Shown: positions 1 to 64,000 of the stretch, piece after piece
Layout of the letters: the number at the start of each line of letters is the position of its first letter
How positions within the stretch are numbered: the stretch's first letter is position 1
DNA from: Haplodiscus bocki
Taxonomy: Eukaryota
Direction of reading: 5' to 3'
Assembly: GCA_965655095.1 (NCBI GenBank)
Contig: OZ296649.1
Location: 108,066,001-108,130,000, forward strand
DNA length: 64,000 nucleotides
Notes under the pieces: model-generated
Databases searched by the model: none
What the model was told of the DNA's origin: nothing
The model's input: the letters and a program-made list of their open reading frames with translations, nothing else
Translations under genes and position numbers: made by a program

Positions 1-3000
1 TTACAGAGAAGCACGTTCATCAAACGAGATGAGACGAATCTTTTAGCGGTTTTTGCAACTTCGCTTTGGACTAGCGGCATATTGCTGTATTATTTTGGGA
101 AGGAAAAGGACGAACCAAAGACTTTCACCTCCGCAGAATGTCATTCACTGAGACATTGATGGGAAATTTCAAAGCTGTGTTTACGAAGGAAGAATACTTT
201 GAATATGGAAACAAATCAATATATTTAGCGGTTTTAGAAAATGACTCACCATCAAGAAGCTATCTCCAAAACTGAAATGAGAAAACAAAGCAGCCGATTA
301 CTCCTGCAAAATTGTAAACCGTGAATTTGGGACCATGCTATATTAAATCAAAATTGTAGTGGTGGGAAACAATATGTTCGAAAATCAAGAGAATTAGTAT
401 TCACAATCTGCTTTGCGTTCCGGAACCTTTCGGAATTGGATGCGAGGAACAAGATAAAGAAAAGTTCAATGGAATCTTATTCTCAGTGTATAATTTTCCA
501 TCGGGACCTTTTTGAGACAACTCAAACTTGTAGGTAGGGAGAGACACGTTCAAAAGTCGAGATAAATAAAATTTCATTGGAACGTTTGAAAATTTGTCCT
601 ACTGGGAGTTTGCTTCAAGAGATTTCGAGAAAATTTCCAACCGAAGACTTCGATATGCGTTGAAGGTTGTCGATTGAGACCTTTATAGAAGAACTGAAAC
701 CTGCTTAACGAAATAAAACTTTTTTCGAAATGGAAACGGATCTGTATTAGTACTGTTTTTTGGAATTATCTCACTATCAGGATTCTGCCTCAAAAAAGGA
801 AGTGCGGAAAAAATCGATTTGAATACTGCTGCAGAAAAGTAAAAAATGCATACTAGATTGCGCTGTTTAAGAATGATATATTAGAGATAGAGAAAAATGA
901 GATCGAACACCCAGATGAGTTATTATTCACAGTCTCCTCTGACTTCTGGAACTTTTAGGAATTTGATGCAAGGATAAAAATGAATAAATTTTATGTCCAA
1001 CCTTACAATATGCAGGTAGTTTTTTCAATTGGGTGAATGGCGAAACAAACAAACAATGTTATTACAGAGAACACGTTCGATAATCAACATAAATCAAAAG
1101 TTTTTCGCAATTTCGGATTAGAGCGACCGTGCTGGATTATGTTCAAAAAATGTTTTTTCAAAAAACGTTTTGGACGAGTTAACTTTTATTGACTGAGAAC
1201 ATGATGAAAAAAAATGCAGCCGCTTTCCTTTTTTACGAAGAAGAAAGAGTTTGAACATGCAGACAAAACTTCAGATACTGTTTTCAGGAAAACTCTCATT
1301 ATCAGTTATCCGTCCAAAGAACCGTTAACAGAAAAATCTCAATGAGTTTTGCTGCAGAATTTCAAATTTTTCGACCCAGACAAACCAAGCTGAAAACAAG
1401 CCTGCAGTTATGGGGAAATTTGAATTCGAACAACGATATAAGTCAAAACGCGCAATCTTCTTTGACGTCTGGATCGTTTCGGATTTTAAGGAAAGGGACA
1501 ACATAATTGACAGACCAATCGGATCCTACACTTAGTGCAAATGTTTTGATGAGGACCGTGATGAAACCAAGCAACCCGGTCTTTACAGAGAAGCACGTTC
1601 AATAAACGAGATGAGACAAATCCATTGGCGGTTTTTGCAATTTCGGACTACCGGCATTTTGGTGTATTATATTAGGAATTAATAAAAAAGAGGACGAATC
1701 AAAAACTTTAATCTCTGCAGAATGTCACTGACTGAGACATTGCTGGAAAAATCCAAAGCTGTGTTTACGAGGGAAGAAAATTTTGAAAATCGAAAGAAAT
1801 CAATGTATTTAGCGATTTTAGAAAAGGACTCACCATCAAGAATCTATCTCAAAAACTCAAATGAGAAAACAATGCAATTGATTACTCCTGCAAAATTGTA
1901 AACCGTGAAACTGAGACCTTGTTGTATTAATTCAAAGTTGTAGTGGTGGGAAGCAATATGTTCGATAATCAGGAAAAGTCAGTTTTTACAGTCTACTTTG
2001 CGTTCTGGAAGCTTTCTTATCTGGATGCGAGGAACAGGAATGAAGAAATTTCAATGGAATCCTATTCTTGGTGTAAATTTTTCCATTTGGACCTTTTTGA
2101 GACAACTCAACCCTGTAGGTAGGGAAAGACACGTCCGATAGTCAAGATAAAGGAACTTCCATGGCAACATTTGAAAGTTCGTCCTACGAGAAGTTGGCTG
2201 CAAGAAATTTTCAGACAACTTTCAACCGAAGTCCTTTATATGCAATGAAGGTTGTCGATTGAGACCTTGATGGAAAAAATCAAAACTGTCTGCACAAAAA
2301 AAGACTGTAAAAATGGAAACGGTTCTATGTCGATAGCGCGTTTTGGAAAATTCTCCTTATCAAGATTCTGTCTCAAAAATTGAAATGAATAAAAAATCCA
2401 ATTGAATACTACTGCAAATAGTAAAAATTACAAATGAGAACATATTGTTTCAAAATCAGTTTCTGGTTGTGGAAAAAAAAGAAATCGAATATCAAGATAA
2501 GTCAGCATTTACAGTCTCCTTTAGCTTCCAATTTTTTTGGTTTTCGTTGCGGGTAAACAAAATAAACTTTCAAGTTCAATCCTAACTTTATTCAGTAACT
2601 TTTTTCGATCGCACCTTCGTGAAACAAACCAACCAAGTAGTTACGGAGAAACACCTTCAATGGTGGACATGAAGCAAAATGAATAGCAATTTCTGCGGTT
2701 TTGGTCTACTGCGACCATGCAGGAAGGCTTTCAATAAAAGTTTTTGAACAAAATTTCTTGCACGAGTCAAAAGTTTTTGATTGAAACATTGATGAAGGAA
2801 ATCATTCCGTTAGTTACGAAGAAAAAAGAGTTTGAAGGTGGAGACCAACGTATCCAAACAGTGCATTTTGGAAATGTTTCTTTCTCAGAACTCTGTAGAA
2901 ACACCGCCAACGGAAATTGTCTAAAATATTTTTCCGGCCAAATTTCATTTTCATGAAACAGGACCAAGTTTGCCGAAAACAGCCCTGTAGCAATGGGGAA

Positions 3001-4730
3001 ATATGAGGACGAACACCGATATAAGTCAAATTTCACAACCTTCTTTGAAATGTGGAACTTTTCGGATTTTGATTCAAGGGAGAATACAATTGAAACATCA
3101 ATTGGATCCCACTCCTAGTGTAAATGCTTCGGTTCGGACCTCAATTAAACAAATCAACCCGGTGGTTACAGAGAAGCACGTCCAATAATCGAAAAAACAC
3201 GCATCTTTCAGAGGTTTTCGCAATTTCGGACTACCGGGACCATGCTGTATGACATTTAGAAAAAAAAAGACGAATCAGAGAATTTTACCTCCACGGAAAA
3301 TCGTCGACTGAGACCCTGAGGGAAGAATTCAAAGCTGTTTTTGCGAAGGAAGAAGAAGCTGAATATGGCAACAAATCAATTTATTTAGCGGTTCTAGAAA
3401 ATGACTCACCATCAAGAATCCATCTCAAAAACTGAAATGAGAAAACAATGCAATTGATTACTCCTGCAAATGTGTAAACCGTGAAATTGAGACCATGCTG
3501 TATTAAATCAAATTTGTATTGATGGGAAACAATATGTTTGAAAATCAAGAGAAGTCATTATTCACAATCTGCTTTGCGTTCTGGAACCTTTCGGAGTTGG
3601 ATGCCAGGAACAAGATAAAGAAAATTTCAATGGAATCGTTTTCTCAGTGTAACTTTTTCCACTGGAACTTTTTTGAAACAACTCATCCCTGTAGTTAGAG
3701 AGAAACACGTTCAATAGTCGATTTGTAGGAAATTCCTCAACAACGTTTGAAAAATCGTCTACAGGAAGCTTGCTGCAAGAAATTTTGAGATAATTCACAA
3801 CCGATGTTTTTCGTCTGCGTTGAAGGTTGTCGATTGAGACCGTGATAGAAGAAGTCAAACTTGTCTTTACGACGTCGGAAGGGTTTGAAGATTGAAAAGA
3901 AACCAAGGTTACTAGCGTTTTTTGGAATTAACTCATTATCATAAATTGGTTTTACAATTGAGATTGAAAAACAATGCAATTGATTACCTTTGCAAAAGTG
4001 TAAGAAAACGCAAAAGGGATCATGCTGTTTGAATTCAAGTTTGTGGTGGTAGAAGAAAACGAGACCGAACACTAAGTAAGGGCAGATTTCACAGTCTACT
4101 TTACCTCCTGGAACTTTTCGGAATCGGATGCAAGGAACAAAGTGAAGAACTTTTTGTCCCGTCCTACTCTATTAATGTAAATTTTTTCGGTTGGGATTTT
4201 AACGAAACAAACCAACCAGTTAGATACAGGAAAACCCGTTCGATATTCAAGAAAAACCAAAAAGTATGGCAATTTATCCAATTCCAGATTACCGAGACTT
4301 TGCTGGAATGTACTCAAGAACCTTTGGAAAAAGTTTAGAACGGAATAATTATTATTGATTGGGAACTTGATGGAAGATTTGCGGCTTTTTTCCTTTTTTT
4401 TAAGAAGAAGAAAGACTTTGAACATGCTGACAAATCTTTTTTGATAGTGTTTCCGGGAAAACTTCTCATTTTCAGTTATCTGTCTAAAGAACCCCTGACG
4501 GAAAAACTCTCAATGAGTCTTACTAAGAAAAATCAAAGTTTTTGACCGAGACCAACCTGGCTGAAAACAAGCCTGTAGTTATGGGGAAGTATGAGGTCGA
4601 ACAATGATATAAGTCAAACTTCGCAATCTCCTTTGACATCTGGAACTTTGATGCAAGTGGAAAAATATTTGAAACACCAATCGGATCCCTCTCTTAGTGT
4701 ATTTGGTTCGATTTGCACAAGCTGAAAGTT
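1..4730 (+). repeat. Diverged 3-monomer HOR domain (~1.58 kb period) with traces of a ~3.16 kb 6-mer period
   Basis: TTACAGAGAAGCACGT recurs at 1, ~1583 and ~3166. The monomers at ~1190 and ~4357 share diagnostic sequence (GAACATGC(A/T)GACAAA, CAGTTATC, AAAGAACC) at an offset of ~3167. Confidence 0.75.
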
Positions 4731-7700
4731 TTTGATTAAGACTTTGATGGAAAAAGTGCTGCCAGTAGTTACAAAGAAGAAAGAAGGGGAAGATGGAGAC
4801 AAATTTTTTCTAAGAGTGCATTTTCGAAAAGTTTCATTATCAGAACTCTGTCTAAAAAACCACTAACAGAAAAAGTCTGACAGATTATTCCTGCAAAATT
4901 TCAATTTTATTGACCGAGGCCAATTTGCCTGAAAACAAGCCTGTAGTTATGGGAAAGTATGAGGTCAAACAAAGATCTAAGTAAATTTCACAACCTTTTT
5001 TGACATCTGGAAATTTTCGGAATTTGATGCAAGTGAAAAACTAAATCAAACATCAATCGGATCCTTCTCTTAGTGTAAGCGTTTCGATTAGGACCGTGAT
5101 GAAACAAATCAACTCGGTGATTACAGAGAAGCATGTTCAATAAACGAGATAAAACTAATCTTTTAGCGGTGTTTGCGTTTTCGCACCACCGGCACATTGC
5201 TGTATTTTATTTAGAAAAAAAGGACGAATCAAAGACTTGATTCTCTTCTGAATGTCATTGACTGAGACATTGATGGATAAATTCAAAGGTGTGTTTACGA
5301 ACAAAGAGTAATTTGAAGATGGAAACAAATCAATGTGTTTACCGGTTTTAGAAAAGGACTCACCATCGGGAATCTATCTCAAAAACTGAAATGACAAAGC
5401 AATGCAAATGATTACTCCTGCAAAAGTGTAAACCGTGAAATTGAGACCATGCTGTATTAAATCAAACTTGTAGTGGTGGGAAACAATATGTTCGAAAATC
5501 AAGAGAAGTCATTTTTCACAATCTGCTTTGCGTTCTGGAACGTTTCGGATTTGGATGCGAGGAACAAGATAAAGAAAATTTCAATGGAATTTTTTTCTCA
5601 GTGTAATTTTTTCCATCGGGACTTTTTTGAGACAACTGAAACCTGTAGGTAGGGATAGACACGTTCAATAGTCGAGATAAAGGAATTTCCATAGCAACGT
5701 TTGAAAGTTCCTCTTACCGGTAGTTTGCTGCATTAAATTCTCAGACAACTTTCAACCTAAGTCTTTTGTTTGCAAAGAAGGTAGTCAATTGAGACCTTGA
5801 TGGAAAAAGTCAACTCTCTCTTCACGAAAAAGAAAGAGTGTAAAAAAAGGAAACGAATCTATGTTAGTAGCGCGTTTTGGAAAATTTTTACTATCAGTGT
5901 TCTGTCTCAAAAATTGAATTATTGAATTGAAGAAAAAATCCAATTGAATACTACTGCAAAAAGTAAAAACTGCAAATGAGACCATTTTGTTTGATATTCA
6001 GGTTCTGGTGGTAGAAAAAAAAAGAAATCGATCATCAGGATAAGTCAGCATTTACAGTCTCCTTTAGCTTCCAATTTTTTTTGGGTTATCGATGCGGGAG
6101 AACAAAATGAAAAAATTTCAAGTCCATTCCTAACTTTATTCAGTAACTTTTTTCGATCGCACCTTGATGAAACAAACCAACCAAGTAGTTACGGAGAAAT
6201 ACCTTCAATGGTGGACATGAAACAAAATGAATAGCAATTTCTGCATTTTCGGCCTACCGTGACCTGCTGGAAGGCGTTCAGGAAAAGTTTTTGAACAAAA
6301 AGTTTTGCACAAGTTGAAGGCTTTTGATTGAGACTTTGATGGAATAGGTGCTGTCGGTAGTTACAGAGAAAAAAGAGTGGGAAGATAAAGACAAATTTTT
6401 CCTAATATTGCTTTTTCGAAATGTTTCGTTATCAGAACTCTGTTAAAATAACCGCTAACGGAAAATGTCTAAGAGATTCTTCCTGCAAAATTTCAATTTT
6501 ATTGACCGAGACCAACCTGCCTGAAAACAAGCCTGTAATTATGGGAAAATAAGAGGTCGAACAAAGATATAGGTAAAATTTCACAACCTTCTTTGACATC
6601 TGGAAATTTTCGGACTTTGATGCAAGTGAAAAACTAAATGAAACATCAATCGGATCCTTCTCTTAGTGTAAGCGTTTCGATTAGGACCGTGATGAAACAA
6701 ATCAGCTCGGTGGTTACAGAGAAGCATGTTCAATAAACGAGATAAATTTAATCTTTTAGCGGTGTTTGCGTTTTCGCACCACCGGCACCTTGCTGTATTT
6801 TATTTAGAAAAAAGAGGACGAATCAAAGACTTGATTCTCTTCAGAATGTCATTGACTGAGACATTGATGGAAAAATTCAAAGGTGTGTTTACGAAGGAAG
6901 AATAATTTGAAGATGGAAACAAATCAATGTATTTAGCGGTTTTAGAAAAGGACTCACCATCAGGAATCTATCTCAAAAACTGAAATGACAAAACAATGCA
7001 AATGATTACTCCTGCAAAAGTGTAAACCGTGAAATTGAGACCATGCTGTATTAAATCAAACTTGTAGTGGTGGGAAACAATATGTTCGAAAATCAAGAGA
7101 AGTCATTTTTCACAATCTGCTTTGCGTTCTGGAACGTTTCGGATTTGGATGCGAGGAACAAGATAAAGAAAATTTCAATGGAATTTTTTTCTCAGTGTAA
7201 TTTTTTCCATCGGGACTTTTTTGAGACAACTCAAACTTGTAGGTGGGGATAGACACGTTCAATAGTCGAGATAAAGGAATTTCCATAGCAACGTTTGAAA
7301 GTTCCTCTTACCGGGAGTTTGCTGCATTAAATTCTCAGACAACTTTCAACCTAAATCTTTTGTTTGCAAAGAAGGTAGTCGATTGAGACTTTGATGGAAA
7401 AAGTCAACTCTCTCTTCACGAAAAAGAAAGAGTGTAAAAAAAGGAAACGAATCTATGTTAGTAGCGCGTTTTGGAAATTTTTTACTATCAGTGTTCTGTC
7501 TCAAAAATTGAATTATTGAATTGAAGAAAAAATCCAATTGGATACTACTGCAAAAAGTAAAAACTGCAAATGAGACCATATTGTTTGATATTCAGGTTCT
7601 GGTGGTAGAAAAAAAAGAAATCGATCATCAGGATAAGTCAGCATTTACAGTCTCCTTTAGCTTCCAATTTTTTTTGGGTTTTCGATGCGGGAGAACAAAA

Positions 7701-10535
7701 TGAAAAAATTTCAAGTCCATTCCTAACTTTATTCAGTAACTTTTTTCGATCGCACCTTGATGAAACAAACCAACCAAGTAGTTACGGAGAAATACCTTCA
7801 ATGGTGGACATGAAACAAAATGAATAGCAATTTCTGCATTTTCGGCCTACCGTGACCTGCTGGAAGGCGTTCAGGAAAAGTTTTTGAACAAAAAGTTTTG
7901 CACAAGTTGAAGGCTTTTGATTGAGACTTTGATGGAATAGGTGCTGTCGGTAGTTACAGAGAAGAAAGAGTGGGAAGATAAAGACAAATTTTTCCTAATA
8001 TTGCTTTTTCGAAATGTTTCGTTATCAGAACTCTGTTAAAATAACCGCTAACGGAAAATGTCTAAGAGATTCTTCCTGCAAAATTTCAATTTTATTGACC
8101 GAGACCAACCTGCCTGAAAACAAGCCTGTAATTATGGGAAAATAAGAGGTCGAACAAAGATATAGGTAAAATTTCACAACCTTCTTTGACATCTGGAAAT
8201 TTTCGGACTTTGATGCAAGTGAAAAACTAAATGAAACATCAATCGGATCCTTCTCTTAGTGTAAGCGTTTCGATTAGGACCGTGATGAAACAAATCAGCT
8301 CGGTGGTTACAGAGAAGCATGTTCAATAAACGAGATAAAACTAATATTTTAGCGGTGTTTGCGTTTTCGCACCACCGGCACCTTGCTGTATTTTATTTAG
8401 AAAAAAGAGGACGAGTCAAAGACTTGATTCTCTTCAGAATGTCATTGACTGAGACCTTGATGGAAAAATTCAAAGGTGTGTTTACGAAGGAAGAATAATT
8501 TGAAGATGGAAACAAATCAATGTATTCAGCGGTTTTAGAAAAGGACTCACCATCAGGAATCTATCTCAAAAACTGAAATGACAAAACAATGCGAATGATT
8601 ACTCCTGCAAAAGTGTAAACCGTGAAATTGAGACCATGCTGTATTAAATCAAACTTGTAGTGGTGGGAAACAATATGTTCGAAAATCAAGAGAAGTCATT
8701 TTTCACAATCTGCTTTGCGTTCTGGAACGTTTCGGATTTGGATGCGAGGAACAAGATAAAGAAAATTTCAATGGAATTTTTTTCTCAGTGTAAATTTTTC
8801 CATCGGGACTTTTTTGAGACAACTCAAACCTGTAGGTAGGGATAGACACGTTCAATAGTCGAGATAAAGGAATTTCCATAGCAACGTTTGAAAGTTCCTC
8901 TTACCGGGAATTTGCTGCAATAAATTCTCAGACAACTTTCAACCTAAATCTTTTGTTTGCAAAGAAGGTAGTCGATTGAGACTTTGATGGAAAAAGTCAA
9001 CTCTCTCTTCACGAAAAAGAAAGAGTGTAAAAAAAGGAAACGAATCTATGTTAGTAGCGCGTTTTGGAAATTTTTTACTATCAGTGTTCTGTCTCAAAAA
9101 TTGAATTATTGAATTGAAGAAAAAATCCAATTGGATACTACTGCAAAAAGTAAAAACTGCAAATGAGACCATATTGTTTGATATTCAGGTTCTGGTGGTA
9201 GAAAAAAAAGAAATCGATCATCAGGATAAGTCAGCATTTACAGTCTCCTTTAGCTTCCAATTTTTTTTGGGTTATCGATGCGGGAGAACAAAATGAAAAA
9301 ATTTCAAGTCCATTCCTAACTTTATTCAGTAACTTTTTTCGATCGCACCTTGATGAAACAAACCAACCAAGTAGTTACGGAGAAATACCTTCAATGGTGG
9401 ACATGAAACAAAATGAATAGCAATTTCTGCATTTTCGTCCTACCGTGACTCTGCTGGAAGGCGTTCAGGAAAAGTTTTTGAACAAAAAGTTTTGCACAAG
9501 TTGAAGGCTTTTGATTGAGACTTTGATGGAATAGGTGCTGTCGGTAGTTACAGAGAAGAAAGAGTGGGAAGATAAAGACAAATTTTTCCTAATATTGCTT
9601 TTTCGAAATGTTTCGTTATCAGAACTCTGTTAAAATAACCGCTAACGGAAAATGTCTGAGAGATTCTTCCTGCAAAATTTCAATTTTATTGACCGAGACC
9701 AATTTGCCTGAAAACAAGCCTGTAATTAAGGGAAAATAAGAGGTCGAACAAAGATATAGGTCAAATTTCACAACCTTCTTTGACATCTCGAACTTTTCGC
9801 ACTTTGACGCAAGTGAAAAACTAAATGAAACATCAATCGGATCCTTCTCTTAGTGTAAGCGTTTCGATTAGGACCGTGATGAAACAAATCAACCCGGTGG
9901 TTACAGAGAAGCATGCTCGATAAACGAGATGAAACTAATCTTTTAGCGGTGTTTGCGTTTTCGCACCACCGGCGCGTTGCTGTATTTTAATTAGAAAAAC
10001 GAGGACAAATCAAAGACTTGATCCTCTTCAGAATGTCATTGACTGAGACATTGATGGAAAAATTCAAAGCTGGGTTTACGAAGGAAGAATAATTTGAAGA
10101 TGGAAACAAATCAATGTTTTTAGTGGTTTTAGAAAAGGACTCACCATCAGGAATCTATCTCAAAAACTGAAATGAGAAAACAATGCAATTGATTACTCCT
10201 GCAAATGTGTAAACCGTGAAATTGAGACCATGCTGTATTAAAACAAAATTGTGACGGTGGGAAACAATGTGTTCGAAAATCAAGAGAAGTCAGTATTCAC
10301 AATCGGCTTTGCGTTCCGGAACCTTTCGGAGTTGGATGCGAGGAACAAGATAAAGAAAGTTTCAATGGAATTTTTTTCTCGGTGTAAATTTTTCCATCGG
10401 GACTTTTTTGAGACAACTCAAACCTGTAGGTAAGGATAGACACGTTCAATAGTCGAGACGAAAGATTTTCCATAGCAACTTTCGAAAGATCCTCTTACCG
10501 GGAATTTGCTGCAATAAATTTTCAGACAACTTTCT
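4730..10535 (+). repeat. Homogeneous 3-monomer HOR, 1593-1594 bp period, about 3.6 copies
   Basis: Near-identical ORF translations recur with ends at 5985, 7579 and 9172, and starts at 7521 and 9114. The copies share a diagnostic duplication, AAATTGAATTATTGAATTGAAG. Confidence 0.93.
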
Positions 10536-13500
10536 GAGAAAAAAAAGTGTGAAGATGGAGACAAATTTTTCCTAATCGTGCATTTTGGAAATGTTTCATT
10601 ATCAGAACTCTGTCTAAGAAACCGCTAACAGAAAATGTCTAAAAGATTTTTCTTGCAAAATTTCAGTTTTCTTCGACTGAGTCTAAGCTGGTTAAAAACA
10701 GGCCTGTACTTTTAGGGAAATTTGACTTCGATCACCGTCATAACTCAAACCCCACAACCTTCTTTGATATCTGGAACTTTTTGGAGTTTGATGTAATGGA
10801 CAAAGTAATTGAAACATCAATCGGATGCTACACTTAGTGTAAATGTTTCGATTAGGACCGTGATTAAGCAAATCAGCCAGTTGGGTTCAGAGAAGCACGC
10901 TCAAAAACTGCGATAAGACGATACTTTTAACAAGTTTTGCAATTTTGGACTACCGGTACCTTGCTGTATTTTATTTAGAGAAAAATGACGAATCAAAGAC
11001 TGTTACCTCCGCAGAAGGTCATCGGCTGAGACCTTGATGGAAGAATTCAGAGCTGTTTTTACGAAGGAAGAAGAATATGAATATGGAAACAAATCAATGC
11101 TTTTAGCGGCTTTGGAAAATGACTCACTACCAACAACCTATCTCAAACACTGGAATGAGAAAACAATGCAACTGATTACTCCTGCAAAAGTTTAAAGTTT
11201 GAAAATGAAACCATGCTGTATTAAATCAAAAATGTGGTGGTGGGAAAAAATATGTTCAAAAATCGAGAGAAGTCAGTATTCACAGTCTGATTTGCGTTCT
11301 GGAAACTTTGGAACTTTGATGCGAAGATCAAGACAAATGAAATTTCATCGAATCATATTCTTAGTGTAAATTTTTCCTTTCGTACCTTTTTGTGACAACT
11401 CAACCTTGTAGGTAGGGAGAAACACGTTCAACAGTCGAGATGAAGGAAATTCCATAGCAACGTTTGAGAATTCGTCCTAGCGGGTGTTTACTGCAAGAAA
11501 TTTTGAGAAATTTTTCAACTGAAGTATTTTACATGCGTTGTGCGTTGAAGTTTGTGGATTGAGACCTTTCATGGAAAAAGTCAAACCTGTGTCTACGAAA
11601 TAAAGTGAGTTTAAAAATGTAAACGATTGTATGTTAAAAGCGTTCATTGGTTTTAACTCACTGTCAGGAAACAGTTTAGAAAGCGGAATGAAAAAAAACA
11701 ATCCATTCGATTACTCCTGCAAAAATGTAAAGTCGCTAGTTGTAGAAAGAAATAAGATCGAGATTGAAGATAAGTCAATATTCACAGTCTCTCTTGACTA
11801 CTGGAATTTCTTGGATTCTGAAGAAATGAACAAATCAATTGAAATTTCAATCGGGTCTTTTTCCTGGTACACTTTTTTTGATTAGGTCCAAGATGAAACA
11901 AATCAACCCGGTCTTTGCACAGAAGTACGTTCAATAACCCAGTTAAAGCAAAACATTGTTTTAGTTTTTCCAGCTTCGGAATTCCGCGACCTTCCTGCCA
12001 GATAAGTAGAAAAAAAGTCCTATCAAAATCTTTTGTACGCCTTAAAGATTGTTGGTTGAGACCGTGATGGAAGAAGTCAAACCTGTCTTCACGATGTCAA
12101 AAAAGTTGGAATATAAAAATTAATCAAGATAACTAGCGCTTCTTGGAATTAACTCACTATCATGAATCAGTTTTAAAATCGAAATTGAAAAACAACCCTA
12201 TTGATTACTCCTGCAAAGTGTGAATTATGCAAAAGAGACCATGCTGTTTGAAATCAATTTTGTGGTTGTAGAAACAAACCAGATCGAACCCTAAGCTGAG
12301 GTAGTTTTCACAGTCTCCTTTGCCTCCTGGAAGCTTTTGGAATTGGATGCAATGAACAATGTGAAGAACCTCCATGTCCCGTTCTACATTTTGATGTAAT
12401 TTTTTTCGTTTGGGAAATTCATGAAATAAACCAACCAAATATTTACAGGGAAACACGTTCCGTAATCAACAGAAAGCGAAATTTATGGCAATTTTTGCAA
12501 TTCCGAATACCGGGACGTTACTGGACGATGTTCAAGAAAAGTCTTCAATCAAAACGTTTTGTACGATATAGAAGAGATTTCTTGAGATTTTGATGGAAAG
12601 TTCCAGCCTGTTTTTTTACGAAGAAACAAAATTATGATTTTGGAGACACATCTATCCTAGTAGTGCATTTGAAAGTTTCTCAAAAACAGTATTCTCTCTA
12701 AGGAATCGAAACCCGAAAAAAATTCGAATGAACCTTTCTGCAAAAATTAAAACAAGCTGGCTGAAAACAAGCCTGTAGTTATGGGGAATAAGGAGGTCGA
12801 GCACCAGTACATGTCAAACTTCGCAGTCTTGTTTGACTTCTGGAATTTTTCGGATTTTGAAGCATCGAACAAAATATTGAAAGTTCTAGTCGAATCCGAC
12901 TTTTAGTGTAGAAATGTAGATTGGGACCTTGATGAAACAAACCAATCCGTTTAGTACGGAAAGCACGTTCGATCTTTGAGATAAATCAAAATTCATACCT
13001 TTTTTCGCAATTTTGGGCTATCTGGACTTTGATGGAATGTATTTCTTCATTTTTTTTCGAAACAATCCAAAACAATTTGAAAATTGTTGGTTCAGAATCT
13101 CACAGAAAAATTCAAGACTGTATCTACGAATTGAGAACAGTTTGAACAAGGAGAAGAATCAATGTTTATACCGTTTTCTGGAACTTTATCGCTGTAAGGA
13201 TTCTGTTTCAAAATCGAGTGAAAAATTAACGCAAGTGAGACTCCGGCAAAACTGCCTTTTTTGCAAAGGAGACCACACTGTTTTAAATCAAGTTTGTAGC
13301 GATAGAAAAAACGGGATCGAACATCAGGATAAGTCCGTATTCACAGTATCCTTTGACTTCTGGATTTTTTCGGTTTATGATGCAAAGAGCCCTGAACAAC
13401 TTTTGTGGCCAATCCTGCTCTTTTCATGTAAAATTTTTTTCTGGGAAGTTGAGGAAACGAACCAACCAGATTGTTACGGAAAAAACGTACGACAGTTGAC

Positions 13501-16500
13501 ATAGTTCAAAACTTACGGCAACGTTTGCAGTTTCGGAATACCGCGACTTTGCTGGAATACATTCAGAAAAAAGTTCAGTCCAAAAATTGTTATACGCTTT
13601 GAGAATTGTCGATTGAGACCTTGTTGGAAGACTTCAAGCCTGTGTTTGCGAAGTAAGAAGAGTTTGAACATGGAAACAAATCTATGTCAATGGCGCGTTT
13701 ACGAATTATCTCGCTTCTATCAATTTGTGTCGAAGTCGTGATGAAATCAATCCAAGTGATTACTCCCACAAAATTGGTAAACTTGCATATGAGACCATGC
13801 TGTTTCAACTCAAGTTTGAGGTGGTAGAAAAAAATGAGATGGAACATCAGGTTAATTCAATATTCCTAGACTCGTTTGAATTTTGCAATTTTGGATGAAA
13901 TATATAAACCCGGCAGTTCCGGAGAAGCACGTTTGAGAAACGAGATAAATCAAATCCTAAAGCAACTTTTGAAAATTCGAACTACCGGGACCTTGTGGTA
14001 AAAAATTTGGAAAAAACTTTCGATTCCATGTTTTTTCAACGAATTGAAGATTGTCGGTTGAGACTTTGATGAAAGAATGCAAATCTTTGTTTACGAAGTA
14101 GGAAGATATTCAATACAAAAAAATCAATGTTAAAAGCGTTTTTTGGGATTAACTCACTATTAGGAATCAGTTTAGAAAACGAAATGAAAAAAAAACGATC
14201 CAATCGATTACTCTGGCAAAGTTGTAAAAGACTCAAATGAGACCTTGCTGTCTGAAATTAAGTTGGTAGTGGTAGAAAAAAATTAGATCCAACCTCAAAT
14301 TATAACAGTTTTCACAGTTTCTCTTGACTTCTGGACATTTTTGGATTCCGACGAAAGAAACAAATCAAATGATGCTTCAATCGGATCCCTCTGGTGGTAC
14401 ATTTTTTTTCGATTAGGACTGTAATGAAACTCGGTAGTTACACAGATTTACGTTCGATAATCCAGATAACTCAAAAAACTATAGCGACGTTTGCAATTTT
14501 GGAGTACCGGGACCTTGCTGGTATATATTTTGGAAAAAAAATCTCACCAAAGCGTTTTATAAACGTTGAAGGTTATCGACTGAGACATTGGTGGAAGAAA
14601 CCAAGCCTGTCTTTACGAGTTAAGAAGAGTTTGAATAAAGAAACAAATCAAAGTTTTCAGTGGTTTTTGAAAATGACTCACTATCAGAAATTTGTCTCAG
14701 AACATGAAATCAATAAACAATTGGTTACTCCTTCAAAAATGTAAAGTTTGCAAATCAGACCATTCTGTTTAAAGTCAACAGTCCTGTGCTGGAGTGAAAT
14801 GTGATCGAACATCAAGAGAGGTCAGTAATGACAGTTTCCGTTGAGTTCCGCATTTTGCTGCATTCCAACGAAAGGAATAACTTTCACGTCCGTTTCTTTT
14901 CTTTTTTTTGTAATTAATTCATAATGAGACCTCAAAGAAACCAACTTATCAGGTAGTCACGGAGAGGCACGTTTGATAATTAGCAGAAAACCATAAGTTG
15001 AGGCAGTTTTTGCAATTCTGGATTACCGAGACCTTGCTTGAAGGTGTTCAAGAAAAGCGTTCAATCAAAACATTTTGTACGATATAAAAGATATTGGATG
15101 TGGACTTGAAAGACGAATTCCAGCCTCTATTTCCGAGGAAGAAAGATTTTGAGTCAGGAGAAAAATCAATCCTAATTTTACTGTTTGGAAAATCTCAATA
15201 TCAAGATTCTGTCCACACAATCAAAACCGGAAAAGTTCTAAATGAATCTTCTTGCAAAAAGTAAAGGTTTCCAATTGATACCCAGCTGGTTCAAAACAAG
15301 CGTGTAGTTGTAGAGGAATAACAGGTTGAAAATCAAGATAAATCAGTTTTCGCAGTCTGCTTTGACTTCTGGAACTTTCGCATTTTGATGCAAGAAACAA
15401 AATGAACAAAATTTAAATCCATTCCTATCCTTTTGCTAGGCTTTTTTTCGGTTGGTACCGCGATGGAACAGACCAAGCCGGTAGTTACAGAGAAACACGT
15501 TTGACAGTCGAAGTAAGTCAGCTTTCACAGTCTGTTTTGTGTTTTCACAGTCTGCTTTTACTGGAATTTTTGTATTTTGATTCAGCGAATGAAAAGAAGG
15601 AAAACCTTGTTTAATCCTACTTTTTTGTCTGGGACTCTGAAAAAACAGACCAACGAGGTAGTTATGTGGAAACGTTTGACAATCAAGATTAATCATTTTT
15701 TGTACCACTTTTTGCTATTTTGAACAACTGGAACCTTACTGGAAGGCATTTAGACAAGTTTTTGTCCCAAACACTCCAAAAAGAAATAAAGGTTGTTGAT
15801 TGAGAGTCTGGGAAGAAGTAAAGCCTGTTCTTACGAAGTAAGAGGAGTTTCAATAATGATGCAAATCAATTTTTTTTGCGATTTTCGGAACATTCTCACT
15901 ATCAAGATTCTGTCTCAAAATAGGAAAAAAAACAAGGCGACTGATTACGTCTGCAAAAGCGTGATTTTTGCAAATGAGATCAGGCTGTTTCAAAGTAAAC
16001 TTGAAGTGGTGGAAACAAATGAGGTCGAACATCAAATTGAATCAGTATTCACAGTCTCCTTTGACTAATAGTGATTTTTGGATTTTGACACAAAGATCAA
16101 AATGAATAAGTTTTTTGTCCAATCCTTCTTTCTAAATGTAAGTTTTTTTGTCTGGGACCTTGAAAAGACAAAGCAACCAGATGGTTACGGAAGAAGTGTT
16201 CGATAGTGGACAGAAATCAAAAATCCTGTCGCTTTTCTCAGTTCTAGTCAATGCGATATTACTGGAAGTAATCAAAGAACATTTTTCATTGAAACTTTTC
16301 GTGGGAGTTAAAAGATATGTATAGCGAACTTGATTGAAGAATTCCAGCCTGTATAAACGAAGAGGAAATTGTACCGATACGGAGACAAAACTATCGTAAT
16401 AGTTTTTCTCGGAAATTTTGCTAAAACATTATTCTGTCTCAGGAATCGAATAAAATCTGAGCAATCTTCTTGCAAAAACATGAAGTTTTCAAAGGAGACC

Positions 16501-17055
16501 AAGCGGGTTGAAATGAAGTCTGTAGTTATCAAGATATGAGTTCGGAAACCAAGAAAGGTCAATATTGACATTCTTCTTTGTGAACATATTCGGAGTTTGA
16601 TGCTAGGAACAAAATAATTGAAATTTCAGTAAGATCCTACATTTAGTGAAGATTTATCGATTAGGACGGTGATAAAAGAAATTCATCCGGTAGGTATGGA
16701 GAAACACGTTTGATATACAAGACAAATCAAAATTTTTGGCAGTTTTTGCAGTTCACGACTACCGGGACGTTGCTGGAAGGTATTCAAGGGAAATGTTCAA
16801 TCCATACCTTTTGTGCTATTTGAAAATGATTTATGGAGACCATGATTGAAAAATTCCAGCCTGTATTTACGAAAAAGTAAGAGTTTGAATTTGGCGACAA
16901 ATCCATTCTAATAGTGCGTTTTGGAACTTCTTCAAATTCAGTTTTCAGTCCACAGAAGCCAATTGAAAAAAATCTGTTTGATACTTCCTGCAAAGGTTCA
17001 AAGTTTTCGGTTTAGATCAGTTTAGTTGGAATCAAGCCTGCAGTTAGAGGAAAAG
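10535..17055 (+). repeat. Diverged monomeric satellite with no clear HOR and several indels
   Basis: Monomer anchors fall at irregular spacing (~11025, 11557, 12054, 12580, 13090, 13611, 14056, 14577, 15096, 15798, 16320, 16834). No near-identical neighbouring copies are visible. Confidence 0.85.
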
Positions 17056-19084
17056 ATGAGATCGAATTTCGATATCAGTCAATTTTCACAGTATGCTATG
17101 ACTTCTGGAATTTTTCGGTTTTTGTTACAGGGGTTACATCAAAAAAATTGAGAGGCTCCTCCAACTCTCTTGGTGTAGTTTTTTTATTCGGACACCGGTG
17201 AAACAATTCAAAGCGGTAAGTTCGGAGGAACAGGGTAGATATTAGAAACGAATCGAAATTTGTAAGGATTTTCGTAATTCCGTTTTAGCGGGACCTTGCT
17301 GGAATGTATTTGGACGATTCTTTTTGAAACACGCTGAAACGAGTTAAATGTTGTTGATTGAGAATTTGATGAAAAGATTCCAGCTTGTATTTACGACGTA
17401 AGAAGATTTTGAAGAAAGTTACACATCAAGGTACTTAACGCTTTTTGGAAACATCTCATTATCCGGGTTCAGTCTCGAAAATCGAAATGAAAAACTATGC
17501 AACTGATTACTCCAGCAAAAGTATTAAACTTGTAACTGGGACGAAGTTGTTTGAAATTAAACTTCTAATGGTAGCAAAGAAATTGAGAAATGGCATCAAG
17601 ATGAGTCAGTATTCACAGTCTTTTTGACTTCTGGTAATTTTTGGAAAAAGATGCAAGGAAATAAATGAAAAAAGTTCAAGTCCAGTCGCACTCCTTTACC
17701 GAGTTTTTTTTTAAAGTACGACGTTGAAGAAACAAAACAACCAAGTAGTTACGGAGAAGAAAAGAAGTTCAACAATCGAGAATAGTCAAAATTTATGGAC
17801 AGTTTTGCATTTTCGTACTACCAGGGCTTTGGTGGAAGATATTCAGGAAGAGTTCTCAATGAAACTCAATTCGCACTTTAGGTAATTTTCGTTGAGTCTT
17901 TGATGGAAGAATTGCAGCCTGTATTTACGATGAAAAAATTGCTCGAACATGAGACAAACCCAACCTAACCTTATCTTCCGGAAAATTCTCAAAATCAGTT
18001 TTCTGTCCACTGATTTGAGTAAAAAGAATCTAGATGATAATTCTTGCAAATTTCAGAGTTTTCGATTGAGATCAATTTGATTGAAATTTAGCCTGCAGTT
18101 AGAGTAACGGAGGAGATCGAACACCAAGACGAGTCAGTTTTCACAGTCTTCTTTGACTACCGGATTTTTTCCGATTTTGATGGCGGGAATAAAACTAATG
18201 AATTGAGAAACTCATCCATTTTTAGTATTCCAACTCTTCCAATTGGGACCTCGATGAAAAAAATCAAGCCAGTAGTTACGAAGAAACACGGTGGAAAAAA
18301 AATGAATTGAAACTTATGGAGATTTTTGCAGTTTTGGACCGCCGGGAACTTGCTGGGAGGTTTTTAGACGAAAAGTTCTATCAAACACGCCAAAACTAGC
18401 TGAAAGCTGTCGATTGAGTTTTGATGAAGGATTTCAAGGCTGTTTTAACGCAGTAATAGGAGTTCCAATAAAAAAAATCATTGTTTTTAGCCATTTTTTG
18501 AAAGATCTCCTTATAAAATTTCGTTCTCAAAAATCCAACAGAAAAAAAATCATTCAATACTAATGCAACAACATGAAACTTCCAAATGAGATCATGCTGT
18601 TTTTAGTTATAAGTTTTGTGGAAAAAAAGATCGAACATCAAAATCAGTCGGTCTTCACAGCCTATTTTGACGTCTGAATTTTTCCTGATTTTGATGCAGA
18701 AAAAGAACAAAATGAATTTATTCTCCACTCCTATACTTTAAATGTTAATTTTTTGTCAGGGATGTCGAAAAAACAAACCAACCAAGTTTTTTTTGGATAA
18801 AAACGTTTTATGATCAAATTAAAACAATTTCTAAAGCATTTCTGTAATTTCGAACTACTGGGACCTTAGAAGAACCCATTCAGACAAGTTTTTTTGAACA
18901 CTCCAAAATGAATTAAAAGTTGTTGATGAGACCTTGATGGAAGAATTGCAGCCCGTGTTTCCGAAGTGAGAGGATTTTGAACAAGGAAACAAATCAATGT
19001 TATAAACGCCTTTTGGAAATTTCTCACTAACAGCATTCTGTCACAATATTCCAAAGTACGAAACAATCCAATTGACTCTAACTG

Positions 19085-19997
19085 GAAATTCGATTGCGTT
19101 GTTTTTCATTTCGTTTTTCGGGACTGAATCTTAATAGTGAGAAGTTTCCAAAATCGTAAATAACCTTGATGTGTAACTTGTTTCAAAAACTTGTTACGTC
19201 TTAAAAACAGGCTGGAAGGTTTTCATCACAGTCTCAATCAACAAATTTTAACGCGATTCGGCGTGTTTGAAAAAAACCGTCTCAATACCTCCCAGCAAGA
19301 TCCCGGTAAAACTGGATTACAAAAGTCATTACAAATTTCGATTTATTTCAAATATCGTACCTGTTCCTCCTAATTTACTGCTTTGATTTGTCTTATCGAG
19401 GTCCCAATAAAAAAAACCTACATTAAGAAAGTTGGAGGGGCCTCTCAATTTATTAGTTTCAACCCTTGTACCAAAAACCGAAAAGTGTCAGAAATCTTGG
19501 GAGACTGTGAAAATTGACTCATATTTGAGTTCAATCTCATCCTTTCCTCTGAATGCAGGTTTGATTCCAACTAAAATGATCTAAACCAAGACTTTTGAAC
19601 CCTCGCAGGAAGTATCATCTAAATTGTTTTCAATTTACCAGAAATTTCTGGTAACTGAAAATTGATTTTAAGATATTTCCAAAGTGCACAATTAGGATAG
19701 ATTTGACTTCAATTTCAAACTCTAACGTCTTCGTAAATACAGGCTGGAATTTTCCTGTCAAGTTCTCAATAAACTTTTTTCATATCGCACAAAAAGCATT
19801 GATAGAACACTTTTCTTGAAAACCTTCCAACAACCTCCCGGTAATCTGGAATTGCAAAAACTGCCATGAATTTTGATTTATGTTGATTAACGAACGCGTT
19901 TTTCCTTTACTGCCTGGTTGGTTTTTTTCCTGGAGACCCCAATCGAAAGCAACTACAATGAAACAGTAGAACGGGACTTGAATTATCTTGTTTTTGT
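19085..19997 (-). repeat. Inverted satellite block, copy 1 (truncated, ~0.9 kb)
   Basis: The reverse complement reads as the monomer. For example TCATCACAGTCTCAATCAAC (~19223) is the reverse complement of GTTGATTGAGACTGTGATGA, and CTTCGTAAATACAGGCTGGAA (~19729) is the reverse complement of TTCCAGCCTGTATTTACGAAG. Confidence 0.95.
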
Positions 19998-21398
19998 AAA
20001 ATTGAGAGGCTCCTCCAACTCTCTTGGTGTAGTTTTTTTATTCGGACACCGGTGAAACAATTCAAAGCGGTAAGTTCGGAGGAACAGGGTAGATGTTAGA
20101 AATGAATCGAAATTTGTAAGGATTTTCGTAATTCCGTTTTAGCGGGACCTTGCTGGAATGTATTTGGACGATTCTTTTTGAAACACGCTGAAACGAGTTA
20201 AATGTTGTTGATTGAGAATTTGATGAAAAGATTCCAGCTTGTATTTACGACGTAAGAAGATTTTGAAGAAAGTTACACATCAAGGTACTTAACGCTTTTT
20301 GGAAACATCTCATTATCCGGGTTCAGTCTCGAAAATCGAAATGAAAAACTATGCAACTGATTACTCCAGCAAAAGTATTAAACTTGTAACTGGGACGAAG
20401 TTGTTTGAAATTAAACTTCTAATGGTAGCAAAGAAATTGAGAAATGGCATCAAGATGAGTCAGTATTCACAGTCTTTTTGACTTCTGGTAATTTTTGGAA
20501 AAAGATGCAAGGAAATAAATGAAAAAAGTTCAAGTCCAGTCGCACTCCTTTACCGAGTTTTTTTTTAAAGTACGACGTTGAAGAAACAAAACAACCAAGT
20601 AGTTACGGAGAAGAAAAGAAGTTCAACAATCGAGAATAGTCAAAATTTATGGACAGTTTTGCATTTTCGTACTACCAGGGCTTTGCTGGAAGATATTCAA
20701 GAAGAGTTCTCAATGAAACTCAATTTGCACTTTAGGTAATTTTCGTTGAGTCTTTGATGGAAGAATTGCAGCCTGTATTTACGATGAAAAAATTGTTCGA
20801 ACATGAGACAAACCCAACCTAACTTTATCTTCCGGAAAATTCCTAAAATCAGTTTTCTGTCCACTGATTTGAGTAAAAAGAGTCTAGATGATAATTCTTG
20901 CAAATTTCAGAGTTTTCAATTGAGATCAATTTGATTGAAATTTAGCCTGCAGTTAGAGTAACGGAGGAGATCGAACACCAAGACGAGTCAGTTTTCACAG
21001 TCTTCTTTGACTACCGGATTTTTTCGGATTTTGATGGCGGTAATAAAACTAATGAATTGAGAAACTCATCCATTTTTAGTATTCCAACTCTTCCAATTGG
21101 GACCTCGATGAAAAAAATCAAGCCAGTAGTTACGAAGAAACACGGTGGAAAAAAAATGAATTGAAACTTATGGAGATTTTTGCAGTTTTGGACCGCCGGG
21201 AACTTGCTGGGAGGTTTTTAGACGAAAAGTTCTATCAAACACGCCAAAACTAGCTGAAAGCTGTCGATTGAGTTTTGATGAAGGATTTCAAGGCTGTTTT
21301 AACGCAGTAATAGGAGTATCAATAAAAAAAAATTCATTGTTGTTAGCCATTTTTTGAAAGATCTCCTTATCAAAATTCGTTCTCAAAAATCCAAAAGA
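19998..21398 (+). repeat. 1.4 kb near-exact direct duplicate of ~17144-18540
   Basis: ORFs 17445/20299 and 17843/20697 lie 2854 bp apart. Both copies carry the GGAGAAGAAAAGAAGTTC expansion, which is absent at ~24032 and ~28784. Confidence 0.92.
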
Positions 21399-24300
21399 AT
21401 CAATATCAAGATTCTGTCTAAGCAATCAAAACCCGGAAAAAGTCTAAGTGAATCTTCATGCAAAAATTAAAAGTTTTCGATTGATACCAAGTTGGTTCAA
21501 AACAAGCGTGTAGTTGTAGAAGAATATGAGGTTGAAAATCAAGATAAATCATTTTTCGCAGTCTGCTTTGACTTCTGGAACTTTCGTATTTTGATGCACG
21601 AAACAAAATGAACAAAATTTAAATCCATTCCTATCCTTTTTCTAGGCTTTTTTTGGTTGGTACCACGATGGATCAAACCAACCCGGTAGTTACAGAGAAA
21701 CACGTTTGATAATCGAGATAAGTCAGTTTTCACAGTCTGCCTTGAGTTTTCACAGTCTGCTTTGGCTGGAATTTTTGTATTCTGATTCAAGGAATGAAAA
21801 AAAGGAATTTTTTGTTCATTCCTACTTTTTTGCCTGGGACTCTGAAAAAACAGACCAACGAGGTAGTTATGGGGAAAAACGTTTGAGAAACAAGATTAAA
21901 CGTTTTTTGTACCAATTACTGCATTTTTGAATAATTGGAAACTTGTTGGAAGGAGAAATGAAAGAAAATTTGTGGTGACTTTTGCACTGTAGGACCACAG
22001 GCTCTTTGCTGGGAGGTCTTAGGAGAAGACATTATCTCAAACACATTGAAAGGAGCTAAAAGCTGTTGATTGAGTCTTTGATGAAGGACTTCAAGGCTAT
22101 TTTTACGAAGTAATAAGAGTTTCAATAAAGATACAAACCAATGTATTTCGTGTTTTTTGGGAGTAACTCATTATCAAGATTCTCTCTAGAAAATCAAAAC
22201 AAAAAAAAACCATTGAACACTATCGCAAAAGCATGAACGTTGCAAATGAGACCATGCTGTTTGAAAATAAAGTTGTTGTGTTAAAAAAATTAAGATCGAA
22301 GATCGAGATAATTCACTATTCACAGTCTCCTTTCACTTCTGAAACGTTTCTGATTTTGATGCAAAGAACCGGAGGAATAATTTTTAGGTCCAATCCTACT
22401 CGGTAGTTGTAATTTTTTCAAAGAGACCTTGAAGAAACAAAACAATCTTGTAGTTACGGATAAGCAATTTCCATAAACTATATAATTCAAAAAGCATTGC
22501 TATTTTTTGCAGTTTCTGACTGCGCTACATTGCTGGAAGGTGTTCAAGAAACGTTTTCTATTACAAATTTTTGTGCGAGCTAAAAAATAATTATTGAGAA
22601 TTTGATGGAAGATTTTCAAACAGTTTTTACGAAGAAGAAAAAGTTTGAAAATGCAGAAAAATCTATCTTCATTTTGTTTTGTGGAAAGTTCTCAAATTCA
22701 GTGTTTTGTGTGAAGAATCGCAGTCGGGAAAAGTCTAAGCAATCTACCTGCAAAATGTTCCCAGTTTTCCATTGAAGGCCTGCAGTTTTGGGGAAATACA
22801 AGGTCGATTACCGAGAAAAGTCAATATTCAGGATCTCCTTTTCTTTTTGAAACTTTTCTGATTTTGGAGCGAAGAACAAAACAAAATAAAACGTTAATTG
22901 CATTCTACTCTAATGTTGATATTTCATTCAGGACCATGATGAAACAAATTAAACCGGTTTTTACACAGAAAAACGTTCGATAATCGAGATAAAACAGAAA
23001 TTATTATCGATTTTTTCCAATTTCGATCTACCGGGACCTTGCTGAAAAGTGTTCAGGAAAAACGTTCAATGAAAACTTTTTGTACGGGTTAAAAGTTATT
23101 GATTAAGGCCCTGATTGAAGAGTTTCAGCCTGTTTTTGCGATGAAGAAAGAGTTTGAATCAGAAGACAAAGCTGTCTTAATAGTGCTTTTTGAAAAATTC
23201 TCAAAATCAATTTTCTGTCCATTGAAGCGAATTGAAAAAAATCTAGATAAAATTTCTATATGAAACTGAGAAGGTTAAAAGTTTTTGATGGTGCAGAACT
23301 TGGTTAAACTCAAGCCTGGAGTTAGAGAAAAGATGAGATCGAATTCCGATATCAGTCAATTTTCACAGTATGCTATGACTTCTGGAATTTTTCGGTTTTT
23401 GTTACAGGGGTTACAACAAAAAAGTTGCGAGGCTCCTCCAACTCTCTTGGTGTAGTTTTTTTAATGGGACACTGATGAAACAATTCAAAGCGGTAAATTC
23501 GGAGGAATAGGGTCGATATTAGAAATGAATCGAAATTTGTAAGAACTTTCGTAATTCCGTTTTAACGGGACCTTGCTGGAATGTATTTGGACGATTCTTT
23601 TTGAAACACGCTGAAACGAGTTAAATGTTGTTGATTGAGAATTTGATGAAAAGATTCCAGCTTGTATTTACGACGTAAGAAGATTTTGAAGAAAGTTACA
23701 CATCAAGGTACTTAACACTTTTTGGAAACATCCCATTATCCGGGTGCAGTCTCGAAAATCGAAATGAAAAACTATGCAATTGATTACTCCAGCAAAAGTG
23801 TTAAACTTGTAACTGGGACCAAGTTGTTTGAAATTAAACTTCTAATGGTAGCAAAAGAAATTGGGAGCTGGCATCAGGATGAGTCAGTGTTCACAGTCTT
23901 TTTGACTTCTGGAAACTTTTGGAAAATGATGCAAGGAAATAAATGAAAAAAATTCAAGTCCAATCGCACTCCTTTACCGTAGATTATTTTGAAAATAGGA
24001 CGTTCAAGAAACAAAACAACCAAGTAGTTACGGAGAAGAAGTTCGACAATCGAGAATAGTCAAATTTTATGGACAGTTTTGCATTTTCGTACTACCAGGG
24101 CTTTGCTGGAAGATATTCAAGAAGAGTTCTCAATGAAACTCAATTTGCACTTTAGGTAATTTTCGTTGAGTCTTTGATGGAAGAATTGCAGCCTGTATTT
24201 ACGATGAAAAAATTGTTCGAACATGAGACAAACCCAACCTAACTTTATCTTCCGGAAAATTCCTGAAATCAGTTTTCTGTCCACTGATTTGAGTAAAAAG

Positions 24301-25359
24301 AATCTAGATGATAATTCTTGCAAATTTCAGAGTTTTCGATTGAGATCAATTTGATTGAAATTTAGCCTGCAGTTAGAGTAACGGAGGAGATCGAACACCA
24401 AGACGAGTCAGTTTTCACAGTCTTCTTTGACTACCGGATTTTTTCCGATTTTGATGGCGGGAATAAAACTAATGAATTGAGAAACTCATCCATTTTTAGT
24501 ATTCCAACTCTTCCAATTGGGACCTCGATGAAAAAAATCAAGCCAGTAGTTACGAAGAAACACGGTGGAAAAAAAATGAATTGAAACTTATGGAGATTTT
24601 TGCAGTTTTGGACCGCCGGGAACTTGCTGGGAGGTTTTTAGACGAAAAGTTCTATCAAACACGCCAAAACTAGCTGAAAGCTGTCGATTGAGTTTTGATG
24701 AAGGATTTCAAGGCTGTTTTAACGCAGTAATAGGAGTTCCAATAAAAAAAATCATTGTTTTTAGCCATTTTTTGAAAGATCTCCTTATAAAATTTCGTTC
24801 TCAAAAATCCAACAGAAAAAAAAATCATTCAATACTAATGCAACAACATGAAACTTCCAAATGAGATCATGCTGTTTTTAGTTATAAGTTTTGTGGAAAA
24901 AAAGATCGAACATCAAAATCAGTCGGTCTTCACAGCTTATTTTGACGTCTGAATTTTTCCTGATTTTGATGCAGAAAAAGAACAAAATGAATTTATTCTC
25001 CACTCCTATACTTTAAATGTTAATTTTTTGTCAGGGATGTCGAAAAAACAAACCAACCAAGTTTTTTTTGGATAAAAACGTTTTATGATCAAATTAAAAC
25101 AATTTCTAAAGCATTTCTGTAATTTCGAACTACTGGGACCTTAGAAGAACCCATTCAGACAAGTTTTTTTGAACACTCCAAAATGAATTAAAAGTTGTTG
25201 ATGAGACCTTGATGGAAGAATTGCAGCCCGTGTTTCCGAAGTGAGAGGATTTTGAACAAGGAAACAAATCAATGTTATAAACGCCTTTTGGAAATTTCTC
25301 ACTAACAGCATTCTGTCACAATATTCCAAAGTACGAAACAATCCAATTGACTCTAACTG

Positions 25360-26500
25360 GAAATTCGATTGCGTTGTTTTTCATTTCGTTTTTCGGGACT
25401 GAATCTTAATAGTGAGAAGTTTCCAAAATCGTAAATAACCTTGATGTGTAACTTGTTTCAAAAACTTGTTACGTCTTAAAAACAGGCTGGAAGGTTTTCA
25501 TCACAGTCTCAATCAACAAATTTTAACGCGATTCGGCGTGTTTGAAAAAAACCGTCTCAATACCTCCCAGCAAGATCCCGGTAAAACTGGATTACAAAAG
25601 TCATTACAAATTTCGATTTATTTCAAATATCGTACCTGTTCCTCCTAATTTACTGCTTTGATTTGTCTTATCGAGGTCCCAATAAAAAAAACCTACATTA
25701 AGAAAGTTGGAGGGGCCTCTCAATTTATTAGTTTCAACCCTTGTACCAAAAACCGAAAAGTGTCAGAAATCTTGGGAGACTGTGAAAATTGACTCATATT
25801 TGAGTTCAATCTCATCCTTTCCTCTGAATGCAGGTTTGATTCCAACTAAAATGATCTAAACCAAGACTTTTGAACCCTCGCAGGAAGTATCATCTAAATT
25901 GTTTTCAATTTATTTCTGGTAACTGAAAATTGATTTTAAGATATTTCCAAAGTGCACAATTAGGATAGATTTGACTTCAATTTCAAACTCTAACGTCTTC
26001 GTAAATACAGGCTGGAATTTTCCTGTCAAGTTCTCAATAAACTTTTTTCATATCGCACAAAAAGTATTGATAGAACACTTTTCTTGAAAACCTTCCAACA
26101 ACCTCCCGGTAATCTGGAATTGCAAAAACTGCCATGAATTTTGATTTATGTTGATTAACGAACGCGTTTTTCCTTTACTGCCTGGTTGGTTTTTTTTCCT
26201 GGAGATCCCAATCGAAAGCAACTACAATGAAACAGTAGAACGGGACTTGAATCATCTTTTTTTTTGTTAAATGCAGCGAACTCCGAAGAATTCCAGAAGT
26301 AAGAAGAAATAGAGAATTTTGAATCATTTTGATGTTCGATCTCAACTTTTCTCCAACTCCAGGCCTCATCTCGACATTTCAACCAACTAGATCTTTTCGA
26401 GAACTTTGAAACATTGCAGGAGGGATCATTTAGATTTTTTTTCAATTCGTTTCCTTGGACAAAAAACTGATATTGAGAAGTTTCCGAAGAGAACTACTGT
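25360..26500 (-). repeat. Inverted satellite block, copy 2 (~1.14 kb, about 2.2 monomers)
   Basis: Near-identical to 19085-19997, then continues in reverse orientation to ~26500. Forward orientation resumes by GAGATCGAATACCAAGATGAGTC (~26520). Confidence 0.95.
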
Positions 26501-29500
26501 TCTCCCTTGAGTAAACGACGAGATCGAATACCAAGATGAGTCAGCAATCACCGTCTCCGTTGAATTCTGGAACTTTTTGGATCTCGATGCAGGGACTAAA
26601 ACAAAAAATTTGAGAGCCAGAACCAACCCTTTTGGTGTAGTTTTGTTGATTGGGACCTCGATGAAGGAAATCAAGGCGGAAGTTGTGGAGAAACCCGGTG
26701 GATAGGAGAAATGAAAGAAAACTTGTGGTGACTTTTGCACTGTAGGACCACAGGCTCTTTGCTGGGAGGTCTTAGGAGAAGACATTATATCAAACACATT
26801 GAAAGGAGCTAAAAGCTGTTGATTGAGTCTTTGATGAAGGACTTCAAAGCTATTTTTACGAAGTAATAAGAGTTTCAATAAAGATACAAATCAATGTATT
26901 TCGTGTTTTTTGGGAGTAACTCATTATCAAGATTCTCTCTCGAAAATCAAAACAAAAAAAATCCATTGAACACTATCGCAAAAGCACGAACGTTGCAAAT
27001 GAGACCATGTTGTTTGAAAATAAAGTTGTTGTGTTAAAAAAATTAAGATCGAAGATCGAGATAATTCACTATTCACAGTCTCCTTTCACTTCTGAAACGT
27101 TTCTGATTTTGATGCAAAGAACCGGAGGAATAATTTTTAGGTCCAATCCTACTCGGTAGTTGTAATTTTTTCAAGGAGACCTTGAAGAAACAAAACAATC
27201 TTGTAGTTACGGATAAGCAATTTCCATAAACTATATAATTCAAAAAGCATTGCTATTTTTTGCAGTTTCTGACTGCGCTACATTGCTGGAAGGTGTTCAA
27301 GAAACGTTTTCTATTACAAATTTTTGTGCGAGCTAAAAAATAATTATTGAGAATTTGATGGAAGATTTTCAAACAGTTTTTACGAAGAAGAAAAAGTTTG
27401 AAAATGCAGAAAAATCTATCTTCATTTTGTTTTGTGGAAAGTTCTCAAATTCAGTGTTTTGTGTGAAGAATCGCAGTCGGGAAAAGTCTAAGCAATCTAC
27501 CTGCAAAATGTTCCCAGTTTTCCATTGAAGGCCTGCAGTTTTGGGGAAATACAAGGTCGATTACCGAGAAAAGTCAATATTCAGGGTCTCCTTTTCTTTT
27601 TGAAACTTTTCAGATTTTGAAGCGAAGAACAAAACAAAATAAAACCTTAATTGCATTCTACTCTAATGTTGATATTTCATTCAGGACCATGATGAAACAA
27701 ATTAAACCGGTTTTTACACAGAAAAACGTTCGATAATCGAGATAAAACAGAAATTATTATCGATTTTTTCCAATTTCGATCTACCGGGACCTTGCTGAAA
27801 AGTGTTCAGGAAAAACGTTCAATGAAAACTTTTTGTACGGGTTAAAAGTTATTGATTAAGGCCCTGATCGAAGAGTTTCAGCCTGTTTTTGCGATGAAGA
27901 AAGAGTTTGAATCAGAAGACAAAGCTGTCTTAATAGTGCTTTTTGAAAAATTCTCAAAATCAATTTTCTGTCCATTGAAGCGAATTGAAAAAATTCTAGA
28001 TAAAATTTCTATATGAAACTGAGAAGGTTAAAAGTTTTTGATGGTGCAGAACTTGGTTAAACTCAAGCCTGGAGTTAGAGAAAAGATGAGATCGAATTCC
28101 GATATCAGTCAATTTTCACAGTATGCTATGACTTCTGGACTTTTTCGGTTTTTGTTACAGGGGTTACAACAAAAAAATTGCGAGGCTCCTCCAACTCTCT
28201 TGGTGTAGTTTTTTTAATGAGACACCGATGAAACAATTCAAAGCGGTAAATTCGGAGGAATAGGGTCGATATTAGAAATGAACCGAAATTTGTAAGAACT
28301 TTCGTAATTCCGTTTTAACGGGACCTTGCTGGAATGTATTTGGACGATTCTTTTTGAAACACGCTGAAACGAGTTAAATGTTGTTGATTGAGAATTTGAT
28401 GAAAAGATTCCAGCTTGTATTTACGACGTAAGAAGATTTTGAAGAAAGTTACACATCAAGGTACTTAACACTTTTTGGAAACATCCCATTATCCGGGTGC
28501 AGTCTCGAAAATCGAAATGAAAAACTATGCAATTGATTACTCCAGCAAAAGTGTTAAACTTGTAACTGGGACCAAGTTGTTTGAAATTAAACTTCTAATG
28601 GTAGCAAAAGAAATTGGGAGCTGGCATCAGGATGAGTCAGTGTTCACAGTCTTTTTGACTTCTGGAAACTTTTGGAAAATGATGCAAGGAAATAAATGAA
28701 AAAAATTCAAGTCCAATCGCACTCCTTTACCGTAGATTATTTTGAAAATAGGACGTTCAAGAAACAAAACAACCAAGTAGTTACGGAGAAGAAGTTCGAC
28801 AATCGAGAATAGTCAAATTTTATGGACAGTTTTGCATTTTCGTACTACCAGGGCTTTGCTGGAAGATATTCAAGAAGAGTTCTCAATGAAACTCAATTTG
28901 CACTTTAGGTAATTTTCGTTGAGTCTTTGATGGAAGAATTGCAGCCTGTATTTACGATGAAAAAATTGTTCGAACATGAGACAAACCCAACCTAACTTTA
29001 TCTTCCGGAAAATTCCTGAAATCAGTTTTCTGTCCACTGATTTGAGTAAAAAGAATCTAGATGATAATTCTTGCAAATTTGAGAGTTTTCGATTGAGATC
29101 AATTTGATTGAAATTTAGCCTGCAGTTAGAGTAACGGAGGAGATCGAACACCAAGACGAGTCAGTTTTCACAGTCTTCTTTGACTACCGGATTTTTTCCG
29201 ATTTTGATGGCGGGAATAAAACTAATGAATTGAGAAACTCATCCATTTTTAGTATTCCAACTCTTCCAATTGGGACCTCGATGAAAAAAATCAAGCCAGT
29301 AGTTACGAAGAAACACGGTGGAAAAAAAATGAATTGAAACTTATGGAGATTTTTGCAGTTTTGGACCGCCGGGAACTTGCTGGGAGGTTTTTAGACGAAA
29401 AGTTCTATCAAACACGCCAAAACTAGCTGAAAGCTGTCGATTGAGTTTTGATGAAGGATTTCAAGGCTGTTTTAACGCAGTAATAGGAGTTCCAATAAAA

Positions 29501-30110
29501 AAAATCATTGTTTTTAGCCATTTTTTGAAAGATCTCCTTATAAAATTTCGTTCTCAAAAATCCAACAGAAAAAAAAATCATTCAATACTAATGCAACAAC
29601 ATGAAACTTCCAAATGAGATCATGCTGTTTTTAGTTATAAGTTTTGTGGAAAAAAAGATCGAACATCAAAATCAGTCGGTCTTCACAGCCTATTTTGACG
29701 TCTGAATTTTTCCTGATTTTGATGCAGAAAAAGAACAAAATGAATTTATTCTCCACTCCTATACTTTAAATGTTAATTTTTTGTCAGGGATGTCGAAAAA
29801 ACAAACCAACCAAGTTTTTTTGGATAAAAACGTTTTATGATCAAATTAAAACTATTTCTAAAGCATTTCTGTAATTTCGAACTACTGGGACCTTAGAGGA
29901 ACCCATTCAGACAATTTTTTTGAACACTCCAAAATGAATTAAAAGTTGTTGATGAGACCTTGATGGAAGAATTGCAGCCCGTGTTTCCGAAGTGAAAAGA
30001 TTTTGAACAAGGAAACGAATCAATGTTATAAACGCCTTTTGGAAATTTCTCACTATCAGCATTCTGTCACAATATTCCAAAGCACGAAACAATCCAATTG
30101 ACTCTAACTG

Positions 30111-31257
30111 GAAATTCGATTGCGTTGTTTTTCATTTCGTTTTTCGGGACTGAATCTTAATAGTGAGAAGTTTCCAAAATCGTAAATAACCTTGATGTGT
30201 AACTTGTTTCAAAAACTTGTTACGTCTTAAAAACAGGCTGGAAGGTTTTCATCACAGTCTCAATCAACAAATTTTAACGCGATTCGGCGTGTTTGAAAAA
30301 AACCGTCTCAATACCTCCCAGCAAGATCCCGGTATAACTGGATTACAAAAGTCATTACAAATATCGATTTATTTCAAATATCGTACCTGTTCCTCCCAAT
30401 TTACTGCTTTGATTTGTCTTATCGAGGTCCCAATAAAAAAAACCTACATTAAGAAAGTTGGAGGGGCCTCTCAATTTATTAGTTTCAACCCTTGTACCAA
30501 AAACCGAAAAGTGTCAGAAATCTTGGGAGACTGTGAAAATTGACTCATATTTGAGTTCAATCTCATCCTTTCCTCTGAATGCAGGTTTGATTCCAACTAA
30601 AATGATCTAAACCAAGACTTTTGAACCCTCGCAGGAAGTATCATCTAAATTGTTTTCAATTTACCAGAAATTTCTGGTAACTGAAAATTGATTTTAAGAT
30701 ATTTCCAAAGTGCACAATTAGGATAGATTTGACTTCAATTTCAAACTCTAACGTCTTCGTAAATACAGGCTGGAATTTTCCTGTCAAGTTCTCAATAAAC
30801 TTTTTTCATATCGCACAAAAAGTATTGATAGAACACTTTTCTTGAAAACCTTCCAACAACCTCCCGGTAATCTGGAATTGCAAAAACTGCCATGAATTTT
30901 GATTTATGTTGATTAACGAACGCGTTTTTCCTTTACTGCCTGGTTGGTTTTTTTTCCTGGAGATCCCAATCGAAAGCAACTACAATGAAACAGTAGAACG
31001 GGACTTGAATCATCTTTTTTTTGTTAAATGCAGCGAACTCCGAAGAATTCCAGAAGTAAGAAGAAATAGAGAATTTTGAATCATTTTGATGTTCGATCTC
31101 AACTTTTCTCCAACTCCAGGCCTCATCTCGACATTTCAACCAACTAGATCTTTTCGAGAACTTTGAAACATTGCAGGAGGGATCATTTAGATTTTTTTTC
31201 AATTCGTTTCCTTGGACAAAAAACTGATATTGAGAAGTTTCCGAAGAGAACTACTGT
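30111..31257 (-). repeat. Inverted satellite block, copy 3
   Basis: Near-identical to 25360-26500 at an offset of ~4751-4757, with the same two junction sequences. Confidence 0.95.
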
Positions 31258-32849
31258 TCTCCCTTGAGTAAACGACGAGATCGAATACCAAGATGAGTCA
31301 GCAATCACCGTCTCCGTTGAATTCTGGAACTTTTTGGATCTCGATGCAGGGACTAAAACAAAAAATTTGAGAGCCAGAACCAACCCTTTTGGTGTAGTTT
31401 TGTTGATTGGGACCTCGATGAAGGAAATCAAGGCGGAAGTTGAGGAGAAACCCGGTGGATAGGAGAAATGAAAGAAAACTTGTGGTGACTTTTGCACTGT
31501 AGGACCACAGGCTCTTTGCTGGGAGGTCTTAGGAGAAGACATTATATCAAACACTTTGAAAGGAGCTAAAATCTGTTGATTGAGTCTTTGATGAAGGACT
31601 TCAAAGCTATTTTTACGAAGTAATAAGAGTTTCAATAAAGATACAAATCAATGTATTTCGTGTTTTTTGGGAGTAACTCATTATCAAGATTCTCTCTCGA
31701 AAATCAAAACAAAAAAATCCATTGAACACTATCGCAAAAGCACGAACGTTGCAAATGAGACCATGTTGTTTGAAAATAAAGTTGTTGTGTTAAAAAAATT
31801 AAGATCGAAGATCGAGATAATTCACTATTCACAGTCTCCTTTCACTTCTGAAACGTTTCTGATTTTGATGCAAAGAACCGGAGGAATAATTTTTAGGTCC
31901 AATCCTACTCGGTAGTTGTAATTTTTTCAAGGAGACCTTGAAGAAACAAAACAATCTTGTAGTTACGGATAAGCAATTTCCATAAACTATATAATTCAAA
32001 AAGCATTGCTATTTTTTGCAGTTTCTGACTGCGCTACATTGCTGGAAGGTGTTCAAGAAACGTTTTCTATTACAAATTTTTGTGCGAGCTAGAAAGTAAT
32101 TATTGAGAATTTGATGGAAGATTTTCAAACAGTTTTTACGAAGAAGAAAAAGTTTGAAAATGCAGAAAAATCTATCTTCATTTTGTTTTGTGGAAAGTTC
32201 TCAAATTCAGTGTTTTGTGTGAAGAATCGCAGTCGGGAAAAGTCTAAGCAATCTACCTTCAAAATGTTCCCAGCTTTCCATTGAAGGCCTGCAGTCTTGG
32301 GGAAATACAAGGTCGATTACCGAGAAAAGTCAATATTCAGGGTCTTCTTTTCTTTTTGAAACTTTTCAGATTTTGAAGCGAAGAACAAAACAAAATAAAA
32401 CGTTAATTGCATTCTACTCTAACGTTGATATTTCATTCAGGACCATGATGAAACAAATTAAACCGGTTTTTACACAGAAAAACGTTCGATAATCGAGATA
32501 AAACAGAAATTATTATCGATTTTTTCCAATTTCGATCTACCGGGACCTTGCTGAAAAGTGTTCAGGAAAAACGTTCAATGAAAACATTTTGTACGGGTTA
32601 AAAGTTATTGATTAAGGCCCTGATTGAAGAGTTTCAGCCTGTTTTTGCGATGAAGAAAGAGTTTGAATCAGAAGACAAAGCTGTCTTAATAGTGCTTTTT
32701 GAAAAATTCTCAAAATCAATTTTCTGTCCATTGAAGCGAATTGAAAGAAATCTAGATAAAAATTCTATATGAAACTGAGAAGGTTAAAAGTTTTTGATGG
32801 AGCAGAACTTGGTTAAACTCAAGCCTGGAGTTAGAGAAAAGATGAGATC

Positions 32850-34370
32850 GAACACCAAGATGAGTCAAAAATCACAGTCTTCTTGGACTTCTGGAACTTT
32901 TCGGATTTTGATGCAGGGAATAAAACTAATAATTTGAGAATCCCATCCAATTCTACTTGTGTGATTGTTCCAAAAGGAAACTCGATGAAACAACTCAAGC
33001 CTGTAGTTAAGGACAAACACGGTGGATAAGTGAAATGAATCAAAAATTGTGATGATTGCTCCAATTTCGGACTACTGGGACCTTGCTGGAATGTAATTAG
33101 ACAATTTTTTTTCAATTACTACACAGTCTACTTTGACTTTCGGAACTTTTTGGTTTTTGATGCAAGGGTTAGAAATAATAGTTTGGGAGTCCCATCCAAG
33201 TCTCTCGGTGTAATTCTTTCTGTTGGGATCTCGACGAAACAAATCAACGCGGTAGTTTCGGAGCAACATGGTGGATAAGAGAAATGAATCGAATTTCGAA
33301 ATGACTTTTGTAATTCCATTCTACCGGGACCTTACTGGATTACTGGAAAGTATTTCTTTTTCAAACACGCTGGAACGAGTTAAAAGTTGTTGATTGAGAC
33401 TTTGATGGAGGAATTCAAGCCCGTTTTCACAAAGTGAGAATAGTTTGAAAAAAGTTACACAGCAAGGTTATCAAAGCTTTTTGGAAACTTCTCACTATCG
33501 GATTGTGTCTGAAAAATGAGATTGAAAATAAATTCCAATTGGTTACTACTGCAAAAATCTATTTTTTGCGAATAAGACCTTGCGATTCTAAATCAAACTT
33601 GTGGTGGTAAAGAAAATGAGATCGAACTTCAAAATATTTTTTTATTCACAGTCTTCTTGGAATTTTTCGGATTTTGATGCAAGGAACAGAATGAAAAAAT
33701 TTCAAGTACAACCTCACTCCGTTGTTGTATTTTGTTTTCTACTGGACCTTGAAGAAACGAAACAACCAGGTAGTGACGAATGAAAACGTTCGATAATCGA
33801 AACCAATCAGTTTTTTTTTAGAAGTTTTTGCCTTTTGGGTCTATCAGGACCTTATTGCAAGGTATTGATTCGCAGATTTATATCACTACCATTTTTACGA
33901 GTTAGAGGTTTTTGATTGAGGCCATAAAGGGAGAACTCCAGCCTGTATTTACGAAGAAGAAAGAGTTTGATTATGGACACAATTCCGTCGTAGTGTTTTT
34001 TAAGAAAATTCTCAATACCAGTATTCTTTGGAAAGACTCCAAATCAATTAAAAAAATGGTAGAATCTTCCTGCAAATGTTCACATTTTTCAATTGGGACC
34101 AAGCTGCTTCAAAAGAACCCTGTAATTATGGTAAAATATGAGTTCGCACACGTAGATAAGTCGAGCTTCACCGTCTTCTGACTTCTGGAAGTTTCGTATT
34201 TTGATCCAAGAACAAAAAAAAGAAATTTCAATCGGTTTCTAGTCTAAGTGTAGATTTTCCTTTAGGACCGTGATTCCTTTAGGCGAATCAACCCCGTTTT
34301 TACCGAGAAACACGTTCGGTAAACGAGATAGAACAAAATTTATAACGATTTTTTAAAATTTCGGGCCTTG
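32850..34370 (+). repeat. Diverged single-copy monomers between two HOR domains
   Basis: Monomer motifs are present (anchors at ~33392 and ~33913) with a phase jump at ~33120. No near-identical copy was seen elsewhere in the window. Confidence 0.8.
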
Positions 34371-37300
34371 CTGGAAAGTATTCAAGAAAAGCTTTCAATG
34401 AAAACCATTTGTACGTGTTAATTGTTTTCGAATGAACCTTTGATGGATAAATTCCAATCTAAATTTAGGACGAAGAAGGAGTTCGAATTTGGAGACATAT
34501 CTATCTTGAAGATACTTTTTGGAAATTTCTCACAATCAATTTTCTGTCCAGTGAAGCGAAATGAAAAAATTCAGATGATACCTGCTGCAAATGTTAGAAG
34601 TCTTCGATTGGAATCAAGTTGGTTGAAATCCAGGCTGCAGTTAGGTAAAAGTTTGAGATCGAACAACAAGACGAGTCAAGTTTCACAGATTTCTTTGACT
34701 TCTGGAACTTTTCGGTTTCTGATGCAAGGACTAAAACTAAAAAACTGAGAGTCGGCTCCACCGCAATTTGAGTAAATGTTCCGAATGCGACCTCGATGGA
34801 ACAACTCAGGCCGGTACTTGAGGAGAATCACTGGGGATAGAAAAAAGAAGCAAAATTTGTACTGATTTTTGAAATTTCGGACTACCGGGACCTTGCTGGA
34901 AAGTATTCATGAAATTTTTCAATCAAAACTATTTGTAGGAGTTAAAAATTATTGAATGGGGCATTGAAGGAAGATGCTCAGTATTGCAGCCTGTATTTAC
35001 GATGAAGAAAGATGTTGAAGGTGGAGACAAATGTGTCTCAAAGGTGCTTTTCGAAAATTTCTCGAAACCACTTTTCTGTCCACAGAAGCGAATTGAAAAA
35101 AGTCAAGATGATACTTCCTACAGAGGTTTAATGTTTTCGATTGAGATCAAATTGGTTGAAATCAAGCCTGCAGTTAGAGAGAATGATGATATCGAACACC
35201 AAGATGAGTCAAAGTTCATATTTGCCCATGGCCTTTGGAACTTTTCGGATTTTGATGCAGGGATTAAAAATATTCGTTTCAGATAAGCATCCGTTTTTAT
35301 TGATTCAGTTTTTTTTGTTTTGGAACATGATCAAGTAAAACAAGCCGGTATTTAAGGAGAAACAAGGTGAATAAAAGAAATCAGTCAAAATTTGTGATGA
35401 CTTTTGCATTTTCGGACTAACGGGAGTTCGCTGGAAGGTATCTAGACATCAAGTTTTCTCGGATACGCCAAAAGAAACTGAAGGCTGTTGATTCAGTCTT
35501 TGTTGAACGAATTCAAGGCTGTACATACGAAGTAAGAGAAATTTCAAAACAGATACAAATAACTGTTATTGGCACTTTTGGAATTATCTCCTTATCAACA
35601 TTCTTTTTCAAAAATTGAAATGAAGAAAAAATCCATCGAATACTATTGCAACAGCTTTAACTTTTCAAATCAGACTGTCCCGCTTGGAATTAAAATTGTT
35701 GTGGTAAATAAAAAGATCGAACATCAAGAGAAGCCAGTGTTCACAGTCTATTTCGACTGCTGAAATTTCCCTGGTTTTGATGCAAAAAATGAGCAAAATG
35801 ACTTTATTGTTCAACCTCATTCTTTTTTTTCGTCTAAAAGTAAAAGAAACAAACCAACTAGTTGTTTATGGAGAAAAACATTACAAGATCAAGATAAAAC
35901 AATTTTTATAGCAATTTTCATTTTTTCGAACTACTGGTACCTTGGAGGAACGCATTTAGACATTCTTTTTTCGAACACCCCAAAACAATTTAAAGATTGT
36001 TCATTAAGATTATGCTGAAAGAATTGCAGCCCATTTTTGCGAATTGAGAAGAGTTTGAATAAGGAAACAAATCAATGTTAATACCGTCTTCTGGATAGTT
36101 TTCACTAACAACATTCTGTCCCAAGGTTCAAAATGATGAGAAAATACAAATGACCACAACTGGAAAAACGTAACTTTTGTAATTGAAGCCATGCGGTTGG
36201 AAAATAAACTTGTAGTGGAAAAGAAATGAGATCGAACATCAAGATATTTCAGTATTCACATTCCTTTCATCTTGTGGAGTTTTTCGGATTTTGACGCAAG
36301 CAACAAAATAAGAAATTGCAAGTCTAATCTCACCCTTTTGTTGTGACTTTGTTTTCAGATGGACGTTGAATACACAAAAAGACCAGTTAAGTACGGAGAA
36401 AAACGTTCGACAATCGACAAAAACCAAACTTTGGGGAGATTTTGGCCTTTTGGGGCTACCAGGACCTTGCTGTAAGGTATTCAGAAAAGGTTTCTCATGA
36501 AAAACCCTCTGTACGTGTTGAATAATACTGATTGAGTCTTTGACGGAAGCGTTGCAGCCTGTTATTACGATGAAGAAAGAGTTTGAATGTGGAGAGGAAA
36601 GTGTCTTAGAAGAGCTTTTGAGAACCTTGTTAAAATCAGTTTTCTGTCCACAGAAGCAAAATGAAAAAATGTCTGAATGATATTTCCTCCATAGGTTTGA
36701 AGTTTCCGTTTGAGATCAAAATGGTTGAAGTCAAGTTTTCAGTTAGAGAGAAGGAGGAGATCGAACACCAAGATGAGTCAAAAATCACATTCTTCTTAGG
36801 CCATTGGAACTTTTCGGATTTTGATGCAGGAACCAAATTTTTGATTTGAGAAACCCATCAATTTTTATCGGTCGATTTTTTTTGATTGGAACCTCGATGG
36901 GGTAAAAAAAACCGGTTGTTACGCAGAAACAATTGAATAAAAGAAATCAATCAAAATTTGTGATGTCTTTTGCAATATAAATCTAACGGGACCTTGCTGG
37001 AAAGTATTCGAGAAAAGCTTTGAATGAAAACCATTTGTACGTGTTAATTGTTATTGAATGAACCTTTGATGGAAAAATTTCAACCTAACGTTCGGATGAA
37101 GAAAGAGTTCGAATATGGAGACATATCTATCTTGAAGATCCTTTTTGGAAATTTCTCACAATCAATTTTCTGTCCAGTGAAGCGAAATGAAAAGTTTAAG
37201 ATGAAAGCTGCTGCAAATGTTAGAAGTCTTCGATTGAAATCAAGTTGGTTGAAATCCAGGCGGCAGTTAGATAAAAGTTTGAGGTCGAAAACCAAGACGA

Positions 37301-40300
37301 GTCAAATTTCACAGACTTCTTTGACTTCTGGAACTTTTCGGTTTCTGATGCAATGATTAAAACTAAAACTTTGAGAGTCGGCTCCACCGCCATTTGAGTA
37401 TTTGTTCCGAAAGCAACCTCGATGGAACAACTCAGGCCGGTATTTGAAGAGAATCACTGGGGATAGAAAAAAGAAGCAAAATTGGTAGTGAATTTTGAAA
37501 TTTCGGACTACCGGGATCTTGATGGAAAGTATTCATGAAATTTTTCAATCAAAACTATTTGTAGGAGTTAAAAATTATTGAATGGGGCATTGAAGGAAGA
37601 TGCTCAGTATTGCAGCCTGTATTTACGATGAAGAAAGATGTTGAATATGGAGACAAATGTGTCTCAAAGGTGCTTTTCGAAAATTTCTCGAAACCACTTT
37701 TCTGTCCACAGAAGCGAATTGAAAAAAGTCAAGATGATACTTCCTACAGAGGTTTAATGTTTTCGATTGAGATCAAATTGGTTGAAATCAAGCCTGCAGT
37801 TAGAGAGAATGATGATATCGAACACCAAGATGAGTCAAAGTTCATATTTGCCCATGGCATTTGGAACTTTTCGGATTTTGATGCAGGGATTAAAAATATT
37901 CGTTTCAGATAAACATCCGTTTTTATTGATTCAGTTTTTTTGTTTTGGAACATGATCAAGTAAAACAAGCCGGTATTTACGGAGAAACAAGGTGAATAAA
38001 AGAAATCAGTCAAAATTTGTGATGACTTTTGCAATTTTGGACTAACGAGAGTTCGCTGGAAGGTATCTAGACAACAAGTTTTCTAGGACACGCCAAAATA
38101 AACTGGAGGCTGTTGATTCAGTCTTTGTTGAACGAATTCAAGGCTGTACTTACGAAATAAGAAAAATTTCAGACCAGATACAAATAACTGTTATTGGCAT
38201 TTTTGGAAATATATCCTTATCAAGATTATTTTTCAACAATTGAAATGAAGAAAAAATCCATCGAATACTGTTGCAACAGCTTTAACTTTGCAAATCAGAC
38301 TGTCCCGCTTGGAATTAAAATTGTTGTGGTAAATAAAAAGATCGAATATCAGGAGAAGCCAGTGTTCACAGTCTATTTCGACTTCTGAATTTTTCCTGGT
38401 TTTGATGCAAAAAATGAGCAAAATGACTTTATTGTTCAACCTCATTCTTTTTTTTCGTCAAAAAGTAAAAAAACAAACCAACTAGTTGTTTATGGAGAAA
38501 AACATTACATGATCAAGATAAAACAATTTTTATAGCATTTTTCATTTTTTCGAACTGCTGGTACCCTGGAGGAACTCATTTGAACATTCTTTTTTCGAAC
38601 ACCCCAAAATAAATTAAAGATTGTTCATTAAGACTATGCTGAAAGAATTACAGCCCATATTTGCGAATTGAGAAGAGTTTGAATAAGGAAACAAATCAAT
38701 GTTAATACCGCCTTCTGGATAATTTTCACTAACAACATTCTGTCCCAAGATTCAAAATGATAAGAAAATACAAATGACCACAACTGGAAAAACGTAACTT
38801 TTGTAATTGAAGCCATGCGGTTGGAAAATAAACTTGTAGTGGAAAAGAAATGAGATCGAACATCAAGATATTTTAGTATTCACATTCCTTTCAACTTGTG
38901 GAGTTTTTCGGATTTTGACGCAAGCAACAAAATAAGAAATTGCAAGTCTAATCTCACCCTTTTGTTGTGACTTTGTTTTCAGATGGACGTTCAATACACA
39001 AAAAGACCAGTTAAGTACGGAGAAAAACGTTCGACAATCAACAAAAACCAAACTTTGGGGAGATTTTGGCCTTTTGGGGCTACCAGGACCTTGCTGTAAG
39101 GTTTTCAGAAAAGGTTTCTCATGAAAATCCCTCTTTACGTGTTGAATAATACTGATTGAGATTTTGACGGAAGCGTTGCAGCCTGTTATTACGATGAAGA
39201 AAGAGTTTGAATGTGGAGAGGAAAGTGTCTTAGAAGAGCTTTTGAGAACCTTGTTAAAATCAGTTTTCTGTCCACAGAAGCAAAATGAAAAAATGTCTGA
39301 ATGATATTTCCTCCATAGGTTTGAAGTTTCCGTTTGAGATCAAAATGGTTGAAGTCAAGTTTTCAGTTAGAGAGAAGGAGGAGATCGAACACCAAGATGA
39401 GTCAAAAATCACATTCTTCTTAGGCCATTGGAACTTTTCGGATTTTGATGCAGGAACCAAATTTTTGATTTGAGAAACCCATCAATTTTTATTGGTCGAA
39501 TTTTTTTGATTGGAACCTCGATGGGGTAAAAGAAACCGGTTGTTACGCAGAAACACTTGAATAAAAGAAATCAATCAAAATTTGTGATGTCTTTTGCAAT
39601 TTAAAGCTAACGGGACCTTGCTGGAAAGTATTCGCGAAAAGCTTTCAATGAAAACCAATTGTACGTGTTGATTATTATTGAATGAACCTTTGATGGAAAA
39701 ATTTCAACCTAACGTTAGGATGAAGAAAGAGTTCGACTATGGAGACATATCTATCTTGAAGATCCTTTTTGGAAATTTCTCACAATCATTTTTCTGTCCA
39801 GTGAAGCGAAATGAAAAGTTTAAGATGAAAGCTGCTGCAAATGTTAGAAGTCTTCGATTGAAATCAAGTTGGTTGAAATCCAGGCTGCAGTTAGATAAAA
39901 GTTTGAGTTCGAATACCGAGACGAGTCAAATTTAACAGATTTCTTTGACTTCTGGAACTTTTCGGTTTCCGATGCCAGGACTAAAATTAAAAATTTGAGA
40001 GTCGGCTCCACCGCCATTTGAGTATTTGTTCCGAATGCAACCTTGATGGAACAACTCAGGCCGGTATTTAAAGAGAATCACTGGGGATAGAAAAAAGAAG
40101 CAAAATTTGTAGTGAATTTTGAAGTTTCGGTCTACCGGGACCTTGCTGGAAGGTATTCATGAAATTTTTCAATCAAAACTATTTGTAGGAGTTAAAATTT
40201 ATTGAATGGGGCATTGAAGGAAGATGTTCAGCATTGCAGCCTGTATTTACGATGAAGAAAGATGTTGAATATGGAGACAAATGTGTCTTAAAGGTGCTTT

Positions 40301-43300
40301 TCTAAAATTTCTCGAAATCACTTTTCTGTCCACAGAAGCGAATTGAAAAATGTCAAGATGATACTTCCTACAGAAGTTTAAAGTTGTCGATTGAGATCAA
40401 ATTGGTTGAAATCAAGCCTGCAGTTAGAGAGAATGATGATATCGAACACCAAGATGATTCAAAGTTCACATTTGCCCATGGCCTTTGGAACTTTTCGGAT
40501 TTTGATGCAGGGATTAAAAAGATTCGTTTCAGATAAGCATCCGTTTTTATTGATTCAGTTTTTTTGTTTTGGAACATGATCAAGTAAAACAAGCCGGTAT
40601 TTACGGAGAAACAAGGTGAATAAAAGAAATCAGTCAAAATTTGTGATGACTTTTGCATTTTCGGACTAACGGGAGTTCGCTGGAAAGTATCTAGAAAACA
40701 AGTTTTCTCGGATACGCCAAAACAAACTGAAGGCTGTTGATTCAGTCTTTGTTGAACGAATTCAAGACTGTACTTACGAAATAAGAAAATTTTCAGACCA
40801 CATACAAATAACTGTTATTGGCATTTTTGGAAATATATCCTTATCAAGGTTCTTTTTCAACAATTGAAATGAAGAAAAAATCCATCGAATACTATTGCAA
40901 CAGCTTTAACTTTTCAAATCAGACTGTCCCGCTTGGAATTAAAATTGTTGTGGTAAATAAAAAGATCGAACATCAAGAGAAGCCAGTGTTCACAGTCTAT
41001 TTCGACTGCTGAAATTTCCCTGGTTTTGATGCAAAAAATGAGCAAAATGACTTTATTGTTCAACCTCATTCTTTTTTTTTCGTCAAAAAGTAAAAGAAAC
41101 AAACCAACTAGTTGTTTATGGAGAAAAACATTACAAGATCAAGATAAAACAATTTTTATACCAATTTTCATTTTTTCGAACTACTGGTACCTTGGAGGAA
41201 CGCATTTAGACATTCTTTTTTCGAACACCCCAAAACAAATTAAAGATTGTTCATTAAGACTATGCTGAAAGAATTGCAGCCCATATTTGCGAATTGAGAA
41301 GAGTTTGAATAAGGAAACAAATCAATGTTAATACCGCCTTCTGGATAATTTTCACTAACAACATTCTGTCCCAAGATTCAAAATGATGAGAAAATACAAA
41401 TGACCACAACTGGAAAAACGTAACTTTTATAATTGAAGCCATGCGGTTGGAAAATAAACTTGTAGTGGAAAAGAAATGAGATCGAACATCAAGATATTTC
41501 AGTATTCACATTCCTTTCAACTTGTGGAGTTTTTCGGATTTTGACGCAAGCAGCAAAATAAGAAATTGCAAGTCTAATCTCACCCTTTTGTTGTGACTTT
41601 GTTTTCAGATGGACGTTGAATACACAAAAAGACCAGTTAAGTACGGAGAAAAACGTTCGACAATCGACAAAAACCAAACTTTGTGGAGATTTTGGCCTTT
41701 TCGGGCTACCAGGACCTTGCTGTAAGGTATTCAGAAAAGGTTTCTCATGAAAAACCCTCTTTACGTGTTGAATAATACTGATTGAGACTTTGACGGAAGC
41801 GTTGCAGCCTGTTATTACGATGAAGAAAGAGTTTGAATGTGGAGAGAAAAGTGTCTTAGAAGAGCTTTTGAGAACCTTCTTAAAATCAGTTTTCTGTCCA
41901 CAGAAGCAAAATGAAAAAATGTCTGAATGATACTTCCTCCATAGGTTTGAAGTTTCCGTTTGAGATCAAAATGGTTGAAATCAAGTCTGCAGTTAGAGAG
42001 AAGGAGGAGATCGAACACTAAGATGAGTCAAAAATCACATTCTCCTTAGGCCATTGGAACTTTTCGGATTTTGATGCAGGAACCAAAATTTTGATTTGAG
42101 AAACCCATCCATTTTTTTGGTCAATTTTTTTTGATTGGAACCTCGATGGGGTAAAACAAACCGGTTGTTACGCAGAAACACTTGAATAAAAGAAATCAAT
42201 CAAAATTTGAGAAATTTTTTGCATTTTCTGGCTAACGGGACCTTGCTGGAAAGTATTAAAGAAAAGATTTCAATGAAAACCATTTGTACGTGTTAATTGT
42301 TATTGAATGAACCTTTGACGGAAAAATTCCAACCTAACTTTAAAATGATGAAAGAGTTCGAATATGGAGACATATCTATCTTGAAGATCCTTTTTGGAAG
42401 TTTCTGACAATCAATTTTCTGTCCACTGAAGCGAAATGAATTATTTTAGATGATACCTGCTGCAAATGTTAGAAGTCTTCGATTGAAATCAAGTTGGTTG
42501 AAATCCAGGCTGCAGTTAGATAAAAGTTTGAGTTCGAATACCAAGACGAGTCAAATTTAACAGATTTCTTTGACTTCTGAAACTTTTCGGTTTCCGATGC
42601 CAGGACTAAAACTAAAAATTTGAGAGTCGGCTCCACCGCCATTTGAGTATTTGTTCCGAAAGCAACCTCGGTGGAACAACTCAGGCCGGTACTTGAGGAG
42701 AATCACTGGGGATAGAAAAAAGAAGCAAAATTTGTACTGATTTTTGAAGTTTCGGACCACCGGGACCTTGCTGGAAAGTATTCATGAAATTTTTTAATCA
42801 AAACTATTTGTAGGAGTTAAAAATTTTTGATTGGGGCATTGAAGGAAGTTGTTCAGCATTGCAGCTTGTATTTACAATGAAGAAAGATGTTGAATATGGA
42901 GACAAATGTGTCTCAAAAAGTGCTTTTCGAAAAGTTCTCGAAATCACTTTTTGTCCACAGAAGCGAATTGAAAAATGTCAAGATGATACTTCCTACAGAG
43001 GTTTAATGTTTTCGATTGAGATCAAATTGGTTGAAATCAAGCCTGCAGTTAGAGAGAATGATGATATCGATTACCAAGATGAGTCAAAGTTCACATTTGC
43101 CCATGGCCTTTGGAACTTTTCGGATTTTGATGCAGGGGTTAAAAATATTGGTTTCAGAAAACCATCCATATTTATTGATTCAGTTTTTTTGTTTGGGAGC
43201 TTGATCAAGTAAAACAAGCCGGTATTTACGGAGAAACAAGGTGAATAAAAGAAATCAGTCAAAATTTGTGATGACTTTTGCAATTTTGGACTAACGGGAG

Positions 43301-46300
43301 TTCACTGGAAGGTATCTAGACAACAAGTTTTCTCGGATACGCCAAAAGAAACTGAAGGCTGTTGATTCAGTCTTTGTTGAACGAATTCAAGGCTGTACTT
43401 ACGAAGTAAGAAAAACTTCAAACCAGATACAAATAACTGTTATTGGTATTTTTGGAAATATATCCTTATCAAGACTCTTTTTCAAAAATTGAAAAGAAGA
43501 AAAAATCCATCGAATACTATTAAAACAGCCTTAGTTTTGCAAATTAGACTGTCCCGCTTGGAATTAAAATTGTTGTGGTAAAAAAAAGGTCGAACATCAA
43601 GAGAAGTCAGTGCTCACAGTCTATTTCGACTTCTGAATTTTTCCTGATTTTGAAGCAAAAAATGAGCAAAATGAATATATTGTTCAACCACATTCTTTTT
43701 TTTTCGTCAAAAACTAAGAAAAAAACAAACCAACTAGTTGTTTATGGAGCAAAACAATACATGATCAAGATAAAACAATTTTTCTAGCATTTTTCATTTT
43801 TTCGAACTACTGGTACATTGGAGGAACGCATTTAGACATTCTTTTTTCGAACACCCCAAAACAAATTAAAGATTGTTCATTAAAACTATGCTGAAAGAAT
43901 TGCAGCCCATATTTGCGAATTGAGAAGAGTTTGAATAAGGAAACAAATCAATGTTAATACCGCCTTCTGGATAATTTTCACTAACAACATTCTGTCCCAA
44001 GGTTCAAAATGATGAGAAAATACAAATGACCACAACTGGAAAAACGTAACTTTTGTAAATGAAGCCATGCGGTTGGAAAATAAAGTTGTAGTGGAAAAGA
44101 AAAGAGATCGAACATCAAGATATTTCAGTATTCGCATTCCTTTCAACTTGTGGAGTTTTTCGGATTTTGACGCAAGCAACAAAATAAGAAATTGCAAGTC
44201 TAATCTCACCCTTTTGTTGTGACTTTGTTCTCAGATGGACGTTGAACACACAAAAAGACCAGTTAAGTACGGAGAAAGACGTTCGACAATCGACAAAAAC
44301 CAAAATTTGTGGAGATTTTTGCCTTTTCGGGCTACCAGGACCTTGCTGTAATTCATTCAGAAAAGGTTTCTCATGAAAAACCCTCTTTACGTGTTGATTA
44401 ATACTGATTGAGTCTTTGACGGAAGCGTTGCAGCCTGTTATTACGATGAAGAAAGAGTTTGAATGTGGAGAGAAAAATGTCTTAGAAATGGTTTTGAGAA
44501 CCTTCTCGAAATCAGTTTTCTGTCCACAGAAGCGAATTGAAAAATGTCAAGATGATACTTCCTACAGAAGTTTAAAGTTGTCGATTGAGATCAAATTGGT
44601 TGAAATCAAGCCTGCAGTTAGGGAGAATGATGATATCGAACACCAAGATGAGTCAAAGTTCACATTTGCCCATGGCCTTTGGAACTTTTCGGATTTTGAT
44701 GCAGGGATTAAAAATATTCGTTTCAGATAACCATCCATTTTTATTGATTCAGTTTTTTTGTTTGGGAGCTTGATCAAGTAAAACAAGCCGGTATTTACGG
44801 AGAAACAAGGTGAATAAAAGAAATCAGTCAAAATTTGTGATGACTTTTGCAATTTTGGACTAACGGGAGTTTGCTGGAAGGTATCTAGAAAACAAGTTTT
44901 CTCGGATACACCAAAACAAACTGAAGGCTGTTGATTCAGTCTTTGTTGAACGAATTCAAGGCTGTACTTACGAAGTAAGAGAACTTTCAAAACAGATACA
45001 AATCACTGTTATTGGCATTTTTTGGAAATATCTCCTTATCAAGATTCTTTTTCAAAAATTGAAATGAAGAAAAAATCCATCGAATACTTTTGCAACAGCA
45101 TAAACTTTGCAAATCAGACTGTCCTGCTTAGAAATAAAATTGTTGTGGTAAATAAAAAGATCGAACATCAAGAGAAGTCAGTGTTCACAGTCTATTTCGA
45201 CTTCTGAATTTTTCCTGATTTTGATGCAAAAAATGAGCAAAATGAATTTATTGTTGAACCCCATTTTTTATTTTTTTTTCGTCAAAAACTAAGAAAAAAA
45301 CAAACCAACTAGTTGTTTATGGAGCAAAACAATACATGATCAAGATAAAACAATTTTTATAGCATTTTTCATTTTTTCGAACTACTGGTACATTGGAGGA
45401 ACGCATTTAGACATTCTTTTTTCGAACACCCCAAAACAAATTAAAGATTGTTCATTAAGACTATGCTGAAAGAATTGCAGCCCATATTTGCGAAATGAGA
45501 AGAGTTTGAATAAGGAAACAAATCAAGGTTAATACCGCCTTCTGGATAATTTTCACTAACAACATTCTGTCCCAAGGTTCAAAATGATGAGAAAATACAA
45601 ATGACCACAACTGGAAAAACGTAACTTTTGTATTTGAAGCCATGCGGTTGGAAAACAAACTTGTAGTGGAGAAGAAATGAGATCGAACGTCAAGATGTTT
45701 CAGTATTCACATTCCTTTCAACTTGTGGAGTTTTTCGGATTTTGACGCAAGCAGCAAAATAAGAAATTGCAAGTCTAATCTCACCCTTTTGTTGTGACTT
45801 TGTTCTCAGATGGACGTTGCATACACAAAAAGACCAGTTAAGTACGGAGAAAGACGTTCGACAATCGACAAAAACCAAACTTTGTGGAGATTTTGGCCTT
45901 TTCGGGCTACCAGGACCTTGCTGTAAGGTATTCAGAAAAGGTTTCTCATGAAAAACCCTCTTTACGTGTTGAATATTACTGATTGAGTCTTTGACGGAAG
46001 CGTTGCAGCCTGTTATTACGATGAAGAAAGAGTTTGAATGTGGAGAGAAAAGTGTCTTAGAAGAGCTTTTGAGAACCTTCTTGAAATCAGTTTTCTGTCC
46101 ACAGAAGCAAAATGAAAAAATGTCTGAATGATACTTCCTGCATAGGTTTGAAGTTTCCGTTTGAGATCAAAATGGTTGAAGTCAAGTCTGCAGTTAGAGA
46201 GAAGGAGGAGATCGAACACCAAGATGAGTCAAAAATCACATTCTCATTAGGCCATTGGAATTTATCGGATTTTGATGCAGGAACCAAATTTTTTGATTTG

Positions 46301-48600
46301 AGAAACCCATCCATTTTTTTTGGTCGAAATTTTTTGATTGGAACCTCGATGGAGTAAAACAAACCGGTTGTTACGCAGAAACACTTGAATAAAAGAAATC
46401 AATCAAAATTTGTGATATTTTTTGCAATTTCGGGCTAACGGGACCTTGCTGGAAAGTATTCAAGAAAAGTTTTCAATGAAAACCATTTGTACGAGTTAAT
46501 TGTTATTGAATGAACCTTTGATGGAAAAATTCCAACCTAACTTTAGGATGATGAAAGAGTTCGAATATGGAGACATATCTATCTTGAAGATCCTTTTTGG
46601 AAGTTTCTCAAAATCAATTTTCTGTCCACTGAAGCGAAATGAAAAGTTTTAGATGATACCTGCTGCAAATGTTAGAAGTCTTCGATTGAAATCAAGTTGG
46701 TTGAAATCCAGGCTGCAGTTAGATAAAAGTTTGAGTTCGAATACCAAGACGAGTCAAATTTAACAGATTTCTTTGACTTCTGGAACTTTTCGGTTTCCGA
46801 TGCCAGGACTAAAATTAAAAATTTGAGAGTCGGCTCCACCGCCATTTGAGTTTTTGTTCCGAAAGCAACCTCGATGGAACAACTCAGGCCGGTATTTGAA
46901 GGGAATCACTGGGGATAGAAAAAAGAAGCAAAATTTGTAGTGAATTTTGAAGTTTTGGTCTACCGGGACCTTGCTGGAAGGTATTCATGAAATTTTTCAA
47001 TCAAAACTATTTGTAGGAGTTAAAATTTATTGAATGGGGCATTGAAGGAAGATGTTCAGCATTGCAGCCTGTATTTACGATGAAGAAAGATGTTGAATAT
47101 GGAGACAAATGTGTCTTAAAGGTGCTTTTCGAAAATTTCTCGAAATCACTTTTCTGTCCACAGAAGCGAATTGAAAAATGTCAAGATGATACTTCCTACA
47201 GAAGTTTAAAGTTGTCGATTGAGATCAAATTGGTTGAAATTAAGCCTGCAGTTAGAGAAAATGATGATATCGAACACCAAGATGAGTCAAAGTTCACATT
47301 TGCCCATGGCCTTTGGAACTTTTCGGATTTTGATGCAGGGATTAAAAATATTCGTTTCAGATAACCATCCGTTTTTATTGATTCAGTTTTCTTGTTTGGG
47401 AACTTGATCAAGTAAAACAAGCCGGTATTTACGGAGAAACAAGGTGAATAAAAGAAATCAGTCAGAATTTGTGATGACTTCTGCAATTTTGGACTAACAG
47501 GAGTTTGCTGGAAGGTATCTAGAAAACAAGTTTTCTCGGATACGCCAAAACAAACTGAAGGCTGTTGATTCAGTCTTTGTTGAACGAATTCAAGGCTTTG
47601 CTTACGAAGTAAGAGAAATTTCAAAACAGATACAAATCACTGTTATTGGCATTTTTGGAAATATAATCTTATCAAGATTCTTTTTCAATAATTGAAATGA
47701 AGAAAAAATCCATCGAATACTATTGCAACAGCTTTAACTTTGCAAATCCGACTGTCCTGCTTGGAATTAAAATTGTTGTGGTAAATAAAAAGATCGAACA
47801 TGAAGTGAAGTCAGTGTTCACAGTCTATTCCGACTTCTGAGTTTTTTCTGATTTTCATGCAAAAAAATGAGCGAAATGAACTTATTGTTCAACCCCATTC
47901 TTTATTTTTTTTTCGTCAAAAACATAAAAAAAAACAAACCAACTAGGAAAAACATTACATGATCAAGATAAAGTTATTTTTATAGCATTTTTCATTTTCG
48001 AACTACTGGTACATTGGAGGAACGCATTTAGACATTCTTTTTTCGAACACCCCAAAACAAATTAAAGATTCTTCATTAAGACTATGCTGAAAGAATTGCA
48101 GCCCATATTTGCGAATTGAGAAGAGTTTGAATAAGGAAACAAATCAATGTTAATACCGCCTTCTGGATAATTTTCACTAACAACATTCTGTCCCAAGGTT
48201 CAAAATGATGAGAAAATACAAATGACCACAACTGGAAAAACGTAACTTTTGTAATTGAAGCCATGCGGTTGGAAAATAAACTTGTAGTGGAAAAGAAATG
48301 AGATCGAACATCAAGATATTTCAGTATTCACATTCCTTTCATCTTGTGGAGTTTTTCGGATTTTGACGCAAGCAACAAAATAAGAAATTGCAAGTCTAAT
48401 CTCACCCTTTTGTTGTGACTTTGTTTTCAGATGGACGTTGAATACACAAAAAGACCAATTAAGTATGGAGAAAAACGTTCGACAATCGACAAAAACCAAA
48501 CTTTGTGGAGATTTTGGCCTTTTCGGTCTACCAGGACCTTGCCGTAAGGTATTCAGAAAAGGTTTCTCATGAAAAACCCTCTGTACGTGTTGAATAATAC
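34370..48600 (+). repeat. 5-monomer HOR (A-B-C-D-E), ~2625 bp period, with one shortened 3-mer unit
   Basis: D-monomer ORF starts at 36010, 38634, 41260, 43886 (steps 2624-2626), then 45461 (+1575) and 48082 (+2621). Also 34422 to 37048 and 34984 to 37610 (2626). Confidence 0.93.
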
Positions 48601-51600
48601 TGATTGAGTCTTTGACAGAAGCGTTGCAGCCTGTTATTACGATGAAGAAAGAGTTTGAATGTGGAGAGGAAAGTGTCTTAGAAGAGCTTTTGAGAACCTT
48701 GTTAAAATCAGTTTTCTGTCCACAGAAGCAAAATGAAAAAATGTCTGAATGATATTTCCTCCATAGGTTTGAAGTTTCCGTTTGAGATCAAAATGGTTGA
48801 AGTCAAGTCTGCAGTTAGAGCGCAGGAGGAGATCGAATGCCAAGAAGAATCAAAAGTCACATTCTCCTTTGGCCTTTGGAACTTTTCGTATTTTGATGCA
48901 GGAATTAAACTTTTTGATTTGAGAGACCCATCCATTTCTAATGGTCTAAATTTTTTGGTTGGGACCTCGATAGAGTAAAACAAGCCGGTTGTTACGGAGA
49001 AACACGTGAGTAAAAGAAATCGATCAAAAACTGTGATAACTTTTGCAATTTTTGACTAAGGGAACCTTGCTGGAAAGTATATAGACAACAGACTTTCTCG
49101 GATACGCCCAAACGATTTAAAAGCTGTTGATTGAGTCTTTTGTTGAACGAATTCAAGGCTGTACTTACGAAGTAACAAAATTTTCAAAACAGATACAAAT
49201 CACTGTTATTGGCATTTTTGGAAAGATATTCTTATCAAGATTCTTTTTCAAAAATTGAAATGAAGAAAAAATCCATCGAATACTATTGCAACAGCTTTAA
49301 CTTTGCAAATCCGACTGTCCTGCTTGGAATTAAAATTGTTGTGGTAAATAAAAAAAATCGAACATCAAGTGAAGTCAGTGTCCACAGTCTATTTCGACTT
49401 CTGAATTTTTCCTGATTTTCATGCAAAAAATGAGCAAAATGAACTTATTGTTCAACCCCATTCTTTATTTTTTTTCGTCAAAAACATAAAAAAAACAAAC
49501 CAACTAGGAAAAACATTACATGATCAAGATAAAGTAGTTTTTATAACATTTTTCATTTTCGAACTACTGGTACATTGGAGGAACGCATTTAGACATTCTT
49601 TTTTCGAACACCCCAAAACAAATTAAAGATTGTTCATTAAGACTATGCTGAAAGAATTGCAGCCCATATTTGCGAATTGAGAAGAATTTGAATAAGGAAA
49701 CAAATCAATGTTAATACCGCCTTCTGGATAATTTTCACTAACAACATTCTGTCCCGAGGTTCAAAATGATGAGAAAATACAAATGACCACAACTGGAAAA
49801 ACGTAACTTTTGTAATTGAAGCCATGCGGTCGGAAAACAAACTTGTAGTGGAAAAGAAATGAGATCGAACATCAAGATATTTCAGTATTCACATTCCTTT
49901 CAACTTGTGGAGTTTTTCGGATTTTGACGCAAGCAACAAAATAAGTAATTGCAAGTCTAATCTCACCCTTTTGTTGTGACTTTGTTTTCAGATGGACGTT
50001 GAATACACAAAAAGACCAGTTAAGTACGGAGAAAAACGTTCGACAATCGACAAAAACCAAACTTTGTGGAGATTTTGGCCTTTTCGGGCTACCAGGACCT
50101 TGCTGTAAGGTATTCAGAAAAGGTTTCTCATGAAAAACCCTCTTTACGTGTTGATTAATACTGATTGAGTCTTTGACGGAAGCGTTGCAGCCTGTTATTA
50201 CGATGAAGAAAAAGTTTGAATGTAGAGAGAAAAGTGTCTTAGAAGAGCTTTTGAGAACATTCTTAAAATCAGTTTTCCGTCCACAGAATCAAAATGAAAA
50301 AATGTCGAAATGATACTTCCTCCATAGATTTAAACTTTTCGATTGAGATCAAAATGGTTGAAGCCAAATTTGCAGTTAGAGCGCAGGAGGAGATCGAATG
50401 CCAAGAAGAATCAAAAGTCACATTCTCCTTTGGCCTTTGGAACTTTTCGGATTTTGATGCAGGAATTAAAATTTTTGATTTGAGAGACCCATCCATTTCT
50501 AATGGTCTAAATTTTTCGATTGGGACCTCGTTAGTGTAAAACAAGCCGGTTGTTACGGAGAAACACGTGAGTAAAAGAAATCGATCAAAAACTGTGATAA
50601 CTTTTGCAATTTTGGACTAACGGAACCTTGCTGGAAAGTATTTAGACAACAGACTTTCTCGGATACGCCCAAACGATTTAAAAGCTGTTGATTGAGCCTT
50701 TTGTTGAACGAATTCACGGCTGTATTTACCAAGTATGAAAAGTTTCAAAAAAGATACAAATCAATGTTATGGTGCTTTTTTGGAAAAATCTCGCTATCAA
50801 GACCTCTTTTCAAAAATCCAAAGGAAGAAAAAATCCATTGAAAACAATCACAGCAGCATGAATATTGCAAATGAGACCATGCTGTATGAAAATAAACTTG
50901 TTTGGTAAAAACAGATCGAACATCAAAATAAGTCAGTACTCACAGTCTGTTTTGACTTCTGAACTTTTTCTGAATTTGATGCAGAGAATGAACAAAATGA
51001 AATTATTGTGCAATCCCATTCTTTAAATGTTTTTGTTAAAATCTCAAAAAACAAACAATTAGGTATTTACGGAGAAAAACGTTCCATGACCAAGATGAAA
51101 CAATTTTTATAGCATTTGTTTGTAAATTCGAACTACTGGGACCTTGGAGGAACGCATTTAGACAATTTTTTTCAATTTTTTTCGAACACTCCAAAACGAG
51201 TTAAAGGTTGTTGTTTGAGACTTTGAGGGATAGATTGCAGCCGGTATTTGCGAAGTGAGAACAGTTTGAATCAGGAGACAAATCAAAGTTAATACTGCTT
51301 GTTGGAAAATTCCCATTAACAGCGTTTTGGCTCAAGATTCGAAAAGATGAGAAAAACCAATTGACTCCAACTGGAAAATTTTAACCTATGTAATTGAGGC
51401 CATGCAGTTTGAAATTAAAGTTGTAGTGGAAACAAACGAGATCGAACATCAAGATATTTCAGAATTGACAATCTTTTTAATTTATGGAATTTTTCGGACT
51501 TTGTCACAAGCAACCAAATGAATAAATTGCAAGTCCAATCTCACCCGTTTCTTGTGATTTTGTTTTCTGATGGACGTTGCAGAAACAAAAAAAAACAGTT

Positions 51601-54600
51601 AGTTAAAGAGAATGACGTTCGATGATCAAGAGAAATCACAATTTGTAGAGATTTTTGACTTTTCGGGCTACAAGGACCTTGCTGTAAGGTATTCAGAAAA
51701 AGTTCCTCATAAAAAACCCTTTTCACGTGTTGAAGAGTATTGATTGAGTCTTTGACGGAAGCGTTCGAGCCTCTAACTACGATGAAGAAAGGGTTTGAAT
51801 GTGGAGACAAAACTGTTTTAGAAGTGCTTTTGAAAGCTTTCGGAAAGTCAGTTTTCTGTCCACAGAAGCAAAATGACAAAACGTCTAATTGATACTTCCT
51901 CCATGGGTTTAGAGTTTTCGATTGAGATCAAATTGGTTGAAGTCAAGTCTGCAGTTAGAGAGAAGGTGGAGATCGAACACCAAGATGAGTCAAAAATCAC
52001 ATTTGCCCATGGCCATTGGAACTTTTCGGATTTTGATGCAGGGATAAAAATTAATGGTTTGAGAAACCCATCCAATTTTATCGGTTCAATTTTTTTGATT
52101 GGGATCTTGAAGAAGTAAAACAAGCCGGTTGTTGTGGAGAAACAAATTGAATAAAAAAATCAATCAAATTTTGTGATGACTTTTGCAATTTTGGGCTAAC
52201 GGGAGTTTGCTGGAAGATATCTAGACAACAAGTTTTCTCGGATGCGCCCAAACAAACTGAAGGCTGTTGATTCAGTCTTTGTTGAACGAATTCAAGGCTG
52301 TACTTACGAAGTAACAAAATTTTCAAAACAGATACAAATCACTGTTATTGGCATTTTTGGAAATATATTCTTATCAAGATTCTTTTTCAAAAATTGAAAT
52401 GAAGAAAAAATCCATCGAATACTATTGCAACAGCTTTAGTTTTGCAAATCCGACTGTCCTGCTTGGAATTAAAATTGTTGTGGTAAATAAAAAAAATCGA
52501 ACATCAAGTGAAGTCAGTGTCCACAGTCTATTTCGACTTCTGAATTTTTCCTGGTTTTGATGCAAAAAATGAGCAAAATGAATTTATTGTTCAACCTCAT
52601 TCTTTTTTTTTCGTCAAAAAGTAAAAGAAACAAACCAACTAGTTGTTTATGGAGAAAAACATTACATGATCAAGATAAAACAATTTTTATAGCATTTTTC
52701 AATTTTTCGAACTACTGGTACATTGGAGGAACGCATTTAGACATTCTTTTTTCGAACACCCCAAAACAAATTAAAGATTGTTCATTAAGACTATGTTGAA
52801 AGAATTGCAGCCCATATTTGCGAATTGAGAAGAGTTTGAATAAGGAAACAAATCAATGTTAATACCGCCTTCTGGATAATTTTCACTAACAACATTCTGT
52901 CCCAAGGTTCAAAATGATGAGAAAATACAAATGACCACAACTGTAAAAACGTAACTTTTGTAATTGAAGCCATGCGGTTGGAAAACAAACTTGTAGTGGA
53001 AAAGAAATGAGATCGAACATCAAGATATTTCAGTATTCACATTCCTTTCAACTTGTGGAGTTTTTCGGATTTTGACGCAAGCAACAAAATAAGAAATTGC
53101 AAGTCTAATCTCACCCTTTTGTTGTGACTTTGTTTTCAGATGGACGTTGAATACACAAAAAGACCAGTTAAGTACAGAGAAAAACGTTCGACGATCGACA
53201 AAAACCAAACTTTGGGGAGATTTTGGCCTTTTGGGGCTACCAGGACCTTGCTGTAAGGTTTTCAGAAAAAGTTTCTCATGAAAATCCCTCTTTACGTGTT
53301 GAATAATACTGATTGAGATTTTGACGGAAGCGTTGCAGCCGGTTATTACGATGAAGAAAGAGTTTGAATGTGGAGAGAAAAGTGTCTTAGAAGAGCTTTT
53401 GAGAACCTTCTTTAAATCAGTTTTCTGTCCACAGAATCAAAATGAAAAAATGTCGAAATGATACTTCCTCCATAGGTTTGAAGTTTCCGTTTGAGATCAA
53501 AATGGTTGAAGTCAAGTTTTCAGTTAGAGAGAAGGAGGAGATCGAACACCAAGATGAGTCAAAAATCACATTTGCCCATGGCCATTGGAACTTTTCGGAT
53601 TTTGATGCAGGGATAAAAATTAATGGTTTGAGAAACCCATCCAATTTTATCGGTTCAATTTTTTTGATTGGGATCTTGAAGAAGTAAAACAAGCCGGTTG
53701 TTATGGAGAAACAAATTGAATAAAAAAATCAATCAAATTTTGTGATGACTTTTGCAATTTTGGGCTAACGGGAGTTTGCTGGAAGATATCTAGACAACAA
53801 GTTTTCTCGGATGCGCCAAAACAAACTGAAGGCTGTTGATTCAGTCTTTGTTGAACGAATTCAAGGCTGTACTTACGAAGTAACAAAATTTTCAAAACAG
53901 ATACAAATCACTGTTATTGGAATTTTTGGAATTATATTCTTATCAAGATTCTTTTTCAAAAATTGAAATGAAGAAAAAATCCATCGAATACTATTGCAAC
54001 AGCTTTAGTTTTGCAAATCCGACTGTCCTGCTTGGAATTAAAATTGTTGTGGTAAATAAAAAAAATCGAACATCAAGTGAAGTCAGTGTCCACAGTCTAT
54101 TTCGACTTCTGAATTTTTCCTGGTTTTGATGCAAAAAATGAGCAAAATGAATTTATTGTTCAACCCCATTCTTTATTTTGTTTCGTCAAAAAGTAAAAAA
54201 ACAAACCAACTAGTTGTTTATGGAGAAAAACATTACATGATCAAGATAAAACAATTTTTATAGCATTTTTCAATTTTTCGAACTACTGGTACATTGGAGG
54301 AACTCATTTAGACATTCTTTTTTCGAACACCCCAAAACAAATTAAAGATTGTTCATTAAGACTATGCTGAAAGAATTGCAGCCCATATTTGCGAATTGAG
54401 AAGAGTTTGAATAAGGAAACAAATCAATGTTAATACCGCCTTCTGGATAATTTTCACTAACAACATTCTGTCCCAAGGTTCAAAATGATGAGAAAATACA
54501 AATGACCACAACTGGAAAAACGTAACTTTTGTAATTGAAGCCATGCGGTTGGAAAACAAACTTGTAGTGGAAAAGAAATGAGATCGAACATCAAGATATT

Positions 54601-55875
54601 TCAGTATTCACATTCCTTTCAACTTGTGGAGTTTTTCGGATTTTGACGCAAGCAACAAAATAAGAAATTGCAAGTCTAATCTCACCCTTTTGTTGTGACT
54701 TTGTTTTCAGATGGACGTTGAATACACAAAAAGACCAGTTAAGTACGGAGAAAAACGTTCGACAATCGACAAAAACCAAACTTTGTGGAGATTTTGGCCT
54801 TTTCGGGCTACCAGGACCTTGCTGTAAGGTATTCGAAAAACGTTTCTCATGAAAAACCCTCTTTACGTGTTGAATAATACTGATTGAGTCTTTGACGGAA
54901 GCGTTGCGGCCTGTTATTACGATGAAGAAAGAGATTGAATGTGGAGAGAAAAGTGTTTTAGAAGAGCTTTTGAGAACATTCTTAAAATCAGTTTTCTGTC
55001 CACAGAATCAAAATGAAAAAATGTCGAAATGATACTTCCTCCATAGATTTAAACTTTTCGATTGAGATCAAAATGGTTGAAGCCAAATTTGCAGTTAGAG
55101 CGCAGGAGGAGATCGAATGCCAAGAAGAATCAAAAGTCACATTCTCCTTTGGCCTTTGGAACTTTTCGGATTTTGATGCAGGAATTAAAATTTTTGATTT
55201 GAGAGACCCATCCATTTCTAATGGTCTAAATTTTTCGATTGGGACCTCGTTAGTGTAAAACAAGCCGGTTGTTACGGAGAAACACGTGAGTAAAAGAAAT
55301 CGATCAAAAACTGTGATAACTTTTGCAATTTTGGACTAACGGAACCTTGCTGGAAAGTATTTAGACAACAGACTTTCTCGGATACGCCCAAACGATTTAA
55401 AAGCTGTTGATTGAATCTTTTGTTGAACGAATTCACGGCTGTATTTACCAAGTATGAAAAGTTTCAAAAAAGATACAAATCAATGTTATGGGGCTTTTTT
55501 GGAAAAATCTCGCTATCAAAACCTCTTTTCAAAAATCCAAAGGAAGAAAAAGTCCATTGAAAACAATCACAGCAGCATGAATATTGCAAATGAGATCATG
55601 CTGTATGAAAATAAACTTGTTTGGTAAAAACAGATCGAACATCAAAATAAGTCAGTACTCACAGTCTGTTTTGACTTTTGAATTTTTATGATTTTGATGC
55701 AGAGAATGAACAAAATGAAATTATTGTCAAATCCCATTCTTTAAATGTTTTTGTTAAAATCTCAAGAAAACAACCAAATAGGTATTTACGGAGAAAAACG
55801 TTCCATCACCAAGTTAAAACAATTTTTGTAGCGTTTGTTTTGTAAATTTGAGCTACTGGGACCTTGGAGGAACGC
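48600..55875 (+). repeat. Mosaic zone of interleaved E-C-D and F-G-H trimers (~1570 bp)
   Basis: D-type ORFs at 49643, 52791 and 54362 alternate with G/H monomers (GAATTCACGGCTGTATTTACCAAG at ~50710 and ~55429; GAGACTTTGAGGGATAG at ~51217 and ~55927). A and B monomers are absent. Confidence 0.88.
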
Positions 55876-58800
55876 ATTTAGACAATTTTTTTCGAACACT
55901 CCAAAACGAGTTGAAGGTTGTTGTTTGAGACTTTGAGGGATAGATTGCAGCCGGTATTTGCGAAGTGAGAACAGTTTGAATCAGGAGACAAATCAAAGTT
56001 AATACTGCTTGTTGGAAAAATCCCATTAACAGCGTTTTGGCTCAAGATTCGAAAAGATGAGAAAAACCAATTGACTCCAACTGGAAAGTTTTAACCTATG
56101 TAATTGAGGCCATGCGGTTTAAAATTAAACTTGTTGTGAAAAAAACGAGATCGAACATCAAGATATTTCAGAATTGACAATCTTTTTAATTTGTGGAAGT
56201 TTTCGGACTTTGGCACAAGCAACAAAATGATAAAATTGCAAGTCCAATCTCACCCGTTTCTTGTGATTTTGTTTTCAGATGGACGCTGCAGAAACAAAAA
56301 AACCAGTTAGTTAAAGAGACTGACGTTCGATGATCGAGATCAGTCAAAATTTTTGGAAATTTTTGCCTTTTCGGGCTACAAGAACATTGGTGTAAAGTAT
56401 GCAGAAAAAGTTCCTCATAAATAACCCTTTTTACGTGTTGAATAGTATTGATTGTGTCTTTGACGGAAGCGTTGCAGCCTGTAATTACGATGAAGAAAGA
56501 GTTTGAATGTGGAGACAAAACTGTTTTAGATGTCTTTCTGAAACCTTCTAAAAATCAGTTTTCTGTCCACAGAAGCAAAATGAAAAAATGTCGAAATGAT
56601 ACTTCCTCCATAGATTTAAACTTTTCGATTGAGATCAAAATGGTTGAAGCCAAGTCTGCAGTTGGAGAGAAGGAGGTGATCGAACGCCAAGAAGAGTCAA
56701 AAATCACATTCTCCTTTGGCCTTTGGAACTTTTTGGATTTTGATGCTGGAAGTAAAAATTTTGATTTGAGAAACCCATCCATTTCTATTGGTCTAATTTG
56801 TTGGATTGGGACCTCGATAGAGTAAAACAAGCCGGTGGTTACGGAGAAACACGTGAGTAAAAGAAATTGATCAAAAATTGTGATAACTTTTGCAATTTTG
56901 GACTAACAGAACCTTGCTGGAAAAGTATTTAGACAACAGACTTTCTCGGATACGCACAAACGATTTAAAAGCTGTTGATTGAGTCTTTTGTTGAACGAAT
57001 TCACGGCTGTATTTACCAAGTAAGAAAAGTTTCAAAAAAGATACAAATCAATGTTATGGGTCTTTTTTGGAAAAATCTCGCTATCAAGACCTCTTTTCAA
57101 AAATCCAAAGGAAGGAAAAATCCATTGAAAACAATCACAGAAGCATGAATATTGCAAGTGAGACCATGCTGTTTGAAAATAAACTTGTTTGGTAAAAACA
57201 GATCGAACATCAAAATAAGTCAGTACTCACAGTCTATTTTGACTCCTGAATTTTTTCTGATTTTGTTGCAGAGAATGAACAAAATGAAAGTTTTGTCCGA
57301 TCCCATTCTATAAATGTTTTTGTTAAAATCTCAAGAAAACAACCAACTAGGTATTTACGGAGAAAAACGTTCCATCACCAAGTTAAAATCAATTTTTGTA
57401 GCGTTTGTTTTGTAAATTCGAACTATTGGGACCTTGGAGGAAGGCATTTAGACAATTTTTTTCGAACACTCCAAAACGAGTTGAAGGTTGTTGTTTGAGA
57501 CTTTGAGGGATAGATTGCAGCCGGTATTTGCGAAGTGAGAACAGTTTGAATCAGGAGACAAATCAAAGTTAATACTGCTTGTTGGAAAAATCCCATTAAC
57601 AGCGTTTTGGCTCAAGATTCGAAAAGATGAGAAAAACCAATTGACTCCAACTGGAAAGTTTTAACCTATGTAATTGAGGCCATGCGGTTTAAAATTAAAC
57701 TTGTTGTGAAAAAAACGAGATCGAACATCAAGATATTTCAGAATTGACAATCTTTTTAATTTGTGGAAGTTTTCGGACTTTGGCACAAGCAACAAAATGA
57801 TAAAATTGCAAGTCCAATCTCACCCGTTTCTTGTGATTTTGTTTTCAGATGGACGCTGCAGAAACAAAAAAACCAGTTAGTTAAAGAGACTGACGTTCGA
57901 TGATCGAGATCAGTCAAAATTTTTGGAAATTTTTGCCTTTTCGGGCTACAAGAACATTGGTGTAAAGTATGCAGAAAAAGTTCCTCATAAATAACCCTTT
58001 TTACGTGTTGAATAGTATTGATTGTGTCTTTGACGGAAGCGTTGCAGCCTGTAATTACGATGAAGAAAGAGTTTGAATGTGGAGACAAAACTGTTTTAGA
58101 TGTCTTTCTGAAACCTTCTAAAAATCAGTTTTCTGTCCACAGAAGCAAAATGAAAAAATGTCGAAATGATACTTCCTCCATAGATTTAAACTTTTCGATT
58201 GAGATCAAAATGGTTGAAGCCAAGTCTGCAGTTGGAGAGAAGGAGGTGATCGAACGCCAAGAAGAGTCAAAAATCACATTCTCCTTTGGCCTTTGGAACT
58301 TTTTGGATTTTGATGCTGGAAGTAAAAATTTTGATTTGAGAAACCCATCCATTTCTATTGGTCTAATTTGTTGGATTGGGACCTCGATAGAGTAAAACAA
58401 GCCGGTGGTTACGGAGAAACACGTGAGTAAAAGAAATTGATCAAAAATTGTGATAACTTTTGCAATTTTGGACTAACAGAACCTTGCTGGAAAAGTATTT
58501 AGACAACAGACTTTCTCGGATACGCACAAACGATTTAAAAGCTGTTGATTGAGTCTTTTGTTGAACGAATTCACGGCTGTATTTACCAAGTAAGAAAAGT
58601 TTCAAAAAAGATACAAATCAATGTTATGGGTCTTTTTTGGAAAAATCTCGCTATCAAGACCTCTTTTCAAAAATCCAAAGGAAGGAAAAATCCATTGAAA
58701 ACAATCACAGAAGCATGAATATTGCAAGTGAGACCATGCTGTTTGAAAATAAACTTGTTTGGTAAAAACAGATCGAACATCAAAATAAGTCAGTACTCAC

Positions 58801-61800
58801 AGTCTATTTTGACTCCTGAATTTTTTCTGATTTTGTTGCAGAGAATGAACAAAATGAAAGTTTTGTCCGATCCCATTCTATAAATGTTTTTGTTAAAATC
58901 TCAAGAAAACAACCAACTAGGTATTTACGGAGAAAAACGTTCCATCACCAAGTTAAAATCAATTTTTGTAGCGTTTGTTTTGTAAATTCGAACTATTGGG
59001 ACCTTGGAGGAAGGCATTTAGACAATTTTTTTCGAACACTCCAAAACGAGTTGAAGGTTGTTGTTTGAGACTTTGAGGGATAGATTGCAGCCGGTATTTG
59101 CGAAGTGAGAACAGTTTGAATCAGGAGACAAATCAAAGTTAATACTGCTTGTTGGAAAAATCCCATTAACAGCGTTTTGGCTCAAGATTCGAAAAGATGA
59201 GAAAAACCAATTGACTCCAACTGGAAAGTTTTAACCTATGTAATTGAGGCCATGCGGTTTAAAATTAAACTTGTTGTGAAAAAAACGAGATCGAACATCA
59301 AGATATTTCAGAATTGACAATCTTTTTAATTTGTGGAAGTTTTCGGACTTTGGCACAAGCAACAAAATGATAAAATTGCAAGTCCAATCTCACCCGTTTC
59401 TTGTGATTTTGTTTTCAGATGGACGCTGCAGAAACAAAAAAACCAGTTAGTTAAAGAGACTGACGTTCGATGATCGAGATCAGTCAAAATTTTTGGAAAT
59501 TTTTGCCTTTTCGGGCTACAAGAACATTGGTGTAAAGTATGCAGAAAAAGTTCCTCATAAATAACCCTTTTTACGTGTTGAATAGTATTGATTGTGTCTT
59601 TGACGGAAGCGTTGCAGCCTGTAATTACGATGAAGAAAGAGTTTGAATGTGGAGACAAAACTGTTTTAGATGTCTTTCTGAAACCTTCTAAAAATCAGTT
59701 TTCTGTCCACAGAAGCAAAATGAAAAAATGTCGAAATGATACTTCCTCCATAGATTTAAACTTTTCGATTGAGATCAAAATGGTTGAAGCCAAGTCTGCA
59801 GTTGGAGAGAAGGAGGTGATCGAACGCCAAGAAGAGTCAAAAATCACATTCTCCTTTGGCCTTTGGAACTTTTTGGATTTTGATGCTGGAAGTAAAAATT
59901 TTGATTTGAGAAACCCATCCATTTCTATTGGTCTAATTTGTTGGATTGGGACCTCGATAGAGTAAAACAAGCCGGTGGTTACGGAGAAACACGTGAGTAA
60001 AAGAAATTGATCAAAAATTGTGATAACTTTTGCAATTTTGGACTAACAGAACCTTGCTGGAAAAGTATTTAGACAACAGACTTTCTCGGATACGCACAAA
60101 CGATTTAAAAGCTGTTGATTGAGTCTTTTGTTGAACGAATTCACGGCTGTATTTACCAAGTAAGAAAAGTTTCAAAAAAGATACAAATCAATGTTATGGG
60201 TCTTTTTTGGAAAAATCTCGCTATCAAGACCTCTTTTCAAAAATCCAAAGGAAGGAAAAATCCATTGAAAACAATCACAGAAGCATGAATATTGCAAGTG
60301 AGACCATGCTGTTTGAAAATAAACTTGTTTGGTAAAAACAGATCGAACATCAAAATAAGTCAGTACTCACAGTCTATTTTGACTCCTGAATTTTTTCTGA
60401 TTTTGTTGCAGAGAATGAACAAAATGAAAGTTTTGTCCGATCCCATTCTATAAATGTTTTTGTTAAAATCTCAAGAAAACAACCAACTAGGTATTTACGG
60501 AGAAAAACGTTCCATCACCAAGTTAAAATCAATTTTTGTAGCGTTTGTTTTGTAAATTCGAACTATTGGGACCTTGGAGGAAGGCATTTAGACAATTTTT
60601 TTCGAACACTCCAAAACGAGTTGAAGGTTGTTGTTTGAGACTTTGAGGGATAGATTGCAGCCGGTATTTGCGAAGTGAGAACAGTTTGAATCAGGAGACA
60701 AATCAAAGTTAATACTGCTTGTTGGAAAAATCCCATTAACAGCGTTTTGGCTCAAGATTCGAAAAGATGAGAAAAACCAATTGACTCCAACTGGAAAGTT
60801 TTAACCTATGTAATTGAGGCCATGCGGTTTAAAATTAAACTTGTTGTGAAAAAAACGAGATCGAACATCAAGATATTTCAGAATTGACAATCTTTTTAAT
60901 TTGTGGAAGTTTTCGGACTTTGGCACAAGCAACAAAATGATAAAATTGCAAGTCCAATCTCACCCGTTTCTTGTGATTTTGTTTTCAGATGGACGCTGCA
61001 GAAACAAAAAAACCAGTTAGTTAAAGAGACTGACGTTCGATGATCGAGATCAGTCAAAATTTTTGGAAATTTTTGCCTTTTCGGGCTACAAGAACATTGG
61101 TGTAAAGTATGCAGAAAAAGTTCCTCATAAATAACCCTTTTTACGTGTTGAATAGTATTGATTGTGTCTTTGACGGAAGCGTTGCAGCCTGTAATTACGA
61201 TGAAGAAAGAGTTTGAATGTGGAGACAAAACTGTTTTAGATGTCTTTCTGAAACCTTCTAAAAATCAGTTTTCTGTCCACAGAAGCAAAATGAAAAAATG
61301 TCGAAATGGTACTTCCTCCATAGATTTAAACTTTTCGATTGAGATCAAAATGGTTGAAGCCAAGTCTGCAGTTGGAGAGAAGGAGGTGATCGAACGCCAA
61401 GAAGAGTCAAAAATCACATTCTCCTTTGGCCTTTGGAACTTTTTGGATTTTGATGCTGGAAGTAAAAATTTTGATTTGAGAAACCCATCCATTTCTATTG
61501 GTCTAATTTGTTGGATTGGGACCTCGATAGAGTAAAACAAGCCGGTGGTTACGGAGAAACACGTGAGTAAAAGAAATTGATCAAAAATTGTGATAACTTT
61601 TGCAATTTTGGACTAACAGAACCTTGCTGGAAAAGTATTTAGACAACAGACTTTCTCGGATACGCACAAACGATTTAAAAGCTGTTGATTGAGTCTTTTG
61701 TTGAACGAATTCACGGCTGTATTTACCAAGTAAGAAAAGTTTCAAAAAAGATACAAATCAATGTTATGGGTCTTTTTTGGAAAAATCTCGCTATCAAGAC

Positions 61801-64000
61801 CTCTTTTCAAAAATCCAAAGGAAGGAAAAATCCATTGAAAACAATCACAGAAGCATGAATATTGCAAGTGAGACCATGCTGTTTGAAAATAAACTTGTTT
61901 GGTAAAAACAGATCGAACATCAAAATAAGTCAGTACTCACAGTCTATTTTGACTCCTGAATTTTTTCTGATTTTGTTGCAGAGAATGAACAAAATGAAAG
62001 TTTTGTCCGATCCCATTCTATAAATGTTTTTGTTAAAATCTCAAGAAAACAACCAACTAGGTATTTACGGAGAAAAACGTTCCATCACCAAGTTAAAATC
62101 AATTTTTGTAGCGTTTGTTTTGTAAATTCGAACTATTGGGACCTTGGAGGAAGGCATTTAGACAATTTTTTTCGAACACTCCAAAACGAGTTGAAGGTTG
62201 TTGTTTGAGACTTTGAGGGATAGATTGCAGCCGGTATTTGCGAAGTGAGAACAGTTTGAATCAGGAGACAAATCAAAGTTAATACTGCTTGTTGGAAAAA
62301 TCCCATTAACAGCGTTTTGGCTCAAGATTCGAAAAGATGAGAAAAACCAATTGACTCCAACTGGAAAGTTTTAACCTATGTAATTGAGGCCATGCGGTTT
62401 AAAATTAAACTTGTTGTGAAAAAAACGAGATCGAACATCAAGATATTTCAGAATTGACAATCTTTTTAATTTGTGGAAGTTTTCGGACTTTGGCACAAGC
62501 AACAAAATGATAAAATTGCAAGTCCAATCTCACCCGTTTCTTGTGATTTTGTTTTCAGATGGACGCTGCAGAAACATAAAAACCAGTTAGTTAAAGAGAC
62601 TGACGTTCGATGATCGAGATCAGTCAAAATTTTTGGAAATTTTTGCCTTTTCGGGCTACAAGAACATTGGTGTAAAGTATGCAGAAAAAGTTCCTCATAA
62701 ATAACCCTTTTTACGTGTTGAATAGTATTGATTGTGTCTTTGACGGAAGCGTTGCAGCCTGTAATTACGATGAAGAAAGAGTTTGAATGTGGAGACAAAA
62801 CTGTTTTAGATGTCTTTCTGAAACCTTCTAAAAATCAGTTTTCTGTCCACAGAAGCAAAATGAAAAAATGTCGAAATGATACTTCCTCCATAGATTTAAA
62901 CTTTTCGATTGAGATCAAAATGGTTGAAGCCAAGTCTGCAGTTGGAGAGAAGGAGGTGATCGAACGCCAAGAAGAGTCAAAAATCACATTCTCCTTTGGC
63001 CTTTGGAACTTTTTGGATTTTGATGCTGGAAGTAAAAATTTTGATTTGAGAAACCCATCCATTTCTATTGGTCTAATTTGTTGGATTGGGACCTCGATAG
63101 AGTAAAACAAGCCGGTGGTTACGGAGAAACACGTGAGTAAAAGAAATTGATCAAAAATTGTGATAACTTTTGCAATTTTGGACTAACAGAACCTTGCTGG
63201 AAAAGTATTTAGACAACAGACTTTCTCGGATACGCACAAACGATTTAAAAGCTGTTGATTGAGTCTTTTGTTGAACGAATTCACGGCTGTATTTACCAAG
63301 TAAGAAAAGTTTCAAAAAAGATACAAATCAATGTTATGGGTCTTTTTTGGAAAAATCTCGCTATCAAGACCTCTTTTCAAAAATCCAAAGGAAGGAAAAA
63401 TCCATTGAAAACAATCACAGAAGCATGAATATTGCAAGTGAGACCATGCTGTTTGAAAATAAACTTGTTTGGTAAAAACAGATCGAACATCAAAATAAGT
63501 CAGTACTCACAGTCTATTTTGACTCCTGAATTTTTTCTGATTTTGTTGCAGAGAATGAACAAAATGAAAGTTTTGTCCGATCCCATTCTATAAATGTTTT
63601 TGTTAAAATCTCAAGAAAACAACCAACTAGGTATTTACGGAGAAAAACGTTCCATCACCAAGTTAAAATCAATTTTTGTAGCGTTTGTTTTGTAAATTCG
63701 AACTATTGGGACCTTGGAGGAAGGCATTTAGACAATTTTTTTCGAACACTCCAAAACGAGTTGAAGGTTGTTGTTTGAGATTTTGAGGGATAGATTGCAG
63801 CCGGTATTTGCGAAGTGAGAACAGTTTGAATCAGGAGACAAATCAAAGTTAATACTGCTTGTTGGAAAAATCCCATTAACAGCGTTTTGGCTCAAGATTC
63901 GAAAAGATGAGAAAAACCAATTGACTCCAACTGGAAAGTTTTAACCTATGTAATTGAGGCCATGCGGTTTAAAATTAAACTTGTTGTGAAAAAAACGAGA
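55875..64000 (+). repeat. Near-perfect 3-monomer HOR, exact 1570 bp period, more than 5 copies, running off the window
   Basis: ORFs at 56186, 57756, 59326, 60896 and 62466 step by exactly 1570. The only differences seen by eye are at 61309 (A>G), 62577 (A>T) and 63781 (C>T). Confidence 0.98.

What the first reader, a model, noticed from the sequence alone, without database searches (positions are those of the whole stretch)
1..64000. Candidate centromeric or pericentromeric satellite with a nested HOR hierarchy and age layering
Seen: periods of ~175, ~525, then 1570/1593 (9 subunits), 2625 (15) and ~4755 (~27 subunit lengths) occupy discrete domains. Diverged monomers (10.5-17 kb, 32.9-34.4 kb) separate homogeneous expansions, and the most homogeneous domain lies at the right edge. 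Known: layered expansion of HOR arrays flanked by older monomeric satellite is characteristic of human centromeres. Inference: the window may be the flank of an active centromeric array that continues to the right. I do not recognise this satellite family, so it may be undescribed.
Basis: partly seen in the sequence, partly recalled or inferred. Interest (0 to 1): 0.75.

Follow-up and report, generated by a model that had tools for sequence, protein, structure and literature searches.

The report
Layered 525-bp satellite in an acoel-like genome
The whole 64-kb window is non-coding tandem-repeat DNA with repeats nested inside repeats, much like human centromere DNA in layout, but nothing here shows that it is a centromere, and read depth suggests its youngest block is small.

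Summary
97% of the window is one head-to-tail satellite. Its robust unit is about 525 bp, and that unit is itself a cryptic trimer of about 175-bp monomers that are roughly 60% alike. Neighbouring 525-bp units are only 55-65% identical. On this old array lie small, discrete higher-order blocks:
- 1593 bp (3 units, about 6.6 copies)
- 4753 bp (9 units including an inverted 1.1-kb segment, about 2.4 copies)
- 2625 bp (5 units, about 5 copies)
- 1570 bp (3 units), ending in 4.9 copies that differ at 3 bases

Zones with no higher-order repeat (10.5-16.7 kb and 33.1-34.3 kb) separate the blocks. The 1593 and 1570 repeats are unrelated. One unit (44272-44785) is a clean chimera of two paralogous units. 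This is the footprint of the unequal crossover that turns the 5-unit repeat into the 3-unit one.

The centromere reading remains untested. K-mer depth, set against variants that occur once or twice in the window, suggests only about 7-15 copies of the youngest repeat genome-wide. There is no conserved box, no excess dyad symmetry, and every block is tiny. Earlier scan notes report similar arrays with nucleosome-length monomers on other pieces of this genome. I rate it a new member of a known kind and give the centromere reading about 0.25.

The parts
1..4712 (+). Old copies (about 3) of the 1593-bp HOR, each made of three 525-bp units (types A, B, C)
   Evidence: Units are 70-88% identical to their best partners, and offset-3 identity is 65-85%. 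There is a phase break at 4713-4717.
4713..10534 (+). Young copies (about 3.65) of the 1593-bp HOR
   Evidence: Self-BLAST of 4712-8940 against 6304-10534 gives 96.7% identity. Units are 94-99.8% identical at offset 3.
10537..16690 (+). Zone of diverged 525-bp units with no HOR
   Evidence: Identity is 56-66% at every unit offset and best partners reach only 67-81%. Units are still in register, with internal phase breaks at 13892 and 15475.
16691..21937 (+). Older relative of the 4753-bp unit, with a local 2854-bp duplication
   Evidence: 16660-20002 matches 22926-26272 and 27679-31029 at about 94.4%. Units 17225 and 20079 are 99.6% identical.
19088..19996 (-). Inverted satellite segment, first copy
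   Evidence: nhmmer hits lie on the minus strand. The junction joins + column 301 to - column 287. GC skew is negative in this bin.
21938..33112 (+). 4753-bp HOR, about 2.35 copies. Each copy holds about 9 unit lengths, including about 2.15 inverted units.
   Evidence: Self-BLAST of 21938-28355 against 26690-33112 gives 97.8% identity. Units are 98-100% identical at +4751 to +4757.
25363..26497 (-). Inverted segment inside 4753-bp HOR copy 1
   Evidence: Minus-strand nhmmer hits.
30114..31254 (-). Inverted segment inside 4753-bp HOR copy 2
   Evidence: Minus-strand nhmmer hits. Units 25659- and 30410- are 100% identical.
33122..34304 (+). Short zone of diverged units between HOR domains
   Evidence: Best partners are only 66-73% identical. 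There is a phase break at 33115/33122.
34305..44799 (+). 2625-bp HOR of five 525-bp units (P, R1, N, S, R2), four copies
   Evidence: Self-BLAST of 34362-42271 against 36987-44901 gives 94.5% identity. The cluster string is PRNSR repeated.
44272..44785 (+). Chimeric unit, R2-type in its 5' part and R1-type in its 3' part. The crossover point lies between 44502 and 44507.
   Evidence: Of 120 columns that tell R1 from R2, the first 67 read 60 R2 to 4 R1 and the last 53 read 47 R1 to 5 R2. The unit is followed directly by N, which skips P and R1.
44800..48996 (+). Transition zone: one 3-unit copy (N, S, R), then one more 5-unit copy (P, R1, N, S, R)
   Evidence: Cluster string. Periods of 1575, 2634 and 4203 occur in this interval.
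48997..56315 (+). Older 1570-bp HOR copies (N, S, R), organised as a 4.7-kb repeat of three 1570 units. Two islands of the young lineage lie at 50558-51589 and 55277-56298.
   Evidence: Offset-9 unit identity is 93-98% against 77-90% at offset 3. Identity to the young HOR is 77-88%, except 95-99% in the two islands.
56316..64000 (+). Youngest 1570-bp HOR, 4.9 copies, running off the right edge of the window
   Evidence: Only 3 differences across the copies (61309, 62577, 63781). Contigs of four runs from two samples match it at 100%.

Best explanation
This is an old, non-coding, AT-rich (65% A+T) satellite array at least 64 kb long. Earlier notes point to an acoel worm as the host, and the array lies deep inside a chromosome-sized piece. 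The ancestral repeat is a ~175-bp monomer that became fixed long ago as a ~525-bp trimer. The 525-bp units have since drifted to about 60% mutual identity while staying in register. The array turns over locally by unequal homologous exchange and segmental tandem duplication. Misaligned exchange between non-adjacent, paralogous units duplicates or deletes whole numbers of units. This has created small blocks with new, longer periods (3, 5 and 9 units, and 3x3 units) that start out identical and then age. An occasional fold-back or inversion event is captured and amplified along with the block. Shown here: the hierarchy, the domain map, the relative ages, the lack of coding or RNA-family signal, and one direct crossover footprint that converts the 5-unit period to the 3-unit period. 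Inferred: the array is packaged as constitutive heterochromatin. Whether it also carries the centromere is open.
For: The ~525-bp model covers 97% of the window with no foreign insertion. The trimer substructure is shown. Adjacent units are 55-65% identical while HOR-offset units are 77-100% identical. The cluster map reads ABC..., then singletons, then KLMN..., PRNSR and NSR. The R2/R1 chimera has its breakpoint at 44502-44507. Phase breaks coincide with domain borders at 4717, 10534, 19088, 21398-21953, 26497, 31254 and 33115. S and R units at 47-56 kb find their best partners 6-16 kb away in the 2625-bp domain at 93-98% identity, so the older 1570 copies descend from the 5-unit HOR. There are no Pfam hits for the longest ORFs. 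The longest stop-free stretch, 174 aa, is close to the 112-168 aa seen in shuffles. There are no Rfam families or tRNAs. Contigs of four runs from two samples reproduce the young HOR exactly.
Against: Only one crossover footprint was resolved cleanly. The other R units are mosaics that could reflect gene conversion or plain divergence. Replication-based mechanisms such as slippage, rolling-circle reinsertion or break-induced replication would give similar block patterns and are not excluded. The heterochromatin state is inferred, not measured. No sequence outside the window could be read, so the array's total size and the family's distribution are unknown.
Confidence: 0.85

Rival explanations
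1. This is (peri)centromeric satellite. The window would be the layered flank of the chromosome's functional centromere, with the active, CENH3-bound, homogeneous HOR core continuing to the right of the window.
For: The monomer is nucleosome-length and the sequence is AT-rich. HORs are nested, with older diverged units between younger blocks and the youngest block (99.95% identical) running off the right edge. There are no transposon insertions in 64 kb. By earlier notes, the window lies at least 107 Mb from one end of its piece and at least 20.9 Mb from the other. Earlier notes also report ~167-180-bp-monomer HOR satellites on other pieces, which could be chromosome-specific relatives. Those notes are unchecked. 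A loose end at 59408 in three runs shows at least one HOR variant that is absent from the window.
Against: K-mer depth of the young HOR is only about 7-15 times the per-copy depth of variants that the window holds once or twice, while the window already holds 4.9 copies. A large core of this exact HOR is therefore unlikely. The tool itself warns that contig depth is a poor copy-number measure. All HOR blocks have only 2-7 copies, against hundreds to thousands in known centromere cores (established knowledge of human alpha satellite). No invariant box was found: the best 12-column window has a mean consensus frequency of 0.84. There is no excess dyad symmetry, z 0.18. Earlier notes list many arrays of similar period, some only 2-13 kb long, at many loci.
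Confidence: 0.25
2. This is an assembly artefact. The domain structure, the inversions or the perfect right-edge copies would be products of mis-assembly of a simpler repeat.
For: Perfectly identical tandem copies and inverted junctions are classic sites of assembler error. No long read spanning the domains could be inspected, because the runs are held only as short contigs.
Against: The domains differ by 15-40% in sequence, so they cannot be collapsed or expanded versions of each other. The in-window variants at 51097 and at 50592/55311 are recovered as separate unitigs in independent runs, at depths roughly proportional to their copy number in the window. The young HOR block spans 7.7 kb, which a single HiFi read can typically cover (my knowledge of the platform).
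Confidence: 0.04
3. This is a decayed coding or transposon-derived tandem array. The 525-bp unit (exactly 175 codons) would be a fossil exon, a repeat-protein module or an internal repeat of a mobile element.
For: 525 is a multiple of 3. Earlier notes describe gene- and transposon-derived macrosatellites, and a 177-bp satellite with an open frame, elsewhere in this genome. Those notes are unchecked.
Against: Open frames are no longer than chance allows. The six longest ORFs have no Pfam match below E 0.03. Conservation is spread evenly along the unit, with no visible codon-like pattern. Unit length varies between 501 and 539 bp.
Confidence: 0.04

Closest known systems
Primate alpha satellite (171-bp monomers, chromosome-specific HORs, layered centromeres)
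   Same: The monomer is nucleosome-length and the sequence is AT-rich. HOR copies are far more alike than adjacent monomers. Young homogeneous blocks are bordered by older diverged units. Inversions occur inside arrays, and the period changes by unequal crossover between paralogous monomers.
   Different: There is an extra fixed tier: a 525-bp trimer whose units are only about 60% alike. HOR blocks have 2-7 copies rather than hundreds or thousands. No CENP-B-box-like conserved motif was found. No centromere-protein data exist. Sequence relatedness was not tested and is not expected in an acoel.
Non-centromeric satellites and macrosatellites with higher-order structure (for example human beta satellite and HSat families, Drosophila 1.688, Tribolium TCAST; named from my own knowledge)
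   Same: These are non-coding tandem arrays of tens of kb. They show local amplification, patchy homogenisation and HOR-like super-periods without any centromere function.
   Different: Four to five nested tiers (175, 525, 1570, 4710 bp, besides 2625 and 4753 bp) within a single 64-kb stretch is unusually rich. The family itself appears undescribed.
Other ~167-180-bp-monomer HOR satellites noted on other pieces of this genome (scan notes s1-381258, s1-354055, s1-354061)
   Same: They have the same monomer length class, very diverged monomers, kilobase HORs of 8-10 monomers and layered ages. Their follow-up reports likewise found no evidence of centromere function.
   Different: The HOR lengths differ (1.4 kb and 1.67 kb against 1.57 kb and others).

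Membership tests
Satellite DNA with higher-order repeats | Long head-to-tail tandem array of one repeat family | tested here: met
   About 122 in-register copies of a 515-column model cover 97% of the 64 kb.
Satellite DNA with higher-order repeats | Copies one HOR period apart are much more alike than adjacent monomers | tested here: met
   Adjacent 525-bp units are 55-65% identical. HOR-offset units are 77-100% identical.
Satellite DNA with higher-order repeats | Non-coding, and not a known RNA gene array | tested here: met
   No Pfam hits, no Rfam or tRNA matches, and ORF lengths at chance level.
Centromeric satellite | Occupied by the centromeric histone (CENH3/CENP-A) or located at the primary constriction | not testable with these tools
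   No ChIP, CUT&Tag or cytology data are available. No RNA or chromatin run was offered.
Centromeric satellite | A large homogeneous core array (hundreds of kb or more) of the youngest HOR | tested here: inconclusive
   The depth ratio to in-window single- and double-copy variants suggests about 7-15 copies. Contig depth is a rough measure, and the array may continue with other variants (loose end at 59408).
Centromeric satellite | One principal array of the family per chromosome | not testable with these tools
   The rest of the genome cannot be read. Earlier notes mention similar-period arrays on other pieces, but homology is unverified.
Alpha satellite (sequence family) | Sequence homology to the 171-bp alpha consensus, and a CENP-B box in a subset of monomers | not tested
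No strongly conserved box of any kind was seen in the unit profile.

The most novel reading that the evidence does not exclude
The 175/525-bp family would be the centromeric satellite of this acoel chromosome, one of a set of chromosome-specific HOR satellites built on an ancient nucleosome-length monomer. That would be an alpha-satellite-like centromere organisation arising independently in Xenacoelomorpha, and the first centromere DNA described for that clade.
Probability: 0.2. Interest if true: 0.6.

Novelty: new member of a known kind. Interest (0 to 1): 0.3.

Why it matters
If FISH or CENH3 mapping placed this family at the centromere, it would give the first sequence-level view of a xenacoelomorph centromere. 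It would also be an independent case of alpha-satellite-like layered HOR evolution, useful for testing how general that mode of centromere turnover is. Even without a centromere role, the window is a compact record of satellite dynamics. It holds four to five nested periods, two unrelated 3-unit HORs, an amplified inversion, and a base-resolved crossover that changes the HOR period. As it stands, this is ordinary satellite biology in a little-studied lineage.

Tried and rejected
- Tandem Repeats Finder found nothing useful, because every period exceeds its 500-bp limit or is too diverged.
- The iterated 175-bp nhmmer model found only two of every three monomers strongly, so I switched to a 525-bp model.
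- Pfam on the six longest ORFs gave nothing.
- Rfam and ARAGORN on the whole window gave nothing.
- The look-up of encoding contigs with the 125-aa ORF in the HOR had no record.
- An exact 23-mer scan of metagenome contigs was blank.
- The search of earlier findings by sequence was blank.
- Folding one 525-bp unit as DNA gave z 0.18, so there is no dyad or cruciform excess.
- No ~10-bp WW periodicity stood out, there is no CpG depletion (o/e 0.89), and there are no telomere repeats.
- I considered Convolutriloba macropyga as the source, since its GC is 35.5% (PMC13650328). I rejected it because the window lies at least 107 Mb into its piece, whereas that assembly's largest chromosome is 89 Mb.
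- Papers on acoel satellites, centromeres or a usable karyotype: none found.
Full report
**What is there.** The window has no N, is 35% G+C, and shows a steady positive GC and AT skew. The skew dips in three 2-kb bins near 18-20, 24-26 and 30-32 kb. Distances between repeated 14-mers show sharp, domain-restricted modes:
- 1593/1594 at 0-10.5 kb
- almost nothing at 12-17 kb
- 2854, 3420 and 4753 at 16-33 kb
- 2624-2626 at 34-46 kb
- 1561-1575, 4719 and 3148 at 44-56 kb
- exactly 1570 at 56-64 kb

Base autocorrelation adds weak but consistent peaks at about 175, 350 and 525 bp in nearly every domain. Tandem Repeats Finder misses all of this because of its 500-bp ceiling.

**The basal units.** A profile seeded from one 176-bp stretch and iterated with nhmmer finds 261 hits. 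Their spacings cluster at 173-177 bp and 348-356 bp, so two of every three monomers score strongly and the third only weakly. A 515-column profile of the ~525-bp unit covers 62,035 of 64,000 bases in about 122 in-register copies. No uncovered gap exceeds 38 bp, so there is no transposon or other foreign insertion. Unit spacing is 524.3 +/- 8.2 bp. The three thirds of the 525-bp consensus are 60-62% identical over 149-168 aligned columns, with z 9.5-12 against shuffles. The 175-bp monomer is therefore real, and the 525-bp trimer is the unit that the whole array shares. This agrees with scan note s1-359331.

**The hierarchy.** Adjacent 525-bp units are only 55-65% identical, and the background identity between any two units is about 60%. 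Clustering at 70% identity gives this unit map:
- (A B C) about 6.6 times at 0-10.5 kb
- ten singletons at 10.5-16.7 kb
- a K L M N O P pattern, with K on the minus strand, at 16.7-33.1 kb
- two singletons
- (P R N S R) at 34.3-44.8 kb
- a short transition zone
- (N S R) to the end of the window

The higher-order repeats (HORs) are thus 3, 9, 5 and 3 units of 525 bp. At 47-56 kb, units nine apart are 93-98% identical while units three apart are 77-90% identical. This is a further tier, a 4.7-kb repeat made of three 1570-bp units.

- The 1593-bp and 1570-bp repeats are not one HOR. Their units share at most 64-65% identity, which is essentially background, so they formed independently.
- Every block is small: about 3 old plus 3.65 young copies of the 1593-bp HOR, 2.35 copies of the 4753-bp HOR, about 5 copies of the 2625-bp HOR, about 4.7 older copies of the 1570-bp HOR, and 4.9 young copies.

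**Ages.** Best-partner identity per unit:

| Interval | Best-partner identity |
|---|---|
| 0-4.7 kb | 70-88% |
| 5.1-10.4 kb | 94-99.8% |
| 10.9-16.7 kb | 67-81% |
| 17.2-32.4 kb | 98-100% |
| 33.2-34.3 kb | 66-73% |
| 34.3-47 kb | 88-98% |
| 47-56 kb | 89-99% |
| 56.3-64 kb | 100% |

The last block has 3 differences in about 6.1 kb of comparisons. The layering is real but patchy. Two islands of the young lineage (50558-51589 and 55277-56298, 95-99% identical to the young HOR) sit among copies that are only 77-88% identical to it. The reason is that a 4.7-kb segment spanning the border between the two lineages was itself duplicated.

**Mechanism.** Phase breaks in the 525-bp register fall at the domain borders: 4717, 10534, 19088, 19996, 21398-21953, 25363, 26497, 30114, 31254 and 33115. 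The 5-unit HOR holds two R-type units, R1 and R2, which are 75% identical to each other. Unit 44272-44785 reads R2 at 60 of its first 67 diagnostic columns and R1 at 47 of its last 53. The switch lies between 44502 and 44507, and the unit is followed directly by N. This is the expected product of an unequal crossover between R2 and R1. Such an exchange deletes P plus one R-equivalent and turns a 2625-bp period into a 1570-1575-bp one. S and R units at 47-56 kb have their closest relatives (93-98%) in the 2625-bp domain, so the older 1570 copies descend from the 5-unit HOR. Three inverted segments (19088-19996, 25363-26497, 30114-31254) are copies of one event carried along by later duplications. 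At the left junction, + column 301 meets - column 287, which is nearly the same phase. This agrees in part with notes s1-359443 and s1-359513.

**Not coding, not RNA.**
- The longest stop-free stretch is 174 aa, against 112-168 aa in shuffles.
- The six longest ORFs have no Pfam match.
- There are no Rfam families or tRNAs.
- Conservation along the unit is even. The mean consensus frequency is 0.72 among 38 representatives that are under 85% identical, and the best 12-column window reaches 0.84. No box-like motif stands out.
- One unit folded as DNA is no more stable than shuffles, z 0.18.
- CpG o/e is 0.89, and there is no ~10-bp WW peak.

**Independent support and copy number.** Four runs of one study hold 89-98% of the sampled words of the young HOR. 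Three runs come from one sample and one from a second sample. Laid on 58001-64000, their contigs are short unitigs that match at 100%. The depth of these unitigs is about 238, 500 and 680 in X1, X2 and X3. Two variant unitigs can be traced to places inside the window:
- One equals window 51097-51176, which occurs once. Its depth is 24, 62 and 57 in the three runs.
- One carries a 1-base deletion shared by the copies at 50592 and 55311, so it occurs twice. Its depth is 145 in X2.

Per-copy depth is therefore about 20-24, 51-73 and 47-57 in X1, X2 and X3. That puts the young HOR at roughly 7-15 copies, against 4.9 in the window. The tool warns that contig depth is no copy number, and the calibrators could themselves be repeated outside the window. 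I treat this as weak evidence that no very large array of this exact HOR exists. A 73-base loose end behind 59408 in X1-X3 is satellite-like but absent from the window at up to 3 mismatches. Further variants therefore exist elsewhere, probably to the right. The loose ends in X4 begin or end with GATC, which is consistent with Hi-C ligation joints and not with genomic junctions (my inference).

**Context.** Earlier notes place the window at least 107.2 Mb from one end of its piece and at least 20.9 Mb from the other. They point to an acoel close to Symsagittifera roscoffensis. Others call the animal a coral. I did not verify either. The published S. roscoffensis paper gives 2n = 20, a genome of 910-940 Mb, and repeats making up more than 60% of the genome, mostly LTR elements. 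It has no satellite or centromere analysis (PMC9911081). Convolutriloba macropyga is excluded on chromosome size (PMC13650328). No paper on acoel satellites or centromeres was found. The scan has already found and followed up similar HOR satellites with nucleosome-length monomers on other pieces of this genome. In each case there was no evidence of centromere function.

**Verdict.** The interpretation cannot be settled here. The layout resembles a centromere flank, but no specific centromere feature was met, and the depth estimate argues mildly against a large active core of this HOR. The best-supported account is an old 525-bp satellite remodelled by local unequal exchange. I rate it a new member of a known kind, of modest interest.

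Noticed in passing
window 1-32000: Base autocorrelation shows an extra weak peak at lag 74-75 (0.296-0.301 against a median of 0.271) in the left three domains, and at lag 90 in 34-46 kb. This hints at a still older sub-repeat inside the 175-bp monomer.
   Followed up: no
window 59408: In the three runs of sample S1, a contig leaves the young HOR at 59408 and continues for 73 bases in satellite-like sequence that the window lacks at up to 3 mismatches. A related HOR variant therefore exists outside the window.
   Followed up: partly
window 58203-58442, 63149, 63899 (run X4): Most loose ends in run X4 begin or end with GATC, as expected of Hi-C ligation joints. They should not be read as genomic junctions. 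X4's unitig depths are also much more uneven (318-1291), which suggests HOR polymorphism in the second sample or Hi-C bias.
   Followed up: no
window 1-64000: There is not one transposon insertion in 64 kb, even in units that have diverged by 35-40%. If the host is S. roscoffensis, its genome is reported as more than 60% repeats (PMC9911081). Either insertions are purged by array turnover or the region is refractory to them.
   Followed up: no
window 1-64000: CpG observed/expected is 0.89, and GpC is 0.78. The satellite shows no CpG depletion, which argues against long-term heavy cytosine-methylation decay.
   Followed up: no
window 18796-19369: At the inversion junction, the plus-strand unit stops at model column 301 and the minus-strand unit begins at column 287. 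Both arms therefore break at nearly the same phase, like a fold-back. The same junction recurs at 25363 and 30114.
   Followed up: partly

What the first reader, a model, noticed from the sequence alone, without database searches (positions are those of the whole stretch)
56450..56980. The ~525 bp monomer is a cryptic trimer of a nucleosome-sized ~175 bp unit
Seen: three homologous heads occur within each monomer. In one example they are GATTGTGTCTTTGACGGAAGCGTTGCAGCCTGTAATTACGATGAAG (56450), GATTGAGATCAAAATGGTTGAAGCCAAGTCTGCAGTTGGAGAGAAG (56627) and GATTGGGACCTCGATAGAGTAAAACAAGCCGGTGGTTACGGAGAAA (56804), with the next monomer at 56977 (spacings 177, 177, 173). Each head is followed by a related G..TyGAA..GA.AA.TCA..TTTT.G.AA.TT motif, and the pattern holds across the window. 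Known: primate alpha satellite (171 bp) and Arabidopsis CEN178 have this mono-nucleosome length. Inference: an ancient ~175 bp satellite was fixed as a trimer.
Basis: partly seen in the sequence, partly recalled or inferred. Interest (0 to 1): 0.8.

Follow-up and report, generated by a model that had tools for sequence, protein, structure and literature searches.

The report
525-bp satellite built from three 175-bp units
The 525-bp repeat that fills this whole window really is three very old, strongly diverged copies of a ~175-bp piece, a layered build well known from satellite DNA such as human centromere repeats, and nothing here shows that it acts as a centromere.

Summary
The kind of thing is ordinary.

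- **Array.** The 64-kb window is one non-coding tandem satellite of ~525-bp monomers, with median pairwise identity 59%.
- **Thirds.** Each monomer has three units of median 177, 175 and 174 bp. Consensus thirds are 59-65% identical (z 15-19 against 1000 dinucleotide shuffles). Autocorrelation peaks at ~175 and ~350 bp appear in all five parts of the window.
- **Order of events.** In a tree of 105 thirds, each slot is one clade (support 98-99). Slots lie about twice as far apart as the deepest 525-bp monomers. So the trimer was fixed before the monomers diversified.
- **Later layers.** These are an old 3-mer, a 4.75-kb unit with an inversion, a 5-mer (2.6 kb) and a young 1570-bp 3-mer whose last copies are 99.9-100% identical.
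- **A fossil level.** The two irregular monomers checked are not in 175-bp register.
- **Negative results.** No RNA family, tRNA or real ORF, no canonical CENP-B box, no excess dyad symmetry.
- **Untested.** The nucleosome link rests on length alone, and a centromere role is untested.
- **Seen before.** The scan already found cryptic higher-order repeats of ~167-180-bp units on other pieces of this genome. I could not test homology to them.

The parts
1..64000 (.). One continuous tandem satellite array of ~525-bp monomers; 372 units of ~175 bp in cyclic order 1-2-3
   Evidence: nhmmer with one monomer tiles the whole window. Self-BLAST offsets are multiples of ~525. Slot HMM annotation gives the unit order.
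56450..56626 (+).
   Evidence: the slot 1 clade has support 98.
56627..56803 (+). Unit T2 (177 bp) of the same monomer
   Evidence: the slot 2 clade has support 99.
56804..56976 (+). Unit T3 (173 bp) of the same monomer
   Evidence: the slot 3 clade has support 98.
56450..58019 (+). One copy of the youngest higher-order repeat: 1570 bp = three 525-bp monomers = nine 175-bp units
   Evidence: The lag-1570 autocorrelation peak is the strongest. Successive copies from 56450 to 61160 are 99.9-100% identical.
48602..64000 (+). Domain of the 1570-bp 3-mer higher-order repeat (monomer types G-F-H)
   Evidence: Monomer type map; copy identities 80-100%.
34434..48601 (+). Domain of mainly 5-mer higher-order repeats (~2625 bp), with some 3-mers interspersed
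   Evidence: Lag-2625 peak; type map GFFFH; copies 91-96% identical.
17357..33393 (.). Domain of a ~4.75-kb unit that includes inverted monomers (minus-strand segments 19085-19976, 25360-26492, 30111-31249)
   Evidence: Minus-strand nhmmer hits; slot string ...acbacba...; lag-4753 peak.
1..10042 (+). Old 3-mer higher-order repeat (types A-B-C); copies only 68-73% identical
   Evidence: Type map; identities.
56454..56469 (+). Head copy of the 16-nt box GRGACYTTGMTGGAAG (3 mismatches in this copy)
56908..56923 (+). Copy of the same box inside T3 (3 mismatches in this copy), ~70 bp before the next monomer's head box

Best explanation
This is non-coding satellite DNA built in layers by repeated rounds of tandem amplification.

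**Step 1.** A ~175-bp unit existed in at least three tandem copies, which diverged from one another.

**Step 2.** A block of three such units (~525 bp) became the new unit of amplification and spread. Every 525-bp monomer in the window therefore carries the same T1-T2-T3 order.

**Step 3.** The 525-bp monomers diverged to ~59% identity and split into two deep groups.

**Step 4.** Blocks of 3, 5 and about 9 monomers were amplified again as higher-order repeats. The latest is a 1570-bp block whose last copies are still identical.

**What is shown and what is inferred.** The hierarchy and the order of events are shown. The process is inferred from general knowledge of satellite evolution: unequal crossing-over or gene conversion between misaligned copies, or segmental amplification.

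**Present state.** The 175-bp level is now a fossil. Homogenisation acts on 525 bp and its multiples.

**Likely chromatin state.** Heterochromatic repeat DNA, possibly pericentromeric. This is inferred, not shown.
For: - **One array.** Tandem ~525-bp monomers tile all 64 kb.
- **The 175-bp sub-period is statistically solid.** Autocorrelation; consensus thirds 59-65% identical, z 15-19; individual thirds of different slots score -14 on average against -32 +/- 6.7 for shuffles, and same-slot pairs score +30; cross-slot HMM hits.
- **Order of events.** The three slots are three clades with support 98-99. Between-slot distance is about twice the within-slot distance.
- **Later layers.** Monomer type map; two deep monomer clades; higher-order copy identities run from 68-73% through 91-96% to 100%.
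- **Non-coding.** No Rfam family at E <= 1, no tRNA, and only chance ORFs of up to 163 aa that start with TTG.
- **Real and abundant.** Contigs from two samples hold it at word depths of hundreds to thousands.
- **A known kind.** Composite units and higher-order repeats are described in other animals, for example the dimeric higher-order repeat TCsat38 of Tribolium (PMC10218199).
Against: - Nothing contradicts the structural reading.
- **Weak points.** Similarity among thirds within any single monomer is weak (z 2.3-4.6), so the case rests on consensus and profile evidence from one array.
- The two samples come from one study, and one of them may be the source of the assembly.
- The mechanism of amplification is inferred.
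- No functional data exist for this locus, and no listed holder is on record as an RNA run.
Confidence: 0.9

Rival explanations
1. The array is a functional centromere satellite. The 175-bp unit reflects one nucleosome plus linker, and the conserved 16-nt box is a protein-binding site, so that CenH3 nucleosomes are phased on the sub-units.
For: - Unit lengths of 177, 175 and 174 bp fall in the 100-200-bp range in which centromeric satellites are enriched (preprint 10.64898/2026.09.17.752431).
- The layered higher-order layout has a very young core at one side.
- Scan notes place findings more than 20 Mb away on either side on the same piece, so the array is not near a chromosome end (not checked by me).
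- The two most conserved 16-column stretches of the monomer lie at homologous places of T2 and T3 and carry the box.
Against: - No chromatin, CenH3, methylation or cytology data.
- No canonical CENP-B box.
- No excess dyad symmetry (DNA fold z +1.07).
- No clean 10-bp WW periodicity.
- The genome holds many different satellite arrays of similar build, so any single one is not likely to be the centromere.
- Homogenisation now ignores the 175-bp register.
Confidence: 0.25
2. The 175-bp units began as the internal tandem sub-repeats of a mobile element (for example an LTR retrotransposon, Helitron or MITE) and expanded into a satellite from there. They were not an old free-standing satellite.
For: - Satellites born from tandem sub-repeats of LTR retrotransposons are documented in Lathyrus sativus (cited in PMC10218199).
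- Scan notes report arrays in this genome made from tRNA genes and from Polinton pieces (unchecked).
Against: - No ORF, RNA family or tRNA signal in the window.
- No element ends or flanking unique DNA within 64 kb.
- No transposon library was available, so this was not really testable.
- It would change only the origin of step 1, not the trimer reading.
Confidence: 0.1
3. The similarity among thirds is chance, a by-product of A/T-rich composition, or convergence on a short shared motif. It is not common descent.
For: - The sequence is 35% GC with many A runs.
- In a single monomer one of the three pairs reaches only z 2.3.
- A shared 16-nt box exists.
Against: - Dinucleotide-preserving shuffles never reach the observed consensus scores (0 of 1000, z 15-19), and the similarity runs along the whole ~175 bp.
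- 72 of 178 columns agree in all three slots.
- The ~175 and ~350 peaks recur in every region.
Confidence: 0.02

Closest known systems
Primate alpha satellite with higher-order repeats, including the ~340-bp dimeric form of Old World monkeys (own knowledge)
   Same: - A nucleosome-length basic unit (171 bp there, ~175 bp here).
- Strongly diverged units in fixed order inside a larger unit that is itself homogenised.
- Several layers of different age side by side.
   Different: - No sequence homology was tested.
- No CENP-B box.
- The basic units here are far more diverged (~58% between slot consensuses), and the 175-bp level is no longer the unit of exchange.
- There are two further levels (525 bp, then 1.57-4.75 kb).
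- Centromere association is unknown.
Mouse major satellite: a 234-bp unit made of four diverged ~58-60-bp sub-repeats (own knowledge)
   Same: What is scored as the 'monomer' is a fixed multimer of older, diverged sub-repeats that show only on internal comparison.
   Different: The sub-repeat there is much shorter than a nucleosome, whereas here it is nucleosome-length. The multiplicity is 4 there and 3 here.
Tribolium castaneum TCsat38 dimeric higher-order repeat (PMC10218199)
   Same: An invertebrate satellite in which sub-unit groups are more alike within a group than between groups (19.4% divergence between, 8.7-10.5% within).
   Different: That one is much younger and shallower. Here the slots differ by ~40%, and further higher-order layers sit on top.
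Cryptic higher-order repeats of ~167-180-bp units on other pieces of this same genome (scan notes s1-381257, s1-381258, s1-359302, s1-354061, s1-354055)
   Same: Same genome, same unit length class, and the same hidden old unit beneath a kilobase-scale repeat.
   Different: Those are 8- to 17-unit blocks, whereas here a 3-unit block became a monomer that then formed its own higher-order repeats. I could not fetch those sequences, so homology to them is untested.

Membership tests
Composite satellite monomer (a fixed multimer of older sub-repeats) | Internal sub-repeats of equal length with similarity above composition-matched controls | tested here: met
   Unit lengths are 177, 175 and 174 bp. 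Consensus thirds are 59-65% identical, z 15-19. Profile autocorrelation z is 5.6.
Composite satellite monomer (a fixed multimer of older sub-repeats) | The same sub-repeat order in all copies, with sub-repeats grouping by position and not by monomer | tested here: met
   The cyclic 1-2-3 order holds over 372 units with few exceptions. The three slot clades have support 98-99.
Satellite DNA with higher-order repeat organisation (alpha-satellite-type layout) | Head-to-tail array in which diverged monomers in fixed order form a larger unit whose copies are much more alike than the monomers | tested here: met
   Monomers are ~55-64% identical between types. Copies of the 1570-bp unit reach 100% and copies of the 2625-bp unit reach 91-96%.
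Satellite DNA with higher-order repeat organisation (alpha-satellite-type layout) | Sequence homology to alpha satellite or to CEN178 | not tested
Homology is not expected across these lineages.
Centromeric satellite | Association with CenH3/CENP-A chromatin, or a position at the primary constriction | not testable with these tools
   No ChIP, methylation or cytology data. The only location hint comes from scan-note offsets.
Centromeric satellite | CENP-B box TTCGNNNNANNCGGG (a feature of many mammalian centromeric satellites, not universal) | tested here: not met
   0 matches. A look-alike with a spacer one base shorter occurs 13 times.
Nucleosome-phased satellite | Unit length of one nucleosome plus linker (about 150-200 bp) | tested here: met
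   Median unit lengths are 177, 175 and 174 bp.
Nucleosome-phased satellite | ~10-bp periodicity of A/T dinucleotides, or measured MNase phasing | tested here: inconclusive
   WW autocorrelation has irregular maxima near lags 7-11, 16, 22-24, 29-30 and 36-38, with no clean 10-bp series. No MNase data.
Tandem array derived from an RNA gene (tRNA, 5S or other) | Recognisable RNA gene or its remnant in the unit | tested here: not met
   No Rfam match at E <= 1 in 54800-58100. No tRNA in 64 kb.

The most novel reading that the evidence does not exclude
The ~175-bp fossil unit is the common ancestor of several chromosome-specific satellites of this genome, namely the ~167-180-bp cryptic units that the scan found on other pieces. 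That would be a counterpart of the alpha-satellite suprachromosomal families in a non-vertebrate, reportedly an acoel worm, and these arrays would mark its centromeres. The conserved 16-nt box GRGACYTTGMTGGAAG would then be the binding site of a centromere or heterochromatin protein.
Probability: 0.1. Interest if true: 0.6.

Novelty: new member of a known kind. Interest (0 to 1): 0.3.

Why it matters
It shows that a repeat scored as a long 'monomer' can hide a nucleosome-length unit, so surveys of satellite monomer length can misfile such families as supra-nucleosomal.

In this genome it adds one more case to a run of ~167-180-bp cryptic units. If these prove homologous, or if the arrays bind CenH3, the animal would offer a second, independent system for studying how layered centromere repeats arise. 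I found no paper describing satellites of acoels in the held library.

On its own, the finding is a clean example of a textbook process.

Tried and rejected
- **TRF.** With its 500-bp period limit it misses the 525-bp repeat entirely, so I used autocorrelation and nhmmer instead.
- **Iterated nhmmer model.** It lost the poorly conserved last ~40 columns. I replaced it by cutting monomers at anchors and aligning them with MAFFT.
- **RNA-gene origin.** Rejected.
- **Coding potential.** Rejected.
- **Dyad symmetry or non-B DNA.** Rejected for the cited monomer.
- **Canonical CENP-B box.** Absent.
- **Sub-period inside the 175-bp unit.** The lag 74-76 peak is not a half-unit repeat: the 175-bp profile shows no significant internal periodicity (z 2.1 against a largest shuffle value of 4.96). 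It comes from two copies of one 16-nt box.
- **175 bp as a present-day unit of exchange.** Two slot-order deviations looked like whole-unit loss and gain. On inspection they are a ~150-bp deletion and a ~195-bp duplication, out of register.
- **Metagenome scans.** Two scans with conserved 22-23-mers found nothing.
- **Scan-notes search by sequence.** Blank.
- **Literature.** Searches for acoel or coral satellites found no description of this repeat.
- **Organism.** Not identified by me. Gene-based scan notes say acoel and transposon-based ones say coral.

Full report
**What is there.** The whole 64-kb window is one tandem array.
- Composition is flat: GC 0.34-0.37, with purine excess on the + strand except in three short stretches.
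- A single monomer (56450-56976) used as an nhmmer query tiles the window with 134 hits. All are on the + strand except three inverted segments.
- Self-BLAST offsets pile up at multiples of ~525 bp.
- TRF, limited to periods up to 500, does not see the repeat.
- I cut 105 clean monomers (modal length 527 bp). Their median pairwise identity is only 59%.

**Check of the observation.** Five independent kinds of evidence support the ~175-bp sub-period.
- Base-by-base autocorrelation of the raw window peaks at lags 173-177, 349-354 and 524-529, and at 1570 and its multiples. The ~175 and ~350 peaks appear in each of five sub-regions.
- A weighted profile of the 105 aligned monomers (528 columns) has circular autocorrelation z 5.6 at lag 177/178. 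The largest value in 200 column shuffles is 3.97.
- The consensus was built from the monomer alignment and then cut in three, so there is no circularity. Its thirds are 59%, 65% and 61% identical in pairwise global alignment, with z 14.7, 19.3 and 14.8, and no dinucleotide shuffle out of 1000 does as well.
- For individual units from 35 non-redundant monomers, different-slot pairs score -14 on average, shuffled pairs -32 +/- 6.7, and same-slot pairs about +30.
- HMMs built for one slot hit units of another slot 62 times at E < 1e-3.

In the cited monomer alone the signal is weaker (z 2.3, 4.1 and 4.6).

**Order of events.**
- A maximum-likelihood tree of the 105 units from the 35 representative monomers puts T1, T2 and T3 in three separate clades. 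Support is SH-aLRT 98, 99 and 98, with the minimum possible two label changes.
- Mean patristic distance is 0.65-0.69 substitutions per site within a slot and 1.21-1.35 between slots. Each slot clade has a stem of ~0.2.
- So the three units had already diverged, and the three-unit block was fixed, before any of the 525-bp monomers now in the window separated.
- The slot order 1-2-3 holds across 372 annotated units.
- In a joint alignment the three slot consensuses are about equally far apart (58% each), and 72 of 178 columns agree in all three.
- I therefore cannot tell a block picked from a long, already diverged 175-bp satellite from a local triplication.

**Later layers.**
- The monomers form about nine types in two deep clades, (C,E,F,I) against (A,B,D,G,H), with support 100.
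- **0-10 kb:** an old A-B-C 3-mer whose copies are 68-73% identical.
- **About 17-33 kb:** a ~4.75-kb unit that includes inverted monomers. The scan had noted this on this window (s1-359513, s1-359443), and my slot map agrees.
- **34-48.6 kb:** a 5-mer of ~2625 bp, 91-96% identical.
- **48.6-64 kb:** a 1570-bp 3-mer whose last copies are 99.9-100% identical.
- The array is thus graded from old on the left to very young on the right.

**The 175-bp level is a fossil.** Two deviations in slot order looked like the loss and the gain of a whole unit. Aligned to the consensus, they are a ~150-bp deletion inside T3 (4358-4735) and a ~195-bp duplication (15.1-15.8 kb). Neither is in 175-bp register. 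Present-day homogenisation works on 525 bp and its multiples.

**What it is not.**
- No Rfam family at E <= 1 in 54800-58100.
- No tRNA in the window.
- Only chance ORFs of up to 163 aa with TTG starts.
- No excess self-folding as single-stranded DNA (z +1.07).
- No canonical CENP-B box.

**A detail inside the unit.**
- A 16-nt box, GRGACYTTGMTGGAAG, occurs 196 times at up to 3 mismatches, against 2.9 expected.
- It sits at two fixed places per monomer: the T1 head and inside T3, ~70 bp before the next head. Each place is hit in about 73 of the 105 cut monomers.
- Weaker copies lie at the T3 head and at the homologous inner place of T2.
- The two most conserved 16-column stretches of the monomer alignment are the homologous inner places of T2 and T3.
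- This box pair explains the minor autocorrelation peak at lags 74-76. The 175-bp profile has no significant internal period.
- The box is a candidate binding site, but that is speculation.

**Reality and abundance.** Four runs from one study and two samples hold 88-98% of the sampled words of the 1570-bp unit. Their contigs lie on the stretch with no differences, at word depths of hundreds to thousands. One sample may be the source of the assembly, so this is limited independent support. No listed holder is on record as an RNA run.

**Organism and context.**
- The window holds no genes, so I could not identify the organism.
- Scan notes based on host genes call it an acoel worm. Notes based on transposon proteins call it a coral. 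I did not check either.
- The notes also place findings more than 20 Mb to either side on the same piece, so the array is chromosome-internal.
- The scan has already reported cryptic higher-order repeats of ~167-180-bp units on other pieces of this genome. I could not fetch those sequences, so whether they share ancestry with this unit is open.
- Two metagenome scans with conserved 22-23-mers found nothing.

**Comparison with what is known.**
- Units made of older sub-repeats, and higher-order repeats stacked on them, are classical features of satellite DNA. Examples from my own knowledge are alpha satellite with its dimeric forms and the mouse major satellite with four ~58-60-bp sub-repeats.
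- A dimeric higher-order repeat in Tribolium is described in PMC10218199.
- A recent survey reports centromeric satellites enriched at 100-200 bp, alongside 103 families of 201 bp to 5 kb (preprint 10.64898/2026.09.17.752431). The present case shows how a family in the long class can hide a short unit.

**Function.** Membership in the layout classes is met. Membership in the class of centromeric satellites cannot be tested here, and the one sequence feature I could test, the CENP-B box, is not met. My best reading of function is heterochromatic repeat DNA. I put a centromere role at roughly one in four, and it needs CenH3 mapping, MNase-seq and FISH.

**Verdict.** It is a new member of a known kind, of modest interest.

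Noticed in passing
window, e.g. 56454-56469 and 56908-56923; all copies listed: A 16-nt box, GRGACYTTGMTGGAAG, is kept at two fixed places per 525-bp monomer: the T1 head and inside T3, ~70 bp apart across the monomer boundary. It is kept even among monomers that are only ~59% identical. The homologous inner places of T2 and T3 are the most conserved 16-column stretches of the monomer. It is a candidate binding site.
   Followed up: partly
window 3225-3238, 34876-34889, 37502-37515 and 10 more: A CENP-B-box look-alike, TTCGNNNNANCGGG, with a spacer one base shorter than the canonical box, occurs 13 times against 0.11 expected. It lies just 5' of the inner T3 box. The canonical box has no match.
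   Followed up: partly
window 1-64000: There is an age gradient along the array. Higher-order copies are 68-73% identical at the left end, 91-96% in the middle (5-mer), and 99.9-100% for the last 1570-bp copies at the right end. The youngest domain runs off the window.
   Followed up: partly
window 19085-19976, 25360-26492, 30111-31249: Inverted monomer blocks recur at a ~4.75-kb period. At each left junction a + strand slot 1 unit meets a - strand slot 1 unit at nearly the same unit position. This agrees with the scan's earlier notes on this window.
   Followed up: partly
window 32873-33339: A local ~249-bp tandem duplication inside the array (TRF, 1.9 copies, 74% matches). It corresponds to monomer columns ~255-488 being doubled and is not in 175-bp register.
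   Followed up: no
window 4358-4735 and 15098-15800: A short monomer lacks ~150 bp of T3, and a long one has ~195 bp doubled. Both are out of 175-bp register.
   Followed up: yes
window, whole array: The 525-bp monomers split into two deep clades, (C,E,F,I) and (A,B,D,G,H), with support 100. The young higher-order repeats mix members of both. This may mean a further old level between 525 bp and the present higher-order repeats.
   Followed up: partly
window, whole array: The array has steady strand asymmetry, with G>C and A>T on the + strand. GC skew drops to about zero in the 2-kb bins that hold the inverted blocks.
   Followed up: no
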